57,625 nucleotides of DNA, from contig JAUSJZ010000012.1 of the NCBI GenBank assembly GCA_030647115.1, positions 1 to 57,625 of the forward strand. Direction: 5' to 3'. Numbering within the stretch: position 1 is the first letter of the stretch; each line of letters opens with the position of its first letter. Shown here piece by piece: positions 1 to 57,625 of the stretch. Source of the stretch: a bacterium. Lineage in GTDB: Bacteria > Patescibacteriota > UBA1384 > CAILIB01 > JAUSJZ01. The notes below the pieces were generated by a model that worked only from the letters and a program-made list of their open reading frames with translations, had not been told where the DNA came from and did no database searches. The translations under genes were made by a program, and so were the position numbers.

Positions 1-9719: not shown

Positions 9720-10583
9720 ATGACAACTTCATTACCGCGGGTGGGGGCGCACGTTTCAGCGTCCGGGGGTTTGGGTAAACTACTCCAACGAGCGGATGCC
9801 TTGGGGGTCGAGGTGATACAGCTCCACCCGACGGCACCCCAAAATTATCGCCAATCGACTATGACCGGTGACGAGATTGGGCGCTTTCACTTGGCCGTTA
9901 AATCACACGACGTGCCGGTCTACTTTCACTCCATCTATTTAATCAACCTGGCCAATCCCGATGATAAGCTGTGGCACGCCTCTATCGGTTCGCTGGAACA
10001 TTACCTCGAGCTGGCCGGTCAGTTTGGGGCCGTCGGCACTATTACCCACGTCGGTTCGCACAAAGGAGCCGGCTTCGCTGCCGTTAAAGAACGTTTGAGT
10101 CACACCGCCCGCAAGCTGGCCGCGCATTTTAAGGAACACAAAATTAAGCCCGGGGCCTTTATTATTGAAAACACAGCCGGGGGCGGCGGCACTTTGGGTC
10201 GCGACATTACCGAACTGCATGATCTCTATCACATCTTCGCGGTCGAGTTGCCGACTAAAATCTGTCTCGATACCTGCCATCTGTTCGCCTCGGGTGTGGC
10301 TGTGCACGAACCAAAAAAATTTGACGAGTGGTTGACCGAATTTGACCGGAAAATCGGTTTAAAAAACCTGACCGCTATCCACCTGAACGACTCTAAAACG
10401 TCGTTCGAATCGAACCGCGACCGTCACGCTAACCTCGGTGAAGGGGAGATCGGAGCAGCGGGGCTGAAACACGTGGTCCAACATCCCAAACTCAAACACG
10501 TCAATTTTATTTTAGAGGTTCCGGGCAGCGGCCAGGGGCCGGACAAAGAAAATATCGACCGGGCGAAGAGCTGGAGAAAATAA
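9720..10583 (+). CDS. nfo: deoxyribonuclease IV (AP endonuclease family 2)
   Basis: GAHVSASGG, HVGSH and IHLNDSK...RDRHANLGEGEIG motifs. 287 aa. Confidence 0.9.
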   Translation: MTTSLPRVGAHVSASGGLGKLLQRADALGVEVIQLHPTAPQNYRQSTMTGDEIGRFHLAVKSHDVPVYFHSIYLINLANPDDKLWHASIGSLEHYLELAGQFGAVGTITHVGSHKGAGFAAVKERLSHTARKLAAHFKEHKIKPGAFIIENTAGGGGTLGRDITELHDLYHIFAVELPTKICLDTCHLFASGVAVHEPKKFDEWLTEFDRKIGLKNLTAIHLNDSKTSFESNRDRHANLGEGEIGAAGLKHVVQHPKLKHVNFILEVPGSGQGPDKENIDRAKSWRK

Positions 10584-10624
10584 AGAAAGTTTATATAAAA
10601 TAACCGTTAGTGCTATCGACTTAA

Positions 10625-11179
10625 TTATTGACCTTTGGGTAGAGTTTGTATTTTTAAAGTCGACAAGATATCTTCATAAGTTCGAATCAGTTCATCCTTT
10701 TTGTCAGCATCAAGGTAGTTATAACCCAGCGAAAAGTAATCTACACCAGGTACTCCGCCGTGCTCTGCAAACTTTGCATGTGTGAAGGTAACTATGTCTA
10801 CACTGGTGTCGTCGATTAACTGTTTTGAGTGTGCTGTTTCATCACCGAACTCGCTGGTATCGCCCGAACCACCGGCAGTATCAAACAAGATATAGTTGCG
10901 ACTCTTATCCGCATTAGTTTTATAAATTTTTTGATAGCTGCCCCTACTCTCATCGGTTAACCAATCATTAGGATATTTGAAGCTTATTGACAGTAGAGAT
11001 TCTTGGGAGCTATAGGTTTTCCAAGCGGTCGTATCGATGGTAGTGGCTGTATCTGAAGAGGTAGTGGTTGGTGCTGCTTTCTTTTTCGACATCGAGAAAA
11101 TACCGATTGCTACTAACACGAGCACTACGATTATTACACCTTCAATAACGGTGAACCCTTTCTTTTTTGTTAGGTACAT
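10625..11179 (-). CDS. prepilin-type N-terminal cleavage/methylation domain protein (paralog of the 55.3-57.6 kb array)
   Basis: KKGFTVIEGVIIVVLVLVAI class-III signal (G|FTVIE). Thr-rich linker. WKTYS...FKYP motif shared with the array genes. Confidence 0.75.
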   Translation of the reverse strand: MYLTKKKGFTVIEGVIIVVLVLVAIGIFSMSKKKAAPTTTSSDTATTIDTTAWKTYSSQESLLSISFKYPNDWLTDESRGSYQKIYKTNADKSRNYILFDTAGGSGDTSEFGDETAHSKQLIDDTSVDIVTFTHAKFAEHGGVPGVDYFSLGYNYLDADKKDELIRTYEDILSTLKIQTLPKGQ

Positions 11180-11291
11180 GTCAATTAATTACTTATCTCT
11201 AAATTAAGAGTATCACTGGGTCTGATCGGCTGGTAGCTAAAGATTCACCCCCCCCATAATGATAAGTCCTAAAGTCAGAATTGGTGGAATT

Positions 11292-11319
11292 AAAAAAAGG
11301 GCGCCGGTTGGCGCCCCTT
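11292..11319 (-). terminator. rho-independent terminator of the lipase/LGFP gene
   Basis: Minus strand reads aaggggcgcc-aacc-ggcgccct followed by TTTTTTT. Confidence 0.7.
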
Positions 11320-11378
11320 CAGGTTCTCGAGTTGTTCAGCTGGCCGTAGCCGCTATCGCGAAGCGACAGGCGGAGCCG

Positions 11379-13589
11379 CTACCAGTTGATGGTCAGCTCC
11401 TCGAAGGGCTGACTGTGGTTCTCGTTGACCGAGGGACCACGGGGGAAGCCGTGGCGGTACTCGGGACCAGAGTAGCGCTTCAGTATCTCCCCGTAGACCG
11501 CCCAGGCGTTATTGATGCCCAGCTCACAGATGCGGCCGAACTGGAAGAGCTGCTCTTCCCCGTATCGGGCACTGCAGCCGGAGCGCACGCCGGTGCGTTT
11601 GGCCGTTTGCGGATAACCGAGCGGCCCACCGGGGCCACCCGTGCGCAGGTACTCGCGGTTGAATCCGCCGGTGATGACGTGTTCGGTCTGGCTCCACTCG
11701 GCGATGCAGCCGCCCTCGAACGGTTGGTACTGACCCCAACCGCCGGTCGTGTTGACGAACTGGGGTGCCCCCGACTTCACCGCGCGGCGATAGTCTTTGG
11801 GATAACCCAGCTCACCTTGGCCCTTGCCTTTGGTATTCCAGACCCGGCCGAAGTCACCTAGCACCGTCGCCGTGAGTCCGTCGAATTTGGCGATGAAGCC
11901 GCCTTCGAATTGGGCCCACTCGCCGTTGCCACCGCTGACGCCCGATGGTTGATCGTAGCGCTGTTCGGTTGTCAGACAGCCGAGCTCACCGGCCCAACCA
12001 CCGGCCTGCTGGTAGTGGTCGTAGAACTCACCCTTGACGCCGTAGACTTCGGTGCCGAGGTTGATCAGGATACCGTTCTGGCAGCGCTGGTAGCTGAACC
12101 CGCGACCGCTGGTACCCGACTTGATGGTGCCGTTGCGACCATCCATCTGCACCGCTTCGAGCGGCGGCCCGACGTCGACCCGCTTGGCCGCCGCGTGCCA
12201 CTTGCCCTCGCCGTACCAGAAGCCGGTCTCACCGTAGTCCCACCGTGAGGCGGGGTGAGCGAGAACGACCTGGCCGACTGTGACGGTCGTTGGCGAGGTG
12301 CTCGGAGGCAGCATCGAGGCGTAGGTCTGGCTGGTGTCGGTCGTCGCATACAACGGCCCACGGGTGAGGTTCCACCAGTTATCTTCAATTCCTTTGTTGA
12401 GGTACTTTTCGAGATGCTTGAAAGCATCCTCACTGCTTGGCAACTCAACGTGTGACACTCCTACCGGTTCTCGGATCAAACGTTGTGCCTCGTTAGCGAG
12501 ACCATCCCAGTTGGCACTGCTGACCGGCACGATGGTGTCGTTATTGCTACCCCCACCAACACCAGAGATATACTCACTGCCGAGTTCGAAGGTGCCAGCG
12601 ATGGAGAGGTAGTCGATGCCGGTGTATGACGGCTGGTTCAGTTCCTTCAGAAAGGAACTGTTGGCCCGCATATCCCTGATGGCTGGGGCTGTCAGATTAG
12701 CGGCTATGTTTACGGTGAACAAAGCCGCGTTGATCAGCAGGCCCATGGACGGCGTGAAACCGTCGAGGGTGAGGAACTCGAACTGGGTGACCACTGCCAG
12801 GTCGAACCCGTTGTTCGGTGCCCCCAGCAGCATTACCAGCACAACGTTGTTGCGGTAGCCGAGGTTCTCGACCATGTAGCGGGCCACCAGACCACCCTGA
12901 CTGTGGCCGATGATGATTTTGGGGTCATCGTCGGCCAGTGACGGGATGTTCTTGATGCGGGAGAGGCAGTAGGCGGCACTCTCTTTGATGGGGTTGAGGT
13001 GACCATAAAGGATTGCCTCAACACCGTCGATGAGATCGAGCTTTCGATCCATCTCCCAGGTGGGGAGTCGGCTCTGGTAGAACCGCATCGAACCGGGGTT
13101 GGCGAAGGTGCCGTGGAGCAGGATGAAGTCGAGCTTCCGCTTACCGTCAGCGGAGCGACTGGTTGGCAGCAACGTGGCGGAGCGACCGGTTGAATCGTCG
13201 GCCGTCGCCAGTTGGACCTGATACAGACGCACGCTGGTGACAGCGGCGCGGGCATCGGTTGGTAGTTGGTCGAGACTGGTTGTCACTGTGTTGGCGGCGA
13301 TTGTCTGGGGCAGCATCAGGCGGTAGCTTTCGGTGCCGCCATTGTTCTTGACCCCGACCAGCAGGTAGTTGGCACTACTTTGGAGGTTGAGGTTGGCAAA
13401 CGTGACGGTGTCCGCCTCGGCGCGGTTGTGGTTGACCGGTACCTCACTGATGGTACGAAAGTCCGAATTGGTCGCGACCGCAGTGATCGGACCGGCGATC
13501 GTACCGCTGGCGTTCAGGGGGTTAGACCCGCCACAACCGTAGAGGTTGGGCAGAATCATCAGACTGACGACGATCGAGCAGAGACGCAT
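11379..13589 (-). CDS. G+C-rich lipoprotein: alpha/beta-hydrolase (lipase/esterase, GHSQGG) plus C-terminal LGFP-type repeats
   Basis: AAAGGAG SD before the ATG at 13589. Lipobox LYGC. Nucleophile elbow IIGHSQGG. Repeated GxLGYP...FEGG motifs at the C-terminus. Third codon positions mostly G/C. Confidence 0.75.
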   Translation of the reverse strand: MRLCSIVVSLMILPNLYGCGGSNPLNASGTIAGPITAVATNSDFRTISEVPVNHNRAEADTVTFANLNLQSSANYLLVGVKNNGGTESYRLMLPQTIAANTVTTSLDQLPTDARAAVTSVRLYQVQLATADDSTGRSATLLPTSRSADGKRKLDFILLHGTFANPGSMRFYQSRLPTWEMDRKLDLIDGVEAILYGHLNPIKESAAYCLSRIKNIPSLADDDPKIIIGHSQGGLVARYMVENLGYRNNVVLVMLLGAPNNGFDLAVVTQFEFLTLDGFTPSMGLLINAALFTVNIAANLTAPAIRDMRANSSFLKELNQPSYTGIDYLSIAGTFELGSEYISGVGGGSNNDTIVPVSSANWDGLANEAQRLIREPVGVSHVELPSSEDAFKHLEKYLNKGIEDNWWNLTRGPLYATTDTSQTYASMLPPSTSPTTVTVGQVVLAHPASRWDYGETGFWYGEGKWHAAAKRVDVGPPLEAVQMDGRNGTIKSGTSGRGFSYQRCQNGILINLGTEVYGVKGEFYDHYQQAGGWAGELGCLTTEQRYDQPSGVSGGNGEWAQFEGGFIAKFDGLTATVLGDFGRVWNTKGKGQGELGYPKDYRRAVKSGAPQFVNTTGGWGQYQPFEGGCIAEWSQTEHVITGGFNREYLRTGGPGGPLGYPQTAKRTGVRSGCSARYGEEQLFQFGRICELGINNAWAVYGEILKRYSGPEYRHGFPRGPSVNENHSQPFEELTINW

Positions 13590-13728
13590 CGGTTTCTCCT
13601 TTTTCAGGTGCAGGCGCACGGTTTGTGCGTTCTAATAACACTGTGTCAAATGGTAGATGACAAACAGATTATCAAGTACGATGGTTACATAATCGTTTTG
13701 TCATGTTCGAGCTGGTAACAATTAAATT

Positions 13729-14796
13729 ATGAAAAAAACACCACTATATTATTATCTCTTGCCGTTTCTGTTGGCTTTGATTATCGTTTGGCTATTGACG
13801 GGTGATTATGGTTTGGCCTGGTTATCGGTAGCGGCAACGGCCGGTAGTATTGCCGGTTCAATCATGTTTGTAATCGGTATTGTCCTACTAATTTTCCGAC
13901 GCATCACTCTCGGCTCGCTACTAGCTCTCACACTGGTAGCGCTGTTGCTGGGCATTACTTTTTCCTTCGAAGAGATCGGGTTTGGATTTATGAGAGCTTA
14001 TAAACAAAGAAACTTGCCAGATTCGACAGTTCAAAAAAAGATTGACTTTGGTAGGGGCAAGCAGTTGTGGGTCAGCCAGGGGCAAGGTGAAACTATTTAT
14101 ACTAATTTTATGGTCGACGGTAAGAATTCGTTCAGTAGGTTAGAGCTATTCAAAATTCTTAGTCGTGATTTACAATCACAGCTCAATATGGAGGTCAAAG
14201 TGTATGCTATGTACATCTCGCTTAGTGACGAATTAGTCTCACCGCGTAAACACTTTATCGATTTGCAGCTAGATTACTACAACGATGAACAATTGCCCTA
14301 CGGTGGTTTTTACGCTAATGATGCAATAAAAAAGAGTGACGCAAATTGGCGAGTCACATCATTCAAAAATAACAAATTCGTTTTTCAAACTATTCCGCAA
14401 CAAGATGAAGCCGATAAGGTGGGTAGATTCGTAGATCGTAGGGAGGTAAAAGTTACCAGAGGTGAGCCGGGTGTAAGCACTGATTTTGGTCTATCTTTAT
14501 TTCTGAACAAAACCAATGATTATGTTTATATCAGGGGAAATGACCAAAAACAATGTGCGTATCGCTATCCAAATTCAGACAACTATATACCAATGGACAC
14601 AGTTAATCCTGCAAATGGCTTTATGTCTGATGACAAAGAGAAATACTTATATACTTACGTAGACGAACCCAGTGTGGATTTTAATGTGCTGTATTGCGGC
14701 ACAGATGATAAACACGTTTATCACATAATCCCGATTATTGAATCGTACGATGGGGATTCAATCAAGGTCATCATCCGTCAGTACGAGCGACTCTAA
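13729..14796 (+). CDS. A+T-rich hypothetical membrane protein (3-4 N-terminal TM segments plus a soluble domain)
   Basis: Long ORF with hydrophobic N-terminus. No recognisable motif. Confidence 0.6.
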   Translation: MKKTPLYYYLLPFLLALIIVWLLTGDYGLAWLSVAATAGSIAGSIMFVIGIVLLIFRRITLGSLLALTLVALLLGITFSFEEIGFGFMRAYKQRNLPDSTVQKKIDFGRGKQLWVSQGQGETIYTNFMVDGKNSFSRLELFKILSRDLQSQLNMEVKVYAMYISLSDELVSPRKHFIDLQLDYYNDEQLPYGGFYANDAIKKSDANWRVTSFKNNKFVFQTIPQQDEADKVGRFVDRREVKVTRGEPGVSTDFGLSLFLNKTNDYVYIRGNDQKQCAYRYPNSDNYIPMDTVNPANGFMSDDKEKYLYTYVDEPSVDFNVLYCGTDDKHVYHIIPIIESYDGDSIKVIIRQYERL

Positions 14797-14865
14797 TCTA
14801 TCCACCGGTTATACACCAGGCCCCAACCCGCACTTTGCTGTACAATAGAACCATAGAATACCGCT

Positions 14866-16296
14866 ATGGAAAAGGAGTTTCACCAAACAGGGGCCACGGT
14901 TAATCCGCTCTTGGGAGTGCGGGTGCCGCCACAGAACACTGCCGCCGAAGTGTCTGTTTTGGGTGCGGTGTTGCTCGACCAGAACGCCATCGTCAAAATT
15001 GCCGACATCTTGGCTCCGACCGACTTTTATGACCGCCGTAACCAGATAATCTACGACGCCGTGCTGACGCTCTTTGGCAAACGCCAACCGCTCGACGTGC
15101 TGACCCTCAAATCGCGACTCGACGACACGAATAAACTGGTTGAAGCCGGTGGGGCGGGCTATATTGCCGACCTGGTCAATTCGGTGGCCACGGCGGCGCA
15201 CGTGGTTGACCACGCCAACATTGTGCGCGAAAAAGCGGTGCTGCGTCGTTTAATCAGTGCCGCCAGTGACATCAACCAACTGGGCTTCAAAGAGGGTGAG
15301 GATATTGACGTGGTGCTCGACCAGGCCGAACAGAAACTCTTTGCCGTCTCGCAGCAATTTCTGCGTCAGAATTTTGTCGGTATCCGCTCCGTTTTAACCG
15401 ATACTTTCGAACGCCTTAACGAGCTGACCGAGAATAAAGGGGCCCTGCGTGGCATCTCCACCGGCTACCGGGCACTTGATAACGTCTTAGCCGGCTGGCA
15501 GAAATCGGACCTGGTCGTTTTAGCCGCCCGACCGAGTATCGGCAAAACCTCGCTGGCTCTTAACTTTGTCGAAAAGGCGGCCGTGGAAGGCCATAAATCG
15601 GTCGGCATCTTTTCGTTAGAGATGAGCGCCGACCAACTGACCGACCGGTTACTCTGTACCCTCGGGGGCATTGATGCCTGGCGCCTGCGTACCGGCAATC
15701 TGCGCGACAACGACTTTTCACGACTCCACGAAGCGATGGGTAAGCTGGCCGAGGCTAATATCTTTATTGATGATTCGCCGTTCGTCAACGTCATGGAGAT
15801 GCGCGCTCGCGCCCGCCGACTCCAAATGGAACACGGCCTCGACTTTCTGATCATCGATTACCTGCAGCTAATGGGCGGCTCCGATAAGTTCAACGGTACC
15901 GATAACCGCGTACAAGAGGTCAGTTATATCTCACGTTCCCTCAAGGCACTGGCTCGTGAATTGAATATCCCGATATTGGCTTTGTCGCAGTTATCCCGCG
16001 CTGTCGAGTCACGCTCACCCAAAATTCCGTTGCTATCTGACCTACGTGAGAGCGGTAGTATCGAACAAGACTCGGACGTGGTGCTCTTTATCTACCGCGA
16101 AGAAGTCTACGATCGCAACACCGATCGCAAGAATATCGCCGAGATTCACATCGCCAAACACCGCAATGGCCCTACCGGTAAGGTCGACCTCTTCTTCAAA
16201 ATTGAACAGACCAAATTCCTCGATATCGATACCACGCACCACGAGGTAAGAGCAGTCGATTCACCCGGTGAAATCCCGACCGCGCCTACCATGTAA
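14866..16296 (+). CDS. dnaB: replicative DNA helicase
   Basis: PPQNTAAEVSVLGA N-terminal motif, Walker A ARPSIGKTS, IIDYLQLM, SQLSR. Confidence 0.92.
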   Translation: MEKEFHQTGATVNPLLGVRVPPQNTAAEVSVLGAVLLDQNAIVKIADILAPTDFYDRRNQIIYDAVLTLFGKRQPLDVLTLKSRLDDTNKLVEAGGAGYIADLVNSVATAAHVVDHANIVREKAVLRRLISAASDINQLGFKEGEDIDVVLDQAEQKLFAVSQQFLRQNFVGIRSVLTDTFERLNELTENKGALRGISTGYRALDNVLAGWQKSDLVVLAARPSIGKTSLALNFVEKAAVEGHKSVGIFSLEMSADQLTDRLLCTLGGIDAWRLRTGNLRDNDFSRLHEAMGKLAEANIFIDDSPFVNVMEMRARARRLQMEHGLDFLIIDYLQLMGGSDKFNGTDNRVQEVSYISRSLKALARELNIPILALSQLSRAVESRSPKIPLLSDLRESGSIEQDSDVVLFIYREEVYDRNTDRKNIAEIHIAKHRNGPTGKVDLFFKIEQTKFLDIDTTHHEVRAVDSPGEIPTAPTM

Positions 16297-16388
16297 AAGG
16301 CTTACAAAGTATGACGGTAGCATACTATAAAACAATTTAGCCTGCGGCCACCAGAGCCAGGTACTAAGGTAGGCGATCACCCGGCTCA

Positions 16389-16417
16389 TTGACCTGCTAC
16401 GAGCCCCGAGGTATAAT
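16389..16417 (+). promoter_or_regulatory. near-consensus sigma70-type promoter
   Basis: TTGACC (16389-16394), 17-nt spacer, TATAAT (16412-16417). Confidence 0.6.
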
Positions 16418-16423
16418 GCGATT

Positions 16424-16617
16424 AGTCTGATAAATTCCGATGTTTAACCATATCGGTAACCATCAGACGAGTACGCACCTTCATGGGTCTCTTTCCGCCC
16501 CCAGGGTCAGGAAGGGGATCACAAGTGGATGGTGCTGCCTGAAGCCGCGACAGTTACGCGGGGTTTAACCAACATTGACCCCAGAGCGTTAACCAAAAAC
16601 TGTCGCGGACTTTTTTT
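16424..16617 (+). ncRNA. candidate ~195-nt structured leader/attenuator or small RNA
   Basis: Lies between the promoter and a long terminator. Stem ccgcgacagtt 16545-16555 pairs with aactgtcgcgg 16598-16608, followed by T7. A competing local hairpin ccgcg/cgcgg exists. The motif TTAACCA occurs three times. Confidence 0.4.
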
Positions 16618-16658
16618 ATGGCTCTAAATATGACAAAGTGGTAATGAAGGAGAAGTCG

Positions 16659-17210
16659 ATGAGTCAGACAGATGCGGTGGTGGGTGATTTGGTGGAGGTA
16701 GTGACGCACTTACCCCATCAGGTTATACCGACCGATATGGGTGTGGCAGTAGCCAACGTCGCTATCGAGCACCATAAAGTGAGGCTGGCCCAAGCTCGAG
16801 CCGAGCTCGATCGATTACAACAACTGTGTGAGCACTCGTGGTGTTATGGGCTGGAGAGGCCGACGACCATCAGTGCAGAACAGGTTCCAGGTAGCCCCTG
16901 GCGGATGGTGGGCAGGCATGGTGATTGCCAGATCATTTGCAGCCTCTGTGGCTTGCAGTATACGAGAGAAACCATTCCTTACCTGCACCTCTGTCGGTGC
17001 TGTCTGCAACAGTGTGGCATGATCCACGTTTACAAGCGGTTTGAACGACGGCAACGCTTTGAGCAAGAACCCGACGCGACTCTGGTAGCCTATCTGCAGG
17101 GGCGGCTCAATGCCCTCATCTGGCGTCCGAATGGAGGACTGTGGGTACCTTACTGCTCCGATTGTCTGCTCTTTGACTTCGTGGTTGAGGAGAGACCGTA
17201 TGATAAGTGA
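16659..17210 (+). CDS. G+C-rich Cys-rich hypothetical protein (183 aa)
   Basis: GAAGGAG SD 6 nt before the ATG at 16659. Multiple CxxC-like pairs (CSLCG, CRCC, CSDC). No family recognised. Confidence 0.65.
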   Translation: MSQTDAVVGDLVEVVTHLPHQVIPTDMGVAVANVAIEHHKVRLAQARAELDRLQQLCEHSWCYGLERPTTISAEQVPGSPWRMVGRHGDCQIICSLCGLQYTRETIPYLHLCRCCLQQCGMIHVYKRFERRQRFEQEPDATLVAYLQGRLNALIWRPNGGLWVPYCSDCLLFDFVVEERPYDK

Positions 17211-17718
17211 ATGTAGGGCTGTGGTGACTATCAAGCGGCATCGTAAGCGTCACGGTTTCGTCGGAAGCATCAGAGTCGAGAACGGTCAGAGCAGCTGTGA
17301 CTATCAGGTTAAGGTCAGCCAACACCCGCATTTCGATGATCTGTTGTCGCTGACAGAGGGTGATTGGTCGGGCTTCAGCATCGAGATAACACGTGGCACC
17401 AGACGGCGGCGGGAGATCGTGATTCGTCGGCAAGGAGATGAAGAGAGCGGTCTGAATTACTATGAAGAGTTGGATGGTTCGACCATCACCATGGTTGCCC
17501 AACAGTTCCTGTTGCACGCGGCCAAGGTCGGTATCGATGCGCTTATCAGTCTGCGACGTGAGACTCTGCGCGGAGCCATTCTAGCCGGTACGAACCTGAC
17601 GTTGCCCAATCACGTTACTCTGACCGTGCCACTCCCACGTGAGGCCGCACTCCAAACCGCGGCCGCCGGTTCGGCCTTCAGTAAGTACCTTCTTGCTCCG
17701 GACGCAGACTGGCGTTAG
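17200..17718 (+). CDS. G+C-rich hypothetical protein (172 aa), translationally coupled
   Basis: ATG at 17200 overlaps the upstream stop (ATGATAAGTGA). In frame with track ORF 17110..17718. Confidence 0.6.
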   Translation: MISECRAVVTIKRHRKRHGFVGSIRVENGQSSCDYQVKVSQHPHFDDLLSLTEGDWSGFSIEITRGTRRRREIVIRRQGDEESGLNYYEELDGSTITMVAQQFLLHAAKVGIDALISLRRETLRGAILAGTNLTLPNHVTLTVPLPREAALQTAAAGSAFSKYLLAPDADWR

Positions 17719-17734
17719 GCGCGTCCGTAATCTT

Positions 17735-17761
17735 AAGGGGTCCCCGCGGCCCCCTTTTTTT
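17735..17761 (+). terminator. rho-independent terminator
   Basis: aaggggtccccgcggcccc followed by TTTTTTT. Confidence 0.65.
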
Positions 17762-17848
17762 ATTTGATCCACCCCAAAATACTTGACAAAATGTAAAGCC
17801 AACTTTACATTGAGAATAGTGTAACAGTCAAAAAGTAACTACCAGATT

Positions 17849-18166
17849 ATGTTTAGACCATTAGGTGATCGGGTTTTAATTCGCCCGCTTAAGACAGAGA
17901 AGACAACGGCCTCCGGTTTAGTGTTGCCCGACAGTGCCAAGAAAGAGTCGCAGGAAGGCGAGATTCTGGCAGTTGGTGGCGGTCATACCGATGACGGCAA
18001 ACAGCTAGATCTAAACGCGATGGGTTTAAAAGTTGGGGTCAGAGTAATGTTTGAAAAATACGGTCCCGACGAAATCGAGATCAATAACGAAGAGTTAAAG
18101 GTGGCCAAGGTAAGTCACATCTTGGGTATTATAGAGGATGTGCCCGGTATTAACTACGCCAACTAA
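17849..18166 (+). CDS. groES: co-chaperonin GroES
   Basis: MFRPLGDRVLIRP...SGLVLPDSAKK...GEILAVG. Confidence 0.95.
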   Translation: MFRPLGDRVLIRPLKTEKTTASGLVLPDSAKKESQEGEILAVGGGHTDDGKQLDLNAMGLKVGVRVMFEKYGPDEIEINNEELKVAKVSHILGIIEDVPGINYAN

Positions 18167-19840
<1,674 letters not shown>

Positions 19841-19866
19841 GATCAAACAATAAACAGACCGTGAGC

Positions 19867-20048
19867 CTCGCTCGTGTGGGCGTCCCTTGTCAGCCCGCGT
19901 CGGCTAGATCTAACTTTAGATTACTATCTGAACGGTATGAGGTGATAACGCTAAACGATTAACATCATTTAGCTCTAATCACCTCATCCAGCCAGTCGAG
20001 AGTTAGATTACGCCGCCGTCTTAGCTGACATTCCCGCACTGACGCTCG
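19867..20048. repeat. A-family long imperfect palindrome, copy A1
   Basis: About 85% identical to 47037-47221 by eye. Arms fold on each other (cccttgtcag...ctaactt / agagttag...ctgacattccc). Inner stem atgaggtgat/atcacctcat. Confidence 0.8.
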
Positions 20049-20085
20049 GCCAGGTCTGTTTTTTGTTTTGATTACTGGCAACTAT

Positions 20086-20109
20086 GGGTGGTTGAGGTCG
20101 GCTCCAGAC
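20086..20109 (+). repeat. conserved 24-nt motif GGGTGGTTGAGGTCGGCTCCAGAC, copy 1
   Basis: Identical 24-mer at 35991-36014. In both places it sits in the loop of a local stem. Confidence 0.7.
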
Positions 20110-20110
20110 C

Positions 20111-20139
20111 TTGACTTTTAACCTGTTGTCAGCTATGGT
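20111..20139 (+). promoter_or_regulatory. sigma70-type promoter of cassette gene X1
   Basis: TTGACT, 17-nt spacer, TATGGT. Confidence 0.55.
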
Positions 20140-20197
20140 ACTTGCTAGTGATGCGTCGTAGGGGACAAAACCCGCGACGAAGGAAAGGACACAGCAC

Positions 20198-20803
20198 ATG
20201 AGTGCACAGTCAGACGAACGGACCTTTGGCCAAGCGGTGGAGTTGCTCCGTCGCATCGGCCAGAGTCTGAAGATGGGCCGACAGGCCCTGCAGTGGATCC
20301 TCAACAACTTCGCAGAGGTCGAGGACTGGGTGATCGCGCAGCTCAAACTGACCCTGTTGCCCTTGTTCGCCGCCAGCCTCGAAGGTTGGAAGGTGATCGA
20401 GGACGGCGAGGCGGTTGACGATGATGGGAGCTGGGTCGACGGGTTCTTTGCGGGTATGTCCCTCGCCTGCCTGCACCAGGACAGCGAGACGTACCTGACT
20501 GGCGAGGAGTTAGTGAAGAGGATCCGGCCGCGAATGGGTGGTCGGCGCGAGTTCGACCAGCACATCCTAGACTGGTTGTTCCGTCACTGGGACGACCCCC
20601 GCATCCCCACCTGGTTCAAGGAAGCCGTGGAGGGGGGCGACATCTACGTCGTCGCCACCGGCACGGTCATTCTGGACCCCGATGGCCGCCGGTGCGTGTT
20701 GTACCTGTTCTGGGGCGACGGTCGGCTCTACTGGCGCTGCCGCTGGCTCGGCTTCGGCGACTGGGACCGCCGCTGCCGTGGGTTGGTGCCCAGCGACTCC
20801 TGA
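20198..20803 (+). CDS. G+C-rich hypothetical protein, family X copy 1 (201 aa, Trp/Arg-rich C-terminus)
   Basis: GAAGGAAAGGA SD. Paralogous to 47971..48630 (ILDWL/LAEWL, IPxxW, GTV, DG, YLxWxDGR, WL, GxWD, DS-stop). Confidence 0.7.
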   Translation: MSAQSDERTFGQAVELLRRIGQSLKMGRQALQWILNNFAEVEDWVIAQLKLTLLPLFAASLEGWKVIEDGEAVDDDGSWVDGFFAGMSLACLHQDSETYLTGEELVKRIRPRMGGRREFDQHILDWLFRHWDDPRIPTWFKEAVEGGDIYVVATGTVILDPDGRRCVLYLFWGDGRLYWRCRWLGFGDWDRRCRGLVPSDS

Positions 20804-20828
20804 CCCTGATCCTTGGTTCTCGAACCTT

Positions 20829-20870
20829 GCCTGCCTGCCGCCTGCCTGCCGGTAGGCAGGGTAGGCAGGG
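20829..20870. repeat. P-family palindrome, expanded/imperfect copy P1
   Basis: gcctgcctgcc gcctgcctgcc gg taggcagg g taggcagg g. Confidence 0.7.
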
Positions 20871-20878
20871 ATCGCCCT

Positions 20879-20915
20879 GTGCCCTGGCGGCTTCCGCCAG
20901 GGCACTCGTGTTTTT
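20879..20915 (+). terminator. rho-independent terminator
   Basis: gtgccctggcgg-cttc-cgccagggcac followed by tcgtgTTTTT. Confidence 0.7.
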
Positions 20916-20926
20916 AGAAAAAACTC

Positions 20927-21214
20927 TTATTTAACCCCGGCGCGAGAACTCAAGAAATGAAAAAATTGGCCAATGATGGGCAAATAACCCAAGAGCTGCA
21001 AGAAATAAAGTACGAGGGCAAAGCCGATGGTGGAGCCGAGCGCAATCATTAGGCCGTTCAAAAAACTAAAAAACAGAAACCGCCGCGGTCGGGCGTAGGT
21101 GGACCACTGGCCGGTCTTTTCAATGCTGTCGATAGTTGAGGCCAGGCGGTTGGTCTCGTGCGCTAAATCTTGCAACGAGTGCCGCAGGGCCTGCTCCTCC
21201 TTTTGATTAAACAT
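20927..21214 (-). CDS. small hypothetical membrane protein (95 aa, 2 TM)
   Basis: ORF with two hydrophobic helices. Backbone-like composition. Confidence 0.6.
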   Translation of the reverse strand: MFNQKEEQALRHSLQDLAHETNRLASTIDSIEKTGQWSTYARPRRFLFFSFLNGLMIALGSTIGFALVLYFLQLLGYLPIIGQFFHFLSSRAGVK

Positions 21215-21256
21215 GTGTCTCTAGTATATCGTAAATCGAAACAAAACCGGCGGCGG

Positions 21257-21706
21257 TTAGGCAGCTGGAACAGTAGCTAAATTGAGCGAGAGGGCTTCGT
21301 CGGCGGTGACGATGACGGCGTTGCTGGTGATCTCCACAATCTGTCGACTGGCAATGACCCGACTGGTACGTTGTTGTGAATCCATCACGGTGATGGTCTG
21401 TAGGGTGAGGGTGGGGGCATTCCAGCAAACGTCACCGACCAGACCCAATAAAGAGCCGGTCTCGGTGTAGACCTTCAACCCCAGCAGTTTAACCGTCTCT
21501 GACTGATAGGGCTCTAAATTAGAAAAATTGAGTCGGTCGGCGGTTATATCGACCACGGCGGTAGCGGCTAGGGTTTGTTTGGCGAACTTGAGTGCGACCA
21601 AGGTGCCGTTTTGGGGTGTGACCAGTAACTCTTGCACTCCACCTAAATCAATCTGTCGCAAAAACCCGGTCTTACCCAAAAGCGTAGTCGCTAAGAGGTT
21701 GGCCAT
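21257..21706 (-). CDS. hypothetical protein, possibly PRC-barrel-like (two repeats)
   Basis: 149-aa ORF upstream of the membrane protein. Weak resemblance only. Confidence 0.45.
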   Translation of the reverse strand: MANLLATTLLGKTGFLRQIDLGGVQELLVTPQNGTLVALKFAKQTLAATAVVDITADRLNFSNLEPYQSETVKLLGLKVYTETGSLLGLVGDVCWNAPTLTLQTITVMDSQQRTSRVIASRQIVEITSNAVIVTADEALSLNLATVPAA

Positions 21707-21721
21707 AGTTACTAAAGATTA

Positions 21722-22285
21722 CTAGCTGCTAGTTGCTCGCTCGACGTACTCACCCGTTTGGGTGTTCACTCGAATTATATCACCGCTTTTGATAAAGAGG
21801 GGGACCGAAACGGTAGCTCCAGTCTCAATTTTAGCCTGTTTGCTGCCACCCGAAACGGTGTTGCCCTTAACGCTGGGCGGAGTGTCGGTGACGCGATATT
21901 CTAATTTGACGGGCAAATCAATGCCGACCGGTTCGTCGCTGACGTAGAGGACATCGACATCGGTGCCTTCGACCAAGAATTTGAGCTGTGATTCGATAGC
22001 GCTGCGGTCAATAGTGAACTGTTCGTAGTCATCTTGGTTCATAAAGGTCGCTTCTTTGGGGTCGGCGTAGAGGTAGGTCGCTTTCGAACGAGCTACTTCG
22101 GCTTCGGTAAAGGAGTCTCCCTGTTTGATGTTGCGCTCAATCGTGGCTCCGGTCTTGAGGTTTTTGAGTCTGGCCTTAACTAATCCACCGCCGCGGCCCA
22201 TTTTGGCGTGCTGTGATTTGACGACCAAAAAAGCAACTCCATCGAGTTCGATGGTGCGGCCGTCTTTGATGTCTCCTAAATCCAT
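21722..22285 (-). CDS. efp: elongation factor P
   Basis: KMGRGGGLVKARLKNLKTG loop. 187 aa, three-domain length. Confidence 0.93.
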   Translation of the reverse strand: MDLGDIKDGRTIELDGVAFLVVKSQHAKMGRGGGLVKARLKNLKTGATIERNIKQGDSFTEAEVARSKATYLYADPKEATFMNQDDYEQFTIDRSAIESQLKFLVEGTDVDVLYVSDEPVGIDLPVKLEYRVTDTPPSVKGNTVSGGSKQAKIETGATVSVPLFIKSGDIIRVNTQTGEYVERATSS

Positions 22286-22286
22286 A

Positions 22287-22447
22287 GAACTTATTGCAAA
22301 ACTTCCGATTCAGCCAAACTGTTTGGTTTTTCGCGAAAAGAGTGAAGGATGAGGAGGCGTATCAAACTGATACGTTGACGAGTCCTGAACTCTTTGTAGC
22401 CAAAACCAGACAGTTTGGGTCTAGAAAGGTAGTTTTGCAATGAGTTC
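22287..22447. repeat. B-family long imperfect palindrome, copy B1
   Basis: Terminal inverted repeats gaacttattgcaaaac / gttttgcaatgagttc. The reverse complement aligns along its length with 33892-34072. Confidence 0.75.
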
Positions 22448-22454
22448 ATAACTA

Positions 22455-22658
22455 TTAGCGGGTGAACGAAATTAGGGCAAGATGCCGGGCGCGTTTGATG
22501 GCGCGGGCCATAGTGCGCTGTTGAGCGGCAGTTAAGTTAGTGTAGCGGCGAATCTTGATGCGACCGGTCGGGGTCAAGAACTTCTTTAATAGTTCGACAT
22601 TTTTGTGGTCAATCTCGACGTTACGATGGGTGTTAAAAGGGTTGCGTTTCTTTTTCAT
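22455..22658 (-). CDS. rpsR: 30S ribosomal protein S18
   Basis: RRYTNLTAAQQRTMARAIKRARHLALI. Confidence 0.9.
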   Translation of the reverse strand: MKKKRNPFNTHRNVEIDHKNVELLKKFLTPTGRIKIRRYTNLTAAQQRTMARAIKRARHLALISFTR

Positions 22659-22666
22659 AAAAATTT

Positions 22667-23212
22667 TTAAAAGGGGATGTCTTCAATGTTGATTTCGTCG
22701 TCCGAGGGGGCGGAGGCAGGAGCGGGGACAGATGCCGGAGCGGCTGGAGCAGAGGCAGGTGCGGATGATGGAGCAGCAGTAGGAGCAGAGGTTGGAGTGG
22801 CGGTGGGCGTCGGAGCAAAAGACGGAGCGGCCGAGCCAACGGTGGGGCCGTTACCCGGTTCGTTACCGGCGCGCATGACCTGGTCGGGACCGATAACGGT
22901 ATCAGCCACAATTTCGGTGCGGGTACGTTTGTTACCATCCTGTCCTTCCCATGACTGGGTCTGTAGGCGGCCGTTAACAAAGACGCGGTCTCCTTTTTTC
23001 AGAGTGCGGTTGACTCCTTCGGCCAGTTTAGCCCAAACGACGACGTCGTGATACTCGGGGTCGGCGTCAACCCAATTACCCTGTTGATCTTGCCAACGAC
23101 GATTGGTGGCGACGGCGAAACTGGCGACCGCCCGACCGTTAGGAGTGTAGCGTAGTTCGGGGTCGCGGGTGAGATTACCGATGACTTCCACTCGATTGAG
23201 ATTTATAGCCAT
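22667..23212 (-). CDS. ssb: single-stranded DNA-binding protein
   Basis: NRVEVIGNLTRDPELRYTPNG OB fold. Pro/Ala linker. Acidic tail DDEINIEDIPF. Confidence 0.92.
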   Translation of the reverse strand: MAINLNRVEVIGNLTRDPELRYTPNGRAVASFAVATNRRWQDQQGNWVDADPEYHDVVVWAKLAEGVNRTLKKGDRVFVNGRLQTQSWEGQDGNKRTRTEIVADTVIGPDQVMRAGNEPGNGPTVGSAAPSFAPTPTATPTSAPTAAPSSAPASAPAAPASVPAPASAPSDDEINIEDIPF

Positions 23213-23221
23213 AGCTAGATA

Positions 23222-23752
23222 TTATTTCTCTTTAGTTTCGCTGTCGTCGGACAAAATATCTTCTAGAGCGGCGGCAACCTGTTCTTGGCGTTCTTTTTCA
23301 TCTTTGACCTCAACTGGCTCGGTCTTCTTAACGGGTGTCTTCTTGACCAGCTTCGGTTTGGTGGCACCGGTACCACTCTCACGGCGCAACGACTCCTCGG
23401 CCGAACGCGGTGCGTCTTCGGGTGATTCTACAGCGGCCTCTTTGTATTCACTAGTTAGAGCGACCGGGTTATCAAAACCTTGGGTAATAAGCAGGCGAAT
23501 AAAGTTACGGTTGAGACGCAGCGCGTGATCAAATAAGTTAACGGCGTTGCCTTCAGACTCGAATTCTAGGGTGGTGTAATAACCCGAATGCTCACCCTTA
23601 ATCGGGTAGGCGAGCGCCCGCCGACCCCACTTGTGGGTCGCGGTAAAGTTAAGTTTTTGATTCGCACCCAAACTTAGCACGGTCTTGACGTGCTCTTCAG
23701 CCGCGGCCGCCTCTTCGCTGCCGCGAGTTATAAAAGTGATCTCGTATTTCAT
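23222..23752 (-). CDS. rpsF: 30S ribosomal protein S6 with a charged C-terminal extension
   Basis: MKYEITFI start. First gene of the S6-SSB-S18 order. Confidence 0.85.
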   Translation of the reverse strand: MKYEITFITRGSEEAAAAEEHVKTVLSLGANQKLNFTATHKWGRRALAYPIKGEHSGYYTTLEFESEGNAVNLFDHALRLNRNFIRLLITQGFDNPVALTSEYKEAAVESPEDAPRSAEESLRRESGTGATKPKLVKKTPVKKTEPVEVKDEKERQEQVAAALEDILSDDSETKEK

Positions 23753-23891
23753 CCCTTTTTATGGACTTTAGTCCCGGGAAACTTTGTCGACACCGACCTT
23801 GCGGGTACCGACCGTCGCGGGAAAAAAGGTGATTTGTTACTTTGGAACTACTTATTTGTAGCTATCACATTGTATCAGAACGGCCAACTTC

Positions 23892-23920
23892 TTGCAACAG
23901 ATCGAAATTTATGTTACAAT
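23892..23920 (+). promoter_or_regulatory. sigma70-type promoter
   Basis: TTGCAA, 17-nt spacer, TACAAT. The ATG lies 14 nt downstream. Confidence 0.5.
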
Positions 23921-23934
23921 CGCTTAATTTCACC

Positions 23935-24222
23935 ATGAAGAACAGCATTATTAATCTGACTGACGAACCCAACGATATCGACCAAGTGGACCGGCCAACG
24001 AAGCCGGTCAAATTGGTATCAGTCAAACCGGTGGCGGCCAAACCAATAGCGGCAGTCGAGATCGAAGAGACCGGCAGCGCACCGGCCGAGACGAGCGTAC
24101 CCATTGCTGATCTGGAAAAAGAGTCCCGTCACCGTGCCCGCTACCTGAAACACATTAAAAATTATCTCAATGCCGCTGGGGAGGCCAAAGCCCCGCGCCG
24201 GCTCGAACCAAACCAAGTCTAA
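23935..24222 (+). CDS. hypothetical protein (95 aa)
   Basis: The ATG at 23935 is the first start downstream of the promoter. Track ORF 23842 begins inside or upstream of the promoter. Confidence 0.5.
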   Translation: MKNSIINLTDEPNDIDQVDRPTKPVKLVSVKPVAAKPIAAVEIEETGSAPAETSVPIADLEKESRHRARYLKHIKNYLNAAGEAKAPRRLEPNQV

Positions 24223-24477
24223 ATGATTTATCTTGATATCGTCACAATTTATACTCCTGCTGAACGAATTATTCGTCGAGGTGGTATGATGATCAGAGAG
24301 CAGTACCAAGAAGCAAAACGCTACCTGCGTCTTAAAGATGATCGTCGACCCGGAGAGGAGATGTTGCTGCCGCTCGAGAAGATGGATGATCTGGCATCAG
24401 ACATGTACGGCGCTGCCGAAGATCAAAGTAATCAAGTACCGCAGTTAGGCAGCCAGCTACTATTGGAGCCATTCTAA
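24223..24477 (+). CDS. hypothetical protein (84 aa)
   Basis: ATG abuts the previous stop (TAAATG). No motif recognised. Confidence 0.4.
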   Translation: MIYLDIVTIYTPAERIIRRGGMMIREQYQEAKRYLRLKDDRRPGEEMLLPLEKMDDLASDMYGAAEDQSNQVPQLGSQLLLEPF

Positions 24478-24500
24478 AGTAAAACAAGTAATTTGTTGCT

Positions 24501-24836
24501 ATGAGTGAGATTGAACCAAAGACACCCGTACCCGCACCGACCCTGCCTCAACCGGAAGGAGCACCGGTGATTCCTGACACAACCGAAGCCCCGACTCCAG
24601 CTGGTGCCGCTGATCGGCTCCCCAGTGTCCAACAACCGACCGAACCAATTATGCCCGCACCGACCGAACCGATGACGCCGGTACAACCGGTACCTGTTCC
24701 CGACCTAATGTCAGAACCGGCACCGGAGGCACCTAAAGTGCCGTGGTATAAACGATTCCTCGGGGCCAAACCAGACGCAACTCCCCCGGCCGATTCTCCA
24801 GAAGAAATTGAAAAAGGGGTAGGACTGAACGAATAA
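24501..24836 (+). CDS. hypothetical Pro-rich protein (111 aa)
   Basis: ORF with PxP-rich low complexity. Same strand as the two preceding small ORFs. Confidence 0.45.
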   Translation: MSEIEPKTPVPAPTLPQPEGAPVIPDTTEAPTPAGAADRLPSVQQPTEPIMPAPTEPMTPVQPVPVPDLMSEPAPEAPKVPWYKRFLGAKPDATPPADSPEEIEKGVGLNE

Positions 24837-24856
24837 GTTAACAGAATGTAAGCAGC

Positions 24857-24884
24857 AAAAAAGGCGCCGCCCGTGAGGGCGGCG
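24857..24884 (-). terminator. rho-independent terminator abutting the stop of 24885..25634
   Basis: Minus strand reads cgccgccc-tcac-gggcggcg followed by ccTTTTTT. Confidence 0.7.
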
Positions 24885-25634
24885 TTATTGATGGTAACAG
24901 GTTTGGGCGTAGGTACGGTTAACACCTTGGTAGTGGTGGCAAACGGGTATGAGTCGGGTGTAGGCGATTCTATTCCAGATCTCGAAGGTCTGATTGGCGG
25001 TGAAGCGATAGGGTGAGCCGAGACAGATGATGCCGGCATCGGGCCGATGAGTCTGATCGAGGAGCACGACTCTGATTGATACCGGCTGCGCAGAAGTTAT
25101 CAGTTGGTGCTCGATAAAGGCGGGTACCTGGTGACCGTGATAGTCGCCCCAACTGGGTTCGTCGCCTGGTAAGTAGCGCACTACTGCCCGAACGCAGAAC
25201 TCGATGCCGCCGCGATGCCAGACGTGATAAGCCAGTTGCTGCCACTTAGCTTCGAAGATGACACCGGCAAAGGGCTGATTGTTTTGATGCGCCGGCAGCG
25301 GCGGTTCGGGTGACAACAGAGCTGCCAACTGCTCTCTGATGTGCCAATACTCATAAGTATCAATCGGCAACATGGGGTCGAGATGCCAGAAATCGCAGTC
25401 ACCGCGGGTACCACGTTTGCGGGATTGGCAATGGGGCAGGTGCCAGACGACCGAAAAGGCTGTCTCTTGAATACGGTCGCGCTCGGTGCCCCCGAAACGG
25501 GCGTGACCCTGCACTCGACCGATAATCAAATTGGGAGCCGGTCGGCGCCAGCGGGTGATATGGGCGTCACTCATGAGGTCGAGCAACGGCGATTCTTCAG
25601 AGGCGTAAAACAGGTCGGTAGTGGTGGTGCACAT
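24885..25634 (-). CDS. G+C-rich hypothetical protein (249 aa, His/Trp/Cys-rich)
   Basis: GAGGAGG SD 5 nt before the ATG at 25634. Candidate promoter TTGACT(25681-25676)-18-TAGATT overlaps the xer stop codon. Confidence 0.65.
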   Translation of the reverse strand: MCTTTTDLFYASEESPLLDLMSDAHITRWRRPAPNLIIGRVQGHARFGGTERDRIQETAFSVVWHLPHCQSRKRGTRGDCDFWHLDPMLPIDTYEYWHIREQLAALLSPEPPLPAHQNNQPFAGVIFEAKWQQLAYHVWHRGGIEFCVRAVVRYLPGDEPSWGDYHGHQVPAFIEHQLITSAQPVSIRVVLLDQTHRPDAGIICLGSPYRFTANQTFEIWNRIAYTRLIPVCHHYQGVNRTYAQTCYHQ

Positions 25635-25677
25635 TGGTGCCTCCTCAAACTAATCTAGCCACTACTAGAGCGCCAAG

Positions 25678-26604
25678 TCAATCTTTTTTGCCGTGAAAGT
25701 GGGCGTGCACTGAACGCAGCTGGCTATTAGTCACATGAGTGTAGCGTTGAGTGGTGGTAACCGAGCTGTGGCCGAGCATATCTTGCACCGAGCGCAGGTC
25801 AGCCCCGTTCATTAAAAGTTCAGTGGCAAAAGAGTGACGTAGCGTATGCGGCGTCACTTTTTTTGTCAATCCGGCTAAGGACGCTCTTTTAGAGACGATG
25901 CGTTGGATTGACCGCGGCGTGAGCCGCTGGTCGGTCAGAATATCAGGGTTGGTCACCTTGCGATGGGCGATAAAGACAGCTTCGGCATTATCTGGCCGGG
26001 CCTTAAAGTACTCGTGCAGCGCCTCTTTGGCGGCGTCATCCAAAAACACCAGCCGTTCTTTGTTGCCCTTGCCTCGTACCGTTATCTCCCCCCGATCAAT
26101 GTTGAGTCTGTCACGCGATAGTTTGGTCAGTTCGCTGACGCGCAAGCCGGTGGAGTAGAGACACTCCAAAATGGCCTGGTCGCGTTTGCCGGTTAGGGTT
26201 TCGGTATTGATAGAACCAATCAGGTCGGCCACTTCGTCGGGCTCCAAAAAGTTAACTTCAGGTAGTGACATTTTAGGCAGTTCAATCTTATCGGCGCTTA
26301 AAGTGTCGATATCGCGCTTGGCACAGAAACGCAACCACGAGCGCAGAGCGATGACGTGGTAGCCTTGGGTCTGGGGCGAGAGCAGTTCGCCGTTCTCATC
26401 CTCAAACCGGGCCAGCCAGACCCGAAATTTTTGGATGTTGTCGGGGTTGAGCTGACTCGGCTTAGTAATCTCGTGTTCGGTGCACCAATTCGAGAAACGG
26501 GTGAGATAGCGGCGGTAATTGGTCAGAGTATTGGTAGCGCGGTGTCGTTCCACCTCTAAGTGTTCTAAAAAATCATCCACAATTGGGGTAATTTTGGCGC
26601 TCAT
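25678..26604 (-). CDS. xerC: tyrosine site-specific recombinase, XerC/XerD-like
   Basis: R...HTLRHSFATELL...GH..VTTTQRYTHV catalytic motifs. Start taken at ATG 26604 (the track uses TTG 26622). Confidence 0.88.
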   Translation of the reverse strand: MSAKITPIVDDFLEHLEVERHRATNTLTNYRRYLTRFSNWCTEHEITKPSQLNPDNIQKFRVWLARFEDENGELLSPQTQGYHVIALRSWLRFCAKRDIDTLSADKIELPKMSLPEVNFLEPDEVADLIGSINTETLTGKRDQAILECLYSTGLRVSELTKLSRDRLNIDRGEITVRGKGNKERLVFLDDAAKEALHEYFKARPDNAEAVFIAHRKVTNPDILTDQRLTPRSIQRIVSKRASLAGLTKKVTPHTLRHSFATELLMNGADLRSVQDMLGHSSVTTTQRYTHVTNSQLRSVHAHFHGKKD

Positions 26605-26624
26605 TACTTCATTATGACGCAATC

Positions 26625-26653
26625 TTGCTATTTGCGGTGGATCGTACTATTTT
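26625..26653 (+). promoter_or_regulatory. candidate promoter of the ORF-less G+C-rich unit
   Basis: TTGCTA, 17-nt spacer, TATTTT. Confidence 0.45.
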
Positions 26654-26659
26654 AATGGT

Positions 26660-26923
26660 ATCGGAGAACGCGTATGATGTGTCGTCTGTCGGGCAGGATC
26701 ACTCAATTCGCGCCTACCACCACGCACCGCACCGCCAGCCAGGCCTGCACCTTCCGCTAGCGCACGATCTACAGCGCGACCGAGAGGTGATGGCCTGGGT
26801 CTGACCGGAGGGAAAGATGGGTGTCCGTATTCGCGACGGTCCGAAGTGATTGACTGGACACGGAGTTCCTCCTGGCTTCCGTACCAGTCCAACCTCGGGC
26901 GCGGCAATCCTGCCGCGCCTTTT
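26660..26923 (+). ncRNA. candidate ~260-nt G+C-rich ncRNA, or a decayed cassette holding only mini-ORFs
   Basis: Runs from promoter to terminator (ggcgcggca-atcc-tgccgcgcc-TTTT, 26898-26923). Longest SD-preceded ORF is 28 aa (26674..26760, MMCRLSGRITQFAPTTTHRTASQACTFR). Confidence 0.35.
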
Positions 26924-26957
26924 CTGTTACAGATGATTAAGTGTTAAACTGAAGTCA

Positions 26958-27530
26958 ATGACATCATGGCTCGCGGCGTTTGACGAACACTGGTTTCGCG
27001 GTCTGAATAGTTTGGTTTTGAATCCTAAAGTGGCCATTTGGGTCTTCGGCATTGCTCTTTACGGTATCGCCATCTATCTGTTGGTTTTTATCTGGCTTTG
27101 GTATCGACCGGGGCAGCAGCATCACCACCACCATCAAAAAACGGTGGTTTTGGCGACGTTAACAGTATTTCTGACCATGATTGCCACCCAAGTGGCCGAC
27201 GTAGTTATTAATCGGCCGCGCCCGGCCGTTTTTTATCACGACATTATTGCCTTCAACGTGCTGGTCGACCAGGCCAGTTTCCCCAGCTTACACACGGCGG
27301 TCGCTTTCGGTATTACGGCTATCTTGTGGCTGATGCACTACCGTAAACTGGCCGTTGGTAGCCTAATATTGGCCATCGCTATCGCTCTTAGTCGGGTGGC
27401 GGCCGGTGTTCATTATCCAACCGATATTATTGCCGGGGCTATTTTGGGTTTTGGTGCCGGTTGGTTGATCTACCGCGAAGCCGCCTGGTTGCGTGATTAT
27501 CTACCGGCTAAAAAAGGAACCGACCAATGA
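26958..27530 (+). CDS. PAP2-family phosphatase (membrane)
   Basis: SFPSLHT and RVAAGVHYPTDIIAG motifs. Multiple TM segments. Confidence 0.8.
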   Translation: MTSWLAAFDEHWFRGLNSLVLNPKVAIWVFGIALYGIAIYLLVFIWLWYRPGQQHHHHHQKTVVLATLTVFLTMIATQVADVVINRPRPAVFYHDIIAFNVLVDQASFPSLHTAVAFGITAILWLMHYRKLAVGSLILAIAIALSRVAAGVHYPTDIIAGAILGFGAGWLIYREAAWLRDYLPAKKGTDQ

Positions 27531-28315
27531 CCCTCTTCATGATGGTCGTGCTCGGTCTGATACAGGGCTTCACCGAATTTTTGCCCGTCTCTTCGTCCGG
27601 CCACTTTGTGATTACCACGGCGGTGCTGCACTGGCCCGACATTTCGGCCGGGTTAGAGATCGCGCTGCACCTGGGCACCCTGTTGGCCGTTATCGTTTAT
27701 TTTTGGAGCGATTGGGTGGATTTAGTCAGAGGCAAACTAAACGGTCTCAAGTGGTCGCTCTTTTGGGCGACTTTAGTGACGGCGGCGGTTGCTTACTTTA
27801 CGGGCCCGCTACGCACCAATCTTGATCATCGACCAATTCTGACCGCTTACATGTTAATAATCTTTGGTATTTTATTGTGGTTGGTAGATTGGCGGGCGCG
27901 CCAACTGCCCAAACGAACTTTGGGTACTACGGCCGAGTGCAAGGCACCCTCTTTCGGACAGTCACTCTATTTGGGTCTGGCACAGGTAGTGGCTCTGATA
28001 CCGGGTGTCAGCCGCTCGGGTATCGTCATCACGGCGGCGCGGGGTCTGCGCATGAACAAAGAAGAAGCGGCCCGGTATGCTTTTTTACTGTCCGCGCCGG
28101 CCATCGCCTTAACTCCCATTGCCCAACTGCTAGATCGTACCGGGGGCGAAAGCTTTGTCATCAACGGGCCGGTAATTTTAGGGGCCGTAGTTGCCTTTGT
28201 ATCCGGTATGGTGGCCATCTCCTTCTTGCTCGGGTTGGTCAGAAAGATGAGCTACGGCTGGTTTGCTCTCTACCGGGTGGCGCTGGCGGTTTTTATTATT
28301 TATCTTCTTAAATAA
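27527..28315 (+). CDS. uppP: undecaprenyl-diphosphate phosphatase
   Basis: GLIQGFTEFLPVSSSGH and PGVSRSG motifs. 4-nt overlap with the PAP2 gene. Confidence 0.9.
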   Translation: MTLFMMVVLGLIQGFTEFLPVSSSGHFVITTAVLHWPDISAGLEIALHLGTLLAVIVYFWSDWVDLVRGKLNGLKWSLFWATLVTAAVAYFTGPLRTNLDHRPILTAYMLIIFGILLWLVDWRARQLPKRTLGTTAECKAPSFGQSLYLGLAQVVALIPGVSRSGIVITAARGLRMNKEEAARYAFLLSAPAIALTPIAQLLDRTGGESFVINGPVILGAVVAFVSGMVAISFLLGLVRKMSYGWFALYRVALAVFIIYLLK

Positions 28316-28319
28316 ACCA

Positions 28320-28937
28320 ATGTCTGACGCCATTATTAATCAGTTGAGCGAAGCCGGTATCTTAAAAACACCCAATATTATTGAAGCTTTCAATACGGTA
28401 CCGCGGCGGGAATTTCTGCGGCCCGAGTTTCAAGATGTGGCTGACGAGAACGTGCCCATACCCATTGGGGCGGGTCAGACAAACAGTCAACCGATGACGG
28501 TCGCTTTTATGTTGGAGTTAATGCAGTTACAGCCGGGCGAACACGCGTTGGATGTCGGCTCGGGTAGTGGCTGGACGGCGGCGCTGCTGGCCCAAATGGT
28601 AGGTGAGAGCGGGTCGGTGACGGCGGTCGAGATTATACCCGAACTGTTTGAATTCGGGCAGGCCAATTTACAGCGCTTGGGCTTTACCCGCGTTATCTGT
28701 CGCTCCGGCAGTTGGGAAGATCAGATAAACGAAGAGGCGGTTTATGATGCAATCTTAGTCAGTGCGGCGACGCCGATGACTCCACCTAAACTACGAGCGG
28801 CGCTGCGCGAAGGTGGGCGACTGGTGATACCCATTGAGTCGCACGGCGGTGACCATGTTATTACCAAAATTGTGCGCGACGGAGCGAACTTTACTAAAGA
28901 AGAATACCCGGGCTTTCAGTTTGTACCGTTGGTTTAA
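28320..28937 (+). CDS. pcm: protein-L-isoaspartate O-methyltransferase
   Basis: GQTNSQP and LDVGSGSGW SAM motif. Start taken at ATG 28320. Confidence 0.88.
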   Translation: MSDAIINQLSEAGILKTPNIIEAFNTVPRREFLRPEFQDVADENVPIPIGAGQTNSQPMTVAFMLELMQLQPGEHALDVGSGSGWTAALLAQMVGESGSVTAVEIIPELFEFGQANLQRLGFTRVICRSGSWEDQINEEAVYDAILVSAATPMTPPKLRAALREGGRLVIPIESHGGDHVITKIVRDGANFTKEEYPGFQFVPLV

Positions 28938-29014
28938 TAAATATCTTATAGACAAGCAGAGCAACTACTGCTAACTTACAGCTAACCGCTACGACAGCGG
29001 TTAAGGAGGATAGC

Positions 29015-29635
29015 ATGCCCGAAATCTTCGGTACGGCGCAGGGGTTCGTCAATTTCACGCGCAACCGGCTGCCGTCTGTTCTGACCGCCCTGAAGGGCCA
29101 GCCGCTCCAGGTCTGCTTCGGCTCTTACCGTCGTACGGCGGGTTTTACCGATGGTACGGTGGATACCGGACAGACCGACCTGACAGTGACGGTGGCGAAC
29201 GGCAAGGGTAAGGATTTGAGCACCTACGGCCGGTTGGCTTGGGACCTATTCAAGTTGGAGGCGGCTCCGATCATTCAAGAGACAGGTCCTGGTACCCCCG
29301 AACGCGAACGTGGTACCGGCCGCTTGTTACGGGGCCAGCAACTAGTTACGGTCGGCCAGGCTCTAACCGGAATTACCGATGACACGGGTGTGCTGGTCTG
29401 TCTCTACGCCGGCCCATCGGCCCGCCAGCTGGTAGTCGACACCGTGCAGTCATTTCGGCAGCAGCATCCGCGGGCAACCATCATTCTCACCAGTTGTCTC
29501 TGTCAGCCGGAATCGGAATTCAATGATAGCTTGGCCGATTACGTGCTGTTCGCTCAACCCTGTGGGGTAGAGGTAGAGATGGGACAGCTGCTACGGAACA
29601 TCATCGAACTGTGGCCCCTGACCGTACCCGCCTAG
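29015..29635 (+). CDS. G+C-rich hypothetical protein (206 aa)
   Basis: AAGGAGGA SD 5 nt before the ATG, partly sequestered in hairpin aaccgct/agcggtt. No family recognised. Confidence 0.65.
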   Translation: MPEIFGTAQGFVNFTRNRLPSVLTALKGQPLQVCFGSYRRTAGFTDGTVDTGQTDLTVTVANGKGKDLSTYGRLAWDLFKLEAAPIIQETGPGTPERERGTGRLLRGQQLVTVGQALTGITDDTGVLVCLYAGPSARQLVVDTVQSFRQQHPRATIILTSCLCQPESEFNDSLADYVLFAQPCGVEVEMGQLLRNIIELWPLTVPA

Positions 29636-29656
29636 TCGCGCAATTACCTGAACTTA

Positions 29657-29686
29657 CGCTGTGTCTTCTGGCACGGCGCTTTTTTT
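29657..29686 (+). terminator. rho-independent terminator
   Basis: 7-bp stem cgctgtg/cacggcg followed by ctTTTTTT. Confidence 0.55.
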
Positions 29687-29704
29687 ACAGCTAGAATACA
29701 GGGA

Positions 29705-31669
29705 GTGACAAACAAAATACTAGAACAGCTAAACGTGGCCCAGCGGCAGGCGGTGACGACGACCGAAGGGCCGGTTTTGATTTTGGCCGGGGCCGGTTCG
29801 GGCAAGACAAAGACCTTGACGGCGCGCATCGCCTATTTAATTGATCAATGCCATATCGAGCCCGCCGAGATACTGGCCGTGACCTTTACCAATAAGGCGT
29901 CCGGCGCGATGCAACACCGCGTCTATGAATTGATGGGTCAGCGGGCCCGTATCTTGCCGTGGCTGGGCACCTTTCACAGCATCTGCGTACGCATCTTGAG
30001 AAAAGAGTTGAACGACAGCCCGCTACCGTACACCCAAAACTTTACCATCTACGACTCGAGTGACCAGTTGAGTTTGGTAAGACAAATTATGAAAGACCGG
30101 CATTTAGATCAGAAACAGTACAACCCACGGGCGGTGAAAGCCTATATCGAAGGGGCCAAGAACGAATTACTCGACCCGGCCGGTTATCGCAATTACGTGG
30201 ATAGCCACTTTCAAGAGCTGGTCGCGACCGTTTACGAAGACTACCAGAGGCGACTACAGACCGCCAATGCCTTTGACTTTGACGATCTCATCAACTTTAC
30301 GCTCAAACTTTTCAGCGAACAGCCCGAGACGCTCCACAAATATCAACAGCTCTTTCGCTACATTTTAGTCGATGAATACCAAGACACGAACAAGGGTCAA
30401 TACCAGCTAATTAAGCAGTTAGCGGCTCTCCACCAAAATATTTTCGTGGTGGGTGATGACTGGCAGGCGATTTACAGTTTTAGAGGCGCCGACTTTCGCA
30501 ACATTTTAAATTTTGAGCAAGATTACCCGAAAGCGGTGGTAATTAAGCTCGAACAGAACTACCGCTCCACCCAAAATATCCTCGATGCGGCGCACCACAT
30601 TATCGCCAAGAACCAGCAGCGTAGTAAAAAACAGCTCTTTACCGAAGCGAGTGAGGGCTACCCGATTAAGGTGGTGCAATGTCGCAATGACTGGGCGGAG
30701 GGGGAGTTTATGATTCAAGAATGCCGCCGGCTCATCCGGGAGAATACCTCGACCCCCAATAGCTTGGAGGATATTGTCGTCTTGTACCGCACTAACGCCC
30801 AATCACGGTCGTTAGAAGAGGCCTTAATCAAGGCCGATATTCCCTACCGCGTTATCGGGGCCGTGCGCTTCTACGATCGCCGCGAGATTAAAGATCAACT
30901 CGCCTATTTACGACTTTTAAGCAACCCTGACGACCGGGTTAGTTTTGAACGCGCCATTGCCGTGCCGCCGCGCAAAATCGGGCCGAAAACCCTGCAACAG
31001 TACCGCGCCGCTATCGAATCACCGGAATCTGATCAACCGTTCACCACCGCGACCCGAGGGGTCGCGGTCCCGCCGCGGGTGCGCGATTGGCTCTTAATCA
31101 TTGAGCGGCTGCGCGACCAGGTGAACAAAATTGCGCTTAATGAACTATTAATGAAGGTAGCCATTGAGAGCGGTTACCGCGACTGGGTTCGAGACGGTAC
31201 GATAGAAGGCGAGAGTCGGTGGGAAAACATTTTAGAACTACAGAACGCGGCTGCCCAACACGACACGCTCGAGGCCTTTTTGGAGCGGGTGGCGTTGGTG
31301 CAAGATACCGACTCCATTAACGAGAAACGCCGCGGTGAACTGTACGATCACGCCGCTTTGGGCGCTACGGGCAAATTACCGGGTCTGTTGACCCTCATGA
31401 CCGTGCATGCGGCGAAGGGGTTAGAGTTCGATACCGTCTTTATTATGGGTATGGAAGAGGGCTTATTTCCCCACGCCAACGCGCTGCGCGAAGTAGCCGA
31501 GATGGAAGAGGAGCGGCGTTTGGCCTACGTGGGTCTGACTCGTGCCAAGCGCCACCTGTATTTAGTCATGGCCGAAGAACGCCGCTACTTCGGTACGGTA
31601 GTGGCGAATCCACTCTCGCGCTTTGTGACCGAAATACCCGGGCACCTAATTGAAATCAGTGAGTGGTAG
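29705..31669 (+). CDS. uvrD: ATP-dependent DNA helicase UvrD/PcrA family
   Basis: AGAGSGKT, VDEYQDTN, YRS..NIL, TVHAAKGLEF, LAYVGLTRAK. GTG start. Confidence 0.92.
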   Translation: MTNKILEQLNVAQRQAVTTTEGPVLILAGAGSGKTKTLTARIAYLIDQCHIEPAEILAVTFTNKASGAMQHRVYELMGQRARILPWLGTFHSICVRILRKELNDSPLPYTQNFTIYDSSDQLSLVRQIMKDRHLDQKQYNPRAVKAYIEGAKNELLDPAGYRNYVDSHFQELVATVYEDYQRRLQTANAFDFDDLINFTLKLFSEQPETLHKYQQLFRYILVDEYQDTNKGQYQLIKQLAALHQNIFVVGDDWQAIYSFRGADFRNILNFEQDYPKAVVIKLEQNYRSTQNILDAAHHIIAKNQQRSKKQLFTEASEGYPIKVVQCRNDWAEGEFMIQECRRLIRENTSTPNSLEDIVVLYRTNAQSRSLEEALIKADIPYRVIGAVRFYDRREIKDQLAYLRLLSNPDDRVSFERAIAVPPRKIGPKTLQQYRAAIESPESDQPFTTATRGVAVPPRVRDWLLIIERLRDQVNKIALNELLMKVAIESGYRDWVRDGTIEGESRWENILELQNAAAQHDTLEAFLERVALVQDTDSINEKRRGELYDHAALGATGKLPGLLTLMTVHAAKGLEFDTVFIMGMEEGLFPHANALREVAEMEEERRLAYVGLTRAKRHLYLVMAEERRYFGTVVANPLSRFVTEIPGHLIEISEW

Positions 31670-31699
31670 AAGATTACCGGTTTTGGGTATAATAAATGT

Positions 31700-32350
31700 A
31701 TGAAAAAGACAACATCATCTTACCTGCGGTTGTATTTTGACCGGCAACCCCATGAGGAAACTAAAGCGGCGAAGTCGTTGCAAAAAACATTCCGCAAGTT
31801 ACTTGGAGAGAGTGTTCTGACCGCGGAGGCTGATTATGTAGCCGGTAAACCACATCAAATAATATCGGTTAAAGGCGAAATTTTTAACCTGACCGTCAGG
31901 TATGACTGTGTCGATCTGGCTACTAACCGAGAATTGGGTAAGGTAACGCCGAAAATAGTACAACAGTTCAAGCTTTTGGCGGCCGTTTTAATGTTGACGA
32001 TAGACAAACTTTACGGTTTCACCGAGGCAGATTATGGTGATTATTATCGCTATACCATTAGAGGCGAAGCGGTGAAATTGCTCAAAAAACGCTTTAAGGC
32101 ACTGGTGACGATAAGCGGTGGGAGCGGTTATACCTACTGGCAAAAAGAGGCCAGGCATCAAGATGATGTCACCTTTGAGGTAATCAAAGATTGGCTGGTT
32201 GGCAGAGATGATCAACCACCGACCGATTACGACCACGGTTGTGCCGTTAATGTATATTTGCGCAACTATCATTTAACATCTAAAAGGGCGGTTAATCATT
32301 TTCTCGGTCAGCTCATAAAGCTGGTCAAAGAGTTCTCTGATAAAAGTTAG
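31700..32350 (+). CDS. hypothetical protein (216 aa)
   Basis: ORF starting 6 nt after a TATAAT box. No motif recognised. Confidence 0.6.
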   Translation: MKKTTSSYLRLYFDRQPHEETKAAKSLQKTFRKLLGESVLTAEADYVAGKPHQIISVKGEIFNLTVRYDCVDLATNRELGKVTPKIVQQFKLLAAVLMLTIDKLYGFTEADYGDYYRYTIRGEAVKLLKKRFKALVTISGGSGYTYWQKEARHQDDVTFEVIKDWLVGRDDQPPTDYDHGCAVNVYLRNYHLTSKRAVNHFLGQLIKLVKEFSDKS

Positions 32351-32402
32351 TCTGCTGTCTTATCCACAGCCTTGAATTTGACCGTGGTATATTACTGAAG
32401 TC

Positions 32403-33401
32403 ATGAAAAAACTTGTTGCCATATTGGCTTTTTTTCTGCCCGTTTTCGTCTTCGGCACCTCCATTTTGCTCTCGAAGCAGAGCGAACGGTGGTTAGTGAT
32501 TCCGGTCGAGGCTGCCGGTCTAACGGGTCAAGCGGTGGCCGGGGCCGATATCGCCAATGCCGACCAGTTGGCCAAAGAGAGAAGTGTGGCGCCCGAGACC
32601 TATTTCGGTCCCATCGGGCCAATCACCCTGTCCGAGATGCTGCAGCAGTTGCAAGTGACGGCTAACGCTGAAGATATCGTCACGGCGGTGCCTGACCCAC
32701 AACTGGGCCGTGGTAGCGTCATCAGAATCTACCGGGCGCAGGTCGTGTTAGTCAAGGACGGGAACAAAGAAGAACTGGTACGCACCTGGCAGCCGACGGT
32801 CAAACAGCTATTAGAAGAGAGAAAGATTGAACTCGGCGAGCAAGACAAAATTGAGCCGGGCCAAGAGAGTAACATTTTGACCAACGAACGCACTAAACCG
32901 GTTGTCGTGACTATTACCCGGGTGGAAGAGACTGACGTCATCGACCGCGCGAAGATTGAGTATCAGACGGTCGAACAGAATGATAACACCCTCGAAAAAG
33001 GCACGACCAAAGTTTCACAAGCAGGAGCGAACGGTATCAGAGAAAAGACCTACCACTTGCGGCGCGAGAACGGTGAAGAGGTGAGTCGCAAACTGATTAA
33101 AGACGAAGTGACCAAAAAGCCGGTATCCAAAATTATTTTAAAGGGCACTAAAATTCTAGTTTACGGTACGGGCACGGCGACCTGGTACACCAAAAGTCTA
33201 AATCACGTGGCGGCGAATAATAACATCCCCCGTGGGACAAAAGTTAAAGTCGTGAACACCAGTAACGGCCAGTCAACCATCGTTACGGTGGTGGGCGGCG
33301 GTCTGGCCGGAGCCTTAATCGATCTCTCCTATGACGCCTTTACCGAAATTGGCAGTCCCAGTGCCGGTCGGCTGCCGGTACGGGTCGAAAAAGTATATTA
33401 A
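32403..33401 (+). CDS. secreted cell-wall protein, DUF348-G5-RlpA/DPBB-like architecture (YabE-like)
   Basis: Signal/anchor sequence. G5-like segment (TLEKGTTKVSQAGANGIREKTY). C-terminal GTATWY...GTKVKVVN...VVGGG barrel. Confidence 0.75.
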   Translation: MKKLVAILAFFLPVFVFGTSILLSKQSERWLVIPVEAAGLTGQAVAGADIANADQLAKERSVAPETYFGPIGPITLSEMLQQLQVTANAEDIVTAVPDPQLGRGSVIRIYRAQVVLVKDGNKEELVRTWQPTVKQLLEERKIELGEQDKIEPGQESNILTNERTKPVVVTITRVEETDVIDRAKIEYQTVEQNDNTLEKGTTKVSQAGANGIREKTYHLRRENGEEVSRKLIKDEVTKKPVSKIILKGTKILVYGTGTATWYTKSLNHVAANNNIPRGTKVKVVNTSNGQSTIVTVVGGGLAGALIDLSYDAFTEIGSPSAGRLPVRVEKVY

Positions 33402-33856
33402 GCGGCTTTTTTGGTGACAGCCTGTTCATCTTGCAGACGTTCGGCGTATTCGGCTTCAATGTCTGCTGCGTGACCCGATTCGCCGCGTAAAATGTAACCT
33501 TGAGCTAATTTTTTGATTAGTACCCCCTCAACCTCAATATCAATTTTTAATAAGCCTTCCTCTTGGCGCCAGATTGCCAGCTCATTGTAGATGTGGAGTA
33601 ATTGAGCGAAGACCCGCTCCTGCTCCTTCTCCTGCTCCTCTTCGGGGACTTCTTTTAAAGTATCTGGGTCGGGTATAACACTAATCTCGCGCTCTCGAGC
33701 TTGCCGCTCCCGTTCTCGCCAGAGTTTAGTGGCCGCGTCGTCCCGGGCTCGTTCGGCTGTAACCAAGGCCTCGCGAGCCGTTTTGATGGCAGTGGCCGGG
33801 TCATTCATTAATACCTGCTCAAAACTGGCGGACGAGTCGGTTGGTTCTTGTTCCAT
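33398..33856 (-). CDS. acidic hypothetical protein (152 aa, coiled-coil-like)
   Basis: Glu/Arg-rich ORF. Convergent 4-nt overlap with 32403..33401. Confidence 0.55.
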   Translation of the reverse strand: MEQEPTDSSASFEQVLMNDPATAIKTAREALVTAERARDDAATKLWRERERQAREREISVIPDPDTLKEVPEEEQEKEQERVFAQLLHIYNELAIWRQEEGLLKIDIEVEGVLIKKLAQGYILRGESGHAADIEAEYAERLQDEQAVTKKAA

Positions 33857-33891
33857 GGCGTATTCTTATTTTTCTTTATTATACTCACAGA

Positions 33892-34072
33892 GAACCGGTT
33901 GTAAAACTCCCTTTCAAGCCAAAATGTCCTGTTTTTGGCTGCCTACCTACCGGCAGGCAGGCAAATAGTTCAGGCCTCGTCGACGTATCTGTTTGATACG
34001 CCTCCTCCGCCTTCGCTATTTTCGCCTTAAAAACAGAACATTTTTGTTAAGCAGGAGTTTTGCAACCGGTTC
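33892..34072. repeat. B-family long imperfect palindrome, copy B2 (opposite orientation to B1)
   Basis: Termini gaaccggttgtaaaac / gttttgcaaccggttc. Central ggaggcgtatcaaac(a/t)gatacgt block shared with B1. Confidence 0.75.
33941..33962. repeat. P-family palindrome copy P2, nested in B2
   Basis: gcctacctaccggcaggcaggc is present in B2 and absent at the homologous point of B1. Confidence 0.7.
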
Positions 34073-34094
34073 AAAAAGTGCTATTCTCCCCCTA

Positions 34095-34976
34095 ATGGAT
34101 AATTTGGATTCAATTCAAGAACGACTGCGTGAATTGCAAAAGCGGCCCAACCACGATTTAGGGCAGAACTTTTTAATTAACGACCAGATTGTCGAGCAGA
34201 TTGTGACGGCCGGTTTCGCCCCTTTTACTCCTGCTACCTTAGCCCTGACCGGTAAAGAGGCGGTTGATGCGCGGCAGCGGGTGCTAGAGATTGGGCCGGG
34301 TCTGGGAGTTTTGACCGGGGCCATTTTGGATAAATTACCCAAAGGGGGCCAGCTGTTGGCCATCGAAAAAGACCACGGTCTGGCGGCTAACCTTGACCGT
34401 TATCTGCACCATCCGCGCCAACTCAAAATTATCGAAAGCGATGCGACCACTTTTGACCGTAGCTATCATTTTAAAGACGGCCAGTACCTGGTAATGGCCA
34501 ATCTGCCCTTCAACATTAGCTCTTTCATCGTGAACGCTCTGTTAACGCAAGCGCCGCGTCCGGCCCGATTAATTTTGATGCTCCAACAAGAGGTGGCTGA
34601 CCGTCTGTTGGCTCCGGCTGGTCACAGTAGCCGCGGGTTGCTCTCGGTCATCACCGAGTTCTACACCGCCGGGCACCTGGTCTGTCCGGTGCCGCGAGCC
34701 AATTTCTACCCGGTACCGAAAGTAGATGCGGCCGTAATCTGTCTCGACGTTGACCAACCGATTGCGGCTAGCGACCAGGCACTTTTCAAATTGGTTAAGG
34801 GTGGATTTGCCCAGCGCCGCAAAAATCTTAAAAACGCCCTGGCGGCCAGTTTAGGCCTTAGCAAAGAGGAGATTGGGCTGCTTTTGGTTAAAGCCAATCT
34901 TGAACCGACAGCGCGAGCGCAAGAACTGACGCTAAAGCAGTGGCAAAAGCTAGCCAAGGTGCTCAAAATTGGCTAG
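34095..34976 (+). CDS. rsmA: 16S rRNA (adenine1518/1519-N6)-dimethyltransferase
   Basis: LGQNFL, EIGPGLG and NLPFNIS motifs. Start at ATG 34095 (the track start lies inside repeat B2). Confidence 0.9.
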   Translation: MDNLDSIQERLRELQKRPNHDLGQNFLINDQIVEQIVTAGFAPFTPATLALTGKEAVDARQRVLEIGPGLGVLTGAILDKLPKGGQLLAIEKDHGLAANLDRYLHHPRQLKIIESDATTFDRSYHFKDGQYLVMANLPFNISSFIVNALLTQAPRPARLILMLQQEVADRLLAPAGHSSRGLLSVITEFYTAGHLVCPVPRANFYPVPKVDAAVICLDVDQPIAASDQALFKLVKGGFAQRRKNLKNALAASLGLSKEEIGLLLVKANLEPTARAQELTLKQWQKLAKVLKIG

Positions 34977-35009
34977 ACTGGCGGCAAGGTGAGTTGAGAG
35001 GAGGCGACC

Positions 35010-35225
35010 ATGCTGCAACGTGTCCTGCTGAAACGCGATCGTGACGGCTATCTGAAGCCGTGGTCATCAAACCTGGTCATGTGCCTGACCATCATCGTCG
35101 TTGTCGGTGTTTTGTTGCTCCTGTTCGCGGGGTTTATCTGGTTCCTGCCGGACGACCCGTCTTACCCGATCCAGGTGGGCGCGGCTGTCGCCGCGCCCCT
35201 TCTCATAAATACACCTATCAGGTAA
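35010..35225 (+). CDS. G+C-rich small single-TM protein (71 aa)
   Basis: GAGAGGAGG SD. TM segment LVMCLTIIVVVGVLLLLFAGFIWF. Confidence 0.5.
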   Translation: MLQRVLLKRDRDGYLKPWSSNLVMCLTIIVVVGVLLLLFAGFIWFLPDDPSYPIQVGAAVAAPLLINTPIR

Positions 35226-35279
35226 TCTTTTTGTCATGTTAATCTGGTTAACTTAGTCTGTAACTAGTAATATCCATCA

Positions 35280-35945
35280 ATGCGTGTACTAGTAGTTGAA
35301 GACAAACCGCACTATCGCAATCAACTGGCTTTGCAATTGTCGAGTGAAAATATGCACGTCGATACGGCCAGTACGGCCCGCGATGGTCTCTTTAAGGCCC
35401 AAGTCAACCGTTACTCGGCTATCTTGCTCGACTTGAACCTGCCCGACGGCGATGGCCTCACCGTCTGTCACGAAATTCGCCAAGACGGTATCAGTACGCC
35501 CATCATGATGTTGACCGTCCGTGATGAGATTGAAGACAAGGTCAAAGGGCTCGAAACGGGCGCCGACGACTATCTGACAAAACCGTACTCACCGCGCGAA
35601 CTGACGGCCCGTATTCAGGCGTTAACTCGCCGCGGTTCCAAACAATCGACCTGTATCTACCGTACTGACTATCTGATGCTGGACACCCGGGCACGCCAGC
35701 TGCTTTTTCACAATCAAGAACTAACTTTAACCCGGCGCGAATTTGATTTGCTGCAGTATTTTTTGGAGCACGACCGTGAGGTGGTTAACCGCGAACAGAT
35801 TTGGGAGGAGGTCTGGGGGTGGGATGATTATCCGCTGCACAACACGGTGGATGTGCACGTTAAACGACTGCGGGCGAAACTGAAAGACCGAGCGGGCAAA
35901 ATGATTCAGACCGTGCGCGGTATCGGGTATCGGTTTGTGGCTTGA
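35280..35945 (+). CDS. OmpR/PhoB-family response regulator
   Basis: Receiver (VLVVEDK, LLDLNLPDGDG) plus winged helix (LTRREFDLL, VHVKRLRAKL, TVRGIGYRF). Confidence 0.9.
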   Translation: MRVLVVEDKPHYRNQLALQLSSENMHVDTASTARDGLFKAQVNRYSAILLDLNLPDGDGLTVCHEIRQDGISTPIMMLTVRDEIEDKVKGLETGADDYLTKPYSPRELTARIQALTRRGSKQSTCIYRTDYLMLDTRARQLLFHNQELTLTRREFDLLQYFLEHDREVVNREQIWEEVWGWDDYPLHNTVDVHVKRLRAKLKDRAGKMIQTVRGIGYRFVA

Positions 35946-35990
35946 AAGCCGCAAAAAGACCAATAATATCTTTCGCCGCCTGTCAACCGT

Positions 35991-36014
35991 GGGTGGTTGA
36001 GGTCGGCTCCAGAC
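35991..36014 (+). repeat. conserved 24-nt motif GGGTGGTTGAGGTCGGCTCCAGAC, copy 2
   Basis: Identical to 20086-20109. Enclosed by stem 35955-35970 / 36012-36027. Confidence 0.7.
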
Positions 36015-36089
36015 ATCATTGGTCTTTAGCCGGTTATCAGTTAACAAACAATACCAGGTAGTCGCACCATCTGGTATTTTTACAGTTGG

Positions 36090-36312
36090 TTATCTAGGGT
36101 GGGTCTGCGAACGAACTGCCCGGGAATGTCAGGTTCGACGGCGGCGTAATCTAACTCTCGATTACTGACGGTACCGTTATAGTCAAATAACATTTATGAT
36201 GTTTGACGTTACGGTGCCGATTCGGTTCGTTGGTAGTAGAAAGTTAGATCTAGCCGACGCGGGCCTGACAAGGGATTGCCCGGGCGAGTGAGTGGACCCC
36301 CACCCTAGATAA
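36090..36312. repeat. A-family long imperfect palindrome, copy A2 (inverted relative to A1/A3)
   Basis: The reverse complement aligns with A1/A3 on the outer arms. The inner stem is replaced by gcaccgt/acggtac. Extra outer stem ttatctagggtgggtc / gacccccaccctagataa. Confidence 0.8.
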
Positions 36313-36318
36313 TCTATA

Positions 36319-37692
36319 TTAGAAAAACGACCAGATGGTGGCGACGCCGGCGGTGACCATAATGGCGGTCGTAATCCAGCCGAGCCAGGTGGTGATAGGG
36401 TGATTGACCCGTTCACCCATAATTTTCTTATTGGCACTTAATATGACTATTAGGGCCAAAACGACCGGGGCGACCAGGCCGTTGGCGACCGCCGAGTAGA
36501 TCAACGCTTTAATCGGGTCAAGACCGACGAAATTGAGTCCCAATCCAATCAAAACCGACAAGATAATTACCCCGTAAAAGGCGTAGGCCTGTTTCAGTTT
36601 ATAGCTTAAACCCTGGCGCCAACCGAAACTCTCGGAGATGGCGTATGAGGCCGAGCCGGCGAGAACCGGAATACCCAACAGACACACTCCAATAATGCCG
36701 ATGGCGAAGAGGGCGTAAGAATAATCACCGGCTAAGGGGCGTAGGGCTTCGGCGGCCTGGGCGGCGGTCTCAATGTTCGTAATGCCGGTGGCGTTGAGTG
36801 TGGCGGCCGTAGCGGTGATAATAAAAAACATTACCAAATTGGATAAAAACATGCCTGACCAGACATCCACCCTCATATCTTTGATCTGTTCCGGTTGTAG
36901 CCCATTGCGGCGCGAAGCGATACTCGTCTCGCCGCTGGCGATCTCCTCTTCTACCTCTTGCGAGGTCTGCCAAAAAAACAGGTAGGGTGAGATGGTTGTA
37001 CCCAAAATAGCGCAGATCAAGATAATCTGGTCGCGATCAATATTGGCCAGCGAAGGTACGATAGCGGCCCGACCGATGGCCATCCAGTCTAAACCGTCTA
37101 TCAAGAGCGTCGAAAAAATATAGGACAGCAGCACTAAAGCCAGCCATTTCAAGTATTTGGCGTAGTTTTTGTAAGGGGTGAAGATCTGCAGACCCAAGAT
37201 CAGAGCGGTCATGCCGATGGCGATGAGACCAAAACTCCATTCGGGTCGAAAGAGACGCACCGCTTCGGCCATCGCTCCAATATCGGCTCCGATATTAAAG
37301 GTGTTGGCGGTGAAGAGCAGCATGGTGGCGGTCAACAGTACCCAGCGGGGGAAGTGCTTTTTGATGTTGGCGGCGAGACCCTGTCCGGTGACCAGGCCGA
37401 TGCGGGCACACATCTCTTGCACGATGGCCATGAGTGGAAAAGTAAAGGCAGCGAGCCACAAGAGACCGTAGCCGTAGCGGGCGCCCGTCTGCGAGTAGGT
37501 GGCGATGCCCGAGCCGTCGTCATCGGAGGCGCCGGTGGTCAAACCTGGTCCTAAAATGTGCCAGTAGTTTTTGGCAGCGGCCAGAGTTTTACGCCCACCC
37601 ATCTTGCCGGCCAGTTTTTCGGTGTCAAGAACGGCGCGCTCTAACATACGGGCCGGAGCCTCGGCTGCTTTTTCAATGAATTTTTTGGCCAT
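36319..37692 (-). CDS. mntH: NRAMP-family divalent metal transporter
   Basis: 457 aa, about 11 TM segments. LGPGLTTGASDDDGSGIATYSQTGARYGY motif region. Confidence 0.78.
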   Translation of the reverse strand: MAKKFIEKAAEAPARMLERAVLDTEKLAGKMGGRKTLAAAKNYWHILGPGLTTGASDDDGSGIATYSQTGARYGYGLLWLAAFTFPLMAIVQEMCARIGLVTGQGLAANIKKHFPRWVLLTATMLLFTANTFNIGADIGAMAEAVRLFRPEWSFGLIAIGMTALILGLQIFTPYKNYAKYLKWLALVLLSYIFSTLLIDGLDWMAIGRAAIVPSLANIDRDQIILICAILGTTISPYLFFWQTSQEVEEEIASGETSIASRRNGLQPEQIKDMRVDVWSGMFLSNLVMFFIITATAATLNATGITNIETAAQAAEALRPLAGDYSYALFAIGIIGVCLLGIPVLAGSASYAISESFGWRQGLSYKLKQAYAFYGVIILSVLIGLGLNFVGLDPIKALIYSAVANGLVAPVVLALIVILSANKKIMGERVNHPITTWLGWITTAIMVTAGVATIWSFF

Positions 37693-37744
37693 CTGTCTCT
37701 AGGATAGTCGGTGTAACCGGTCGGTGCAACTGACTCAATTAGGG

Positions 37745-37771
37745 CAAAAAAAGAACCCGCGGGTGCGGGGT
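37745..37771 (-). terminator. rho-independent terminator of the 3-gene cassette
   Basis: Minus strand reads accccgc-accc-gcgggt followed by tcTTTTTTT. Confidence 0.7.
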
Positions 37772-37778
37772 CTTAAGG

Positions 37779-38789
37779 TTAAGGTATCTCGCTTAGACTC
37801 TGATTGCCATCTCCGATTGCCAGAATCTCGGGTATGGCGACCTGGTTTTCGACGAGCCAACCCTGCGTCAGGGTCTCTTCGTTAATCTCCTGCCAGGTAA
37901 TGTGGAGGCAGAAGTTATCCCAATCGAACCAGACCAGGGGGGCGAACTCGTAGTCGGCGGGGCCAGCGGTGAGGCTGACCGTCCAGACACGTCGCACGCA
38001 TCCGAGCAACCACAGTTTCATGACGTGCTCATCGTAGAGGCGGGCCAACCAGAAGGCGTGGGCGAAGAGGTTCAGCACTCCGAGCCCGGCGGCCCGTTCT
38101 TGCCAGCGGTCATTGTTGAGCAGCTCGTGGCCTTGTAGCCGATCGAGCGGCAAGCGGAGCCGCTCCCAGTGAAGCGATCGTCGGCAGGTCATGCCTACCA
38201 GCCGGCATTCACCAGAGGTGACCTGGGACGGACGGGGTTGTCTCTCATTTGACATTATCCGATCGACGATCTGATCTCGATTGACTTTGACCCGGGATTT
38301 TCCAATAACCTGTCGTAGCTGGTCGATGGTATCTTCGAACTCTCGCTCCGGCTGGCCTAGTCGATACCAAGCCAACACGGTCGCTTCGAGATGGTCATCA
38401 TTTTCGGCTAATTGGGGGGCGTGCTGATCACCAGGTAGGTAGAGTTGATCTATCAGGGCGTCGGGTGGGATGTGGAGGCCGGGACCGGTGCAATCTTCAT
38501 GGGGCATCCACCACAACAACCGCATCATCTGGATTCGAGGATAGAGGGATTCCCAAACAAATGGGGTATGACCTGCCTCTCCGAAAGGTGTGATGGTATG
38601 TTCGGCCAGAGACAGCAGCTCGACTTGTTCGTAACCATGCGCTTTCAGCTGGCTATACATCAGAGACACCAGACCGGCATCGGTCAGAAGCTTCATCAGT
38701 TCGATGGCGTCAAAGGCAGTGTCTGCCTGTGGGCTACCAGTCTGCGGTCGCAATGATCGTCGGTGCAACTCAATGAAACCAGAATCCAT
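37779..38789 (-). CDS. G+C-rich hypothetical protein (336 aa, Trp-rich)
   Basis: TAGGAG SD 8 nt before the ATG at 38789 (track start TTG 38822 rejected). No family recognised. Confidence 0.65.
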   Translation of the reverse strand: MDSGFIELHRRSLRPQTGSPQADTAFDAIELMKLLTDAGLVSLMYSQLKAHGYEQVELLSLAEHTITPFGEAGHTPFVWESLYPRIQMMRLLWWMPHEDCTGPGLHIPPDALIDQLYLPGDQHAPQLAENDDHLEATVLAWYRLGQPEREFEDTIDQLRQVIGKSRVKVNRDQIVDRIMSNERQPRPSQVTSGECRLVGMTCRRSLHWERLRLPLDRLQGHELLNNDRWQERAAGLGVLNLFAHAFWLARLYDEHVMKLWLLGCVRRVWTVSLTAGPADYEFAPLVWFDWDNFCLHITWQEINEETLTQGWLVENQVAIPEILAIGDGNQSLSEIP

Positions 38790-38859
38790 GACGTCGACTC
38801 CTATCTGTTGGCGTTGAGCCAACTGTCTTGAACATAGCAGAAACAGCTACGAAAGCAAC

Positions 38860-38893
38860 AAAAAAGCCCCGGTCTAACGGTCAGACACGGGGC
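38860..38893 (-). terminator. internal hairpin/terminator between genes 2 and 3 of the cassette
   Basis: Minus strand reads gccccgtgtctgaccgttagaccggggc followed by TTTTTT. Confidence 0.65.
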
Positions 38894-38941
38894 AGGGGGG
38901 GTGGGGTCCAGGAGTCGGGGAATCGGGAGGTCGGGGGCGAC

Positions 38942-39163
38942 CTACTGTAGCTGTTTGCCGCAGAGGTCGCACGAATCGTCGTGCATGCTGGCGGCGTTGC
39001 CGCAGCTGCAGACGACGAACCGGTGGCCGCACTCACAGGTGCGGCTCCGCCCCCGAGGTGAGTGCTGCCCGAGCTGTTTGCAGCTGGGGCAGCGCGAGTC
39101 GGGGACGGGGGCCGGCGCCAACTGGGGCGCCGTCCGGACAGAGTGACAGGTGGAACTGGCCAT
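38942..39163 (-). CDS. G+C-rich 73-aa multi-Cys (zinc-ribbon-like) protein
   Basis: AAGGAGGG SD 5 nt before the ATG at 39163. CPSC...CECGH...CSCG...CDLCG. Confidence 0.55.
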   Translation of the reverse strand: MASSTCHSVRTAPQLAPAPVPDSRCPSCKQLGQHSPRGRSRTCECGHRFVVCSCGNAASMHDDSCDLCGKQLQ

Positions 39164-39200
39164 GATCGCCCTCCTTAAGGGCGGGTCGTCTGAACGGCGT

Positions 39201-39635
39201 TCAGGCGACGAACAGAGCAGGGTTGACCAGATGATGGGGGACCAGTCTGACCCGGGTGGGGTTATTGCACTGGCCGCACTCAATCAACTGGCCGATACGG
39301 AATCGGGGCCCGTCGTAGATGTGCCCACAACGGGGACAGGTTGGGTCGTCCGGGTGGACGATCAGCCTCAACTCGGACAACGGCGGCAGACCACCGTTAC
39401 CGTTGGCCACGCTCTCTAGCCGAGGCCAGGGTTGCCGGCTCCGCGGATGTTCGCGCCGCCAGCGGGCTTCGGCCTCCAGCTCGGCTGCTGCGAGACGTTC
39501 GGCCTTGGCGGCCGCCCGGGCAGCGTCTTCCTGCCGAACGGCGACGCAGTCCGTCAGACGACGGCCCGGGTCGTTCAATTCAGCCACCAGACGACAGGTA
39601 CTGCCGTCTGATCCACAGACACCACAAACCGCCAT
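39201..39635 (-). CDS. G+C-rich 144-aa protein with N- and C-terminal zinc-ribbon-like CxxC pairs and an Ala/Glu/Arg helix
   Basis: AAAGGAG SD. CGVCG...C, CPRCGH...CGQCN. Confidence 0.65.
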   Translation of the reverse strand: MAVCGVCGSDGSTCRLVAELNDPGRRLTDCVAVRQEDAARAAAKAERLAAAELEAEARWRREHPRSRQPWPRLESVANGNGGLPPLSELRLIVHPDDPTCPRCGHIYDGPRFRIGQLIECGQCNNPTRVRLVPHHLVNPALFVA

Positions 39636-39700
39636 CGGCGGCTCCTTTCTCGAGTTTTTCAGGTATGATACCGGGTTCCGACCGGTTCCAGATTGTCGCT

Positions 39701-39729
39701 ATGATAGCACGAAACCGGCCTTTTGTCAA
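39701..39729 (-). promoter_or_regulatory. sigma70-type promoter of the 3-gene cassette
   Basis: Minus strand reads TTGACA, 17-nt spacer, (TGc)TATCAT. Confidence 0.6.
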
Positions 39730-39749
39730 TCAGTTGCTATACTAATAAT

Positions 39750-40106
39750 ATGGCCTTTGTCATTCCACCCGTCAAACCGGCGCCCTTACCGGAGAAAAAA
39801 GAGGCAGCTACCGGTGGTTTTGCCGTGCCACCGATGGGTTATATTGACCCGGCGGCGGTAGTCGACGAATCCACCTTTTCCAGAGGCGACAAAGTCAGCA
39901 CTCTCAAACGCACTCAAGCCTACGACCCTTACTCCAACGAAAACTTTTATTTGGCGGCTCACACGCCGGCGAAGGTGATTCCGGCGCGCGACGAGCGCCA
40001 CTCCTTAAAAGATCAGGTAACGGTCATCATCACTTCCTTTGATAACGGCAGCGGGCGCATTGCCTCGATACCGGCCGAAGATTTGGTCAAAACCGACCTA
40101 GAATAG
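39750..40106 (+). CDS. hypothetical protein (118 aa)
   Basis: ATG lies 6 nt after TGcTATACT (leaderless layout). No motif recognised. Confidence 0.55.
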   Translation: MAFVIPPVKPAPLPEKKEAATGGFAVPPMGYIDPAAVVDESTFSRGDKVSTLKRTQAYDPYSNENFYLAAHTPAKVIPARDERHSLKDQVTVIITSFDNGSGRIASIPAEDLVKTDLE

Positions 40107-40255
40107 TTTGTGGTGGCTGTTTATCGCCTGGGGGCACCGGGGCACTTATTGCCAAACATTACAAATACATGACAAACTGATTAAGTCCCGAAAAGGGAGA
40201 ACAGCGCTACTTCGCCCCTGCTCGACGCGAACGTTAGCCGGCTAGCGGAGGGGGC

Positions 40256-40289
40256 AGGCGCCTTTGACTACTAGCGAAGGCGCCTTTTT
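40256..40289 (+). terminator. rho-independent terminator
   Basis: aggcgcctt...aaggcgcct followed by TTTT. Confidence 0.6.
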
Positions 40290-40337
40290 GGTGCTAGCCA
40301 CTTGGCAAGTTGCTCAAAAGAATATATAGATAAAGTT

Positions 40338-40613
40338 ATGCATCAATTAAGAGCCACCGTTTTTGGTGAAGTACAGGGCGTTTTCTACCGTAATTTTGTC
40401 AAACAGCGGGCCGAGACCTTGGGTTTGAAGGGCTACGTGCGCAATCTCAATTTGGGTTCGGTCGAGGTAGTCGCCGAAGGCGAAGAAGAGCCGCTACTTA
40501 AATTACTCGACGAACTATGGGAAGGGCCGAGCGAGGCTCGCGTCACCCAGGTTGAGGATGAGTGGGAGCGATCCCGCGGCAAATGGCAGAACTTTCAGAT
40601 TGCGACCGAATAG
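40338..40613 (+). CDS. acyP: acylphosphatase
   Basis: VFGEVQGVFYRNF...GLKGYVRNL..GSVEVVAEGEE. Confidence 0.85.
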   Translation: MHQLRATVFGEVQGVFYRNFVKQRAETLGLKGYVRNLNLGSVEVVAEGEEEPLLKLLDELWEGPSEARVTQVEDEWERSRGKWQNFQIATE

Positions 40614-40634
40614 CAGTTCGGTTAAACTGAAGCC

Positions 40635-42101
40635 ATGTTAAAGAGCGCCAAACCTGATCGTTTTTTTGTCACTACAGCGATACCGTACATGAACTCCCAC
40701 GTACACCTGGGGAACTGTTTGGAGTATGTTCTGGCCGATGCGCTGGCCCGAGCGGCGCGGCTGCGAGGTGAGCCAACTTACCTTTTGACCGGTACCGACG
40801 AACACGGTCAAAAAATTGTTACTACTGCCAAAGACAAAGGGGTTGAGGTACGCGAGTTCGTACAGGGTAACGTCGATTTCTTTCAAGCGGCACTTAAAGA
40901 GCTGAACGTCAGCTACGACGACTTTATTCGCACCTCCGATCAAAAAAGGCACTGGCCGGTGGTGCAGGCCTTCTGGCGTCGGCTCAAAGAGAAGGGTGAT
41001 TTGTACGAAAAGGATTATGAAGGTCTGTATTGTATCGGTTGTGAAGCCTTCTACCGCGAGGCCGATTTAGTTGACGGCCAGTGTCCTACCCATTTAACCA
41101 AACCGGAGCTGACGAAAGAGCGCAACTGGTTTTTTAAATTGTCACGGTACTCGACCGAGATTTTGGATTTTCTCAAAACCCGGGTGGAGCCACGCTGGCG
41201 GGCGAACGAGATGATTAAGTTTTTAGAGCAAGGGCTGGAAGATATCAGCTTCTCACGACCGAAAGCGAAGTTGAATTGGGGGATACCGGTACCCGACGAT
41301 GACAGCCAGGTAATTTACGTCTGGTGCGATGCTTTGGTCAATTATCTCTCGGCCGTAACGAGGGTCGAGGTAAACAAGAAAACGAAAGCGATTGACTTAA
41401 AATCAGATTGGTGGCCGGCGTCGGTGCACGTGGTCGGCAAAGATATCGCCAAGTTTCACACCCTCTACTGGCCGGCCATGTTGCTCTCGGCCGGTCTGGC
41501 CTTGCCCGAAAAAGTACTCATCCACGGTTTCATTACTATTAACGGGCAGAAGATCAGTAAATCACTCGGCAACGTCATTGAGCCGAAACAGATAACCGAA
41601 ACTTACGGCGTCGATGCCCTGCGTTTCTATTTTCTCCATGAGGTGCCGACCGTCGACGACGGTGATTTTTCGCTGAACCACTTGAAAGAGGTTTATAACG
41701 GAGTGCTGGCCGACGGGTTAGGCAACCTGGTGCAGCGGTTGATTGTCATGTCTAACAAATACGAAGTTAAGTGGAGCTGGCCGACCGGTACTAACACCGA
41801 CCTAGCCTACCGTGCGGTCTTAACAATTTGTTCGGCCGGGGGTCATTTTGAGGTCCAAAAAGCTTTAGACAAATTGGTCAAGCAGATTGAGGAGTTGAAT
41901 CGCAACATCCAGCAGCTGGCACCGTGGGAGCTTTTCAAGACCGAACCCGACCGGGCGCGCGACGAGCTAATCAAATTGCTCGACGAGTTGGCCCGGTTGG
42001 CGGTGACGCTAGAGCCGTTCTTACCCAATACGAGCGCTAAAATTATCACTCAACTGAAAACCCGTCAGCCGGAAGTGCTTTTTCCGAAATTGGATCAGTA
42101 A
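40635..42101 (+). CDS. metG: methionine--tRNA ligase (short form)
   Basis: HIGH-type motif HVHLGN. Zinc knuckle CIGCE...CPTH. KMSKS-type motif KISKS. Confidence 0.93.
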   Translation: MLKSAKPDRFFVTTAIPYMNSHVHLGNCLEYVLADALARAARLRGEPTYLLTGTDEHGQKIVTTAKDKGVEVREFVQGNVDFFQAALKELNVSYDDFIRTSDQKRHWPVVQAFWRRLKEKGDLYEKDYEGLYCIGCEAFYREADLVDGQCPTHLTKPELTKERNWFFKLSRYSTEILDFLKTRVEPRWRANEMIKFLEQGLEDISFSRPKAKLNWGIPVPDDDSQVIYVWCDALVNYLSAVTRVEVNKKTKAIDLKSDWWPASVHVVGKDIAKFHTLYWPAMLLSAGLALPEKVLIHGFITINGQKISKSLGNVIEPKQITETYGVDALRFYFLHEVPTVDDGDFSLNHLKEVYNGVLADGLGNLVQRLIVMSNKYEVKWSWPTGTNTDLAYRAVLTICSAGGHFEVQKALDKLVKQIEELNRNIQQLAPWELFKTEPDRARDELIKLLDELARLAVTLEPFLPNTSAKIITQLKTRQPEVLFPKLDQ

Positions 42102-43012
42102 TTATTTGACTTGGCTTCTATAGCGGCGGCTAGAGCAATCAAAGTATCGTTTTCAAGTTCCTGATAACCGTAAGGTGTAGGATCGCTACGAAGTCGGACA
42201 GTTGATTTTCTTAGCAGGGTGAAAATCCACCACAGATGGGAGAGTGAATATTGGTCACGATGGATATTGGCCATCAGTTCAGCGTCATCAACAATCAACC
42301 AATCCATTAGATGATTATTGGCTTCTGTTGGATGAAGATCCAATACAGCGCTGAGAACAGTTGACAGCTGGTCAAGTGGAATTATGTCTGTTGCAGCAGA
42401 GTCTTGAGCTAAGCTGATGTCGTTATGATGGGTGAGCAAATTGGACCCTAAAGTGGCGATCTCTTTTCTTAAATCCTTACTGTCCGGAGTACTGTTTGGT
42501 TGTGACAAAAAACTGCTGTTGTCGGTCGCGGCTCTTACGCCAGTTAACTCACCACTCTGTCTCTTCCAGCGGGGCCAGATCGTCATCACTTCAAACTGAT
42601 CGATCGAACCTTCGGGAACGACTGTTGTTATTAATTCACGCACGACGTTAAAAGAACGGCCGGTGGAACTGGTCTCATCTACTAAACAGATATTGTGCCC
42701 CAGATATCCTTGAAATGTCTCACTAAACCTGTTTTTTGTTTCGTCGGTGACAACAGCCGGTGGATTGACAAATTTGATTGCTGGTAATGGTGCTCGAGTG
42801 ATTTGGGGCCAGACCTCTTGTAGTAGCCAAGAAAAAGGGCGAGCACTTTTATCTAAGAAAATTAGGGTATCATATTCTTGTCTCTGGCACTGTTTAATGA
42901 GCTCGGTGATACCAAATTCGATCATTAATCTTTCGGCTGGGTTGGTCAGATAGCGAAACTTCTCGTTATTAGTCTCTGACTCATCGTTGCTCTCAGTGAC
43001 AATTTTTTCCAT
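42095..43012 (-). CDS. phosphoribosyltransferase-domain protein with an unknown ~130-aa C-terminal extension
   Basis: PRPP loop NICLVDETSSTGRS. Start taken at ATG 43012, because the track ORF runs antisense into the next gene. Confidence 0.6.
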   Translation of the reverse strand: MEKIVTESNDESETNNEKFRYLTNPAERLMIEFGITELIKQCQRQEYDTLIFLDKSARPFSWLLQEVWPQITRAPLPAIKFVNPPAVVTDETKNRFSETFQGYLGHNICLVDETSSTGRSFNVVRELITTVVPEGSIDQFEVMTIWPRWKRQSGELTGVRAATDNSSFLSQPNSTPDSKDLRKEIATLGSNLLTHHNDISLAQDSAATDIIPLDQLSTVLSAVLDLHPTEANNHLMDWLIVDDAELMANIHRDQYSLSHLWWIFTLLRKSTVRLRSDPTPYGYQELENDTLIALAAAIEAKSNNY

Positions 43013-43084
43013 TGTATTCCTGTCAATTATAACAGTACCGTCAGGAGTTTTATTAAATCGGACCAGATAGATTACAATGGGTTT

Positions 43085-43933
43085 ATGAATCCCTTTTTGC
43101 TCCAGATAATCGCGGCCCTTTTGTTTGCGGTGACGATGGTACTTGATAAGCGAAATCTGCGCCGCTACAAACTGGCCCCACCCGATTACACCTTCATGGT
43201 CTTTATCTGGTTGGTCGTCTTTTCGGGTATCGTGACTACGTTTACCCACCACGTTGATTTGGTGAAACTGGCCGAAGCCCGTTACTACTACGGTTTTGTG
43301 GTCTTGGTGCTGCTGGCGTTTTTGTGGAACAAACTCTACTACTACTTTGAACTGCACGAGCGAATGGAGGATTTTGAGGTCATTAACCTGACCGTGCCGG
43401 CGGCGACGGCAGTTATGGCCGGTATCGTCTTCCCCGAAGAGCGCAACATTATTGCTTATCTGGCAGTCGGGGTCTCGCTGGTGACACTGGCCGTCGTGCG
43501 CTTGCAGAAAAAAAACTGGCAGTTCAACACCTACGCCTGGTTAATTTTGGTGATGATTCTGGCCATGGCGGCCGAAACAGTCATGCGCAAATATATGCTG
43601 GCCGTCTTTGATCCGGCCACCCTCTATTTCTACCGCGTTACCGGTGTGACCATTTTACTTTACCTCTTTAACCGTCCTAAAAACCTACCTACTAAATGGC
43701 AACCCTGGTTGGCGACCGGTCTGGCCTCGGCTCTGGGTACCGCCGCCATGATTATGATGTTCTACGGCTACGCCGCCATTGGCGTCATTCTCACCACCAT
43801 GATCTTCTTACTCAACCCGTTGGCCGTCTATTGGCTCGATTCGCTCATCTTGCACGAACGCCTTAAACTCAAAAACATGGTGGCCTCGGTAGTAATTCTG
43901 GCTGCCATAACCATCACGGCGGTGTTATCATAA
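43085..43933 (+). CDS. DMT/EamA-like integral membrane transporter
   Basis: 282 aa, about 10 hydrophobic helices in two halves. Confidence 0.55.
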   Translation: MNPFLLQIIAALLFAVTMVLDKRNLRRYKLAPPDYTFMVFIWLVVFSGIVTTFTHHVDLVKLAEARYYYGFVVLVLLAFLWNKLYYYFELHERMEDFEVINLTVPAATAVMAGIVFPEERNIIAYLAVGVSLVTLAVVRLQKKNWQFNTYAWLILVMILAMAAETVMRKYMLAVFDPATLYFYRVTGVTILLYLFNRPKNLPTKWQPWLATGLASALGTAAMIMMFYGYAAIGVILTTMIFLLNPLAVYWLDSLILHERLKLKNMVASVVILAAITITAVLS

Positions 43934-43937
43934 GGTA

Positions 43938-44720
43938 ATGGTAGATACCCATTGCCACCTTGATTTCGAACCCTTCACCTATCACGAGGAGGAGTATTTG
44001 GCGCGGGCCAAAGAGCACGGCGTGACCTCGATTATTAACCCGGGCACTTCTTTGGTGACTTCAGAGAGGGCCATCCAACTGGCGCGGCACTACCCGCAGG
44101 TGCACGCGGCCGTCGGGCTGCATCCGACCGAGGCGAAGGGGGTGGATATCTCAACCGTTGAGACCTTTCGCGGTTTAGCCGAGCGGGAGCAGGTCATTGC
44201 TATCGGTGAGGTCGGGTTAGATTATTATCACCTAGAGCAGAACCCGGACGAGACGGCGAGTAAGCGGGAGCAGCAGTTTATCTTTGAGCAGTTCTGTTCG
44301 TTGGCTTATGATCTGAAGTTGCCATTAATAGTGCACGCCCGGGCGGCCATTGCCGACGCGCTGGCCATCGTGAAATCGTACGTGCGCGACGTCGAGGTCA
44401 TCTTTCACAGCTTTGACGGTACCTATGACGAGGCGAAGGCCATTATCGGTATTGGGGCCTACATTGGCATCAACAATATGATTACTTACCCCAAAAATGA
44501 TGATTTACGACAGGTGGTGAAAGAGCTGCCGCTCGACCGGTTTTTGCTCGAGACCGACGCCCCATTTCTACCGCCGCAAGAACGCCGCGGGGGTACCAGC
44601 GAGCCGGCCGATGTGGCCATCGTGGCCGAGGCGATTGCCGAGATCAAGAACCTGACGCTGCCTTTAATTGAGCGAGCGACGAATACCTCGGTGCGGCAGA
44701 TCTTTCGCATCGAGCCGTAA
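43938..44720 (+). CDS. tatD: TatD-family metal-dependent hydrolase
   Basis: VDTHCHLD, GEVGLDY, LETDAPFL. Confidence 0.9.
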   Translation: MVDTHCHLDFEPFTYHEEEYLARAKEHGVTSIINPGTSLVTSERAIQLARHYPQVHAAVGLHPTEAKGVDISTVETFRGLAEREQVIAIGEVGLDYYHLEQNPDETASKREQQFIFEQFCSLAYDLKLPLIVHARAAIADALAIVKSYVRDVEVIFHSFDGTYDEAKAIIGIGAYIGINNMITYPKNDDLRQVVKELPLDRFLLETDAPFLPPQERRGGTSEPADVAIVAEAIAEIKNLTLPLIERATNTSVRQIFRIEP

Positions 44721-44740
44721 AAAAAACGATATCATTGCCT

Positions 44741-44950
44741 CTCTAGCTCGGGCGATCCCTTGTCAGGCCCGCCTGCCTGCCGGCAGGCAGGCGTCTGCTA
44801 GATACAAACTTGTTGTTGCTAAATAGAACACTTTATTTGCCTACGCTTCCAACAACTGTCGTTGTTGAAGCTACGGCAAGTCAGCCACCAATTTTCAGAA
44901 GTTTGCATTATGCAGCCGTCGAACCTGATATTCCCGAGCAGTACGTTCGG
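44741..44950. repeat. A-family-related long palindrome, copy A4 (diverged interior)
   Basis: 5' arm ctcgggcgatcccttgtcaggcccgc...gtctgctagata. 3' arm aagtttgcattatgcagccgtcgaacctgatattcccgagcag. Both arms align with the A1/A3 arms. Confidence 0.65.
44770..44793. repeat. P-family perfect 24-bp palindrome, copy P3, nested in A4
   Basis: cgcctgcctgccggcaggcaggcg. 20 bp of it (44773-44792) is extra relative to A1/A3 at ...caggcccgc|gtc... Confidence 0.8.
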
Positions 44951-44995
44951 CAACGATATTGTTTTTTTGTTAACATGATACTAAGGGAGTCAATT

Positions 44996-45133
44996 ATGCC
45001 GCATCTCGGTTGGTTCGACGAGTCAGACGATGAACGTCGGTCGGCGCCGGAGTTTGATGCCGGTGACGTCTTCATTGGCGTGATTGCGGTTGTCATTGTG
45101 CTGTTACTGCTCAGCCTCGTTTTCTGGAAGTAG
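44996..45133 (+). CDS. small single-TM protein (45 aa)
   Basis: AAGGGAG SD 7 nt before the ATG. Translation: MPHLGWFDESDDERRSAPEFDAGDVFIGVIAVVIVLLLLSLVFWK. Confidence 0.45.
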   Translation: MPHLGWFDESDDERRSAPEFDAGDVFIGVIAVVIVLLLLSLVFWK

Positions 45134-45156
45134 CGAAGGGGTGGTATCCAACTTCA

Positions 45157-45178
45157 GCCGGCGCACAACGCCGGTTTT
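45157..45178 (+). terminator. hairpin terminator
   Basis: gccggcg-cacaa-cgccggt followed by TTTcT. Confidence 0.5.
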
Positions 45179-45538
45179 CTAGTTCTTGGCTTGTAAAGTA
45201 GCCGAAAGTTTAAAGGTATAAGTCGTACCGTCGGGCAGGGTAATCTCAGATTTGCCTTCTTTAGCCAGATGCACAGCCAGTTCTTGCGACAACATCTCTT
45301 TCTCTTCGCTCATCTCTTGGCGCAGGCTCTTGAGCTTCTGCTCCAGCTCGGTGTTGCCCGGTTCGTTTAGAATCTGCTCTTTGACGATGGCGCACTCACG
45401 GGCGGAGTTCTTTTTGGCTTCGGCTAATTCGCGGTACTCGCTGTTATTTTCAAGAGCGTCATCGAGCATGGCTTTGGCTTCGTTACTCTCTACTTTCAGT
45501 TTTTGGATCGTGGAAATGTATTTGGCGATATTAGACAT
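45179..45538 (-). CDS. hypothetical coiled-coil protein (119 aa)
   Basis: Lys/Glu-rich heptad-like sequence. Start taken at ATG 45538. Confidence 0.55.
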   Translation of the reverse strand: MSNIAKYISTIQKLKVESNEAKAMLDDALENNSEYRELAEAKKNSARECAIVKEQILNEPGNTELEQKLKSLRQEMSEEKEMLSQELAVHLAKEGKSEITLPDGTTYTFKLSATLQAKN

Positions 45539-45579
45539 GACAAAATTATTTAGTGGCAAGAGCTTTAGTGTAGCAAATT

Positions 45580-45604
45580 AAAAACTCCGGCCGGGTGGCC
45601 GGAG
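45580..45604 (-). terminator. rho-independent terminator
   Basis: Minus strand reads ctccggcc-accc-ggccggag followed by TTTTT. Confidence 0.7.
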
Positions 45605-45633
45605 GCAAAGGGGGGGGCTGACAGACCGGAGTC

Positions 45634-46227
45634 TTAGGCCTCGCTCGGGAGCTCGTTGAGGTCGGGGCCGACCAGGCTGGGCTCCCGCTCCAGACGATCC
45701 AGCCGCTCGGTCAGCGTGGCGAGCTGCAACTGCTGTTCGGCGAGTTGCTTTTCCTGTCGCGCGAGATCCCGCCGCAGGCAGTCCCAGTGCGTGGTCGTGA
45801 CCAGTTGGTCGGGCCAGACCCGCCGCGGCAACAGCGTGCCGCGCCGCACCCGCCACATCATCTGCAGCGCGTGCTTGAGCTCGATGGCGGAAATCTCGAG
45901 CTTGTAGCACGGCGTCTTGCCGGAGTAGTGGTGCAATAGGCCGCTGGCGGTGGCCCAGCGGTACTCGCCCTCCTGCCGCACGACACGATGCATAATGTCG
46001 TGGATCGTGACGTGGCTGGCGAGAGCCACCAGGCTCTCGGGGAACAACGGAGCCTCGTTGTCGTTGATGATGGGGTCGCTGACGTACAGCAGACCCGTCT
46101 GACACGTCTCTACCCGGGCACCGCTAGCCTTGTGGTAGCGGTAGCGGTTCGGCTTCTGATCACGCCACGCGAAGTGACGGGCCATCTCTCGTGCATCCAT
46201 CTGCTTCAGGTACAATCGTGTACTCAT
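45634..46227 (-). CDS. G+C-rich hypothetical protein (197 aa) with a C-terminal coiled coil
   Basis: GAGGAGA SD 5 nt before the ATG at 46227. The track ORF extension to 46419 would overlap the promoter and the neighbouring gene. Confidence 0.65.
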   Translation of the reverse strand: MSTRLYLKQMDAREMARHFAWRDQKPNRYRYHKASGARVETCQTGLLYVSDPIINDNEAPLFPESLVALASHVTIHDIMHRVVRQEGEYRWATASGLLHHYSGKTPCYKLEISAIELKHALQMMWRVRRGTLLPRRVWPDQLVTTTHWDCLRRDLARQEKQLAEQQLQLATLTERLDRLEREPSLVGPDLNELPSEA

Positions 46228-46294
46228 GTCGGTCTCCTCTGTCGCTTGGTTCAGCAGCGAGTGGTCCCGCTGTCTGTGGCGACTTTCACGAAGT

Positions 46295-46323
46295 ACTTTA
46301 GCATAAAGAAGACATTTTGTCAA
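46295..46323 (-). promoter_or_regulatory. sigma70-type promoter
   Basis: Minus strand reads TTGACA, 17-nt spacer, TAAAGT. Confidence 0.55.
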
Positions 46324-46354
46324 TGAAAAACCGCCTTTGTGATATACTCTATAA

Positions 46355-47014
46355 ATGACTACAGAAGCAAAGGTTGTATTAGGTATCGCGCTGGCAACAG
46401 TGGTTTTATTGGGCGGCATTATCTGGTCGAGTACCCGTAAGCAAGCGGGTCAGTTATCTTACACCACTGACTTCCCGGCCGATTATCAGACGGGCGACAT
46501 CATCAACGACACTGACTACCAAGACGGGTCCAAAGAGGCCAAAGTCACTGTCGTTAATTTCTCAGATTACGAGTGTCCTTTCTGTCGCGAGGTGCACCCT
46601 ATTTTTATGGCGCTACGCGATGATTTTACGACCGAAGAGCTGCGTTTGGTCTGGAGACACTTGCCCATTACCGAGATCCACCAGCAGGCTTACCCAGCGG
46701 CGGTAGCGGCCCAGGCGGCCTTGAAACAGGGCAAATTTAAGGAGTTTAGCGACGCGCTGTTCAACAACGTACCGCGCTTGAGTGAGGAGTTTTACCAATC
46801 ACTGGCCCAAGATTTAGGTCTCAATGTTGATCAGTTTAATCAAGACCGGCAGAACGTGGCGATTCAGTGGGAGGCCTACCGCGCCCGTACCTACTTTGGC
46901 GATCACGCCTTACGCATTCAGACACCGACCATTTATATCAACGGGGTGGAGTATACGGGCGAGCGTACCAAAGAGGCAATTGAGGGGGCAATCAAAGTGC
47001 AGCTGGCTCTGTAG
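46355..47014 (+). CDS. DsbA-like thioredoxin-fold protein (membrane-anchored)
   Basis: N-terminal TM. Active site YECPFC. Confidence 0.8.
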   Translation: MTTEAKVVLGIALATVVLLGGIIWSSTRKQAGQLSYTTDFPADYQTGDIINDTDYQDGSKEAKVTVVNFSDYECPFCREVHPIFMALRDDFTTEELRLVWRHLPITEIHQQAYPAAVAAQAALKQGKFKEFSDALFNNVPRLSEEFYQSLAQDLGLNVDQFNQDRQNVAIQWEAYRARTYFGDHALRIQTPTIYINGVEYTGERTKEAIEGAIKVQLAL

Positions 47015-47026
47015 CTCTGTTTAACG

Positions 47027-47233
47027 TTATCATGGTCTCGCTCGCCCGGGCGATCCCTTGTCAGGCCCGCGTCGGCTAGATCTAACTTTATATTACTAAC
47101 TCACCTGTATGAGGTGATAACGTCAAACGACTGACGTCATTTGACTATAATCACCTCATCCAGCCAATCGAGAGTTAAATTACGCCGCCGACGAACCTGA
47201 CATTCCCGGGCAGGACGCTCGACCACGGTAATG
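47027..47233. repeat. A-family long imperfect palindrome, copy A3
   Basis: Core 47037-47221 aligns with A1. Inner stems are atgaggtgat/atcacctcat and gtcaaa/tttgac. Confidence 0.8.
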
Positions 47234-47267
47234 TCAAACAAGCTAGTAGCGCCAATTGTTTTTACCT

Positions 47268-47295
47268 AAAATGAAAACCGCCCTCAGTAGGGCGG
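47268..47295 (-). terminator. rho-independent terminator
   Basis: Minus strand reads ccgccct-actg-agggcgg followed by TTTTcaTTTT. Confidence 0.65.
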
Positions 47296-47320
47296 TCGTA
47301 GGTGGACCGGTCGCTGTCTG

Positions 47321-47776
47321 CTAGAGACAGGGCACCGGCTCGTGGGGCGTCGGGATGTGGAAGCGGGTGGTCTCATCCGCGAGCGGGACGTTCTTCATGT
47401 CCCGGTTGGGGCCCTCGCCCGGAACATCCGGGTAGACCTCGTTGACGGTCAGACCCACCGTCTGCCAGCGGCCATCCTTCTTCAGGTAGGTCACGATGTA
47501 GGGGTGGTAGAAGGTCCGGCCGCATTGCGGTGCCCCGTCGACGTGGTAGCCGACGTATTCGGTCTTGATGTAGACCGAGCAGACGTGCTGCCCGCGACAC
47601 GAGAACTCGTAACGCGCCGGGAAATCAGCATAGGTCTGCTCGAGATCATACAGCTCGTATCCGGGAGCCGGGGCTCCCTCGAGGTGACCGTCGAACAGAC
47701 GCTGCAGGCACTTCAACGCCTCGAAGGCGCTGCCGGTGATCTGCCAAGTCGGGTACGTGCGGGGTTTGGTGGACAC
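47321..47776 (-). CDS. G+C-rich hypothetical protein (151 aa)
   Basis: GAAAGGGA SD 5 nt before the GTG at 47776. The track start TTG 47854 lies within the -10 box. Confidence 0.6.
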   Translation of the reverse strand: MSTKPRTYPTWQITGSAFEALKCLQRLFDGHLEGAPAPGYELYDLEQTYADFPARYEFSCRGQHVCSVYIKTEYVGYHVDGAPQCGRTFYHPYIVTYLKKDGRWQTVGLTVNEVYPDVPGEGPNRDMKNVPLADETTRFHIPTPHEPVPCL

Positions 47777-47853
47777 GGGAGTCCCTTTCTGGGCTGTTTC
47801 AGCCCGCTTAGACGAGGGCGGCGGGTTACCGCTCCTCGGTTTCGAACGGGGCA

Positions 47854-47885
47854 ACTATAGCACGAAAGGGGGGGTTGTTTGTCAA
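47854..47885 (-). promoter_or_regulatory. extended -10 promoter (TGcTATAGT) with a distal TTGACA
   Basis: Minus strand reads TTGACA, 20-nt spacer, TATAGT preceded by TGc. Shares TTTCGTGCTAT with the 39701-39729 promoter. Confidence 0.45.
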
Positions 47886-47900
47886 GATTCGGGCTCTGTA

Positions 47901-47929
47901 TTGACGTAATTGGTGTGATCTGTTAGTAT
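47901..47929 (+). promoter_or_regulatory. sigma70-type promoter of X2, divergent from the previous one
   Basis: TTGACG, 17-nt spacer, (TGt)TAGTAT. Confidence 0.6.
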
Positions 47930-47970
47930 CACCCAGAGATGAGCCGGCAACCACCGGCGAGAAAGGGACC

Positions 47971-48630
47971 GTGATGATTGGAACGACACATGTCTGGGAG
48001 ACCACCCAGGCAATCAAGATGGCGGGGCACACCGGAGATGCGATTGCTCCGGCGTTGGGGTCATACGACCCGGCCAAGTTGCTCGGTCTCGTGCAGAGCC
48101 ATGCGGAGCTGTACCGGCAGACGATGGAGGCCGCCCTGGCGGACTTCTGGAGCTCCTTCAAGTCGCCGTTCAAGTACGACAAGACCTGCGACGACTGGGA
48201 GCTCGTCAAACCGGAAGGCGAGGACTGGCGCCAGTGGCCGGTCGACCCGACCGCCACCGGCCCGGGTGTGCGCATCGAGTGGGACCCGATCCACATCCCC
48301 GAGTTGTTCGAGGAGGTCTCGTTCATCCGTGAGGTTGACGGGGGCTTCGTGAGTGGTCTCAAGATGTGGCAGCGCGCCCTGGACCCGGCCGAGTGCAACT
48401 GTCCTGACGGCCAGTTCCTCGCCGAGTGGCTGCTTCTGCACCAGCAGTACATCCCAAAGAGCTGGCGGGGCCACTATCTGGTGTTCCCGGGCACCGTGTG
48501 GCGCAGCCGCGACGGCGCTCTGGATGTGGCGTACCTCGGCTGGAGCGATGGGCGCTGGTGCCTCGACTTCGGCTGGCTCGACGATGGCTGGGACGGCTAC
48601 GACCGTCTGCTGCGCCGCCGCGACTCCTGA
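47971..48630 (+). CDS. G+C-rich hypothetical protein, family X copy 2 (219 aa)
   Basis: GAAAGGGA SD before GTG-ATG. The C-terminal ~100 aa align with 20198..20803. 20 of 21 nt spanning the stop codon are shared (cgactcctgaccc[t/c]gatcct). Confidence 0.7.
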   Translation: MMIGTTHVWETTQAIKMAGHTGDAIAPALGSYDPAKLLGLVQSHAELYRQTMEAALADFWSSFKSPFKYDKTCDDWELVKPEGEDWRQWPVDPTATGPGVRIEWDPIHIPELFEEVSFIREVDGGFVSGLKMWQRALDPAECNCPDGQFLAEWLLLHQQYIPKSWRGHYLVFPGTVWRSRDGALDVAYLGWSDGRWCLDFGWLDDGWDGYDRLLRRRDS

Positions 48631-48659
48631 CCCCGATCCTCTACCTTGATTGGCTCTCT

Positions 48660-48689
48660 GCCTGGGCGGCTGGCGCCCGGGCATTTTTT
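48660..48689 (+). terminator. rho-independent terminator
   Basis: gcctgggcg / cgcccgggc stem followed by aTTTTTT. Confidence 0.65.
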
Positions 48690-48707
48690 ATCAGTGTTAA
48701 ATGAGTC

Positions 48708-48731
48708 AAAAAACCGCCCCGGAGGGGGCGG
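48708..48731 (-). terminator. rho-independent terminator of the DUF1653-like gene
   Basis: Minus strand reads ccgcccc-ctcc-ggggcgg followed by TTTTTT. Confidence 0.65.
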
Positions 48732-48756
48732 CGGTCAGGGAGAGGAGAGAGGTAAA

Positions 48757-49020
48757 CTAGGCAGAGACGGGTTGAAACCTGATGATGCCAGTATCAGTTG
48801 GCTTCAGCCATTCAGACAACAGCCTGTGCCAAATAAGCTGGTTGCCATAAAGGGCCTGGTAGGTGACCATTGGCTGTTCAGAGGCTTCGTCGATGCCAAC
48901 CAGCAAAACTCGATACTGTCGCTCTGGGTGCTTGAAGTGGGCATATAAACCGTGAACAGTTACCTGCTGCTTGGCGGCTGCAATTCGCTCTGCTAATTGA
49001 TCTTCGGTGGCTCGTTCCAT
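48757..49020 (-). CDS. DUF1653-like small protein
   Basis: GLYAHFKHPERQYRVL...MVTYQALYGNQLIWHR fits the YRHYKG..Y...VVY..LYG...W.RP pattern. Confidence 0.65.
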   Translation of the reverse strand: MERATEDQLAERIAAAKQQVTVHGLYAHFKHPERQYRVLLVGIDEASEQPMVTYQALYGNQLIWHRLLSEWLKPTDTGIIRFQPVSA

Positions 49021-49090
49021 GGTTGTTCCTTATTGGTATTATAGCCACTTTGTTGAGTTTTGGCCTTAAATTAAGTATCATTGTCCCGAC

Positions 49091-50242
49091 ATGAAATCGA
49101 GTGGTGCCAAAGTGTTTGTCATGATGAGTGGCGGCGTGGATAGCTCCGTCGCCGCTTTGTTGTTGCGCGATCAATATGATGTCACCGGGGTCTTTATGAA
49201 AAACTGGAGCCCCAATACCTGGCAGTCGCTGACCGATTGTCCGTGGGAGCAAGATCAAGCGGATGCCGCCGCCGTGGCTAGACATCTCAAAATAAAATTC
49301 CGCTCGGTTAATTTCGAAAAAGAGTACCGGACGGCGGTGGTTGATTACTTCTTGAGCGAATACCGGGCCGGGCGCACGCCCAACCCCGACGTGATGTGTA
49401 ATAAAGAGATTAAGTTTGGGGTCTTTTACCGTTGGGCGCTGGCGCAGGGGGCCGACTACGTCGCCTCGGGCCATTACGCGCGCATCGTTCAACATGACGG
49501 TCAGGCCAGGTTGGCTAAAGGGGTGGATGCCACCAAAGACCAATCCTATTTTTTATGGGCGGTGACTCCGGCTATTTTCGAGCGGGTTCTTTTTCCGGTG
49601 GGGGAGCTGACGAAGAAGCAGGTACGAGAGCTAGCCGAACGGGCCCAGCTAGTGGTAGCCGCCAAGAAAGACAGCCAGGGCATCTGTTTTATTGGGCACT
49701 TAAACGTAGCGCACTGGTTACGAACCGAGCTGGGAGTTAAAAAAGGGGCAGTGGTCTTGGCTGACGGAACAGTGGTGGGCGAGCACGATGGAGCACACCT
49801 CTATACCATTGGCCAGCGGCACGGTTTTAAGATCACCCAACCGGCTGCTCTAATTCGGAGGCTGCAGGTAGAGTCGGGTCACTTACCTATCCTCTTCGTC
49901 ATTAAAAAAGAGCTTGCCCAGAACCGGTTAATTGTGGATAACCGGCCGCCGGCGACCACAATCCCCTTTTACATCAACCAGCCGCAGTGGTATGACCTAT
50001 CGGTCGTCAACCGGTTAAACAAGGGGGAAACCGTTACCCTAGAATGTCAGGTCCGTTACCGCCAGCATGTGGTCACTGTAGAGGTTGCATCGAGCGTCGG
50101 TATTAATCATAATAGCCAAGTAGTGGTCAGACCCCAAGCAACCATTACCGCCGTCACCGAGGGCCAGTTTGCGGTCTTCTATCATGATGGCCTGGTGGTC
50201 GGAGGGGGAATCATCACGGTTGGCGACGGAAAAGTTATATAG
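49091..50242 (+). CDS. mnmA: tRNA-specific 2-thiouridylase
   Basis: PP-loop VMMSGGVDSSVAA. CNKEIKF. DQSYFL. Confidence 0.92.
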   Translation: MKSSGAKVFVMMSGGVDSSVAALLLRDQYDVTGVFMKNWSPNTWQSLTDCPWEQDQADAAAVARHLKIKFRSVNFEKEYRTAVVDYFLSEYRAGRTPNPDVMCNKEIKFGVFYRWALAQGADYVASGHYARIVQHDGQARLAKGVDATKDQSYFLWAVTPAIFERVLFPVGELTKKQVRELAERAQLVVAAKKDSQGICFIGHLNVAHWLRTELGVKKGAVVLADGTVVGEHDGAHLYTIGQRHGFKITQPAALIRRLQVESGHLPILFVIKKELAQNRLIVDNRPPATTIPFYINQPQWYDLSVVNRLNKGETVTLECQVRYRQHVVTVEVASSVGINHNSQVVVRPQATITAVTEGQFAVFYHDGLVVGGGIITVGDGKVI

Positions 50243-50277
50243 TACTATAAAGAAAAAGAAGAGAAGTAATTATAAAT

Positions 50278-50793
50278 ATGAAACGTCTTTTAACACTGCT
50301 AGTGGCCATCATCATCTTGATCGCTATTGGCTTAGGTGCCATGAAAATGGGTGTCGGTCAACCACTGCTACCACCGAAGAGCGATGAAGCTAAAGAGGGC
50401 TACACCGCCGTCTTCCTCGATAACGACCAGGTCTATTTCGGCAAACTAAGCATTAGTGGCAAGGTGGTTATTTTGAAGGATATCTACTACATTCGACTGA
50501 ACCAACCGCAACCCCAGAAAGAGGGTGAAGATCAGGCCCAGCCGCAGTTATCGCTAGTTAAGTTGGGTGATCAGATTCACGGCCCGGTAGATGAGATGCG
50601 GGTCAACACCGACCACATCTTGTTTGTGGAGCGTCTGAAAGATGAATCAACGGTGGTGAAGGCCATTAAGACCGAGAAAGAGAACAAAGCCAAGGGTGGC
50701 GATCAGAATGCCCAGACTCCCGCTCCAGCAGTCGCTCCGGCGACCGAGCCGGCCCCAACCACCACCGCTCCCACCACCGAGCAGAAGCAGTAG
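50278..50793 (+). CDS. membrane-anchored hypothetical protein with a Pro/Thr/Ala-rich tail
   Basis: N-terminal TM LLTLLVAIIILIAIGLGAM. 171 aa. Confidence 0.6.
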   Translation: MKRLLTLLVAIIILIAIGLGAMKMGVGQPLLPPKSDEAKEGYTAVFLDNDQVYFGKLSISGKVVILKDIYYIRLNQPQPQKEGEDQAQPQLSLVKLGDQIHGPVDEMRVNTDHILFVERLKDESTVVKAIKTEKENKAKGGDQNAQTPAPAVAPATEPAPTTTAPTTEQKQ

Positions 50794-50805
50794 AACTAAC
50801 CGTTA

Positions 50806-52731
50806 ATGACTCTGGCGACGACCGTGCGCGCCTTGGCGGGGGTAGGCCCCGCTAAGGCGCGTTTGTTAGCTAATTTAAAAATTGAGACAGTCAGAGATCT
50901 TTTATATTGGGCGCCGCGCAAATACGTCGACTGTACTAACCCGCAACCGATCGGCGAACTGACTGTCGGGTCGAGCGTCGCCGTTTTAGCGCACGTCAGT
51001 CAGGTTGCCAAACGTCAGACCAAGTCTCGTAAAACCATCGTCTCGGCGCTGTTAACCGATGATTCGGGCTCCATTGAGGCGACTTGGTTCAATCAACCTT
51101 ACTTAGAATCTACCCTTAAACGTACTCGGCAAGCGCTCTTTTGGGGAGTGGTAAACCGCCACTGGCAGACCGGTTTGCCCATCTTGATGGCGCCCAAAAT
51201 TGAGACGGCGCCTAGGGTGGTGCCCATCTACTCCACCACGACGGGGCTCTCATCACGGCAGCTGAATAAGATGATCACGACCATTGTCGGGCAGCTAGTT
51301 CTGCCGGACCCCTTGGAACCGACCGTGCGCGCCCAGGCCGACGTCATTGAGCTGGCTAAAGCGCTGTCGTATCTGCACGAACCCGTGTCAATGAGTGATG
51401 TCGCGATCGCCAAAAGGCGCCTGTTATTTGACGAACTTTACGTCCTACAGCTACGCCTGGCTCAAGCCAAAAAGAGGCTATTGCAGCACCAAGCTACCTC
51501 AATCAAGGCTGACGCCCAATTATTAAAAAAATTCGTCGGTACCCTGCCGTTCACTCTCACCGATGACCAACGGCAGGCTGTCTGGCAGATGGCGTTGGAA
51601 CTCAACCAGACCCAACCGATGCACCGACTGTTAAACGGTGATGTCGGTTCGGGCAAGACAGTGGTGGCGGTAGCCCTCATGCTTTTAACGGTAAAAAGTG
51701 GCCACCGGGCAATTCTAATGGCCCCGACCGAAATTTTGGTCCAGCAGCACCGGGCGACCATCACCACTTTACTCAATTCGTTTGGAGTCTCCATCGGTCT
51801 GGTGACGGCTGGTACCAAAGAGCTCGACGCCGATATCCTCATCGGCACCCACGCCCTGTTATCCAAAGATGTTGCCTTACCTAATGTCGGTCTGGTAGTG
51901 ATTGACGAACAGCATCGTTTTGGAGTCCGTCAACGTACGCTGTTACGACGCCGGGCGACCGAGGGCCGGCGAGCCCCGCACGTTTTGGCGCTAACGGCGA
52001 CCCCTATCCCACGTTCTCTGGCCCTGATTCTGTTTGGTGATCTCGATATTACCGTCTTGCACGGTCTGCCCGCCGGGCGTCTGCCCATAACGACCGCCGT
52101 GGTACAGCCGACGGACGAACCACAAGTCTACGCCACCATGCACGCCGCTTTAGCCCGGCAGGAACAGATTTACGTCGTCTGCCCACTCATTGAAGAACAG
52201 CGGGGGGATGAACTGATTGTGGATGAGCGCCAGAGCGTCAAGGCCGTTTTTGAGCGGCTGCAAGCGAGCTCTTTTGGTCAGTACAGAATGCAGGTACTGC
52301 ACGGGCAACTGCCGAGTTACGAGAAAGAGGCTATCTTAACCGCTTTTCGCGACGGCCAGTTAGATATTCTCATCTCGACGTCGGTGGTCGAAGTGGGGGT
52401 AGATATCCCTCGAGCGACCGTCATGGTCATCGAAAGCGCCGAGCGGTTCGGTATCGCCCAGCTGCACCAACTGCGCGGTCGCATTGGGCGGCGTCACCTG
52501 CCCGCGACCTGTTATTTAATGGTCCGCGAACCCAGTGACGCCGCCCTGGCCCGCTGCCAACGGGTGGCATCCACCTTAGACGGGTTTGAATTGGCCCAAT
52601 TTGATTTGCAGCAACGGGGCCCCGGCGAACTGGTCGGTCTGGCCCAAAAGGGGCTCAACCCGCTCTTTTTAGGTGATTTAGACGTTAACTTATTAGAGAC
52701 GGCGCAACGGCTGGCACGCGAAAATTGTTAG
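50806..52731 (+). CDS. recG: ATP-dependent DNA helicase RecG
   Basis: GDVGSGKT, VIDEQHRFG, LTATPIPR, QLRGRIGR. Confidence 0.92.
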   Translation: MTLATTVRALAGVGPAKARLLANLKIETVRDLLYWAPRKYVDCTNPQPIGELTVGSSVAVLAHVSQVAKRQTKSRKTIVSALLTDDSGSIEATWFNQPYLESTLKRTRQALFWGVVNRHWQTGLPILMAPKIETAPRVVPIYSTTTGLSSRQLNKMITTIVGQLVLPDPLEPTVRAQADVIELAKALSYLHEPVSMSDVAIAKRRLLFDELYVLQLRLAQAKKRLLQHQATSIKADAQLLKKFVGTLPFTLTDDQRQAVWQMALELNQTQPMHRLLNGDVGSGKTVVAVALMLLTVKSGHRAILMAPTEILVQQHRATITTLLNSFGVSIGLVTAGTKELDADILIGTHALLSKDVALPNVGLVVIDEQHRFGVRQRTLLRRRATEGRRAPHVLALTATPIPRSLALILFGDLDITVLHGLPAGRLPITTAVVQPTDEPQVYATMHAALARQEQIYVVCPLIEEQRGDELIVDERQSVKAVFERLQASSFGQYRMQVLHGQLPSYEKEAILTAFRDGQLDILISTSVVEVGVDIPRATVMVIESAERFGIAQLHQLRGRIGRRHLPATCYLMVREPSDAALARCQRVASTLDGFELAQFDLQQRGPGELVGLAQKGLNPLFLGDLDVNLLETAQRLARENC

Positions 52732-52746
52732 TGGTACAATTGTTAC

Positions 52747-53069
52747 CAAGACCGAGTCCCCGAACTGGTGCAATAAAGCGAACGTGTCTCCTGTGAATCT
52801 CAAGAAAGAGGCACTAGAGGGAGTTTACTCCCAGACCGTTGGCTAAGGTCAGACCCGAGAGGCACCGTTGGTCGCCAGATTGACACTGTCGAAGGTGATC
52901 TTGTCGACAGCGGAGGGCAAACGTCGGTCACGTCAGTCGTGCCGAACGTACCGAAGCCGCGGGGGAAATACCGGTAGCCTCCGGTGTGTGCGCCACAGCG
53001 CGCATTTAACGCCGGTAACCACCAGTTCTGCACTGCCTTGAGGCCGCCCCCACCGGGGGGCGGTCTTTT
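52747..53069 (+). ncRNA. candidate ~320-nt G+C-rich structured RNA (no ORF)
   Basis: Extended -10 box TGgTACAAT at 52732-52740. 9-bp closing helix gaactggtg 52762-52770 / caccagttc 53020-53028. Terminator ggccgcccc...ggggcggtc-TTTT at 53042-53069. No SD-preceded ORF. Confidence 0.35.
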
Positions 53070-53268
53070 CAAAAATCAAACCAACGGAAGCGCAAATCTG
53101 TTTTGTGCTCACTGTTGCGCTAAAACAAGTTTGCTTTCCGTTGGTTTGGGTTAAAAGGAGTTCAAAATTAACGGGAGACCCACGAATTTTGAACGATTAA
53201 TAAAAAGGCGGTGCCAGGCAGCGGTCGGAATAATCGTGAGTTCATCCTGGCTGGGGCAAAATGGAATA

Positions 53269-53769
53269 ATGAAAGCCAAATATATTGTGCCGGCGTTGAT
53301 GCTAATCTCTATACTTACCTCGGCAGTTTTGATTATCCAACGTTCGGCTGTCAAATTGGTTAATCGCTCCATCCAAACAGCTCTCAACCCGATTTCGACT
53401 GATATCTCTAATTTGCAACAGTCGCTACTTGGTTTTGAACAAGATCTGGTAGCTCTCAAACAGCAACCGGCGTCTGCAGTGACATCAACATCAACATCGT
53501 CACCGACTCCGGCAGCGGTTGCTACAAATCCAACCGCTTCTCTTGATACTGCTGTTGCCACCACCGCGCCGACTAATTCCGCTACCGGTTCACTAGTCAA
53601 TCTCAACACCGCCTCGCTTACCGAACTTGATTCTCTGCCGGGCATCGGCGCATCCTACGCCCAACGAATCATCGATGCTCGACCTTTTCAGTCAATCAAC
53701 GACCTTGACCGCGTTAAGGGTATTGGTTCGAAAACAATTGAGAAGTTAAGGCCTTTGGTAACATTGTAA
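53269..53769 (+). CDS. comEA: competence protein ComEA (helix-hairpin-helix DNA receptor)
   Basis: N-terminal TM. C-terminal LNTASLTELDSLPGIGASYAQRII...GIGSKTIEKL. The start codon is uncertain (GTG 53236 or ATG 53269). Confidence 0.8.
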   Translation: MKAKYIVPALMLISILTSAVLIIQRSAVKLVNRSIQTALNPISTDISNLQQSLLGFEQDLVALKQQPASAVTSTSTSSPTPAAVATNPTASLDTAVATTAPTNSATGSLVNLNTASLTELDSLPGIGASYAQRIIDARPFQSINDLDRVKGIGSKTIEKLRPLVTL

Positions 53770-53873
53770 TTAGAGCCCCTTTTTGCTTAACTACTAGAGA
53801 TGTCAGGTTCAGAAAGCGTTAGTTTCTGCATATCGGGGTTTGTTGATATGCGGCGACTGACATTTAGTCAGTC

Positions 53874-53959
53874 GCCGGGGTGGCGAAATGGTAGACGTAC
53901 CAGCTTTAGGAGCTGGCGGGAGCAATCCCATGGAGGTTCAAGTCCTCTCCCCGGCACCA
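53874..53959 (+). tRNA. tRNA-Leu (anticodon UAG), CCA encoded
   Basis: Acceptor GCCGGGG/CCCCGGC. Anticodon arm ccagc-tTTAGga-gctgg. Long variable arm. T arm ggagg-ttcaagt-cctct. Ends in ACCA. Confidence 0.9.
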
Positions 53960-54006
53960 AATGGTCTGTATCCTAAGGGATACAGACCATTTGGTATCTG
54001 TCCGAA

Positions 54007-54044
54007 GCAACCTCAACTGCTTGAGGTTGCGGGAGGACTTGAAG
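54007..54044 (+). repeat. D hairpin motif, copy 1
   Basis: gcaacctc-AACTGCTT-gaggttgc followed by gggaggactgaag-like tail. Confidence 0.55.
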
Positions 54045-54094
54045 GGTTGGCGCATCTGCCGCAGGCAGGAGCCAACCCCGGGGTACGAAGTACC

Positions 54095-54115
54095 CAAGTC
54101 CTCTCCCCGGCACCA
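54095..54115 (+). repeat. 21-nt direct repeat of the tRNA-Leu 3' end (att-like)
   Basis: caagtcctctccccggcacca is identical to 53939-53959. Confidence 0.8.
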
Positions 54116-54217
54116 TGCCAAATGACTAAATGTCATTTGGCATACGGGTTGAATATTTTTCTAAACAAAGTATTAAGTCCAGAGTCAATATCTAACACTA
54201 CCAAACAGCGGCTATGC

Positions 54218-54241
54218 CGCCTGCCTGCCGGCAGGCAGGCG
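54218..54241. repeat. P-family perfect 24-bp palindrome, copy P4
   Basis: cgcctgcctgccggcaggcaggcg, identical to 44770-44793. Confidence 0.8.
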
Positions 54242-54298
54242 TCGATATGATGGCATATAAATGGCCATCTTTTTTAGTACTGACGTCTTGGTTCTTTA

Positions 54299-54336
54299 GC
54301 CACCCCAACTGCTTGGGGTGGCGAAAGGACTGAAAA
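54299..54336 (+). repeat. D hairpin motif, copy 2
   Basis: gccacccc-AACTGCTT-ggggtggc followed by gaaaggactgaaaa. Two stem pairs differ from copy 1, and both changes are compensated. Confidence 0.55.
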
Positions 54337-54404
54337 ATAGTTGTTAGTGGCAAGGGAATAACGTAAAATTAACATTGATAACTAATAAAAGGAGCTCTAA
54401 CAAT

Positions 54405-54890
54405 ATGGAATCTAAAGTAACACAAGAAGGCACAGGTGTGCCAGAACAGCCAGAGGTAGAGACAGATCTTGAGACGTTACGCACTAAGTTACAACAAAGG
54501 CTCAATGAGCTTCAACGTGATGGGGTTGTCTGTAACCAGGTCAGAGAACTGCTAGCGAATGATCCTGATGTGGGGTTGGGCGTAGGGCATCCTAAAGAGA
54601 CGCGCGTGCTTCTTTTTGCGTCTGAATATAACTTACTGAATCAGCTGTTAAGTGATCGTCCCACACCTCCAACTTTAGAGTTACTCGGGCTGGTGGATGA
54701 GGCTTTAACTATTTTTTCTAACCCAGAGATTACGGCTGATGATCTTGGTAATACAATCACACTACCCCTAACAGCAGCCAATTTAGAGAAAGCCGTCCAA
54801 AGTGTGGCCGGTCGTCGCGCCGCTACCATGCTCGTCCCACTCCGTGACTATATGCAAGGGCACGGCCTCGACATCCATAACTTCAGCTAG
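54405..54890 (+). CDS. hypothetical protein (161 aa)
   Basis: AAAGGAG SD before the ATG at 54405. No motif recognised. Confidence 0.55.
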   Translation: MESKVTQEGTGVPEQPEVETDLETLRTKLQQRLNELQRDGVVCNQVRELLANDPDVGLGVGHPKETRVLLFASEYNLLNQLLSDRPTPPTLELLGLVDEALTIFSNPEITADDLGNTITLPLTAANLEKAVQSVAGRRAATMLVPLRDYMQGHGLDIHNFS

Positions 54891-54937
54891 TGACGACGAA
54901 TCGATAAGAAAGCGAAGACCTCTACCTCTCCCCCAGA

Positions 54938-54966
54938 TTGACAAAGAGGGTAAAAAGTGCTACAAT
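54938..54966 (+). promoter_or_regulatory. near-consensus sigma70-type promoter
   Basis: TTGACA, 17-nt spacer, TACAAT. Confidence 0.65.
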
Positions 54967-55015
54967 CGCTCAATCTGGGTTGCCAGAACAGCTTTCGGCG
55001 TCAAAGGAGGCATTC

Positions 55016-55219
55016 ATGACGCACCAGCTGGATTGGGTCGTGTGGTCCCTGATCGGGTTGGCGGTCGTTCTGGCCGTCGCCCTCGTCGGGGTGCTCTGGT
55101 CGGTCTTCGCCGGCCGGCCAGCAACCAAACGTAAAGACGACATCATCGAGGCCGAGTTCGTCTCCGCCCGTCAGGGCGGATTGACAACGGGTCGATACGA
55201 TGTCGACACCTACGCCTGA
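55016..55219 (+). CDS. G+C-rich small single-TM protein (67 aa)
   Basis: AAAGGAGG SD 6 nt before the ATG. TM segment WVVWSLIGLAVVLAVALVGVLWSVF. Confidence 0.55.
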   Translation: MTHQLDWVVWSLIGLAVVLAVALVGVLWSVFAGRPATKRKDDIIEAEFVSARQGGLTTGRYDVDTYA

Positions 55220-55221
55220 AG

Positions 55222-55244
55222 CCGGGGGTTCGCCCCCGGTTTTC
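55222..55244 (+). terminator. rho-independent terminator (repeated before each pilin paralog)
   Basis: ccggggg-ttcg-cccccgg followed by TTTTc. Copies also lie near 56020-56047 (diverged) and 56859-56880. Confidence 0.65.
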
Positions 55245-55300
55245 TTGTGCCCATTTTTTTTTATGGTACTTTAGAAGGAGTAACAAGTAAGGGGCATTAT

Positions 55301-55957
55301 ATGAGAACAAAAATGAAATCGGGTTTTACCGTCATTGAAGCGGTCATAATTGTGGTTTTGATAGCGGTAGTAGTGGCCGGTATCGCGATGACTAAAAAGA
55401 AGCAAGCTGTGACCACAGAGCCGACAGCCGCTCCAGCCACGACCGAAGCAACCAAGACCGAAACTAAAACTACTACGGCGGCCAAGACAGATAAGATGGC
55501 CGATTGGAAAACTTATTCGAATACTAAATATGGTTTTAGTTTTAAATACCCTAGCGATTGGAAGATGTCTGAAAATGGCGGCAATAATGCCGACCCTTCA
55601 GTGGTTAGTATCGTAAGTCCTGAAACACAAAAGGCTCCTGGTTCATCCCCAGATGATATGTCGGTCTATTACTATCCCTCCGTAGCAGATGAGCCCGAGA
55701 ATAAACTGAATAAATTAGGGGCAACTACACTTGATGACATGATTAAGAAGAATTCCATGATTACCAAGATTGGTTCAACGGAGATCGGTGGGGTTCAGGC
55801 AACAGATGTAATTTGGGGAGGATTGGGGTCATATTATGCTATCCTCACAACGAAGAATTCGCATCTTTATAAGGTTTGGTTTAGTAATACCTCTGACAAA
55901 AGTATGTTAACATCTGTTGAAAAACAGATTCTAGCCAGCTTTACTTTCACCAAGTAA
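55301..55957 (+). CDS. prepilin-type N-terminal cleavage/methylation domain protein, array copy 1
   Basis: GAAGGAG SD. MRTKMKSG|FTVIEAVIIVVLIAVV. Thr-rich linker. WKTYSNTKYGFSFKYP. Confidence 0.78.
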   Translation: MRTKMKSGFTVIEAVIIVVLIAVVVAGIAMTKKKQAVTTEPTAAPATTEATKTETKTTTAAKTDKMADWKTYSNTKYGFSFKYPSDWKMSENGGNNADPSVVSIVSPETQKAPGSSPDDMSVYYYPSVADEPENKLNKLGATTLDDMIKKNSMITKIGSTEIGGVQATDVIWGGLGSYYAILTTKNSHLYKVWFSNTSDKSMLTSVEKQILASFTFTK

Positions 55958-56104
55958 TCGGGAAAACAAAAAAAACCGCCGCTATCTAACATAGTCGGTG
56001 TGATGGGCGGCGACGTTGGTTGACCACGGGGGTCAAACCCCGGGTTTTCTTGTGCCCATTTTTTTTATGATACTTTAGAAGGAGTAACAAGTAAGGGGCA
56101 TTAT

Positions 56105-56749
56105 ATGAGAACAAAAATGAAATCGGGTTTTACCGTCATTGAAGCGGTCATAATTGTGGTTTTGATAGCGGTGGTAGCAGCCGGTATCGCGATGACTAAA
56201 AAGAAAACGGCGACGACGGAGCCGACAACTACTCCGACTGCAACCGAAGCAACCAAGACCGAGACTAAAACCACTACCTCGGCCAAGACAGATAAGATGG
56301 CCGATTGGAAAACTTATTCGAATACTAAATATGGTTTTAGCATAAAATATCCAAAGTTTGACTCGACCGGAGCAGTATCTGGCGGTGGAAATGAGGAATG
56401 GATTGCCAAGGAGTTTTCTGGTGGTGCAACGCGTGCATATATAAGCTTTGGGCCGCCAGGGTCTGCTCAAGGAGGTTATGTATGGGGGCTTTTAGTTACG
56501 GCCGGTACAACTATCGAGAAACAGATTGCAGGTCAAGGAGATCAATGGTCGGATCGCAAGGAGTCAAGGAGCACCGTGACTCTTGACGGATTAAGTGCAA
56601 CTGTTGTGACTGTTACAACAGCAAGTCAGACCGATTGGACCTCTAAGACAGTCTATTTCGAGAAAGATGACAATATATATGAAATCAGCACTAGCGCAAT
56701 CACTAGTTCATTTGATAATTTCTATAAGAGTTTTCAATTCACGAAATAG
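56105..56749 (+). CDS. prepilin-type N-terminal cleavage/methylation domain protein, array copy 2
   Basis: Same N-terminal ~80 aa as copy 1. The C-terminal domain is divergent. Confidence 0.78.
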   Translation: MRTKMKSGFTVIEAVIIVVLIAVVAAGIAMTKKKTATTEPTTTPTATEATKTETKTTTSAKTDKMADWKTYSNTKYGFSIKYPKFDSTGAVSGGGNEEWIAKEFSGGATRAYISFGPPGSAQGGYVWGLLVTAGTTIEKQIAGQGDQWSDRKESRSTVTLDGLSATVVTVTTASQTDWTSKTVYFEKDDNIYEISTSAITSSFDNFYKSFQFTK

Positions 56750-56789
56750 AATTTGCCGCCAAAGTAGCCCGGTTTGCTTGACTTTAAAA

Positions 56790-56855
56790 AACGAGGACGA
56801 CATCATCGAGGCCCAGTTCGCTCCCGTCCGACAGGATGTCGACACCTACGCCTGA
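56790..56855 (+). pseudogene. 3'-terminal remnant of a 55016..55219-type small-protein gene
   Basis: EDDIIEAQFAPVRQDVDTYA-stop matches KDDIIEAEFVSARQG...YDVDTYA-stop. No start codon or TM part upstream. Confidence 0.55.
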
Positions 56856-56936
56856 AACCCGGGGGTTCGCCCCCGGTTTTCTTGTGCCCATTTTTTTTGT
56901 GGTACTTTAGAAGGAATAACAAGTAAGGGATATTAT

Positions 56937-57620
56937 ATGAGAACAAAAAATAAATCGGGTTTTACGGTTGTTGAGGCCGTCGTGATAGTGGTTTTGATAG
57001 CGGTAGTAGTGGCCGGTATTTCGATGGCCAAAAAGAAGACAGCGACTAGTACCGACGTGGGTTCGGTGACGACGGAGCCGACAACTACACCAGCCACAAC
57101 CGAAGCGAAAAAGACCGAGACTAAAACCACTACTGCGGCTAAGACAGATAAGACGGCAGATTGGAAGACATTCAGCAGCAATCAATATGGTTACAGTGTT
57201 AAGTATCCGGCTGCTTGGAAAGTAGAAGATATTAGTAAATTCGGTATCGTGACATTTGCTGACCCCACCAAACAAGCTGATAATGAAAAACAGAAGCAAG
57301 GTGACGGTGGTGAACTTGTATATAATATCGTCATCGTGTATGCCAGTTCGGTAGCAACAGAATCGGAAAATGTGAGTAACAAGTGGGGAGCCAAAACTTT
57401 AGCTGAATTGATGGCTAAAACTGATATGATTACCCCGATTGGTGACACAACCTTAGGTGGCCAACCGGCCAAGGATATGATAATCCGTGGTTATATGCCC
57501 TATACAATTATGTCTATTCATAATGGCCATTTTTATAAAGTAGCTACATTTGCCGCTGGTAAAAATGATCTGAGTACTGAAGTAAAACAAATCCTAGCCA
57601 GTTTTACTTTCACTAAGTAA
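56937..57620 (+). CDS. prepilin-type N-terminal cleavage/methylation domain protein, array copy 3
   Basis: MRTKNKSG|FTVVEAVVIVVLIAVV. The C-terminus ILASFTFTK is shared with copy 1. Confidence 0.78.
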   Translation: MRTKNKSGFTVVEAVVIVVLIAVVVAGISMAKKKTATSTDVGSVTTEPTTTPATTEAKKTETKTTTAAKTDKTADWKTFSSNQYGYSVKYPAAWKVEDISKFGIVTFADPTKQADNEKQKQGDGGELVYNIVIVYASSVATESENVSNKWGAKTLAELMAKTDMITPIGDTTLGGQPAKDMIIRGYMPYTIMSIHNGHFYKVATFAAGKNDLSTEVKQILASFTFTK

Positions 57621-57625
57621 TCGGG

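Follow-up and report, generated by a model that had tools for sequence, protein, structure and literature searches.

The window analysed here, a 57.6-kb stretch of bacterial DNA, holds about a dozen lineage-specific, SD-led genes that are not one moron-like insertion layer. The best explanation, which we consider probable, is a heterogeneous class made of DGR targets, vertically inherited genes and singletons within a second, SD-led expression regime. The original prediction had described ten units (numbered 1 to 10 below) as a layer of moron-like cassettes, and this stands in part: predicted autonomous ORFan units are present, two of them portable DGR targets, but units 1 and 2 are syntenic old residents. 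The position given to them, exactly between two housekeeping genes, applies to about six of the ten, whereas units 1, 4, 8 and 10 abut other ORFans. The window also encodes a type IV pilus operon and ComEA; the best matches of its XerC protein (44–53% identical) are mostly from Patescibacteria MAGs. Gene content and nearest relatives suggest a member of the Patescibacteria, possibly related to Saccharibacteria.

Expression signals distinguish the units from the backbone genes. Consensus matching placed near-consensus sigma-70 promoters at 16389(+), 20111(+), 25681(-), 39729(-), 46323(-), 47901(+) and 54938(+), and strong GC-stem/T-tail hairpins at 11320(-), 17737, 20879, 24884(-), 26897, 29657, 37769(-), 45604(-), 47297(-) and 48659; these predicted signals sit where promoters and terminators had been proposed. 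Unit 3' ends provide nine of the 12 strongest terminator matches (8 or more pairs, of which 6 or more are G-C) in the 40 kb scanned. A strong hairpin marks most unit ends, but unit 10 runs up to the pilin-like gene at 55247 with no terminator in between. The SD contrast was sharper than anticipated from the GGAG-type sites first noted: a strong SD (at least 5 nt of AAGGAGG, spacing 6–8) precedes 11 of 13 unit ORFs versus one of 37 backbone genes (Fisher p = 2.4e-8), and the units were recovered by an unbiased scan for an SD, a start and an ORF. A TANNNT motif ending 5–12 nt upstream of the start was found for 19 of 35 backbone genes, compared with 8.9% of random positions (p = 1e-11), and for just one of 13 unit ORFs. 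From these motif positions, the backbone genes look leaderless. The window itself does not include the 16S 3' end that would carry the anti-SD. The same split between SD-led units and SD-less backbone is present in L118, L119, L120 and L125. The SD contrast is a better class definition than G+C. By prediction the units are autonomous, and most of them code for ORFans.

Unit 1 (11292..13589, - strand; CDS 11379-13589, SD AAGGAG, terminator 11320-11295) encodes a lipoprotein-type alpha/beta-hydrolase (a lipase, GHSQGG) with C-terminal LGFP-like repeats, which matches Palm_thioest, DUF676 and LGFP in Pfam (the last with 22.9 bits for a cut-off of 22). Its synteny extends to each of the five related genomes compared, family level included, with orthologs in L118, L119, L120 and L125; its C-terminal 300 aa are 83–93% identical and the remainder falls to 18–28% at family level. 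Unit 2 (16389..17761, + strand; promoter 16389-16417, terminator 17737-17753) carries two overlapping Cys-rich ORFs, u2a and u2b (16659-17210 and 17200-17718). The pair lies between dnaB and groES in both congeners, L118 (66/68% aa identity) and L119 (33/46%), with flanks 97% identical and dN/dS of about 0.25; it is absent from L120, and L125 has a weak u2b-like ORF. The SDs of the lipase and of the u2 pair are kept in relatives. Conserved synteny, the observation that the original prediction had named as speaking against it, was found for both units, and on this evidence of gene order and sequence the lipase and the u2 pair are shown to be vertically inherited at fixed positions. For all testable ORFs (u1, u2a, u2b, u3 and u9b), dN/dS was 0.19–0.47, therefore these are real genes.

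Like the LGFP-repeat cell-envelope hydrolases of Corynebacteriales, unit 1 joins a GxSxG alpha/beta-hydrolase to C-terminal LG[FY]P-type repeats and has a lipoprotein-type signal sequence (LYGC). Unlike them, it clears the LGFP cut-off only marginally, all its detectable homologs are Patescibacteria orthologs, and its enzyme part diverges while the anchor domain equals GroEL in conservation. Such a conserved LGFP-type anchor joined to a hyper-divergent N-terminal part would be fitting for a surface enzyme directed against a host envelope.

Units 3 and 9b are paralogous cassettes whose CDSs are shown, by alignment with relatives, to be DGR variable-protein genes. Unit 3 (20102..20917, + strand; promoter 20111-20139, CDS 20198-20803) ends in a VR (about 20670-20798), an inserted palindrome (20838-20864) and a conserved post-VR hairpin (20879-20905). 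Unit 9b (47901..48689, + strand; promoter 47901-47929, CDS 47971-48630), included in the family alignment A2, has a VR-like 3' end (about 48500-48627) and a hairpin at 48659-48683. The unit 3 VR is 93.8% identical to the TR of L124 at non-A positions and 25% at A positions. A complete VR-TR-RT set was found in two relatives, L089 and L124, and Avd in one. In L089 (VR 756-884, TR 1171-1299), 19 of 21 mismatches fall at TR adenines, the RT carries LGNLTSQ, and the Avd matches NF033474 at 4e-14 (52.7 bits, under the curated cut-off of 80); in L124, adenines account for 20 of 21 VR/TR mismatches.

The cassette-like portability first proposed for all units was borne out for these two. Homology between genomes spans the DGR-target cassettes from promoter to post-stop hairpin: unit 3 is 76% identical in nucleotides to L089:179-968, promoter and hairpin included, and unit 9b 77% to L091:4287-5062, at a different locus. 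The post-VR hairpin is 94–98% identical in L085, L089 and L091, and eight different genomic contexts are documented for the family. One copy, from a genome of 43% G+C, shares 72% identity with that of the window, whereas PilB is only 38–52% identical. In one family-level relative the GroEL/DUF5665 slot is empty (161 bp); in another it is occupied by an unrelated gene. With 14 clusters among 5.8 billion, the variable-protein family is tiny; it has no Pfam or NCBIfam match, and no solved or viral predicted structure matched. Searches did not recover the C-type-lectin fold that DGR targets usually have, a resemblance being only hinted.

As in known DGRs with remote or orphan target genes (BPP-1 Mtd, Treponema TvpA, Thermus TaqVP, CPR DGRs), the window targets have the VR at their 3' end with a GC-rich hairpin right after it, and there are several targets per genome; among the relatives L089 and L124, a cognate TR mismatched at adenines only, Avd and an RT bearing the [I/L]GxxxSQ motif were seen. 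In contrast to known DGRs, no TR, Avd or RT was found within the 57.6-kb window, the cassettes have their own promoter and change locus, and targets keep a GC3 of 0.78–0.89 in 43–53% G+C genomes, where RT genes are host-like. An RT/Avd/TR module outside the window, or since lost, would rewrite the last ~130 nt at template adenines, and the conserved hairpin after the stop is likely to be a target-recognition element and terminator. The DGR-target genes change locus and are exchanged between distant Patescibacteria, each as a cassette reaching from promoter to hairpin.

The remaining units are singletons. On the - strand, unit 4 (24857..25681; promoter 25681-25652, SD AGGAGG, terminator 24884-24865) encodes a 249-aa ORFan (24885-25634) for which no family match was found, and unit 8 (45580..46323; promoter 46323-46295, terminator 45604-45585) a 197-aa ORFan (45634-46227). 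Unit 7 (37745..39729, -) has a promoter at 39729-39701 (TTGACA-17-TATCAT, TG), a terminator at 37769-37756 and three SD-led ORFs: u7a (39201-39635, zinc-ribbon-like, 144 aa), u7b (38942-39163, Cys-rich, 73 aa) and u7c (37779-38789, 336 aa). The ORFan of unit 9a (47268..47900, -; ORF 47321-47854, terminator 47297-47276) has an uncertain start, a GTG at 47776 being preceded by GAAAGGGAC. On the + strand, unit 6 (28976..29693; SD AAGGAGG, terminator 29657-29678) encodes a 206-aa ORFan (29015-29635), and unit 10 (54938..55244; promoter 54938-54966) an SD-led 67-aa membrane ORF (55016-55219) that is probably co-transcribed with the following pilin-like gene; a fragment of unit 10 is repeated at 56796-56835. 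Unit 5 (26625..26923, +; terminator 26897-26920) is a G+C-rich 300-bp insert in the xerC/PAP2 gap, a spacer of 14 bp in L036. Its longest ORF has 28 codons, as first reported, no credible match was found in Rfam, and it is possibly a small RNA or small protein. Two extra members are an SD-led 71-aa membrane ORF (35010..35225, +; GC3 0.72), absent from the original prediction, and a 45-aa membrane ORF (44997..45176, +; SD GGGAG, terminator 45156-45176).

ORFan status was confirmed: apart from the lipase, unit ORFs had no match in Pfam, NCBIfam, PHROGs or PADLOC, and the eight ORFs with an exact sequence on record (u7b and u9a have none) were alone in their 90% clusters, u7a and u7c among them, or shared these only with their own start-site variants. 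No homolog of the singleton ORFs was found in the collections searched, phage and plasmid records included; the remote search was exhaustive for u8 only, where a HMMER run against 1.84 billion representatives returned no true homolog. For u4, u6, u7a–c, u8, u9a, u10 and the ORF-less unit 5, the history may be one of recent insertion or of long residence.

The G/C dominance claimed for third codon positions was confirmed for a subset. Relative to a backbone GC3 of 0.609 ± 0.049 (n = 35), seven of 13 unit ORFs were in excess with z > +3: the lipase (0.77), u3 (0.85), u7b (0.86), u8 (0.85), u9a (0.82), u9b (0.86) and u10 (0.79). These seven have a common composition (G+C 0.61–0.69, GC3 0.77–0.86, A3 and T3 both depleted). 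The excess was mild in u6 (0.69) and u7a (0.70) and lacking in u2a, u2b, u4 and u7c (0.64 for the last). An equally large set of about 10 low-GC ORFans (GC3 0.40–0.47, z -2.9 to -4.2) had been missed. The lipase has a GC3 of 0.77–0.80 in congeners, and its C-terminal domain 0.61 in a relative with a backbone GC3 of 0.45. DGR targets of L089 and L124 keep their high GC3 with a dS of 0.81, whereas the two RTs, 75% identical with saturated dS, have host-like values (0.46 and 0.55). Because old syntenic units keep their SD, and the lipase also its GC3 excess, this excess does not date insertion. High GC3 in a subset is a persistent, maintained property and no timestamp of import; it may be maintained via synonymous constraint or a biased process.

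A partial link of the units to a shared hairpin repeat had also been reported. The repeat is real (structure z = -6.6, 17 pairs with compensatory change), but it adjoins units 3 and 9 only: copy A (19866..20109, +), a 190-nt long hairpin plus a 35-nt motif at 20075-20109, lies directly upstream of unit 3, and the others are at 36099-36296(-), 44735-44956(+; copy C, adjoining the 45-aa ORF) and 47033-47231(+). It is quite improbable that the repeat, the motif or both form an attC-like recombination or landing site, possibly used by an Xer-type recombinase, and just as improbable that DGR-type cassettes, perhaps with others, are inserted through it. The DGR target of L124 is preceded in the same order by a degenerate hairpin copy, the same 35-nt motif and the promoter, and a solo motif adjoins copy B; yet two of the four copies lie away from any GC-rich unit, and the cassettes of L089, L091 and L126 have no such upstream element. 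There is no integron-type integrase, no transposase (as first noted), and what had been called Xer-like is xerC, a syntenic housekeeping gene. The element is equally explicable as a MITE or a structured RNA.

We regard as unlikely that all units are moron-like cassettes recently seeded singly into intergenic gaps, and equally that they came by an undescribed route or through DNA captured repeatedly from a high-GC partner, for example an actinobacterial host. The common composition of seven ORFs, strong SDs and sigma-70 promoters resembling those of SD-using high-GC bacteria, the mainly actinobacterial LGFP-type domain, the different slot contents of L036, L120 and L125 and the mobility of DGR cassettes are consistent with it. 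However, the lipase and u2 genes are old and syntenic, high G+C is lacking in four unit ORFs, genes resident since family-level divergence still show the GC3 excess, only five syntenic Patescibacteria orthologs of the lipase were found, GTDB representatives gave no match, and no homolog of u8 turned up in the 1.84 billion representatives searched. Phages, plasmids, IMG/VR and high-GC organisms yielded no homolog, so nothing positive speaks for capture from a high-GC partner, and no evidence points to an actinobacterial donor. Hardly credible is the reading of singleton units as G+C-rich spacers with long ORFs by chance: stop codons are rarer at high G+C, the singletons lack homologs and unit 5 has short ORFs, but a coding-type gradient GC2 < GC1 < GC3 is present, an SD at spacing 6–8 precedes ATG in nine of ten non-DGR, non-lipase ORFs, each unit has a predicted promoter and terminator, and the testable ORFs show the dN/dS of 0.19–0.47 given above.

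Phage morons in the sense of Juhala and Hendrix are autonomous promoter-gene-terminator units between conserved phage genes. The units resemble them in carrying a predicted promoter and terminator of their own, in a composition that is often atypical, in their position between conserved genes and in a mostly unknown function; they differ in lying in a cellular chromosome devoid of phage genes, in having no phage homologs, in the vertical, syntenic inheritance of at least two of them, and in their distinguishing signal, SD-led versus leaderless initiation. Genomes that combine leaderless with SD-led gene sets have been described for Actinobacteria and Deinococcus. The window shares with these -10-like hexamers 6–9 nt before many start codons and a minority of genes with leaders and SDs, but its SD-led minority overlaps almost perfectly with the lineage-specific, fast-evolving ORFans, an overlap for which a literature search found no report in Patescibacteria. 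In the heterogeneous, SD-led class that we favour, sequence signals suggest a housekeeping regime of leaderless or SD-less messages and, at the loci described, a second regime in which each locus has a separate promoter, a leader some tens of nucleotides long, a strong SD and intrinsic termination. Genes that are restricted to the lineage and evolve fast would be expressed through this second regime.

Consensus scans, whose promoter and terminator matches are predicted sites, bore out the expression signals proposed in the original prediction for the units, that is, the Shine-Dalgarno (SD)-led ORFan loci dispersed among housekeeping (backbone) genes. Near-consensus sigma-70 promoters were found at 16389, 20111, 25681(-), 39729(-), 46323(-), 47901 and 54938, and strong GC-stem/T-tail hairpins at the unit ends 11320(-), 17737, 20879, 24884(-), 26897, 29657, 37769(-), 45604(-), 47297(-) and 48659. 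The 22 nt upstream of each start codon were inspected: the units carry AGGAG or GGAGG at a spacing of 6-8 from the start codon, and no comparable SD was found in these 22 nt for groES, groEL, dnaB, efp, xerC, metG, uvrD, mnmA, recG, tatD, dsbA or the Nramp gene. A strong SD (at least 5 nt of AAGGAGG) precedes 11 of the 13 unit ORFs, compared with 1 of 37 backbone genes (Fisher p = 2.4e-8); the two unit ORFs that lack it, the 47.3-48.6 kb genes, carry GAAAGGGAC instead. In 19/35 backbone genes a TANNNT hexamer ends 5-12 nt upstream of the start codon, mostly 6-9 nt, compared with 8.9% of random positions (p = 1e-11) and with 1/13 unit ORFs. From what is established for leaderless genes, hexamers at this position probably mark leaderless messages. 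An unbiased scan for an SD, a start codon and an ORF of at least 40 codons found the units again and added loci at 35010-35225 and 54405-54890; its other matches were mostly starts within or overlapping backbone and other genes.

The recognisable genes of the window (52.7% G+C over 57,625 bp) are a type IV pilus operon, dnaX, dnaB, groES, groEL, efp, rpsR-ssb-rpsF, xerC, uppP, uvrD/pcrA, ksgA, metG, tatD, mnmA, recG, comEA and three tandem pilin-like PsbP_2 genes; 36319-37692, considered as a helicase gene, encodes an Nramp transporter. The best XerC matches were 44-53% identical, mostly from Patescibacteria MAGs (Blackburnbacteria, Saccharibacteria, Parcubacteria and others), and the best GroEL match among 185,579 species representatives was 66% identical, in a MAG with a 949-kb contig. 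Because of this gene content and these nearest relatives, we infer a Patescibacteria organism for which GTDB holds no close representative. With GroEL and XerC as anchors, GTDB representatives and JGI metagenomes yielded distant relatives only (≤66% and ≤53%) and a single syntenic contig, L036, and an exact search with the S18 sequence gave no match beyond the same sample. Contigs L118 and L119 belong to congeners (GroEL and DnaB 97-98% identical, nucleotide identity 81-88%, backbone dS 0.75-1.27), and L120-122 and L125 to family-level relatives (GroEL 79-87% identical, 45-47% G+C). In the PilB ATPase, 5277-7514(-), MshEN and T2SSE are preceded by a fused HU-type (Bac_DNA_binding) domain at the N-terminus. 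An intein is present in dnaB of congener L118 (L118:3210-5921; Intein_splicing and LAGLIDADG), the dnaB ORF of L036 (L036:1568-4252) is similarly long (894 aa, its match split in two pieces), and dnaB of the window and of L119 is free of inteins.

In L118, L119, L120 and L125, housekeeping genes likewise lack an SD; in the same comparison AAGGAG was kept in all lipase orthologs and AGGAG in the genes related to the unit 2 pair. The split between SD-led and leaderless genes thus appears, from these contigs, to be lineage-wide. It is the feature that truly sets the units apart, and it is stronger than originally stated. A literature search returned no description of such a split for Patescibacteria.

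The genes of units 1 and 2 are syntenic in relatives, which refutes the moron-like cassette proposal for these two by the original prediction's own criterion. The lipase gene of unit 1, 11379-13589(-), returned five orthologs, all located between AP endonuclease/PsbP-like genes and dnaB. Its product carries a GHSQGG motif, matches Palm_thioest, PGAP1 and DUF676, and scores 22.9 bits for LGFP (cut-off 22), which is also recorded in orthologs P0027 and P0030; by these matches it appears to be a GxSxG hydrolase domain with LGFP repeats. The protein is a mosaic: at the family level its C-terminal 300 residues, with LG[YF]P-type repeats, are 83-84% identical, like GroEL, the N-terminal domain 18-25% and the hydrolase domain 27-28%. 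A high G+C content is retained by the C-terminal domain in a relative of just 45% G+C. AF2 gave no usable model of the lipase (pLDDT 40.6). The unit 2 pair, 16659-17210 and 17200-17718, lies between dnaB and groES in both congeners, 66/68% identical in L118 and 33/46% in L119 between flanks that are 97% identical, with dN/dS of about 0.25-0.47; it is missing from L120, and a weak ORF like its second gene is present in L125.

Units 3 and 9 contain paralogous genes, 20198-20803 and 47971-48630, that are 29% identical overall and share a C-terminal motif; a profile of both retrieved just 14 clusters among 5.8 billion. Their relatives are targets of diversity-generating retroelements (DGRs). An ortholog of 20198-20803 (70-72% protein and 76% nucleotide identity) on L089, a 43% G+C contig, has its 3' end repeated downstream over 129 nt, and 19/21 mismatches between the variable repeat (VR) and this template repeat (TR) are at adenines of the TR. 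The TR is followed by an Avd gene (NF033474, E = 4e-14, 52.7 bits, below the curated cut-off of 80; bAvd match of 1e-7, likewise below cut-off) and by an RVT_1 reverse transcriptase (RT) with an LGNLTSQ motif. A second complete cassette, compared for target, TR and RT, was found on L124, from the same sample as congeneric contig L118, with 20/21 mismatches at TR adenines. When the window VR, 20670-20798, was aligned with the heterologous L124 TR, non-A positions were 93.8% identical and A positions 25%, as expected by chance; judged from this alignment, the pattern is exactly what DGR-type randomisation would leave. A weaker pattern was observed for 47971-48630 against the L089 TR (non-A 0.61, A 0.33). 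No TR, Avd or RT was found within the 57.6-kb window, and both genes are remote or orphan DGR targets.

The VR end sequence CGTGGGTTGGT..CCAGCGACTCC is common to the window (20670-20798), L089 and L124 VRs. In every family member the stop codon is followed by a short spacer and a GC-rich hairpin. The hairpin GTGCCCTGGCGGCTTCCGCCAGGGCAC has 94-98% identity across genomes, against 53-76% for their coding parts; the one after 47971-48630 shares its shape but has changed pairs. By analogy with the BPP-1 paradigm, the post-VR hairpin probably acts as both DGR target-recognition hairpin and terminator. An exact-pattern scan for it in genome and viral contigs found none. The AF2 model of the variable protein (pLDDT 82) gave nothing at E ≤ 0.001 when searched with Foldseek against PDB and BFVD, the weak top matches including several C-type lectins, from snake venom and elsewhere, that superpose poorly, and a profile search against PDB sequences returned none. 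On a further Patescibacteria contig (L101:6072-7443), a DGR RT 46% identical to that of L089, plus an Avd gene, lies directly beside xerC.

Targets of this family occupy eight different contexts. In the window they lie between groEL and a DUF5665 gene and between dsbA and mnmA; on other contigs, two members lie between htrA and pyrG (L082), one follows pyrG and orf145 and precedes prmC (L085), the L089 target-TR-Avd-RT cassette adjoins tRNAs, the L124 target-TR-RT cassette lies between a repeat and ftsZ, and single targets adjoin a polysaccharide deacetylase gene (L091) and a heliorhodopsin gene (L126). Nucleotide homology with the window begins at or in the promoter and ends just past the hairpin (L089:179-968 with 20102-20917; L091:4287-5062 with 47926-48687). 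Between the window and L089, PilB is just 38% identical (52% over its ATPase domain) and saturated in dS, compared with 72% for the target. At the position after groEL, L125 has an empty slot of 161 bp and L120 carries an unrelated gene of 299 aa. In conclusion, DGR cassettes do move. In L036, the more distant syntenic MAG, gaps corresponding to units are occupied by unrelated accessory genes that look like HicAB-like, TrmB-like and AbrB/PIN-like genes by sequence; unit gaps are slots variable over the long term.

Several repeats were observed in the intergenic regions. An element of ~190 nt is present in four copies, 19866-20056(+), 36099-36296(-), 44735-44956(+) and 47033-47231(+), and adjoins 2 of ~12 units. 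It forms a single long hairpin (RNA fold -77 kcal/mol, z = -6.6) with conserved basal stems and an apical stem in which 17 pairs are changed on both sides with pairing kept. An exact-pattern scan for it in genome contigs found none, and public short-read assemblies end at it. A 22-27-nt palindrome, CGCCTGCCTGCCGGCAGGCAGGCG, at 20838-20864, 33939-33965, 44769-44795 and 54217-54243, is inserted in the third hairpin-repeat copy, in the DGR-target 3' UTR and in a second repeat family, and also occurs in distant Patescibacteria MAGs (two copies in L100; L089:3061). This second family, of ~110 nt with an internal ACGTATC..GATACGT hairpin, is an inverted pair (64 nt at 88%), 22330-22440(+) between efp and rpsR and 33915-34025(-) upstream of ksgA. 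The repeats have no Rfam match at gathering thresholds. A 35-nt motif, CTG.CAAC..TGGGTGGTTGAGGTCGGCTCCAGAC, immediately precedes the DGR-target -35 box (20075-20109; L124:214-243), and a solo copy, 35980-36014, is near the second hairpin-repeat copy.

The third codon positions said to be dominated by G and C were compared with those of 35 Pfam-recognisable backbone genes (GC3 0.609 ± 0.049). The excess is clear for seven ORFs (the lipase, 20198-20803, 38942-39163, 45634-46227, 47321-47854, 47971-48630 and 55016-55219; 0.77-0.86, z +3.2 to +5.2) and mild for two (29015-29635, 0.69; 39201-39635, 0.70), and it is absent from four (16659-17210, 17200-17718, 24885-25634 and 37779-38789; 0.60-0.64). 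About 10 low-GC ORFans had been missed (GC3 0.40-0.47, z about -3 to -4): 10625-11179, 13729-14796, 24223-24836, 31700-32350, 42095-43357, 54375-54890 and the pilin-like genes (55247-57620). At least two of these low-GC or pilin-like genes are syntenic in congeners yet merely 48-55% identical. The PsbP_2/pilin-like copy number beside the lipase is one in the window and L119 and three to four in L118. The three tandem PsbP_2 genes at 55193-57620 have 5' regions 74-85% identical, and part of unit 10's small membrane ORF recurs before the third copy (55136-55175 and 56796-56835).

High GC3 is not a date stamp of import, because it is kept in the lipase of congeners (0.77-0.80) and in the lipase C-terminal domain of L120 (0.61, against 0.45 for the L120 backbone), and because L089 and L124 have RT genes with a host-like GC3 (0.46 and 0.55) beside targets at 0.78 and 0.89. 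The low dS of GC-rich genes (0.81 for these targets; 0.43-0.60 for the lipase, against 0.75-1.27 for the backbone) does not prove recent transfer: the RTs that travel with the targets, 75% identical, are saturated, and the vertically inherited lipase has an equally low dS. We therefore attribute the low dS of these genes to constraint or bias acting on synonymous sites. DGR mutagenesis, through a spreading depletion of adenines alone, was ruled out as the source of the excess, as the outliers are depleted in A3 and T3 alike; candidate causes are selection tied to the leadered, SD-dependent regime and, where genes recombine often, GC-biased conversion. Nor does anything indicate the high-GC donor that had been proposed. 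The ORFs are indeed ORFans, with no Pfam, NCBIfam, PHROGs or PADLOC match except for the lipase, which has no relative in GTDB representatives. Eight ORFs on record by exact sequence are alone in their 90% clusters or with their own start-site variants only (~15 billion proteins; the second ORF of unit 7 and 47321-47854 are absent from this record by exact sequence). For all 13, tblastn found no match in 50,697 phage or 72,556 plasmid records; exhaustive HMMER over 1.84 billion representatives gave no real homolog of 45634-46227, and neither this ORF nor 47321-47854 has a relative in IMG/VR. Between xerC and a PAP2 gene, which are 14 bp apart in L036, the window has a G+C-rich insert of 300 bp, unit 5 (26625-26923). 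It contains a site resembling a promoter, a 28-codon ORF led by an SD and a strong terminator; it has no credible Rfam match and may encode a small RNA or a small protein.

The units resemble phage morons in having their own predicted promoter and terminator, and the DGR-type units are portable from promoter to terminator, as moron-like cassettes would be. However, morons sit among phage genes, whereas the units are flanked by groEL, dnaB, efp, xerC, uvrD, metG, mnmA and similar genes and have no PHROGs or phage tblastn match. Presence/absence among collinear relatives, compared for units 1 and 2 and the unit 3 slot, was seen at the latter, units 1 and 2 being syntenic instead; the units do not form one layer. 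Integron cassettes have an attC end and IntI and form a promoterless array, unlike the dispersed, promoter-bearing units, and the window has no tyrosine recombinase but the syntenic xerC. The original observation was thus largely right and its interpretation partly right, and the kinds involved, remote DGR targets and a flexible shell of fast-evolving genes, we rate as already known.

Patescibacteria are obligate epibionts, and to our knowledge their host-interaction genes are nearly all 'hypothetical'. As a speculative reading that we consider rather unlikely to hold as a whole, the genome of this lineage would combine a leaderless, SD-less core with an SD-dependent, terminator-insulated and often GC3-rich 'interaction shell' of a host-envelope lipase, small membrane proteins, zinc-ribbon proteins and DGR-diversified binders; the members of this shell would evolve or turn over at a rate an order of magnitude above that of the core. 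The DGR targets of the shell would be served in trans and spread as promoter-to-hairpin cassettes between distant epibionts, possibly landing beside the 190-nt structured repeat, and the kept GC3 and SD would be signs of a distinct mode of translation rather than of foreign descent. As a caution of method, GC3 excess and ORFan status, read as recent import, persist in vertically inherited genes. DGR biology gains a new variable-protein family whose targets are orphan, mobile and promoter-bearing. Two expression regimes, if true, would raise a testable question on dual translation initiation in reduced genomes, and if leader, SD and terminator mark host-interaction genes in a leaderless genome, such genes could be selected from sequence across thousands of MAGs.

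What the first reader, a model, noticed from the sequence alone, without database searches (positions are those of the whole stretch)
19867..20109. A-family 180-225 bp long-hairpin repeats with compensatory arm changes, parked at gene 3' ends and next to cassettes
**Copies:** A1 19867-20048, A2 36090-36312 (inverted), A3 47027-47233, and the diverged A4 44741-44950.

**Structure.** Each copy is a near-complete inverted repeat. The arms read cccttgtcaggcccgcgtcggctagatctaactt... and ...agagttagattacgccgcc..ctgacattcccggg.

**Differences between copies preserve pairing.**
- A3 has GTCAAA:TTTGAC where A1 has GCTAAA:TTTAGC.
- The 10-bp stem atgaggtgat:atcacctcat of A1 and A3 is replaced in A2 by gcaccgt:acggtac.
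- The unpaired linkers (aacgtcaaa, tttgactataa) stay the same.

**Location.**
- All four copies begin within about 145 bp of a stop codon (groEL, the OmpR-type regulator, the DsbA-like gene, tatD). Three of them begin within about 30 bp.
- Three are followed by a cassette gene.

**Possible roles:**
- a structured RNA or RNA-stability element;
- a MITE;
- a folded-DNA recombination site that nucleates cassette insertion, attC-like in concept only.
Basis: seen in the sequence. Interest (0 to 1): 0.75.

Follow-up and report, generated by a model that had tools for sequence, protein, structure and literature searches.

The report
Long-hairpin repeat parked after stop codons
Four copies of a roughly 200-base non-coding repeat that folds into one long hairpin each sit directly after a gene's stop codon in an uncultured bacterium; it is most likely a small mobile palindromic element of a known general kind, not a new gene-capture system.

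Summary
A covariance model and nhmmer find exactly four copies in the window: cores at 19867-20053 (+), 36103-36292 (-), 47037-47226 (+) and 44739-44954 (+). Core identity is 63-86%.

Each copy folds into one long imperfect hairpin (z -6 to -7.6). Of 65 consensus pairs, 25 carry changes on both sides, and 93.8% of cells are paired against 82.8% in shuffles.

What I add:
- Each full hairpin is longer (226-286 nt) and reaches, or enters, the stop codon of the gene upstream in the element's own orientation, in 4 of 4 copies.
- A related species (about 84% nucleotide identity) lacks A4 and A3 at the orthologous sites and keeps only a 40-nt right-end remnant.
- The antisense strand folds better than the sense strand.
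- The paired changes come in blocks.
- Gene insertions occur at these junctions in relatives that have no A element.
- No integron integrase or transposase lies in the window, and Rfam, JGI metagenome, viral, phage and plasmid searches found nothing (the reference-genome scan was uninformative).

Best reading: a new family of non-autonomous palindromic repeats, like YPAL, ERIC, Correia and SPRITE, carried in 3' untranslated regions. Its pairing is probably kept by DNA-level template switching, by selection, or both. The cassette-nucleation idea is not supported.

The parts
19845..20072 (+). A1, full hairpin (conserved core 19867-20053). It starts 5 nt after the groEL stop (19840) and ends in the U-rich tract GGTCTGTTTTTTGTTTTG.
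   Evidence: (I17). The outer A-tract/T-tract stem matches the sequence after groEL in relatives L122, L123 and L127.
36060..36345 (-). A2, full hairpin (core 36103-36292), inverted relative to the others. Its left end in element orientation overlaps the last 26 nt of the Nramp CDS (stop at 36319). The far side (36060-36103) is an inverted copy of that gene end.
   Evidence: (I1, I18)
47005..47253 (+). A3, full hairpin (core 47037-47226), the copy closest to the consensus. The pairing covers the stop codon of the DsbA-like gene (47012-47014).
   Evidence: It is absent after the orthologous DsbA-like gene in L125 and L126.
44720..44968 (+). A4, full hairpin (core 44739-44954), the most diverged copy. 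It starts at the last base of the TatD stop and ends in TTGTTTTTTTG. It lies 19 nt before the next small ORF.
   Evidence: (I10). The orthologous TatD-to-small-ORF spacer is 52 nt in L125 against 274 nt here.
44769..44795 (+). REP-like mini-palindrome CCGCCTGCCTGCCGGCAGGCAGGCGTC nested in the left arm of A4, inserted just 5' of the CGTC that the other copies carry at this point. Other copies of it lie at 20838, 33939 and 54217.
   Evidence: (family D4)

Best explanation
**What it is.** The A family is a new family of non-autonomous, non-coding palindromic interspersed repeats. It is MITE-like in the broad sense and closest in behaviour to YPAL/RU-2, ERIC, Correia and SPRITE. The host is an uncultured bacterium whose GroEL is nearest to Patescibacteria.

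**Shown.**
- There are four dispersed copies in 57.6 kb.
- Each is a single imperfect hairpin of 226-286 nt.
- The middle module of about 60 nt per arm is conserved, including its asymmetric bulges. The apical and outer stems vary but still pair.
- Every copy has its left end within 10 nt of a stop codon, in the sense orientation, or overlapping that stop codon.
- Copies are present or absent between related species.

**Inferred.**
1. Copies spread by a DNA mechanism catalysed in trans. It has a preference for, or is only tolerated in, the short stretch between a stop codon and the next gene's signals. At the groEL locus the copy sits inside a pre-existing A-tract/T-tract terminator frame.
2. 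Once in place, a copy is transcribed as the 3' end of the upstream mRNA. There the hairpin, plus a U-tract in A1 and A4, would act as a terminator or a 3'-end protecting or processing structure.
3. Arm complementarity is kept, and even extended outward into the end of the coding region, mainly by replication template switching within the palindrome. This rewrites one arm from the other in blocks. Selection for a foldable element may add to it.
4. The variable genes next to A1 and A3 reflect permissive or fragile terminator junctions, not A-catalysed capture.
For: **Repeat family and structure**
- Four copies and no more in the window. Identities are 63-86%.
- No long ORF in any frame.
- Hairpin z-scores are -5.95 and -7.63.
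- 25 of 65 pairs have two-sided changes, and 0 of 500 shuffles reach any of the five measures.

**Mobility or turnover**
- The sister-species contig L125 is syntenic at 83-86% nucleotide identity.
- It has a 52-nt TatD spacer without A4 and an unstructured 144-nt spacer after the DsbA-like gene without A3.
- It does carry a 40-nt A right-end remnant at L125 8475-8514, directly after another gene's stop codon.
- The same-strain short-read contig L121 stops inside A1.
- A REP-like element is nested in A4, and likewise in the second hairpin family B. The MITE review notes such elements inserting into one another (PMC10969869).

**Position**
- All four left ends lie within 10 nt of a stop codon, sense-oriented. 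The rough chance is about 2e-6 if insertion were uniform over non-coding DNA.

**Terminator frame at groEL**
- The A-rich run after the stop and the T-rich run on the far side are shared with L123. L123 holds an unrelated 160-nt hairpin there (z -7.7).
- They are shared more loosely with L127, which holds a 56-nt hairpin followed by a T-run.

**DNA-level maintenance**
- Two-sided changes are concentrated in three blocks: helix 1 (6 of 8 pairs), helix 6 (9 of 10) and helix 7 (5 of 9). The middle helices hardly vary.
- A2's distal flank is an inverted copy of about 45 nt that includes the Nramp coding end.
- The antisense strand is more stable than the sense strand in 4 of 4 copies.
- PMC8794818 shows that template switching creates and maintains hairpins and their compensatory changes.

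**Known parallels**
- YPAL is 168 bp, not A+T-rich, has internal inverted repeats, and its targets span or adjoin dyad symmetry.
- ERIC and Correia are co-transcribed and affect mRNA fate (PMC2229807).
Against: - No direct target-site duplication is visible; the flanks are reverse complements of each other.
- The exact termini cannot be defined.
- The window holds no transposase, RAYT or other candidate mobilising enzyme.
- Only four copies are available, so the covariation statistics rest on a few events.
- A census outside this contig failed. The reference-genome scan was uninformative because of my choice of pattern.
- JGI metagenomes, IMG/VR, phages and plasmids gave no hit.
- Only A1 and A4 have a U-tract right after the hairpin.
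- No expression data exist.
- The empty sites in L125 could in principle be losses rather than the ancestral state.
Confidence: 0.6

Rival explanations
1. A conserved cis-acting structured RNA, a 3'UTR terminator or stability element. It would be kept by selection on the RNA fold and copied to several genes, with true stepwise compensatory evolution. The DNA would not itself be mobile.
For: - All four copies are sense-oriented directly behind a stop codon.
- A1 and A4 have U-tracts.
- Pairing is strongly preserved.
- The unpaired bulge GATCCCTT and other asymmetries are conserved in all four copies.
Against: - The antisense strand folds 5-22 kcal/mol better than the sense strand in all four copies.
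- Changes come as blocks, including a whole 10-bp stem swap at only about 78% overall identity.
- No Rfam family matches.
- The sister species does without the element at the TatD and DsbA-like genes.
- A 100-bp near-perfect duplex is atypical for functional bacterial RNAs and typical for MITE transcripts (PMC2229807, PMC10969869).
Confidence: 0.17
2. A folded single-stranded-DNA recombination site, attC-like or like the CTX-phage attP hairpin. A tyrosine recombinase would use it to insert single-gene cassettes next to it.
For: - ATCTAAC (RYYYAAC) in the left arm pairs with GTTAGAT or GTTAAAT (GTTRRRY) in the right arm in A1-A3.
- The bottom strand folds better.
- GC-rich orphan genes, each with its own promoter or terminator, follow A1 and A3.
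- The L125 remnant sits at a boundary between variable genes.
- A Xer-type recombinase lies at 25678-26622.
Against: - The recombinase is below the IntI cut-off (139 against 265 bits). It is best matched by XerC/XerD models, and a similar recombinase gene lies in the same gene neighbourhood in distant relative L127.
- The boxes lie about 55 bp inside the stem and are not conserved in A4.
- The element is 190-286 nt long, against 57-141 for attC. That range is established knowledge, not tested here.
- The copies are 2-16 kb apart among housekeeping genes, not in an array.
- A4 and A2 have no cassette beside them.
- The same junctions gain genes in relatives without A.
- Three window-specific insertions have no A beside them.
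- The breakpoint of the L125 remnant is not at the GTT box.
Confidence: 0.05
3. Not a transposing element. A long terminator palindrome, perhaps originating at groEL, would be copied to other gene ends by ectopic gene conversion or illegitimate recombination. It would then be enlarged locally by palindrome growth.
For: - A short CCTCGCT motif is shared between the A core start and the groEL terminators of L122 and L127.
- The outer stems are specific to each copy.
- There is no target-site duplication and no transposase.
Against: - Gene conversion needs pre-existing homology at the recipient sites, and the empty sites in L125 show none.
- A3 and A4 share their outermost stems (family D7), as expected for element ends.
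- The motif match is only 7 nt.
Confidence: 0.13

Closest known systems
YPAL / RU-2 (Yersinia palindromic sequence, 168 bp)
   Same: - Length is in the same range, about 170-230 bp.
- It is not A+T-rich (A is 51-53% GC in a 52.7% GC window).
- It has no 5'-TA-3' termini.
- Its inverted repeats are internal rather than strictly terminal.
- Its targets span or lie next to dyad symmetry.
- Filled and empty sites are seen between related species (PMC2229807).
   Different: - There is no sequence relationship, and the host phylum is different.
- YPAL makes 3-26 bp direct duplications. None can be shown for A.
- A's strict placement at stop codons is not reported for YPAL.
ERIC/IRU and Correia/NEMIS elements
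   Same: - They are imperfect palindromes co-transcribed with the neighbouring genes.
- Orientation affects the fate of the mRNA, through RNase E for ERIC and RNase III for Correia (PMC2229807).
- There are many intergenic copies.
   Different: - They are shorter (127 bp; 100-155 bp).
- They have TA termini and TA target-site duplications.
- Correia carries IHF and promoter motifs.
- None of these features is seen in A.
[quoted passage not shown]
   Same: - It is a repeat family that looks like, and may act as, an intrinsic terminator.
- Such repeats insert into one another (PMC10969869).
- A1 and A4 end in U-tracts, and A4 carries a nested REP.
   Different: - The hairpin is much longer.
- Only two of the four copies have a U-tract.
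- The host is unrelated.
Integron attC sites (for example Vibrio VCRs)
   Same: - They are imperfect palindromes directly after an ORF's stop codon.
- Their asymmetries are conserved.
- The bottom strand is the better folder.
- RYYYAAC/GTTRRRY-like boxes are present in A1-A3.
   Different: - There is no IntI and no array.
- The boxes lie in mid-stem and are not conserved in A4.
- The element is too long.
- Cassette boundaries do not map to the boxes.
Template-switch (quasipalindrome) mutation
   Same: It explains one-step, multi-base changes that look compensatory, and the outward extension of stems (PMC8794818). This is the pattern seen in helices 1, 6 and 7 and in A2's copy of the Nramp gene end.
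   Different: It is a mutational process, not an element family. It explains how pairing is maintained, not how copies are dispersed.

Membership tests
MITE (bacterial, classical definition) | Small, non-coding, present in several dispersed copies | tested here: met
   Four copies of 190-286 nt. The six-frame translation is full of stops.
MITE (bacterial, classical definition) | Terminal inverted repeats | tested here: met
   The whole element is an imperfect inverted repeat, with conserved arm modules of about 60 nt. The exact termini are not defined.
MITE (bacterial, classical definition) | Direct target-site duplication flanking each copy | tested here: not met
   The flanks are reverse complements of each other, not direct repeats. 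The short direct matches seen (for example AACGATAT at A4) lie within self-palindromic sequence and are ambiguous.
MITE (bacterial, classical definition) | Filled and empty sites between related genomes | tested here: met
   A4 and A3 are absent at the orthologous sites of L125, and A3 also of L126.
MITE (bacterial, classical definition) | Cognate autonomous element or transposase with matching ends | not testable with these tools
   No transposase lies in the window. The rest of the genome could not be reached.
Integron attC site | Integron integrase (IntI) nearby | tested here: not met
   The only tyrosine recombinase (25678-26622) scores 139 bits against TIGR02249, whose cut-off is 265. Its best matches are XerD and XerC at 251-252 bits. 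A similar tyrosine recombinase gene lies in the same gene neighbourhood (next to PAP2 and BacA) in L127.
Integron attC site | R''/R' core sites (RYYYAAC / GTTRRRY) forming the base of the stem and conserved in all sites | tested here: not met
   ATCTAAC and GTTAGAT are present in A1-A3, but about 55 bp inside the stem. They are replaced by ACAAACT/AGTTTGC in A4.
Integron attC site | Tandem array of ORF-attC units, with cassette junctions at R' | tested here: not met
   The copies are 2-16 kb apart among housekeeping genes. The breakpoint of the L125 remnant lies near CTGACA|TTCCCGGG, not at GTT.
Intrinsic (rho-independent) terminator | Stable hairpin immediately followed by a U-tract on the transcribed strand | tested here: inconclusive
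   A1 (TGTTTTTTGTTTT) and A4 (TGTTTTTTTG) have it. A2 and A3 do not. The simple scanner cannot score stems this long.
REP / REPIN (RAYT-mobilised) | 20-40 nt GC-rich palindrome with a GTAG or CGTC tag, singly or as an inverted doublet, with a RAYT gene in the genome | tested here: not met
   A is one continuous hairpin of about 200 nt without such units. The small D4 palindrome nested in A4 does fit the REP description (PMC3733652). No RAYT lies in the window.
Any curated structured RNA family (Rfam 15) | Covariance-model match | tested here: not met
   At gathering thresholds, only tRNA-Leu matches in the window. Nothing overlaps A3 or A4 at E<=1.

The most novel reading that the evidence does not exclude
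The A hairpins are folded single-strand DNA sites used by the host's Xer-like tyrosine recombinase, or by an unseen enzyme, to place and exchange single-gene cassettes at gene 3' ends. That would be an integron-like gene-capture system without IntI, in a Patescibacteria-like lineage. A milder version: a structure-specific element seeks out terminator hairpins right after stop codons, and its palindrome fragility creates the hot spots for gene insertion.
Probability: 0.05. Interest if true: 0.85.

Novelty: new member of a known kind. Interest (0 to 1): 0.4.

Why it matters
- If the main reading is right, this adds a well-delimited hairpin-repeat family to a poorly studied, small-genome lineage. 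It shows such genomes carry MITE-like and REP-like repeats that break short-read assemblies.
- It gives a clean natural example of "compensatory" stem changes that are better explained by DNA template switching than by selection on RNA. This is a caution for covariation-based RNA discovery.
- The strict placement at stop codons, and the hairpin growing into the end of the coding region, are unusual enough to merit a genome-wide census.
- It does not open a new mechanism class on present evidence.

Tried and rejected
1. **Reference-genome scan, wasted.** BLAST of the A copies against all 120 loci found nothing real.
2. **Pattern scans, no hits.** Two JGI metagenome scans, one with a left-arm pattern and one with a two-anchor pattern spanning the element, gave 0 hits. 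Two IMG/VR scans gave 0 hits.
3. **BLAST of A3, no match.** Neither INPHARED phages nor PLSDB plasmids matched.
4. **Six-frame peptide search, no hits.** I concatenated the six-frame peptides of the four copies as a protein query, to catch spurious ORFs called inside other copies. None scored E<=10. This used the last protein search, so the RR-Nramp (A2) site could not be checked in relatives.
5. **Exact-protein look-up of the DsbA-like gene:** not on record.
6. **Wobble-pair test for a sense-strand RNA.** It came out the other way: the antisense strand is more stable.
7. **Is the 160-nt hairpin after groEL in L123 a diverged A copy?** Neither nhmmer nor the covariance model matches it.
8. **Annotation of the variable genes.** Pfam, NCBIfam, PHROGs and PADLOC gave no hits. 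ORF201 does belong to a real but unnamed family, with 121 representative clusters.
9. **Naming the organism.** Cluster look-ups returned no names.

Full report

Yes. The quoted sequences are at the stated places, and the four stretches align over about 190 columns.

A covariance model built from the cores (R1, 190 positions, 52 pairs) finds exactly four full matches:
- 47037-47226 (+), 225 bits
- 36103-36292 (-), 197 bits
- 19867-20053 (+), 194 bits
- 44739-44954 (+), 164 bits

The only other strong hits are the reverse strands of three of the same palindromes; two weak hits in relatives are covered in section 4. nhmmer with all filters off gives the same four. Core identity is 85.7% for A1/A3, 77.5% for A2/A3, 70.6% for A1/A2, and 63-69% for A4 against the rest. 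Each copy folds into one long hairpin far more stable than shuffles, with z -5.95 for A1 and -7.63 for A3.

**2. Do differences between copies preserve pairing?**

Yes.
- RNAalifold on the four copies gives 65 pairs, 25 of them with a change on both sides in at least one copy.
- When the pairs are counted explicitly, 93.8% of cells are standard pairs, against 82.8 +/- 1.4% when the 3' partners are shuffled. None of 500 shuffles reaches the observed value for any of the five measures.
- Sliding the partners by 1-3 columns drops pairing to 32-46%.

The two-sided changes are not scattered:
- They sit in three blocks: the outermost stem (6 of 8 pairs), the 10-bp inner stem (9 of 10) and the apical stem (5 of 9).
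- The middle helices, about 60 nt per arm, hardly vary.
- These middle helices include an asymmetric GATCCCTT bulge and conserved C·A mismatches.
- A3 is closest to the consensus. A1 and A2 each carry private block changes.

**3.

The pairing continues outside the conserved core. The full hairpins are 19846-20071, 36060-36345, 47005-47253 and 44720-44968.

In the element's own orientation, the left end of every hairpin touches the stop codon of the upstream gene:
- A1 starts 5 nt after the groEL stop.
- A4 starts at the last base of the TatD stop.
- A3's pairing covers the stop of the DsbA-like gene.
- A2, inverted, pairs with the last 26 nt of the Nramp coding sequence. The far side of A2 (36060-36103) is an inverted copy of about 45 nt that includes that gene end.

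So the relevant neighbour of A2 is Nramp, not the OmpR-type regulator (gene identities). With an approximate list of 66 genes, the chance that all four left ends fall within 10 nt downstream of a stop codon in the sense orientation is about 2e-6, if insertion were uniform over non-coding DNA. This is a rough figure, and selection against disruptive insertions is not modelled.

Other features:
- A1 and A4 are followed at once by U-rich runs. A2 and A3 are not.
- The elements are not A+T-rich: 51-53% GC in a window of 52.7%.
- No frame is open across the element.
- A4 carries a 20-27 nt REP-like palindrome inserted just 5' of a CGTC. The same palindrome occurs three more times in the window.

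**4. Relatives**

Its GroEL has unnamed relatives at 97%, 87% and 75-80% identity. The nearest named proteins, at about 66%, are from Patescibacteria.

*Same strain.* A 14-kb short-read contig from run SRR13727527 is 100% identical to the window and ends inside A1 at 19912. That is expected where a repeat breaks an assembly.

*Sister species.* Contigs from run SRR22387922 are syntenic at 83-86% nucleotide identity.
- The TatD-to-small-ORF spacer is 52 nt with no A4, against 274 nt in the window.
- The 144 nt after the DsbA-like gene hold no A3 and no significant structure (z 0.0).
- A more distant relative, L126, also has no long hairpin after its DsbA-like gene (z -1.2).
- The sister species does hold a 40-nt piece, 87.5% identical to the right end of A3. 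It lies directly after the stop codon of a gene absent from the window, in the same DsbA-to-MnmA interval (L125 8475-8514). It no longer forms a hairpin.
- So the family predates the species split, and copies are gained, lost or broken.

*Wider search.* The covariance model finds no full copy in about 83 kb of relatives' DNA; its only hits there are a 9.7-bit match at the L125 remnant and a 7.1-bit chance hit in L122.

**5. The groEL locus**

- In the 87% relative (L123 and L124), groEL and the convergent DUF5665 gene are 160 nt apart. The whole spacer is a different long hairpin (z -7.7).
- In the 78% relative (L127), groEL is followed by a 56-nt hairpin plus a T-run.
- In the 79% relative (L132), it is followed by a short canonical terminator.
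- The A-rich run just after the stop (CAAACAA.AAA) and the T-rich run on the far side (CTGTTTTTTGTTTT) are shared between the window and L123, and loosely with L127. The interior differs completely.
- At this locus, therefore, A1 sits inside an older A-tract/T-tract terminator frame.
- At the TatD and DsbA sites, the sister species shows no such frame.

**6. The cassette claim**

The gene after A1 (20198-20803) is real.
- It is GC-rich at 66%.
- It has its own promoter-like site and its own terminator-like hairpin.
- It belongs to an unnamed family with 121 representative clusters.
- It is absent from L123.

However, the evidence does not tie gene insertion to A:
- The same groEL|DUF5665 junction holds three small genes in L127, a 299-residue gene in L129-L131 and a 148-residue gene in L132. 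None of these has an A element.
- Compared with the sister species, the window has further single-gene insertions at 37731-38859, 42099-43066 and 45581-46354, with no A copy beside them.
- The ORF after A4 is conserved in the species that lacks A4.
- A2 has no cassette next to it.

So gene insertion is a property of these junctions and of this genome, not of A. Long palindromes may still make some junctions fragile. The remnant in L125 at a gene-content boundary fits that, but this is inference.

**7. RNA or DNA?**

If the fold were selected in the mRNA, G·U pairs should favour the sense strand. The opposite is seen. As RNA, the antisense strand is more stable in all four copies: -102 against -97, -146 against -123, -119 against -104, and -101 against -93 kcal/mol. 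A simple arm-against-arm count shows no excess of sense-strand wobbles either.

Three things are hard to reach by stepwise compensatory substitution:
- the block-wise two-sided changes;
- a complete 10-bp stem swap at about 78% overall identity;
- an inverted copy of a coding end.

All three are what replication template switching within a quasi-palindrome produces (PMC8794818). Outward growth would stop where it meets a constrained coding sequence. That would explain why the left boundary coincides with the stop codon and why the non-coding side is the copy. This step is inferred, not shown. The conserved asymmetric middle module points to a sequence-specific partner, such as a transposase or another protein, or simply to recent common descent.

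**8. What it is not**

- Rfam has no match.
- The window has no transposase, RAYT or reverse transcriptase.
- The only recombinase is Xer-like, below the integron-integrase cut-off, and a similar gene lies in the same neighbourhood in a distant relative.
- ATCTAAC and GTTAGAT fit the attC R''/R' consensus (established knowledge). But they lie in mid-stem, are lost in A4, and do not coincide with any junction.

**9. Comparison with known elements**

In behaviour, the A family is closest to YPAL/RU-2 of Yersinia. YPAL is 168 bp, not A+T-rich, without TA ends, with internal inverted repeats, with targets at or next to dyad symmetry, and with filled and empty sites between species (PMC2229807).

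It also resembles ERIC and Correia elements, which are co-transcribed hairpins that alter mRNA stability in an orientation-dependent way (PMC2229807). And it resembles SPRITE, a terminator-like repeat; such repeats are known to insert into one another (PMC10969869).

It differs in three ways: no demonstrable direct duplication, a longer and more complete hairpin, and strict placement at stop codons. It is a member of none of these families by sequence.

The window also holds a second, unrelated long-hairpin family (22287-22447 and 33892-34072) and a REP-like family. Repeats of this general kind are therefore a feature of this genome.

**10. Verdict**

The most likely identity is a new family of non-autonomous palindromic repeats living in 3'UTR positions (confidence about 0.6). 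A probable side effect is transcript termination or 3'-end stability. Arm pairing is kept largely by DNA-level processes. The cassette-nucleation idea is not supported.

The main weakness is that only four copies and one contig could be examined.

Noticed in passing
window 20075-20109 and 35980-36014: A 35-nt repeat, CTG.CAAC..TGGGTGGTTGAGGTCGGCTCCAGAC, whose last 24 nt are identical in both copies (0 expected by chance). It lies next to the right end of A1 and of A2, in opposite orientation relative to the element. At 20111 it is followed at once by a promoter-like TTGACT-17-TATGGT. Its function is unknown, and it was not found in relatives' loci.
   Followed up: partly
window 20838-20864, 33939-33965, 44769-44795, 54217-54243: A REP-like GC-rich mini-palindrome, GCCTGCCTGCCGGCAGGCAGGC, ending in CGTC in two copies. 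This resembles the CGTC-tagged REP superfamily (PMC3733652). One copy is nested in A4 and another in the B2 hairpin element.
   Followed up: partly
window 22287-22447 and 33892-34072: A second long-hairpin repeat family (B). The two copies are 77% identical and have 19-20 nt terminal inverted repeats, GAAC..TTG.AAAACT.CC. B1 fills the S18/EF-P junction, where the two genes are 1-2 nt apart in relatives L127, L129 and L132. B2 lies in a divergent intergenic region.
   Followed up: partly
window 37731-38859, 42099-43066, 45581-46354, 47254-49090; L125 7600-10480: Single-gene insertions or replacements relative to the sister species. Several are GC-rich (60-67% against 52.7%), some have their own short terminators, and none has a hit in Pfam, NCBIfam, PHROGs or PADLOC. 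In L125 the DsbA-to-MnmA interval instead holds three other genes, including an AbiEii-domain protein.
   Followed up: partly
window 20198-20803 and 47971-48630: Two orphan genes share a C-terminal motif (44% identity over 52 residues). The first has 121 representative homologue clusters but no family name (family D5, 29, 88).
   Followed up: partly
window 53874-54135: The 3' end of tRNA-Leu, GTCCTCTCCCCGGCACCA, is repeated about 150 nt downstream (around 54090-54108). The whole stretch is bracketed by a 28-nt inverted repeat (53858-53885 / 54108-54135). A perfect 18-bp hairpin overlaps the last bases of the tRNA (53956-53995). It looks like the scar of an integrative element at a tRNA gene.
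   Followed up: no
window 55193-57625: Three tandem paralogous PsbP_2-domain genes, with repeat units of about 800-830 nt at 74-85% identity.
   Followed up: no
window 5277-7514: The type IV pilus ATPase (T2SSE + MshEN) carries an N-terminal HU-like Bac_DNA_binding domain. The same architecture is present in relative L127.
   Followed up: no
L123 8848-9000: In the 87%-GroEL relative, the entire groEL/DUF5665 spacer is one 160-nt hairpin (z -7.7). It is unrelated in sequence to A but framed by the same A-tract/T-tract.
   Followed up: yes
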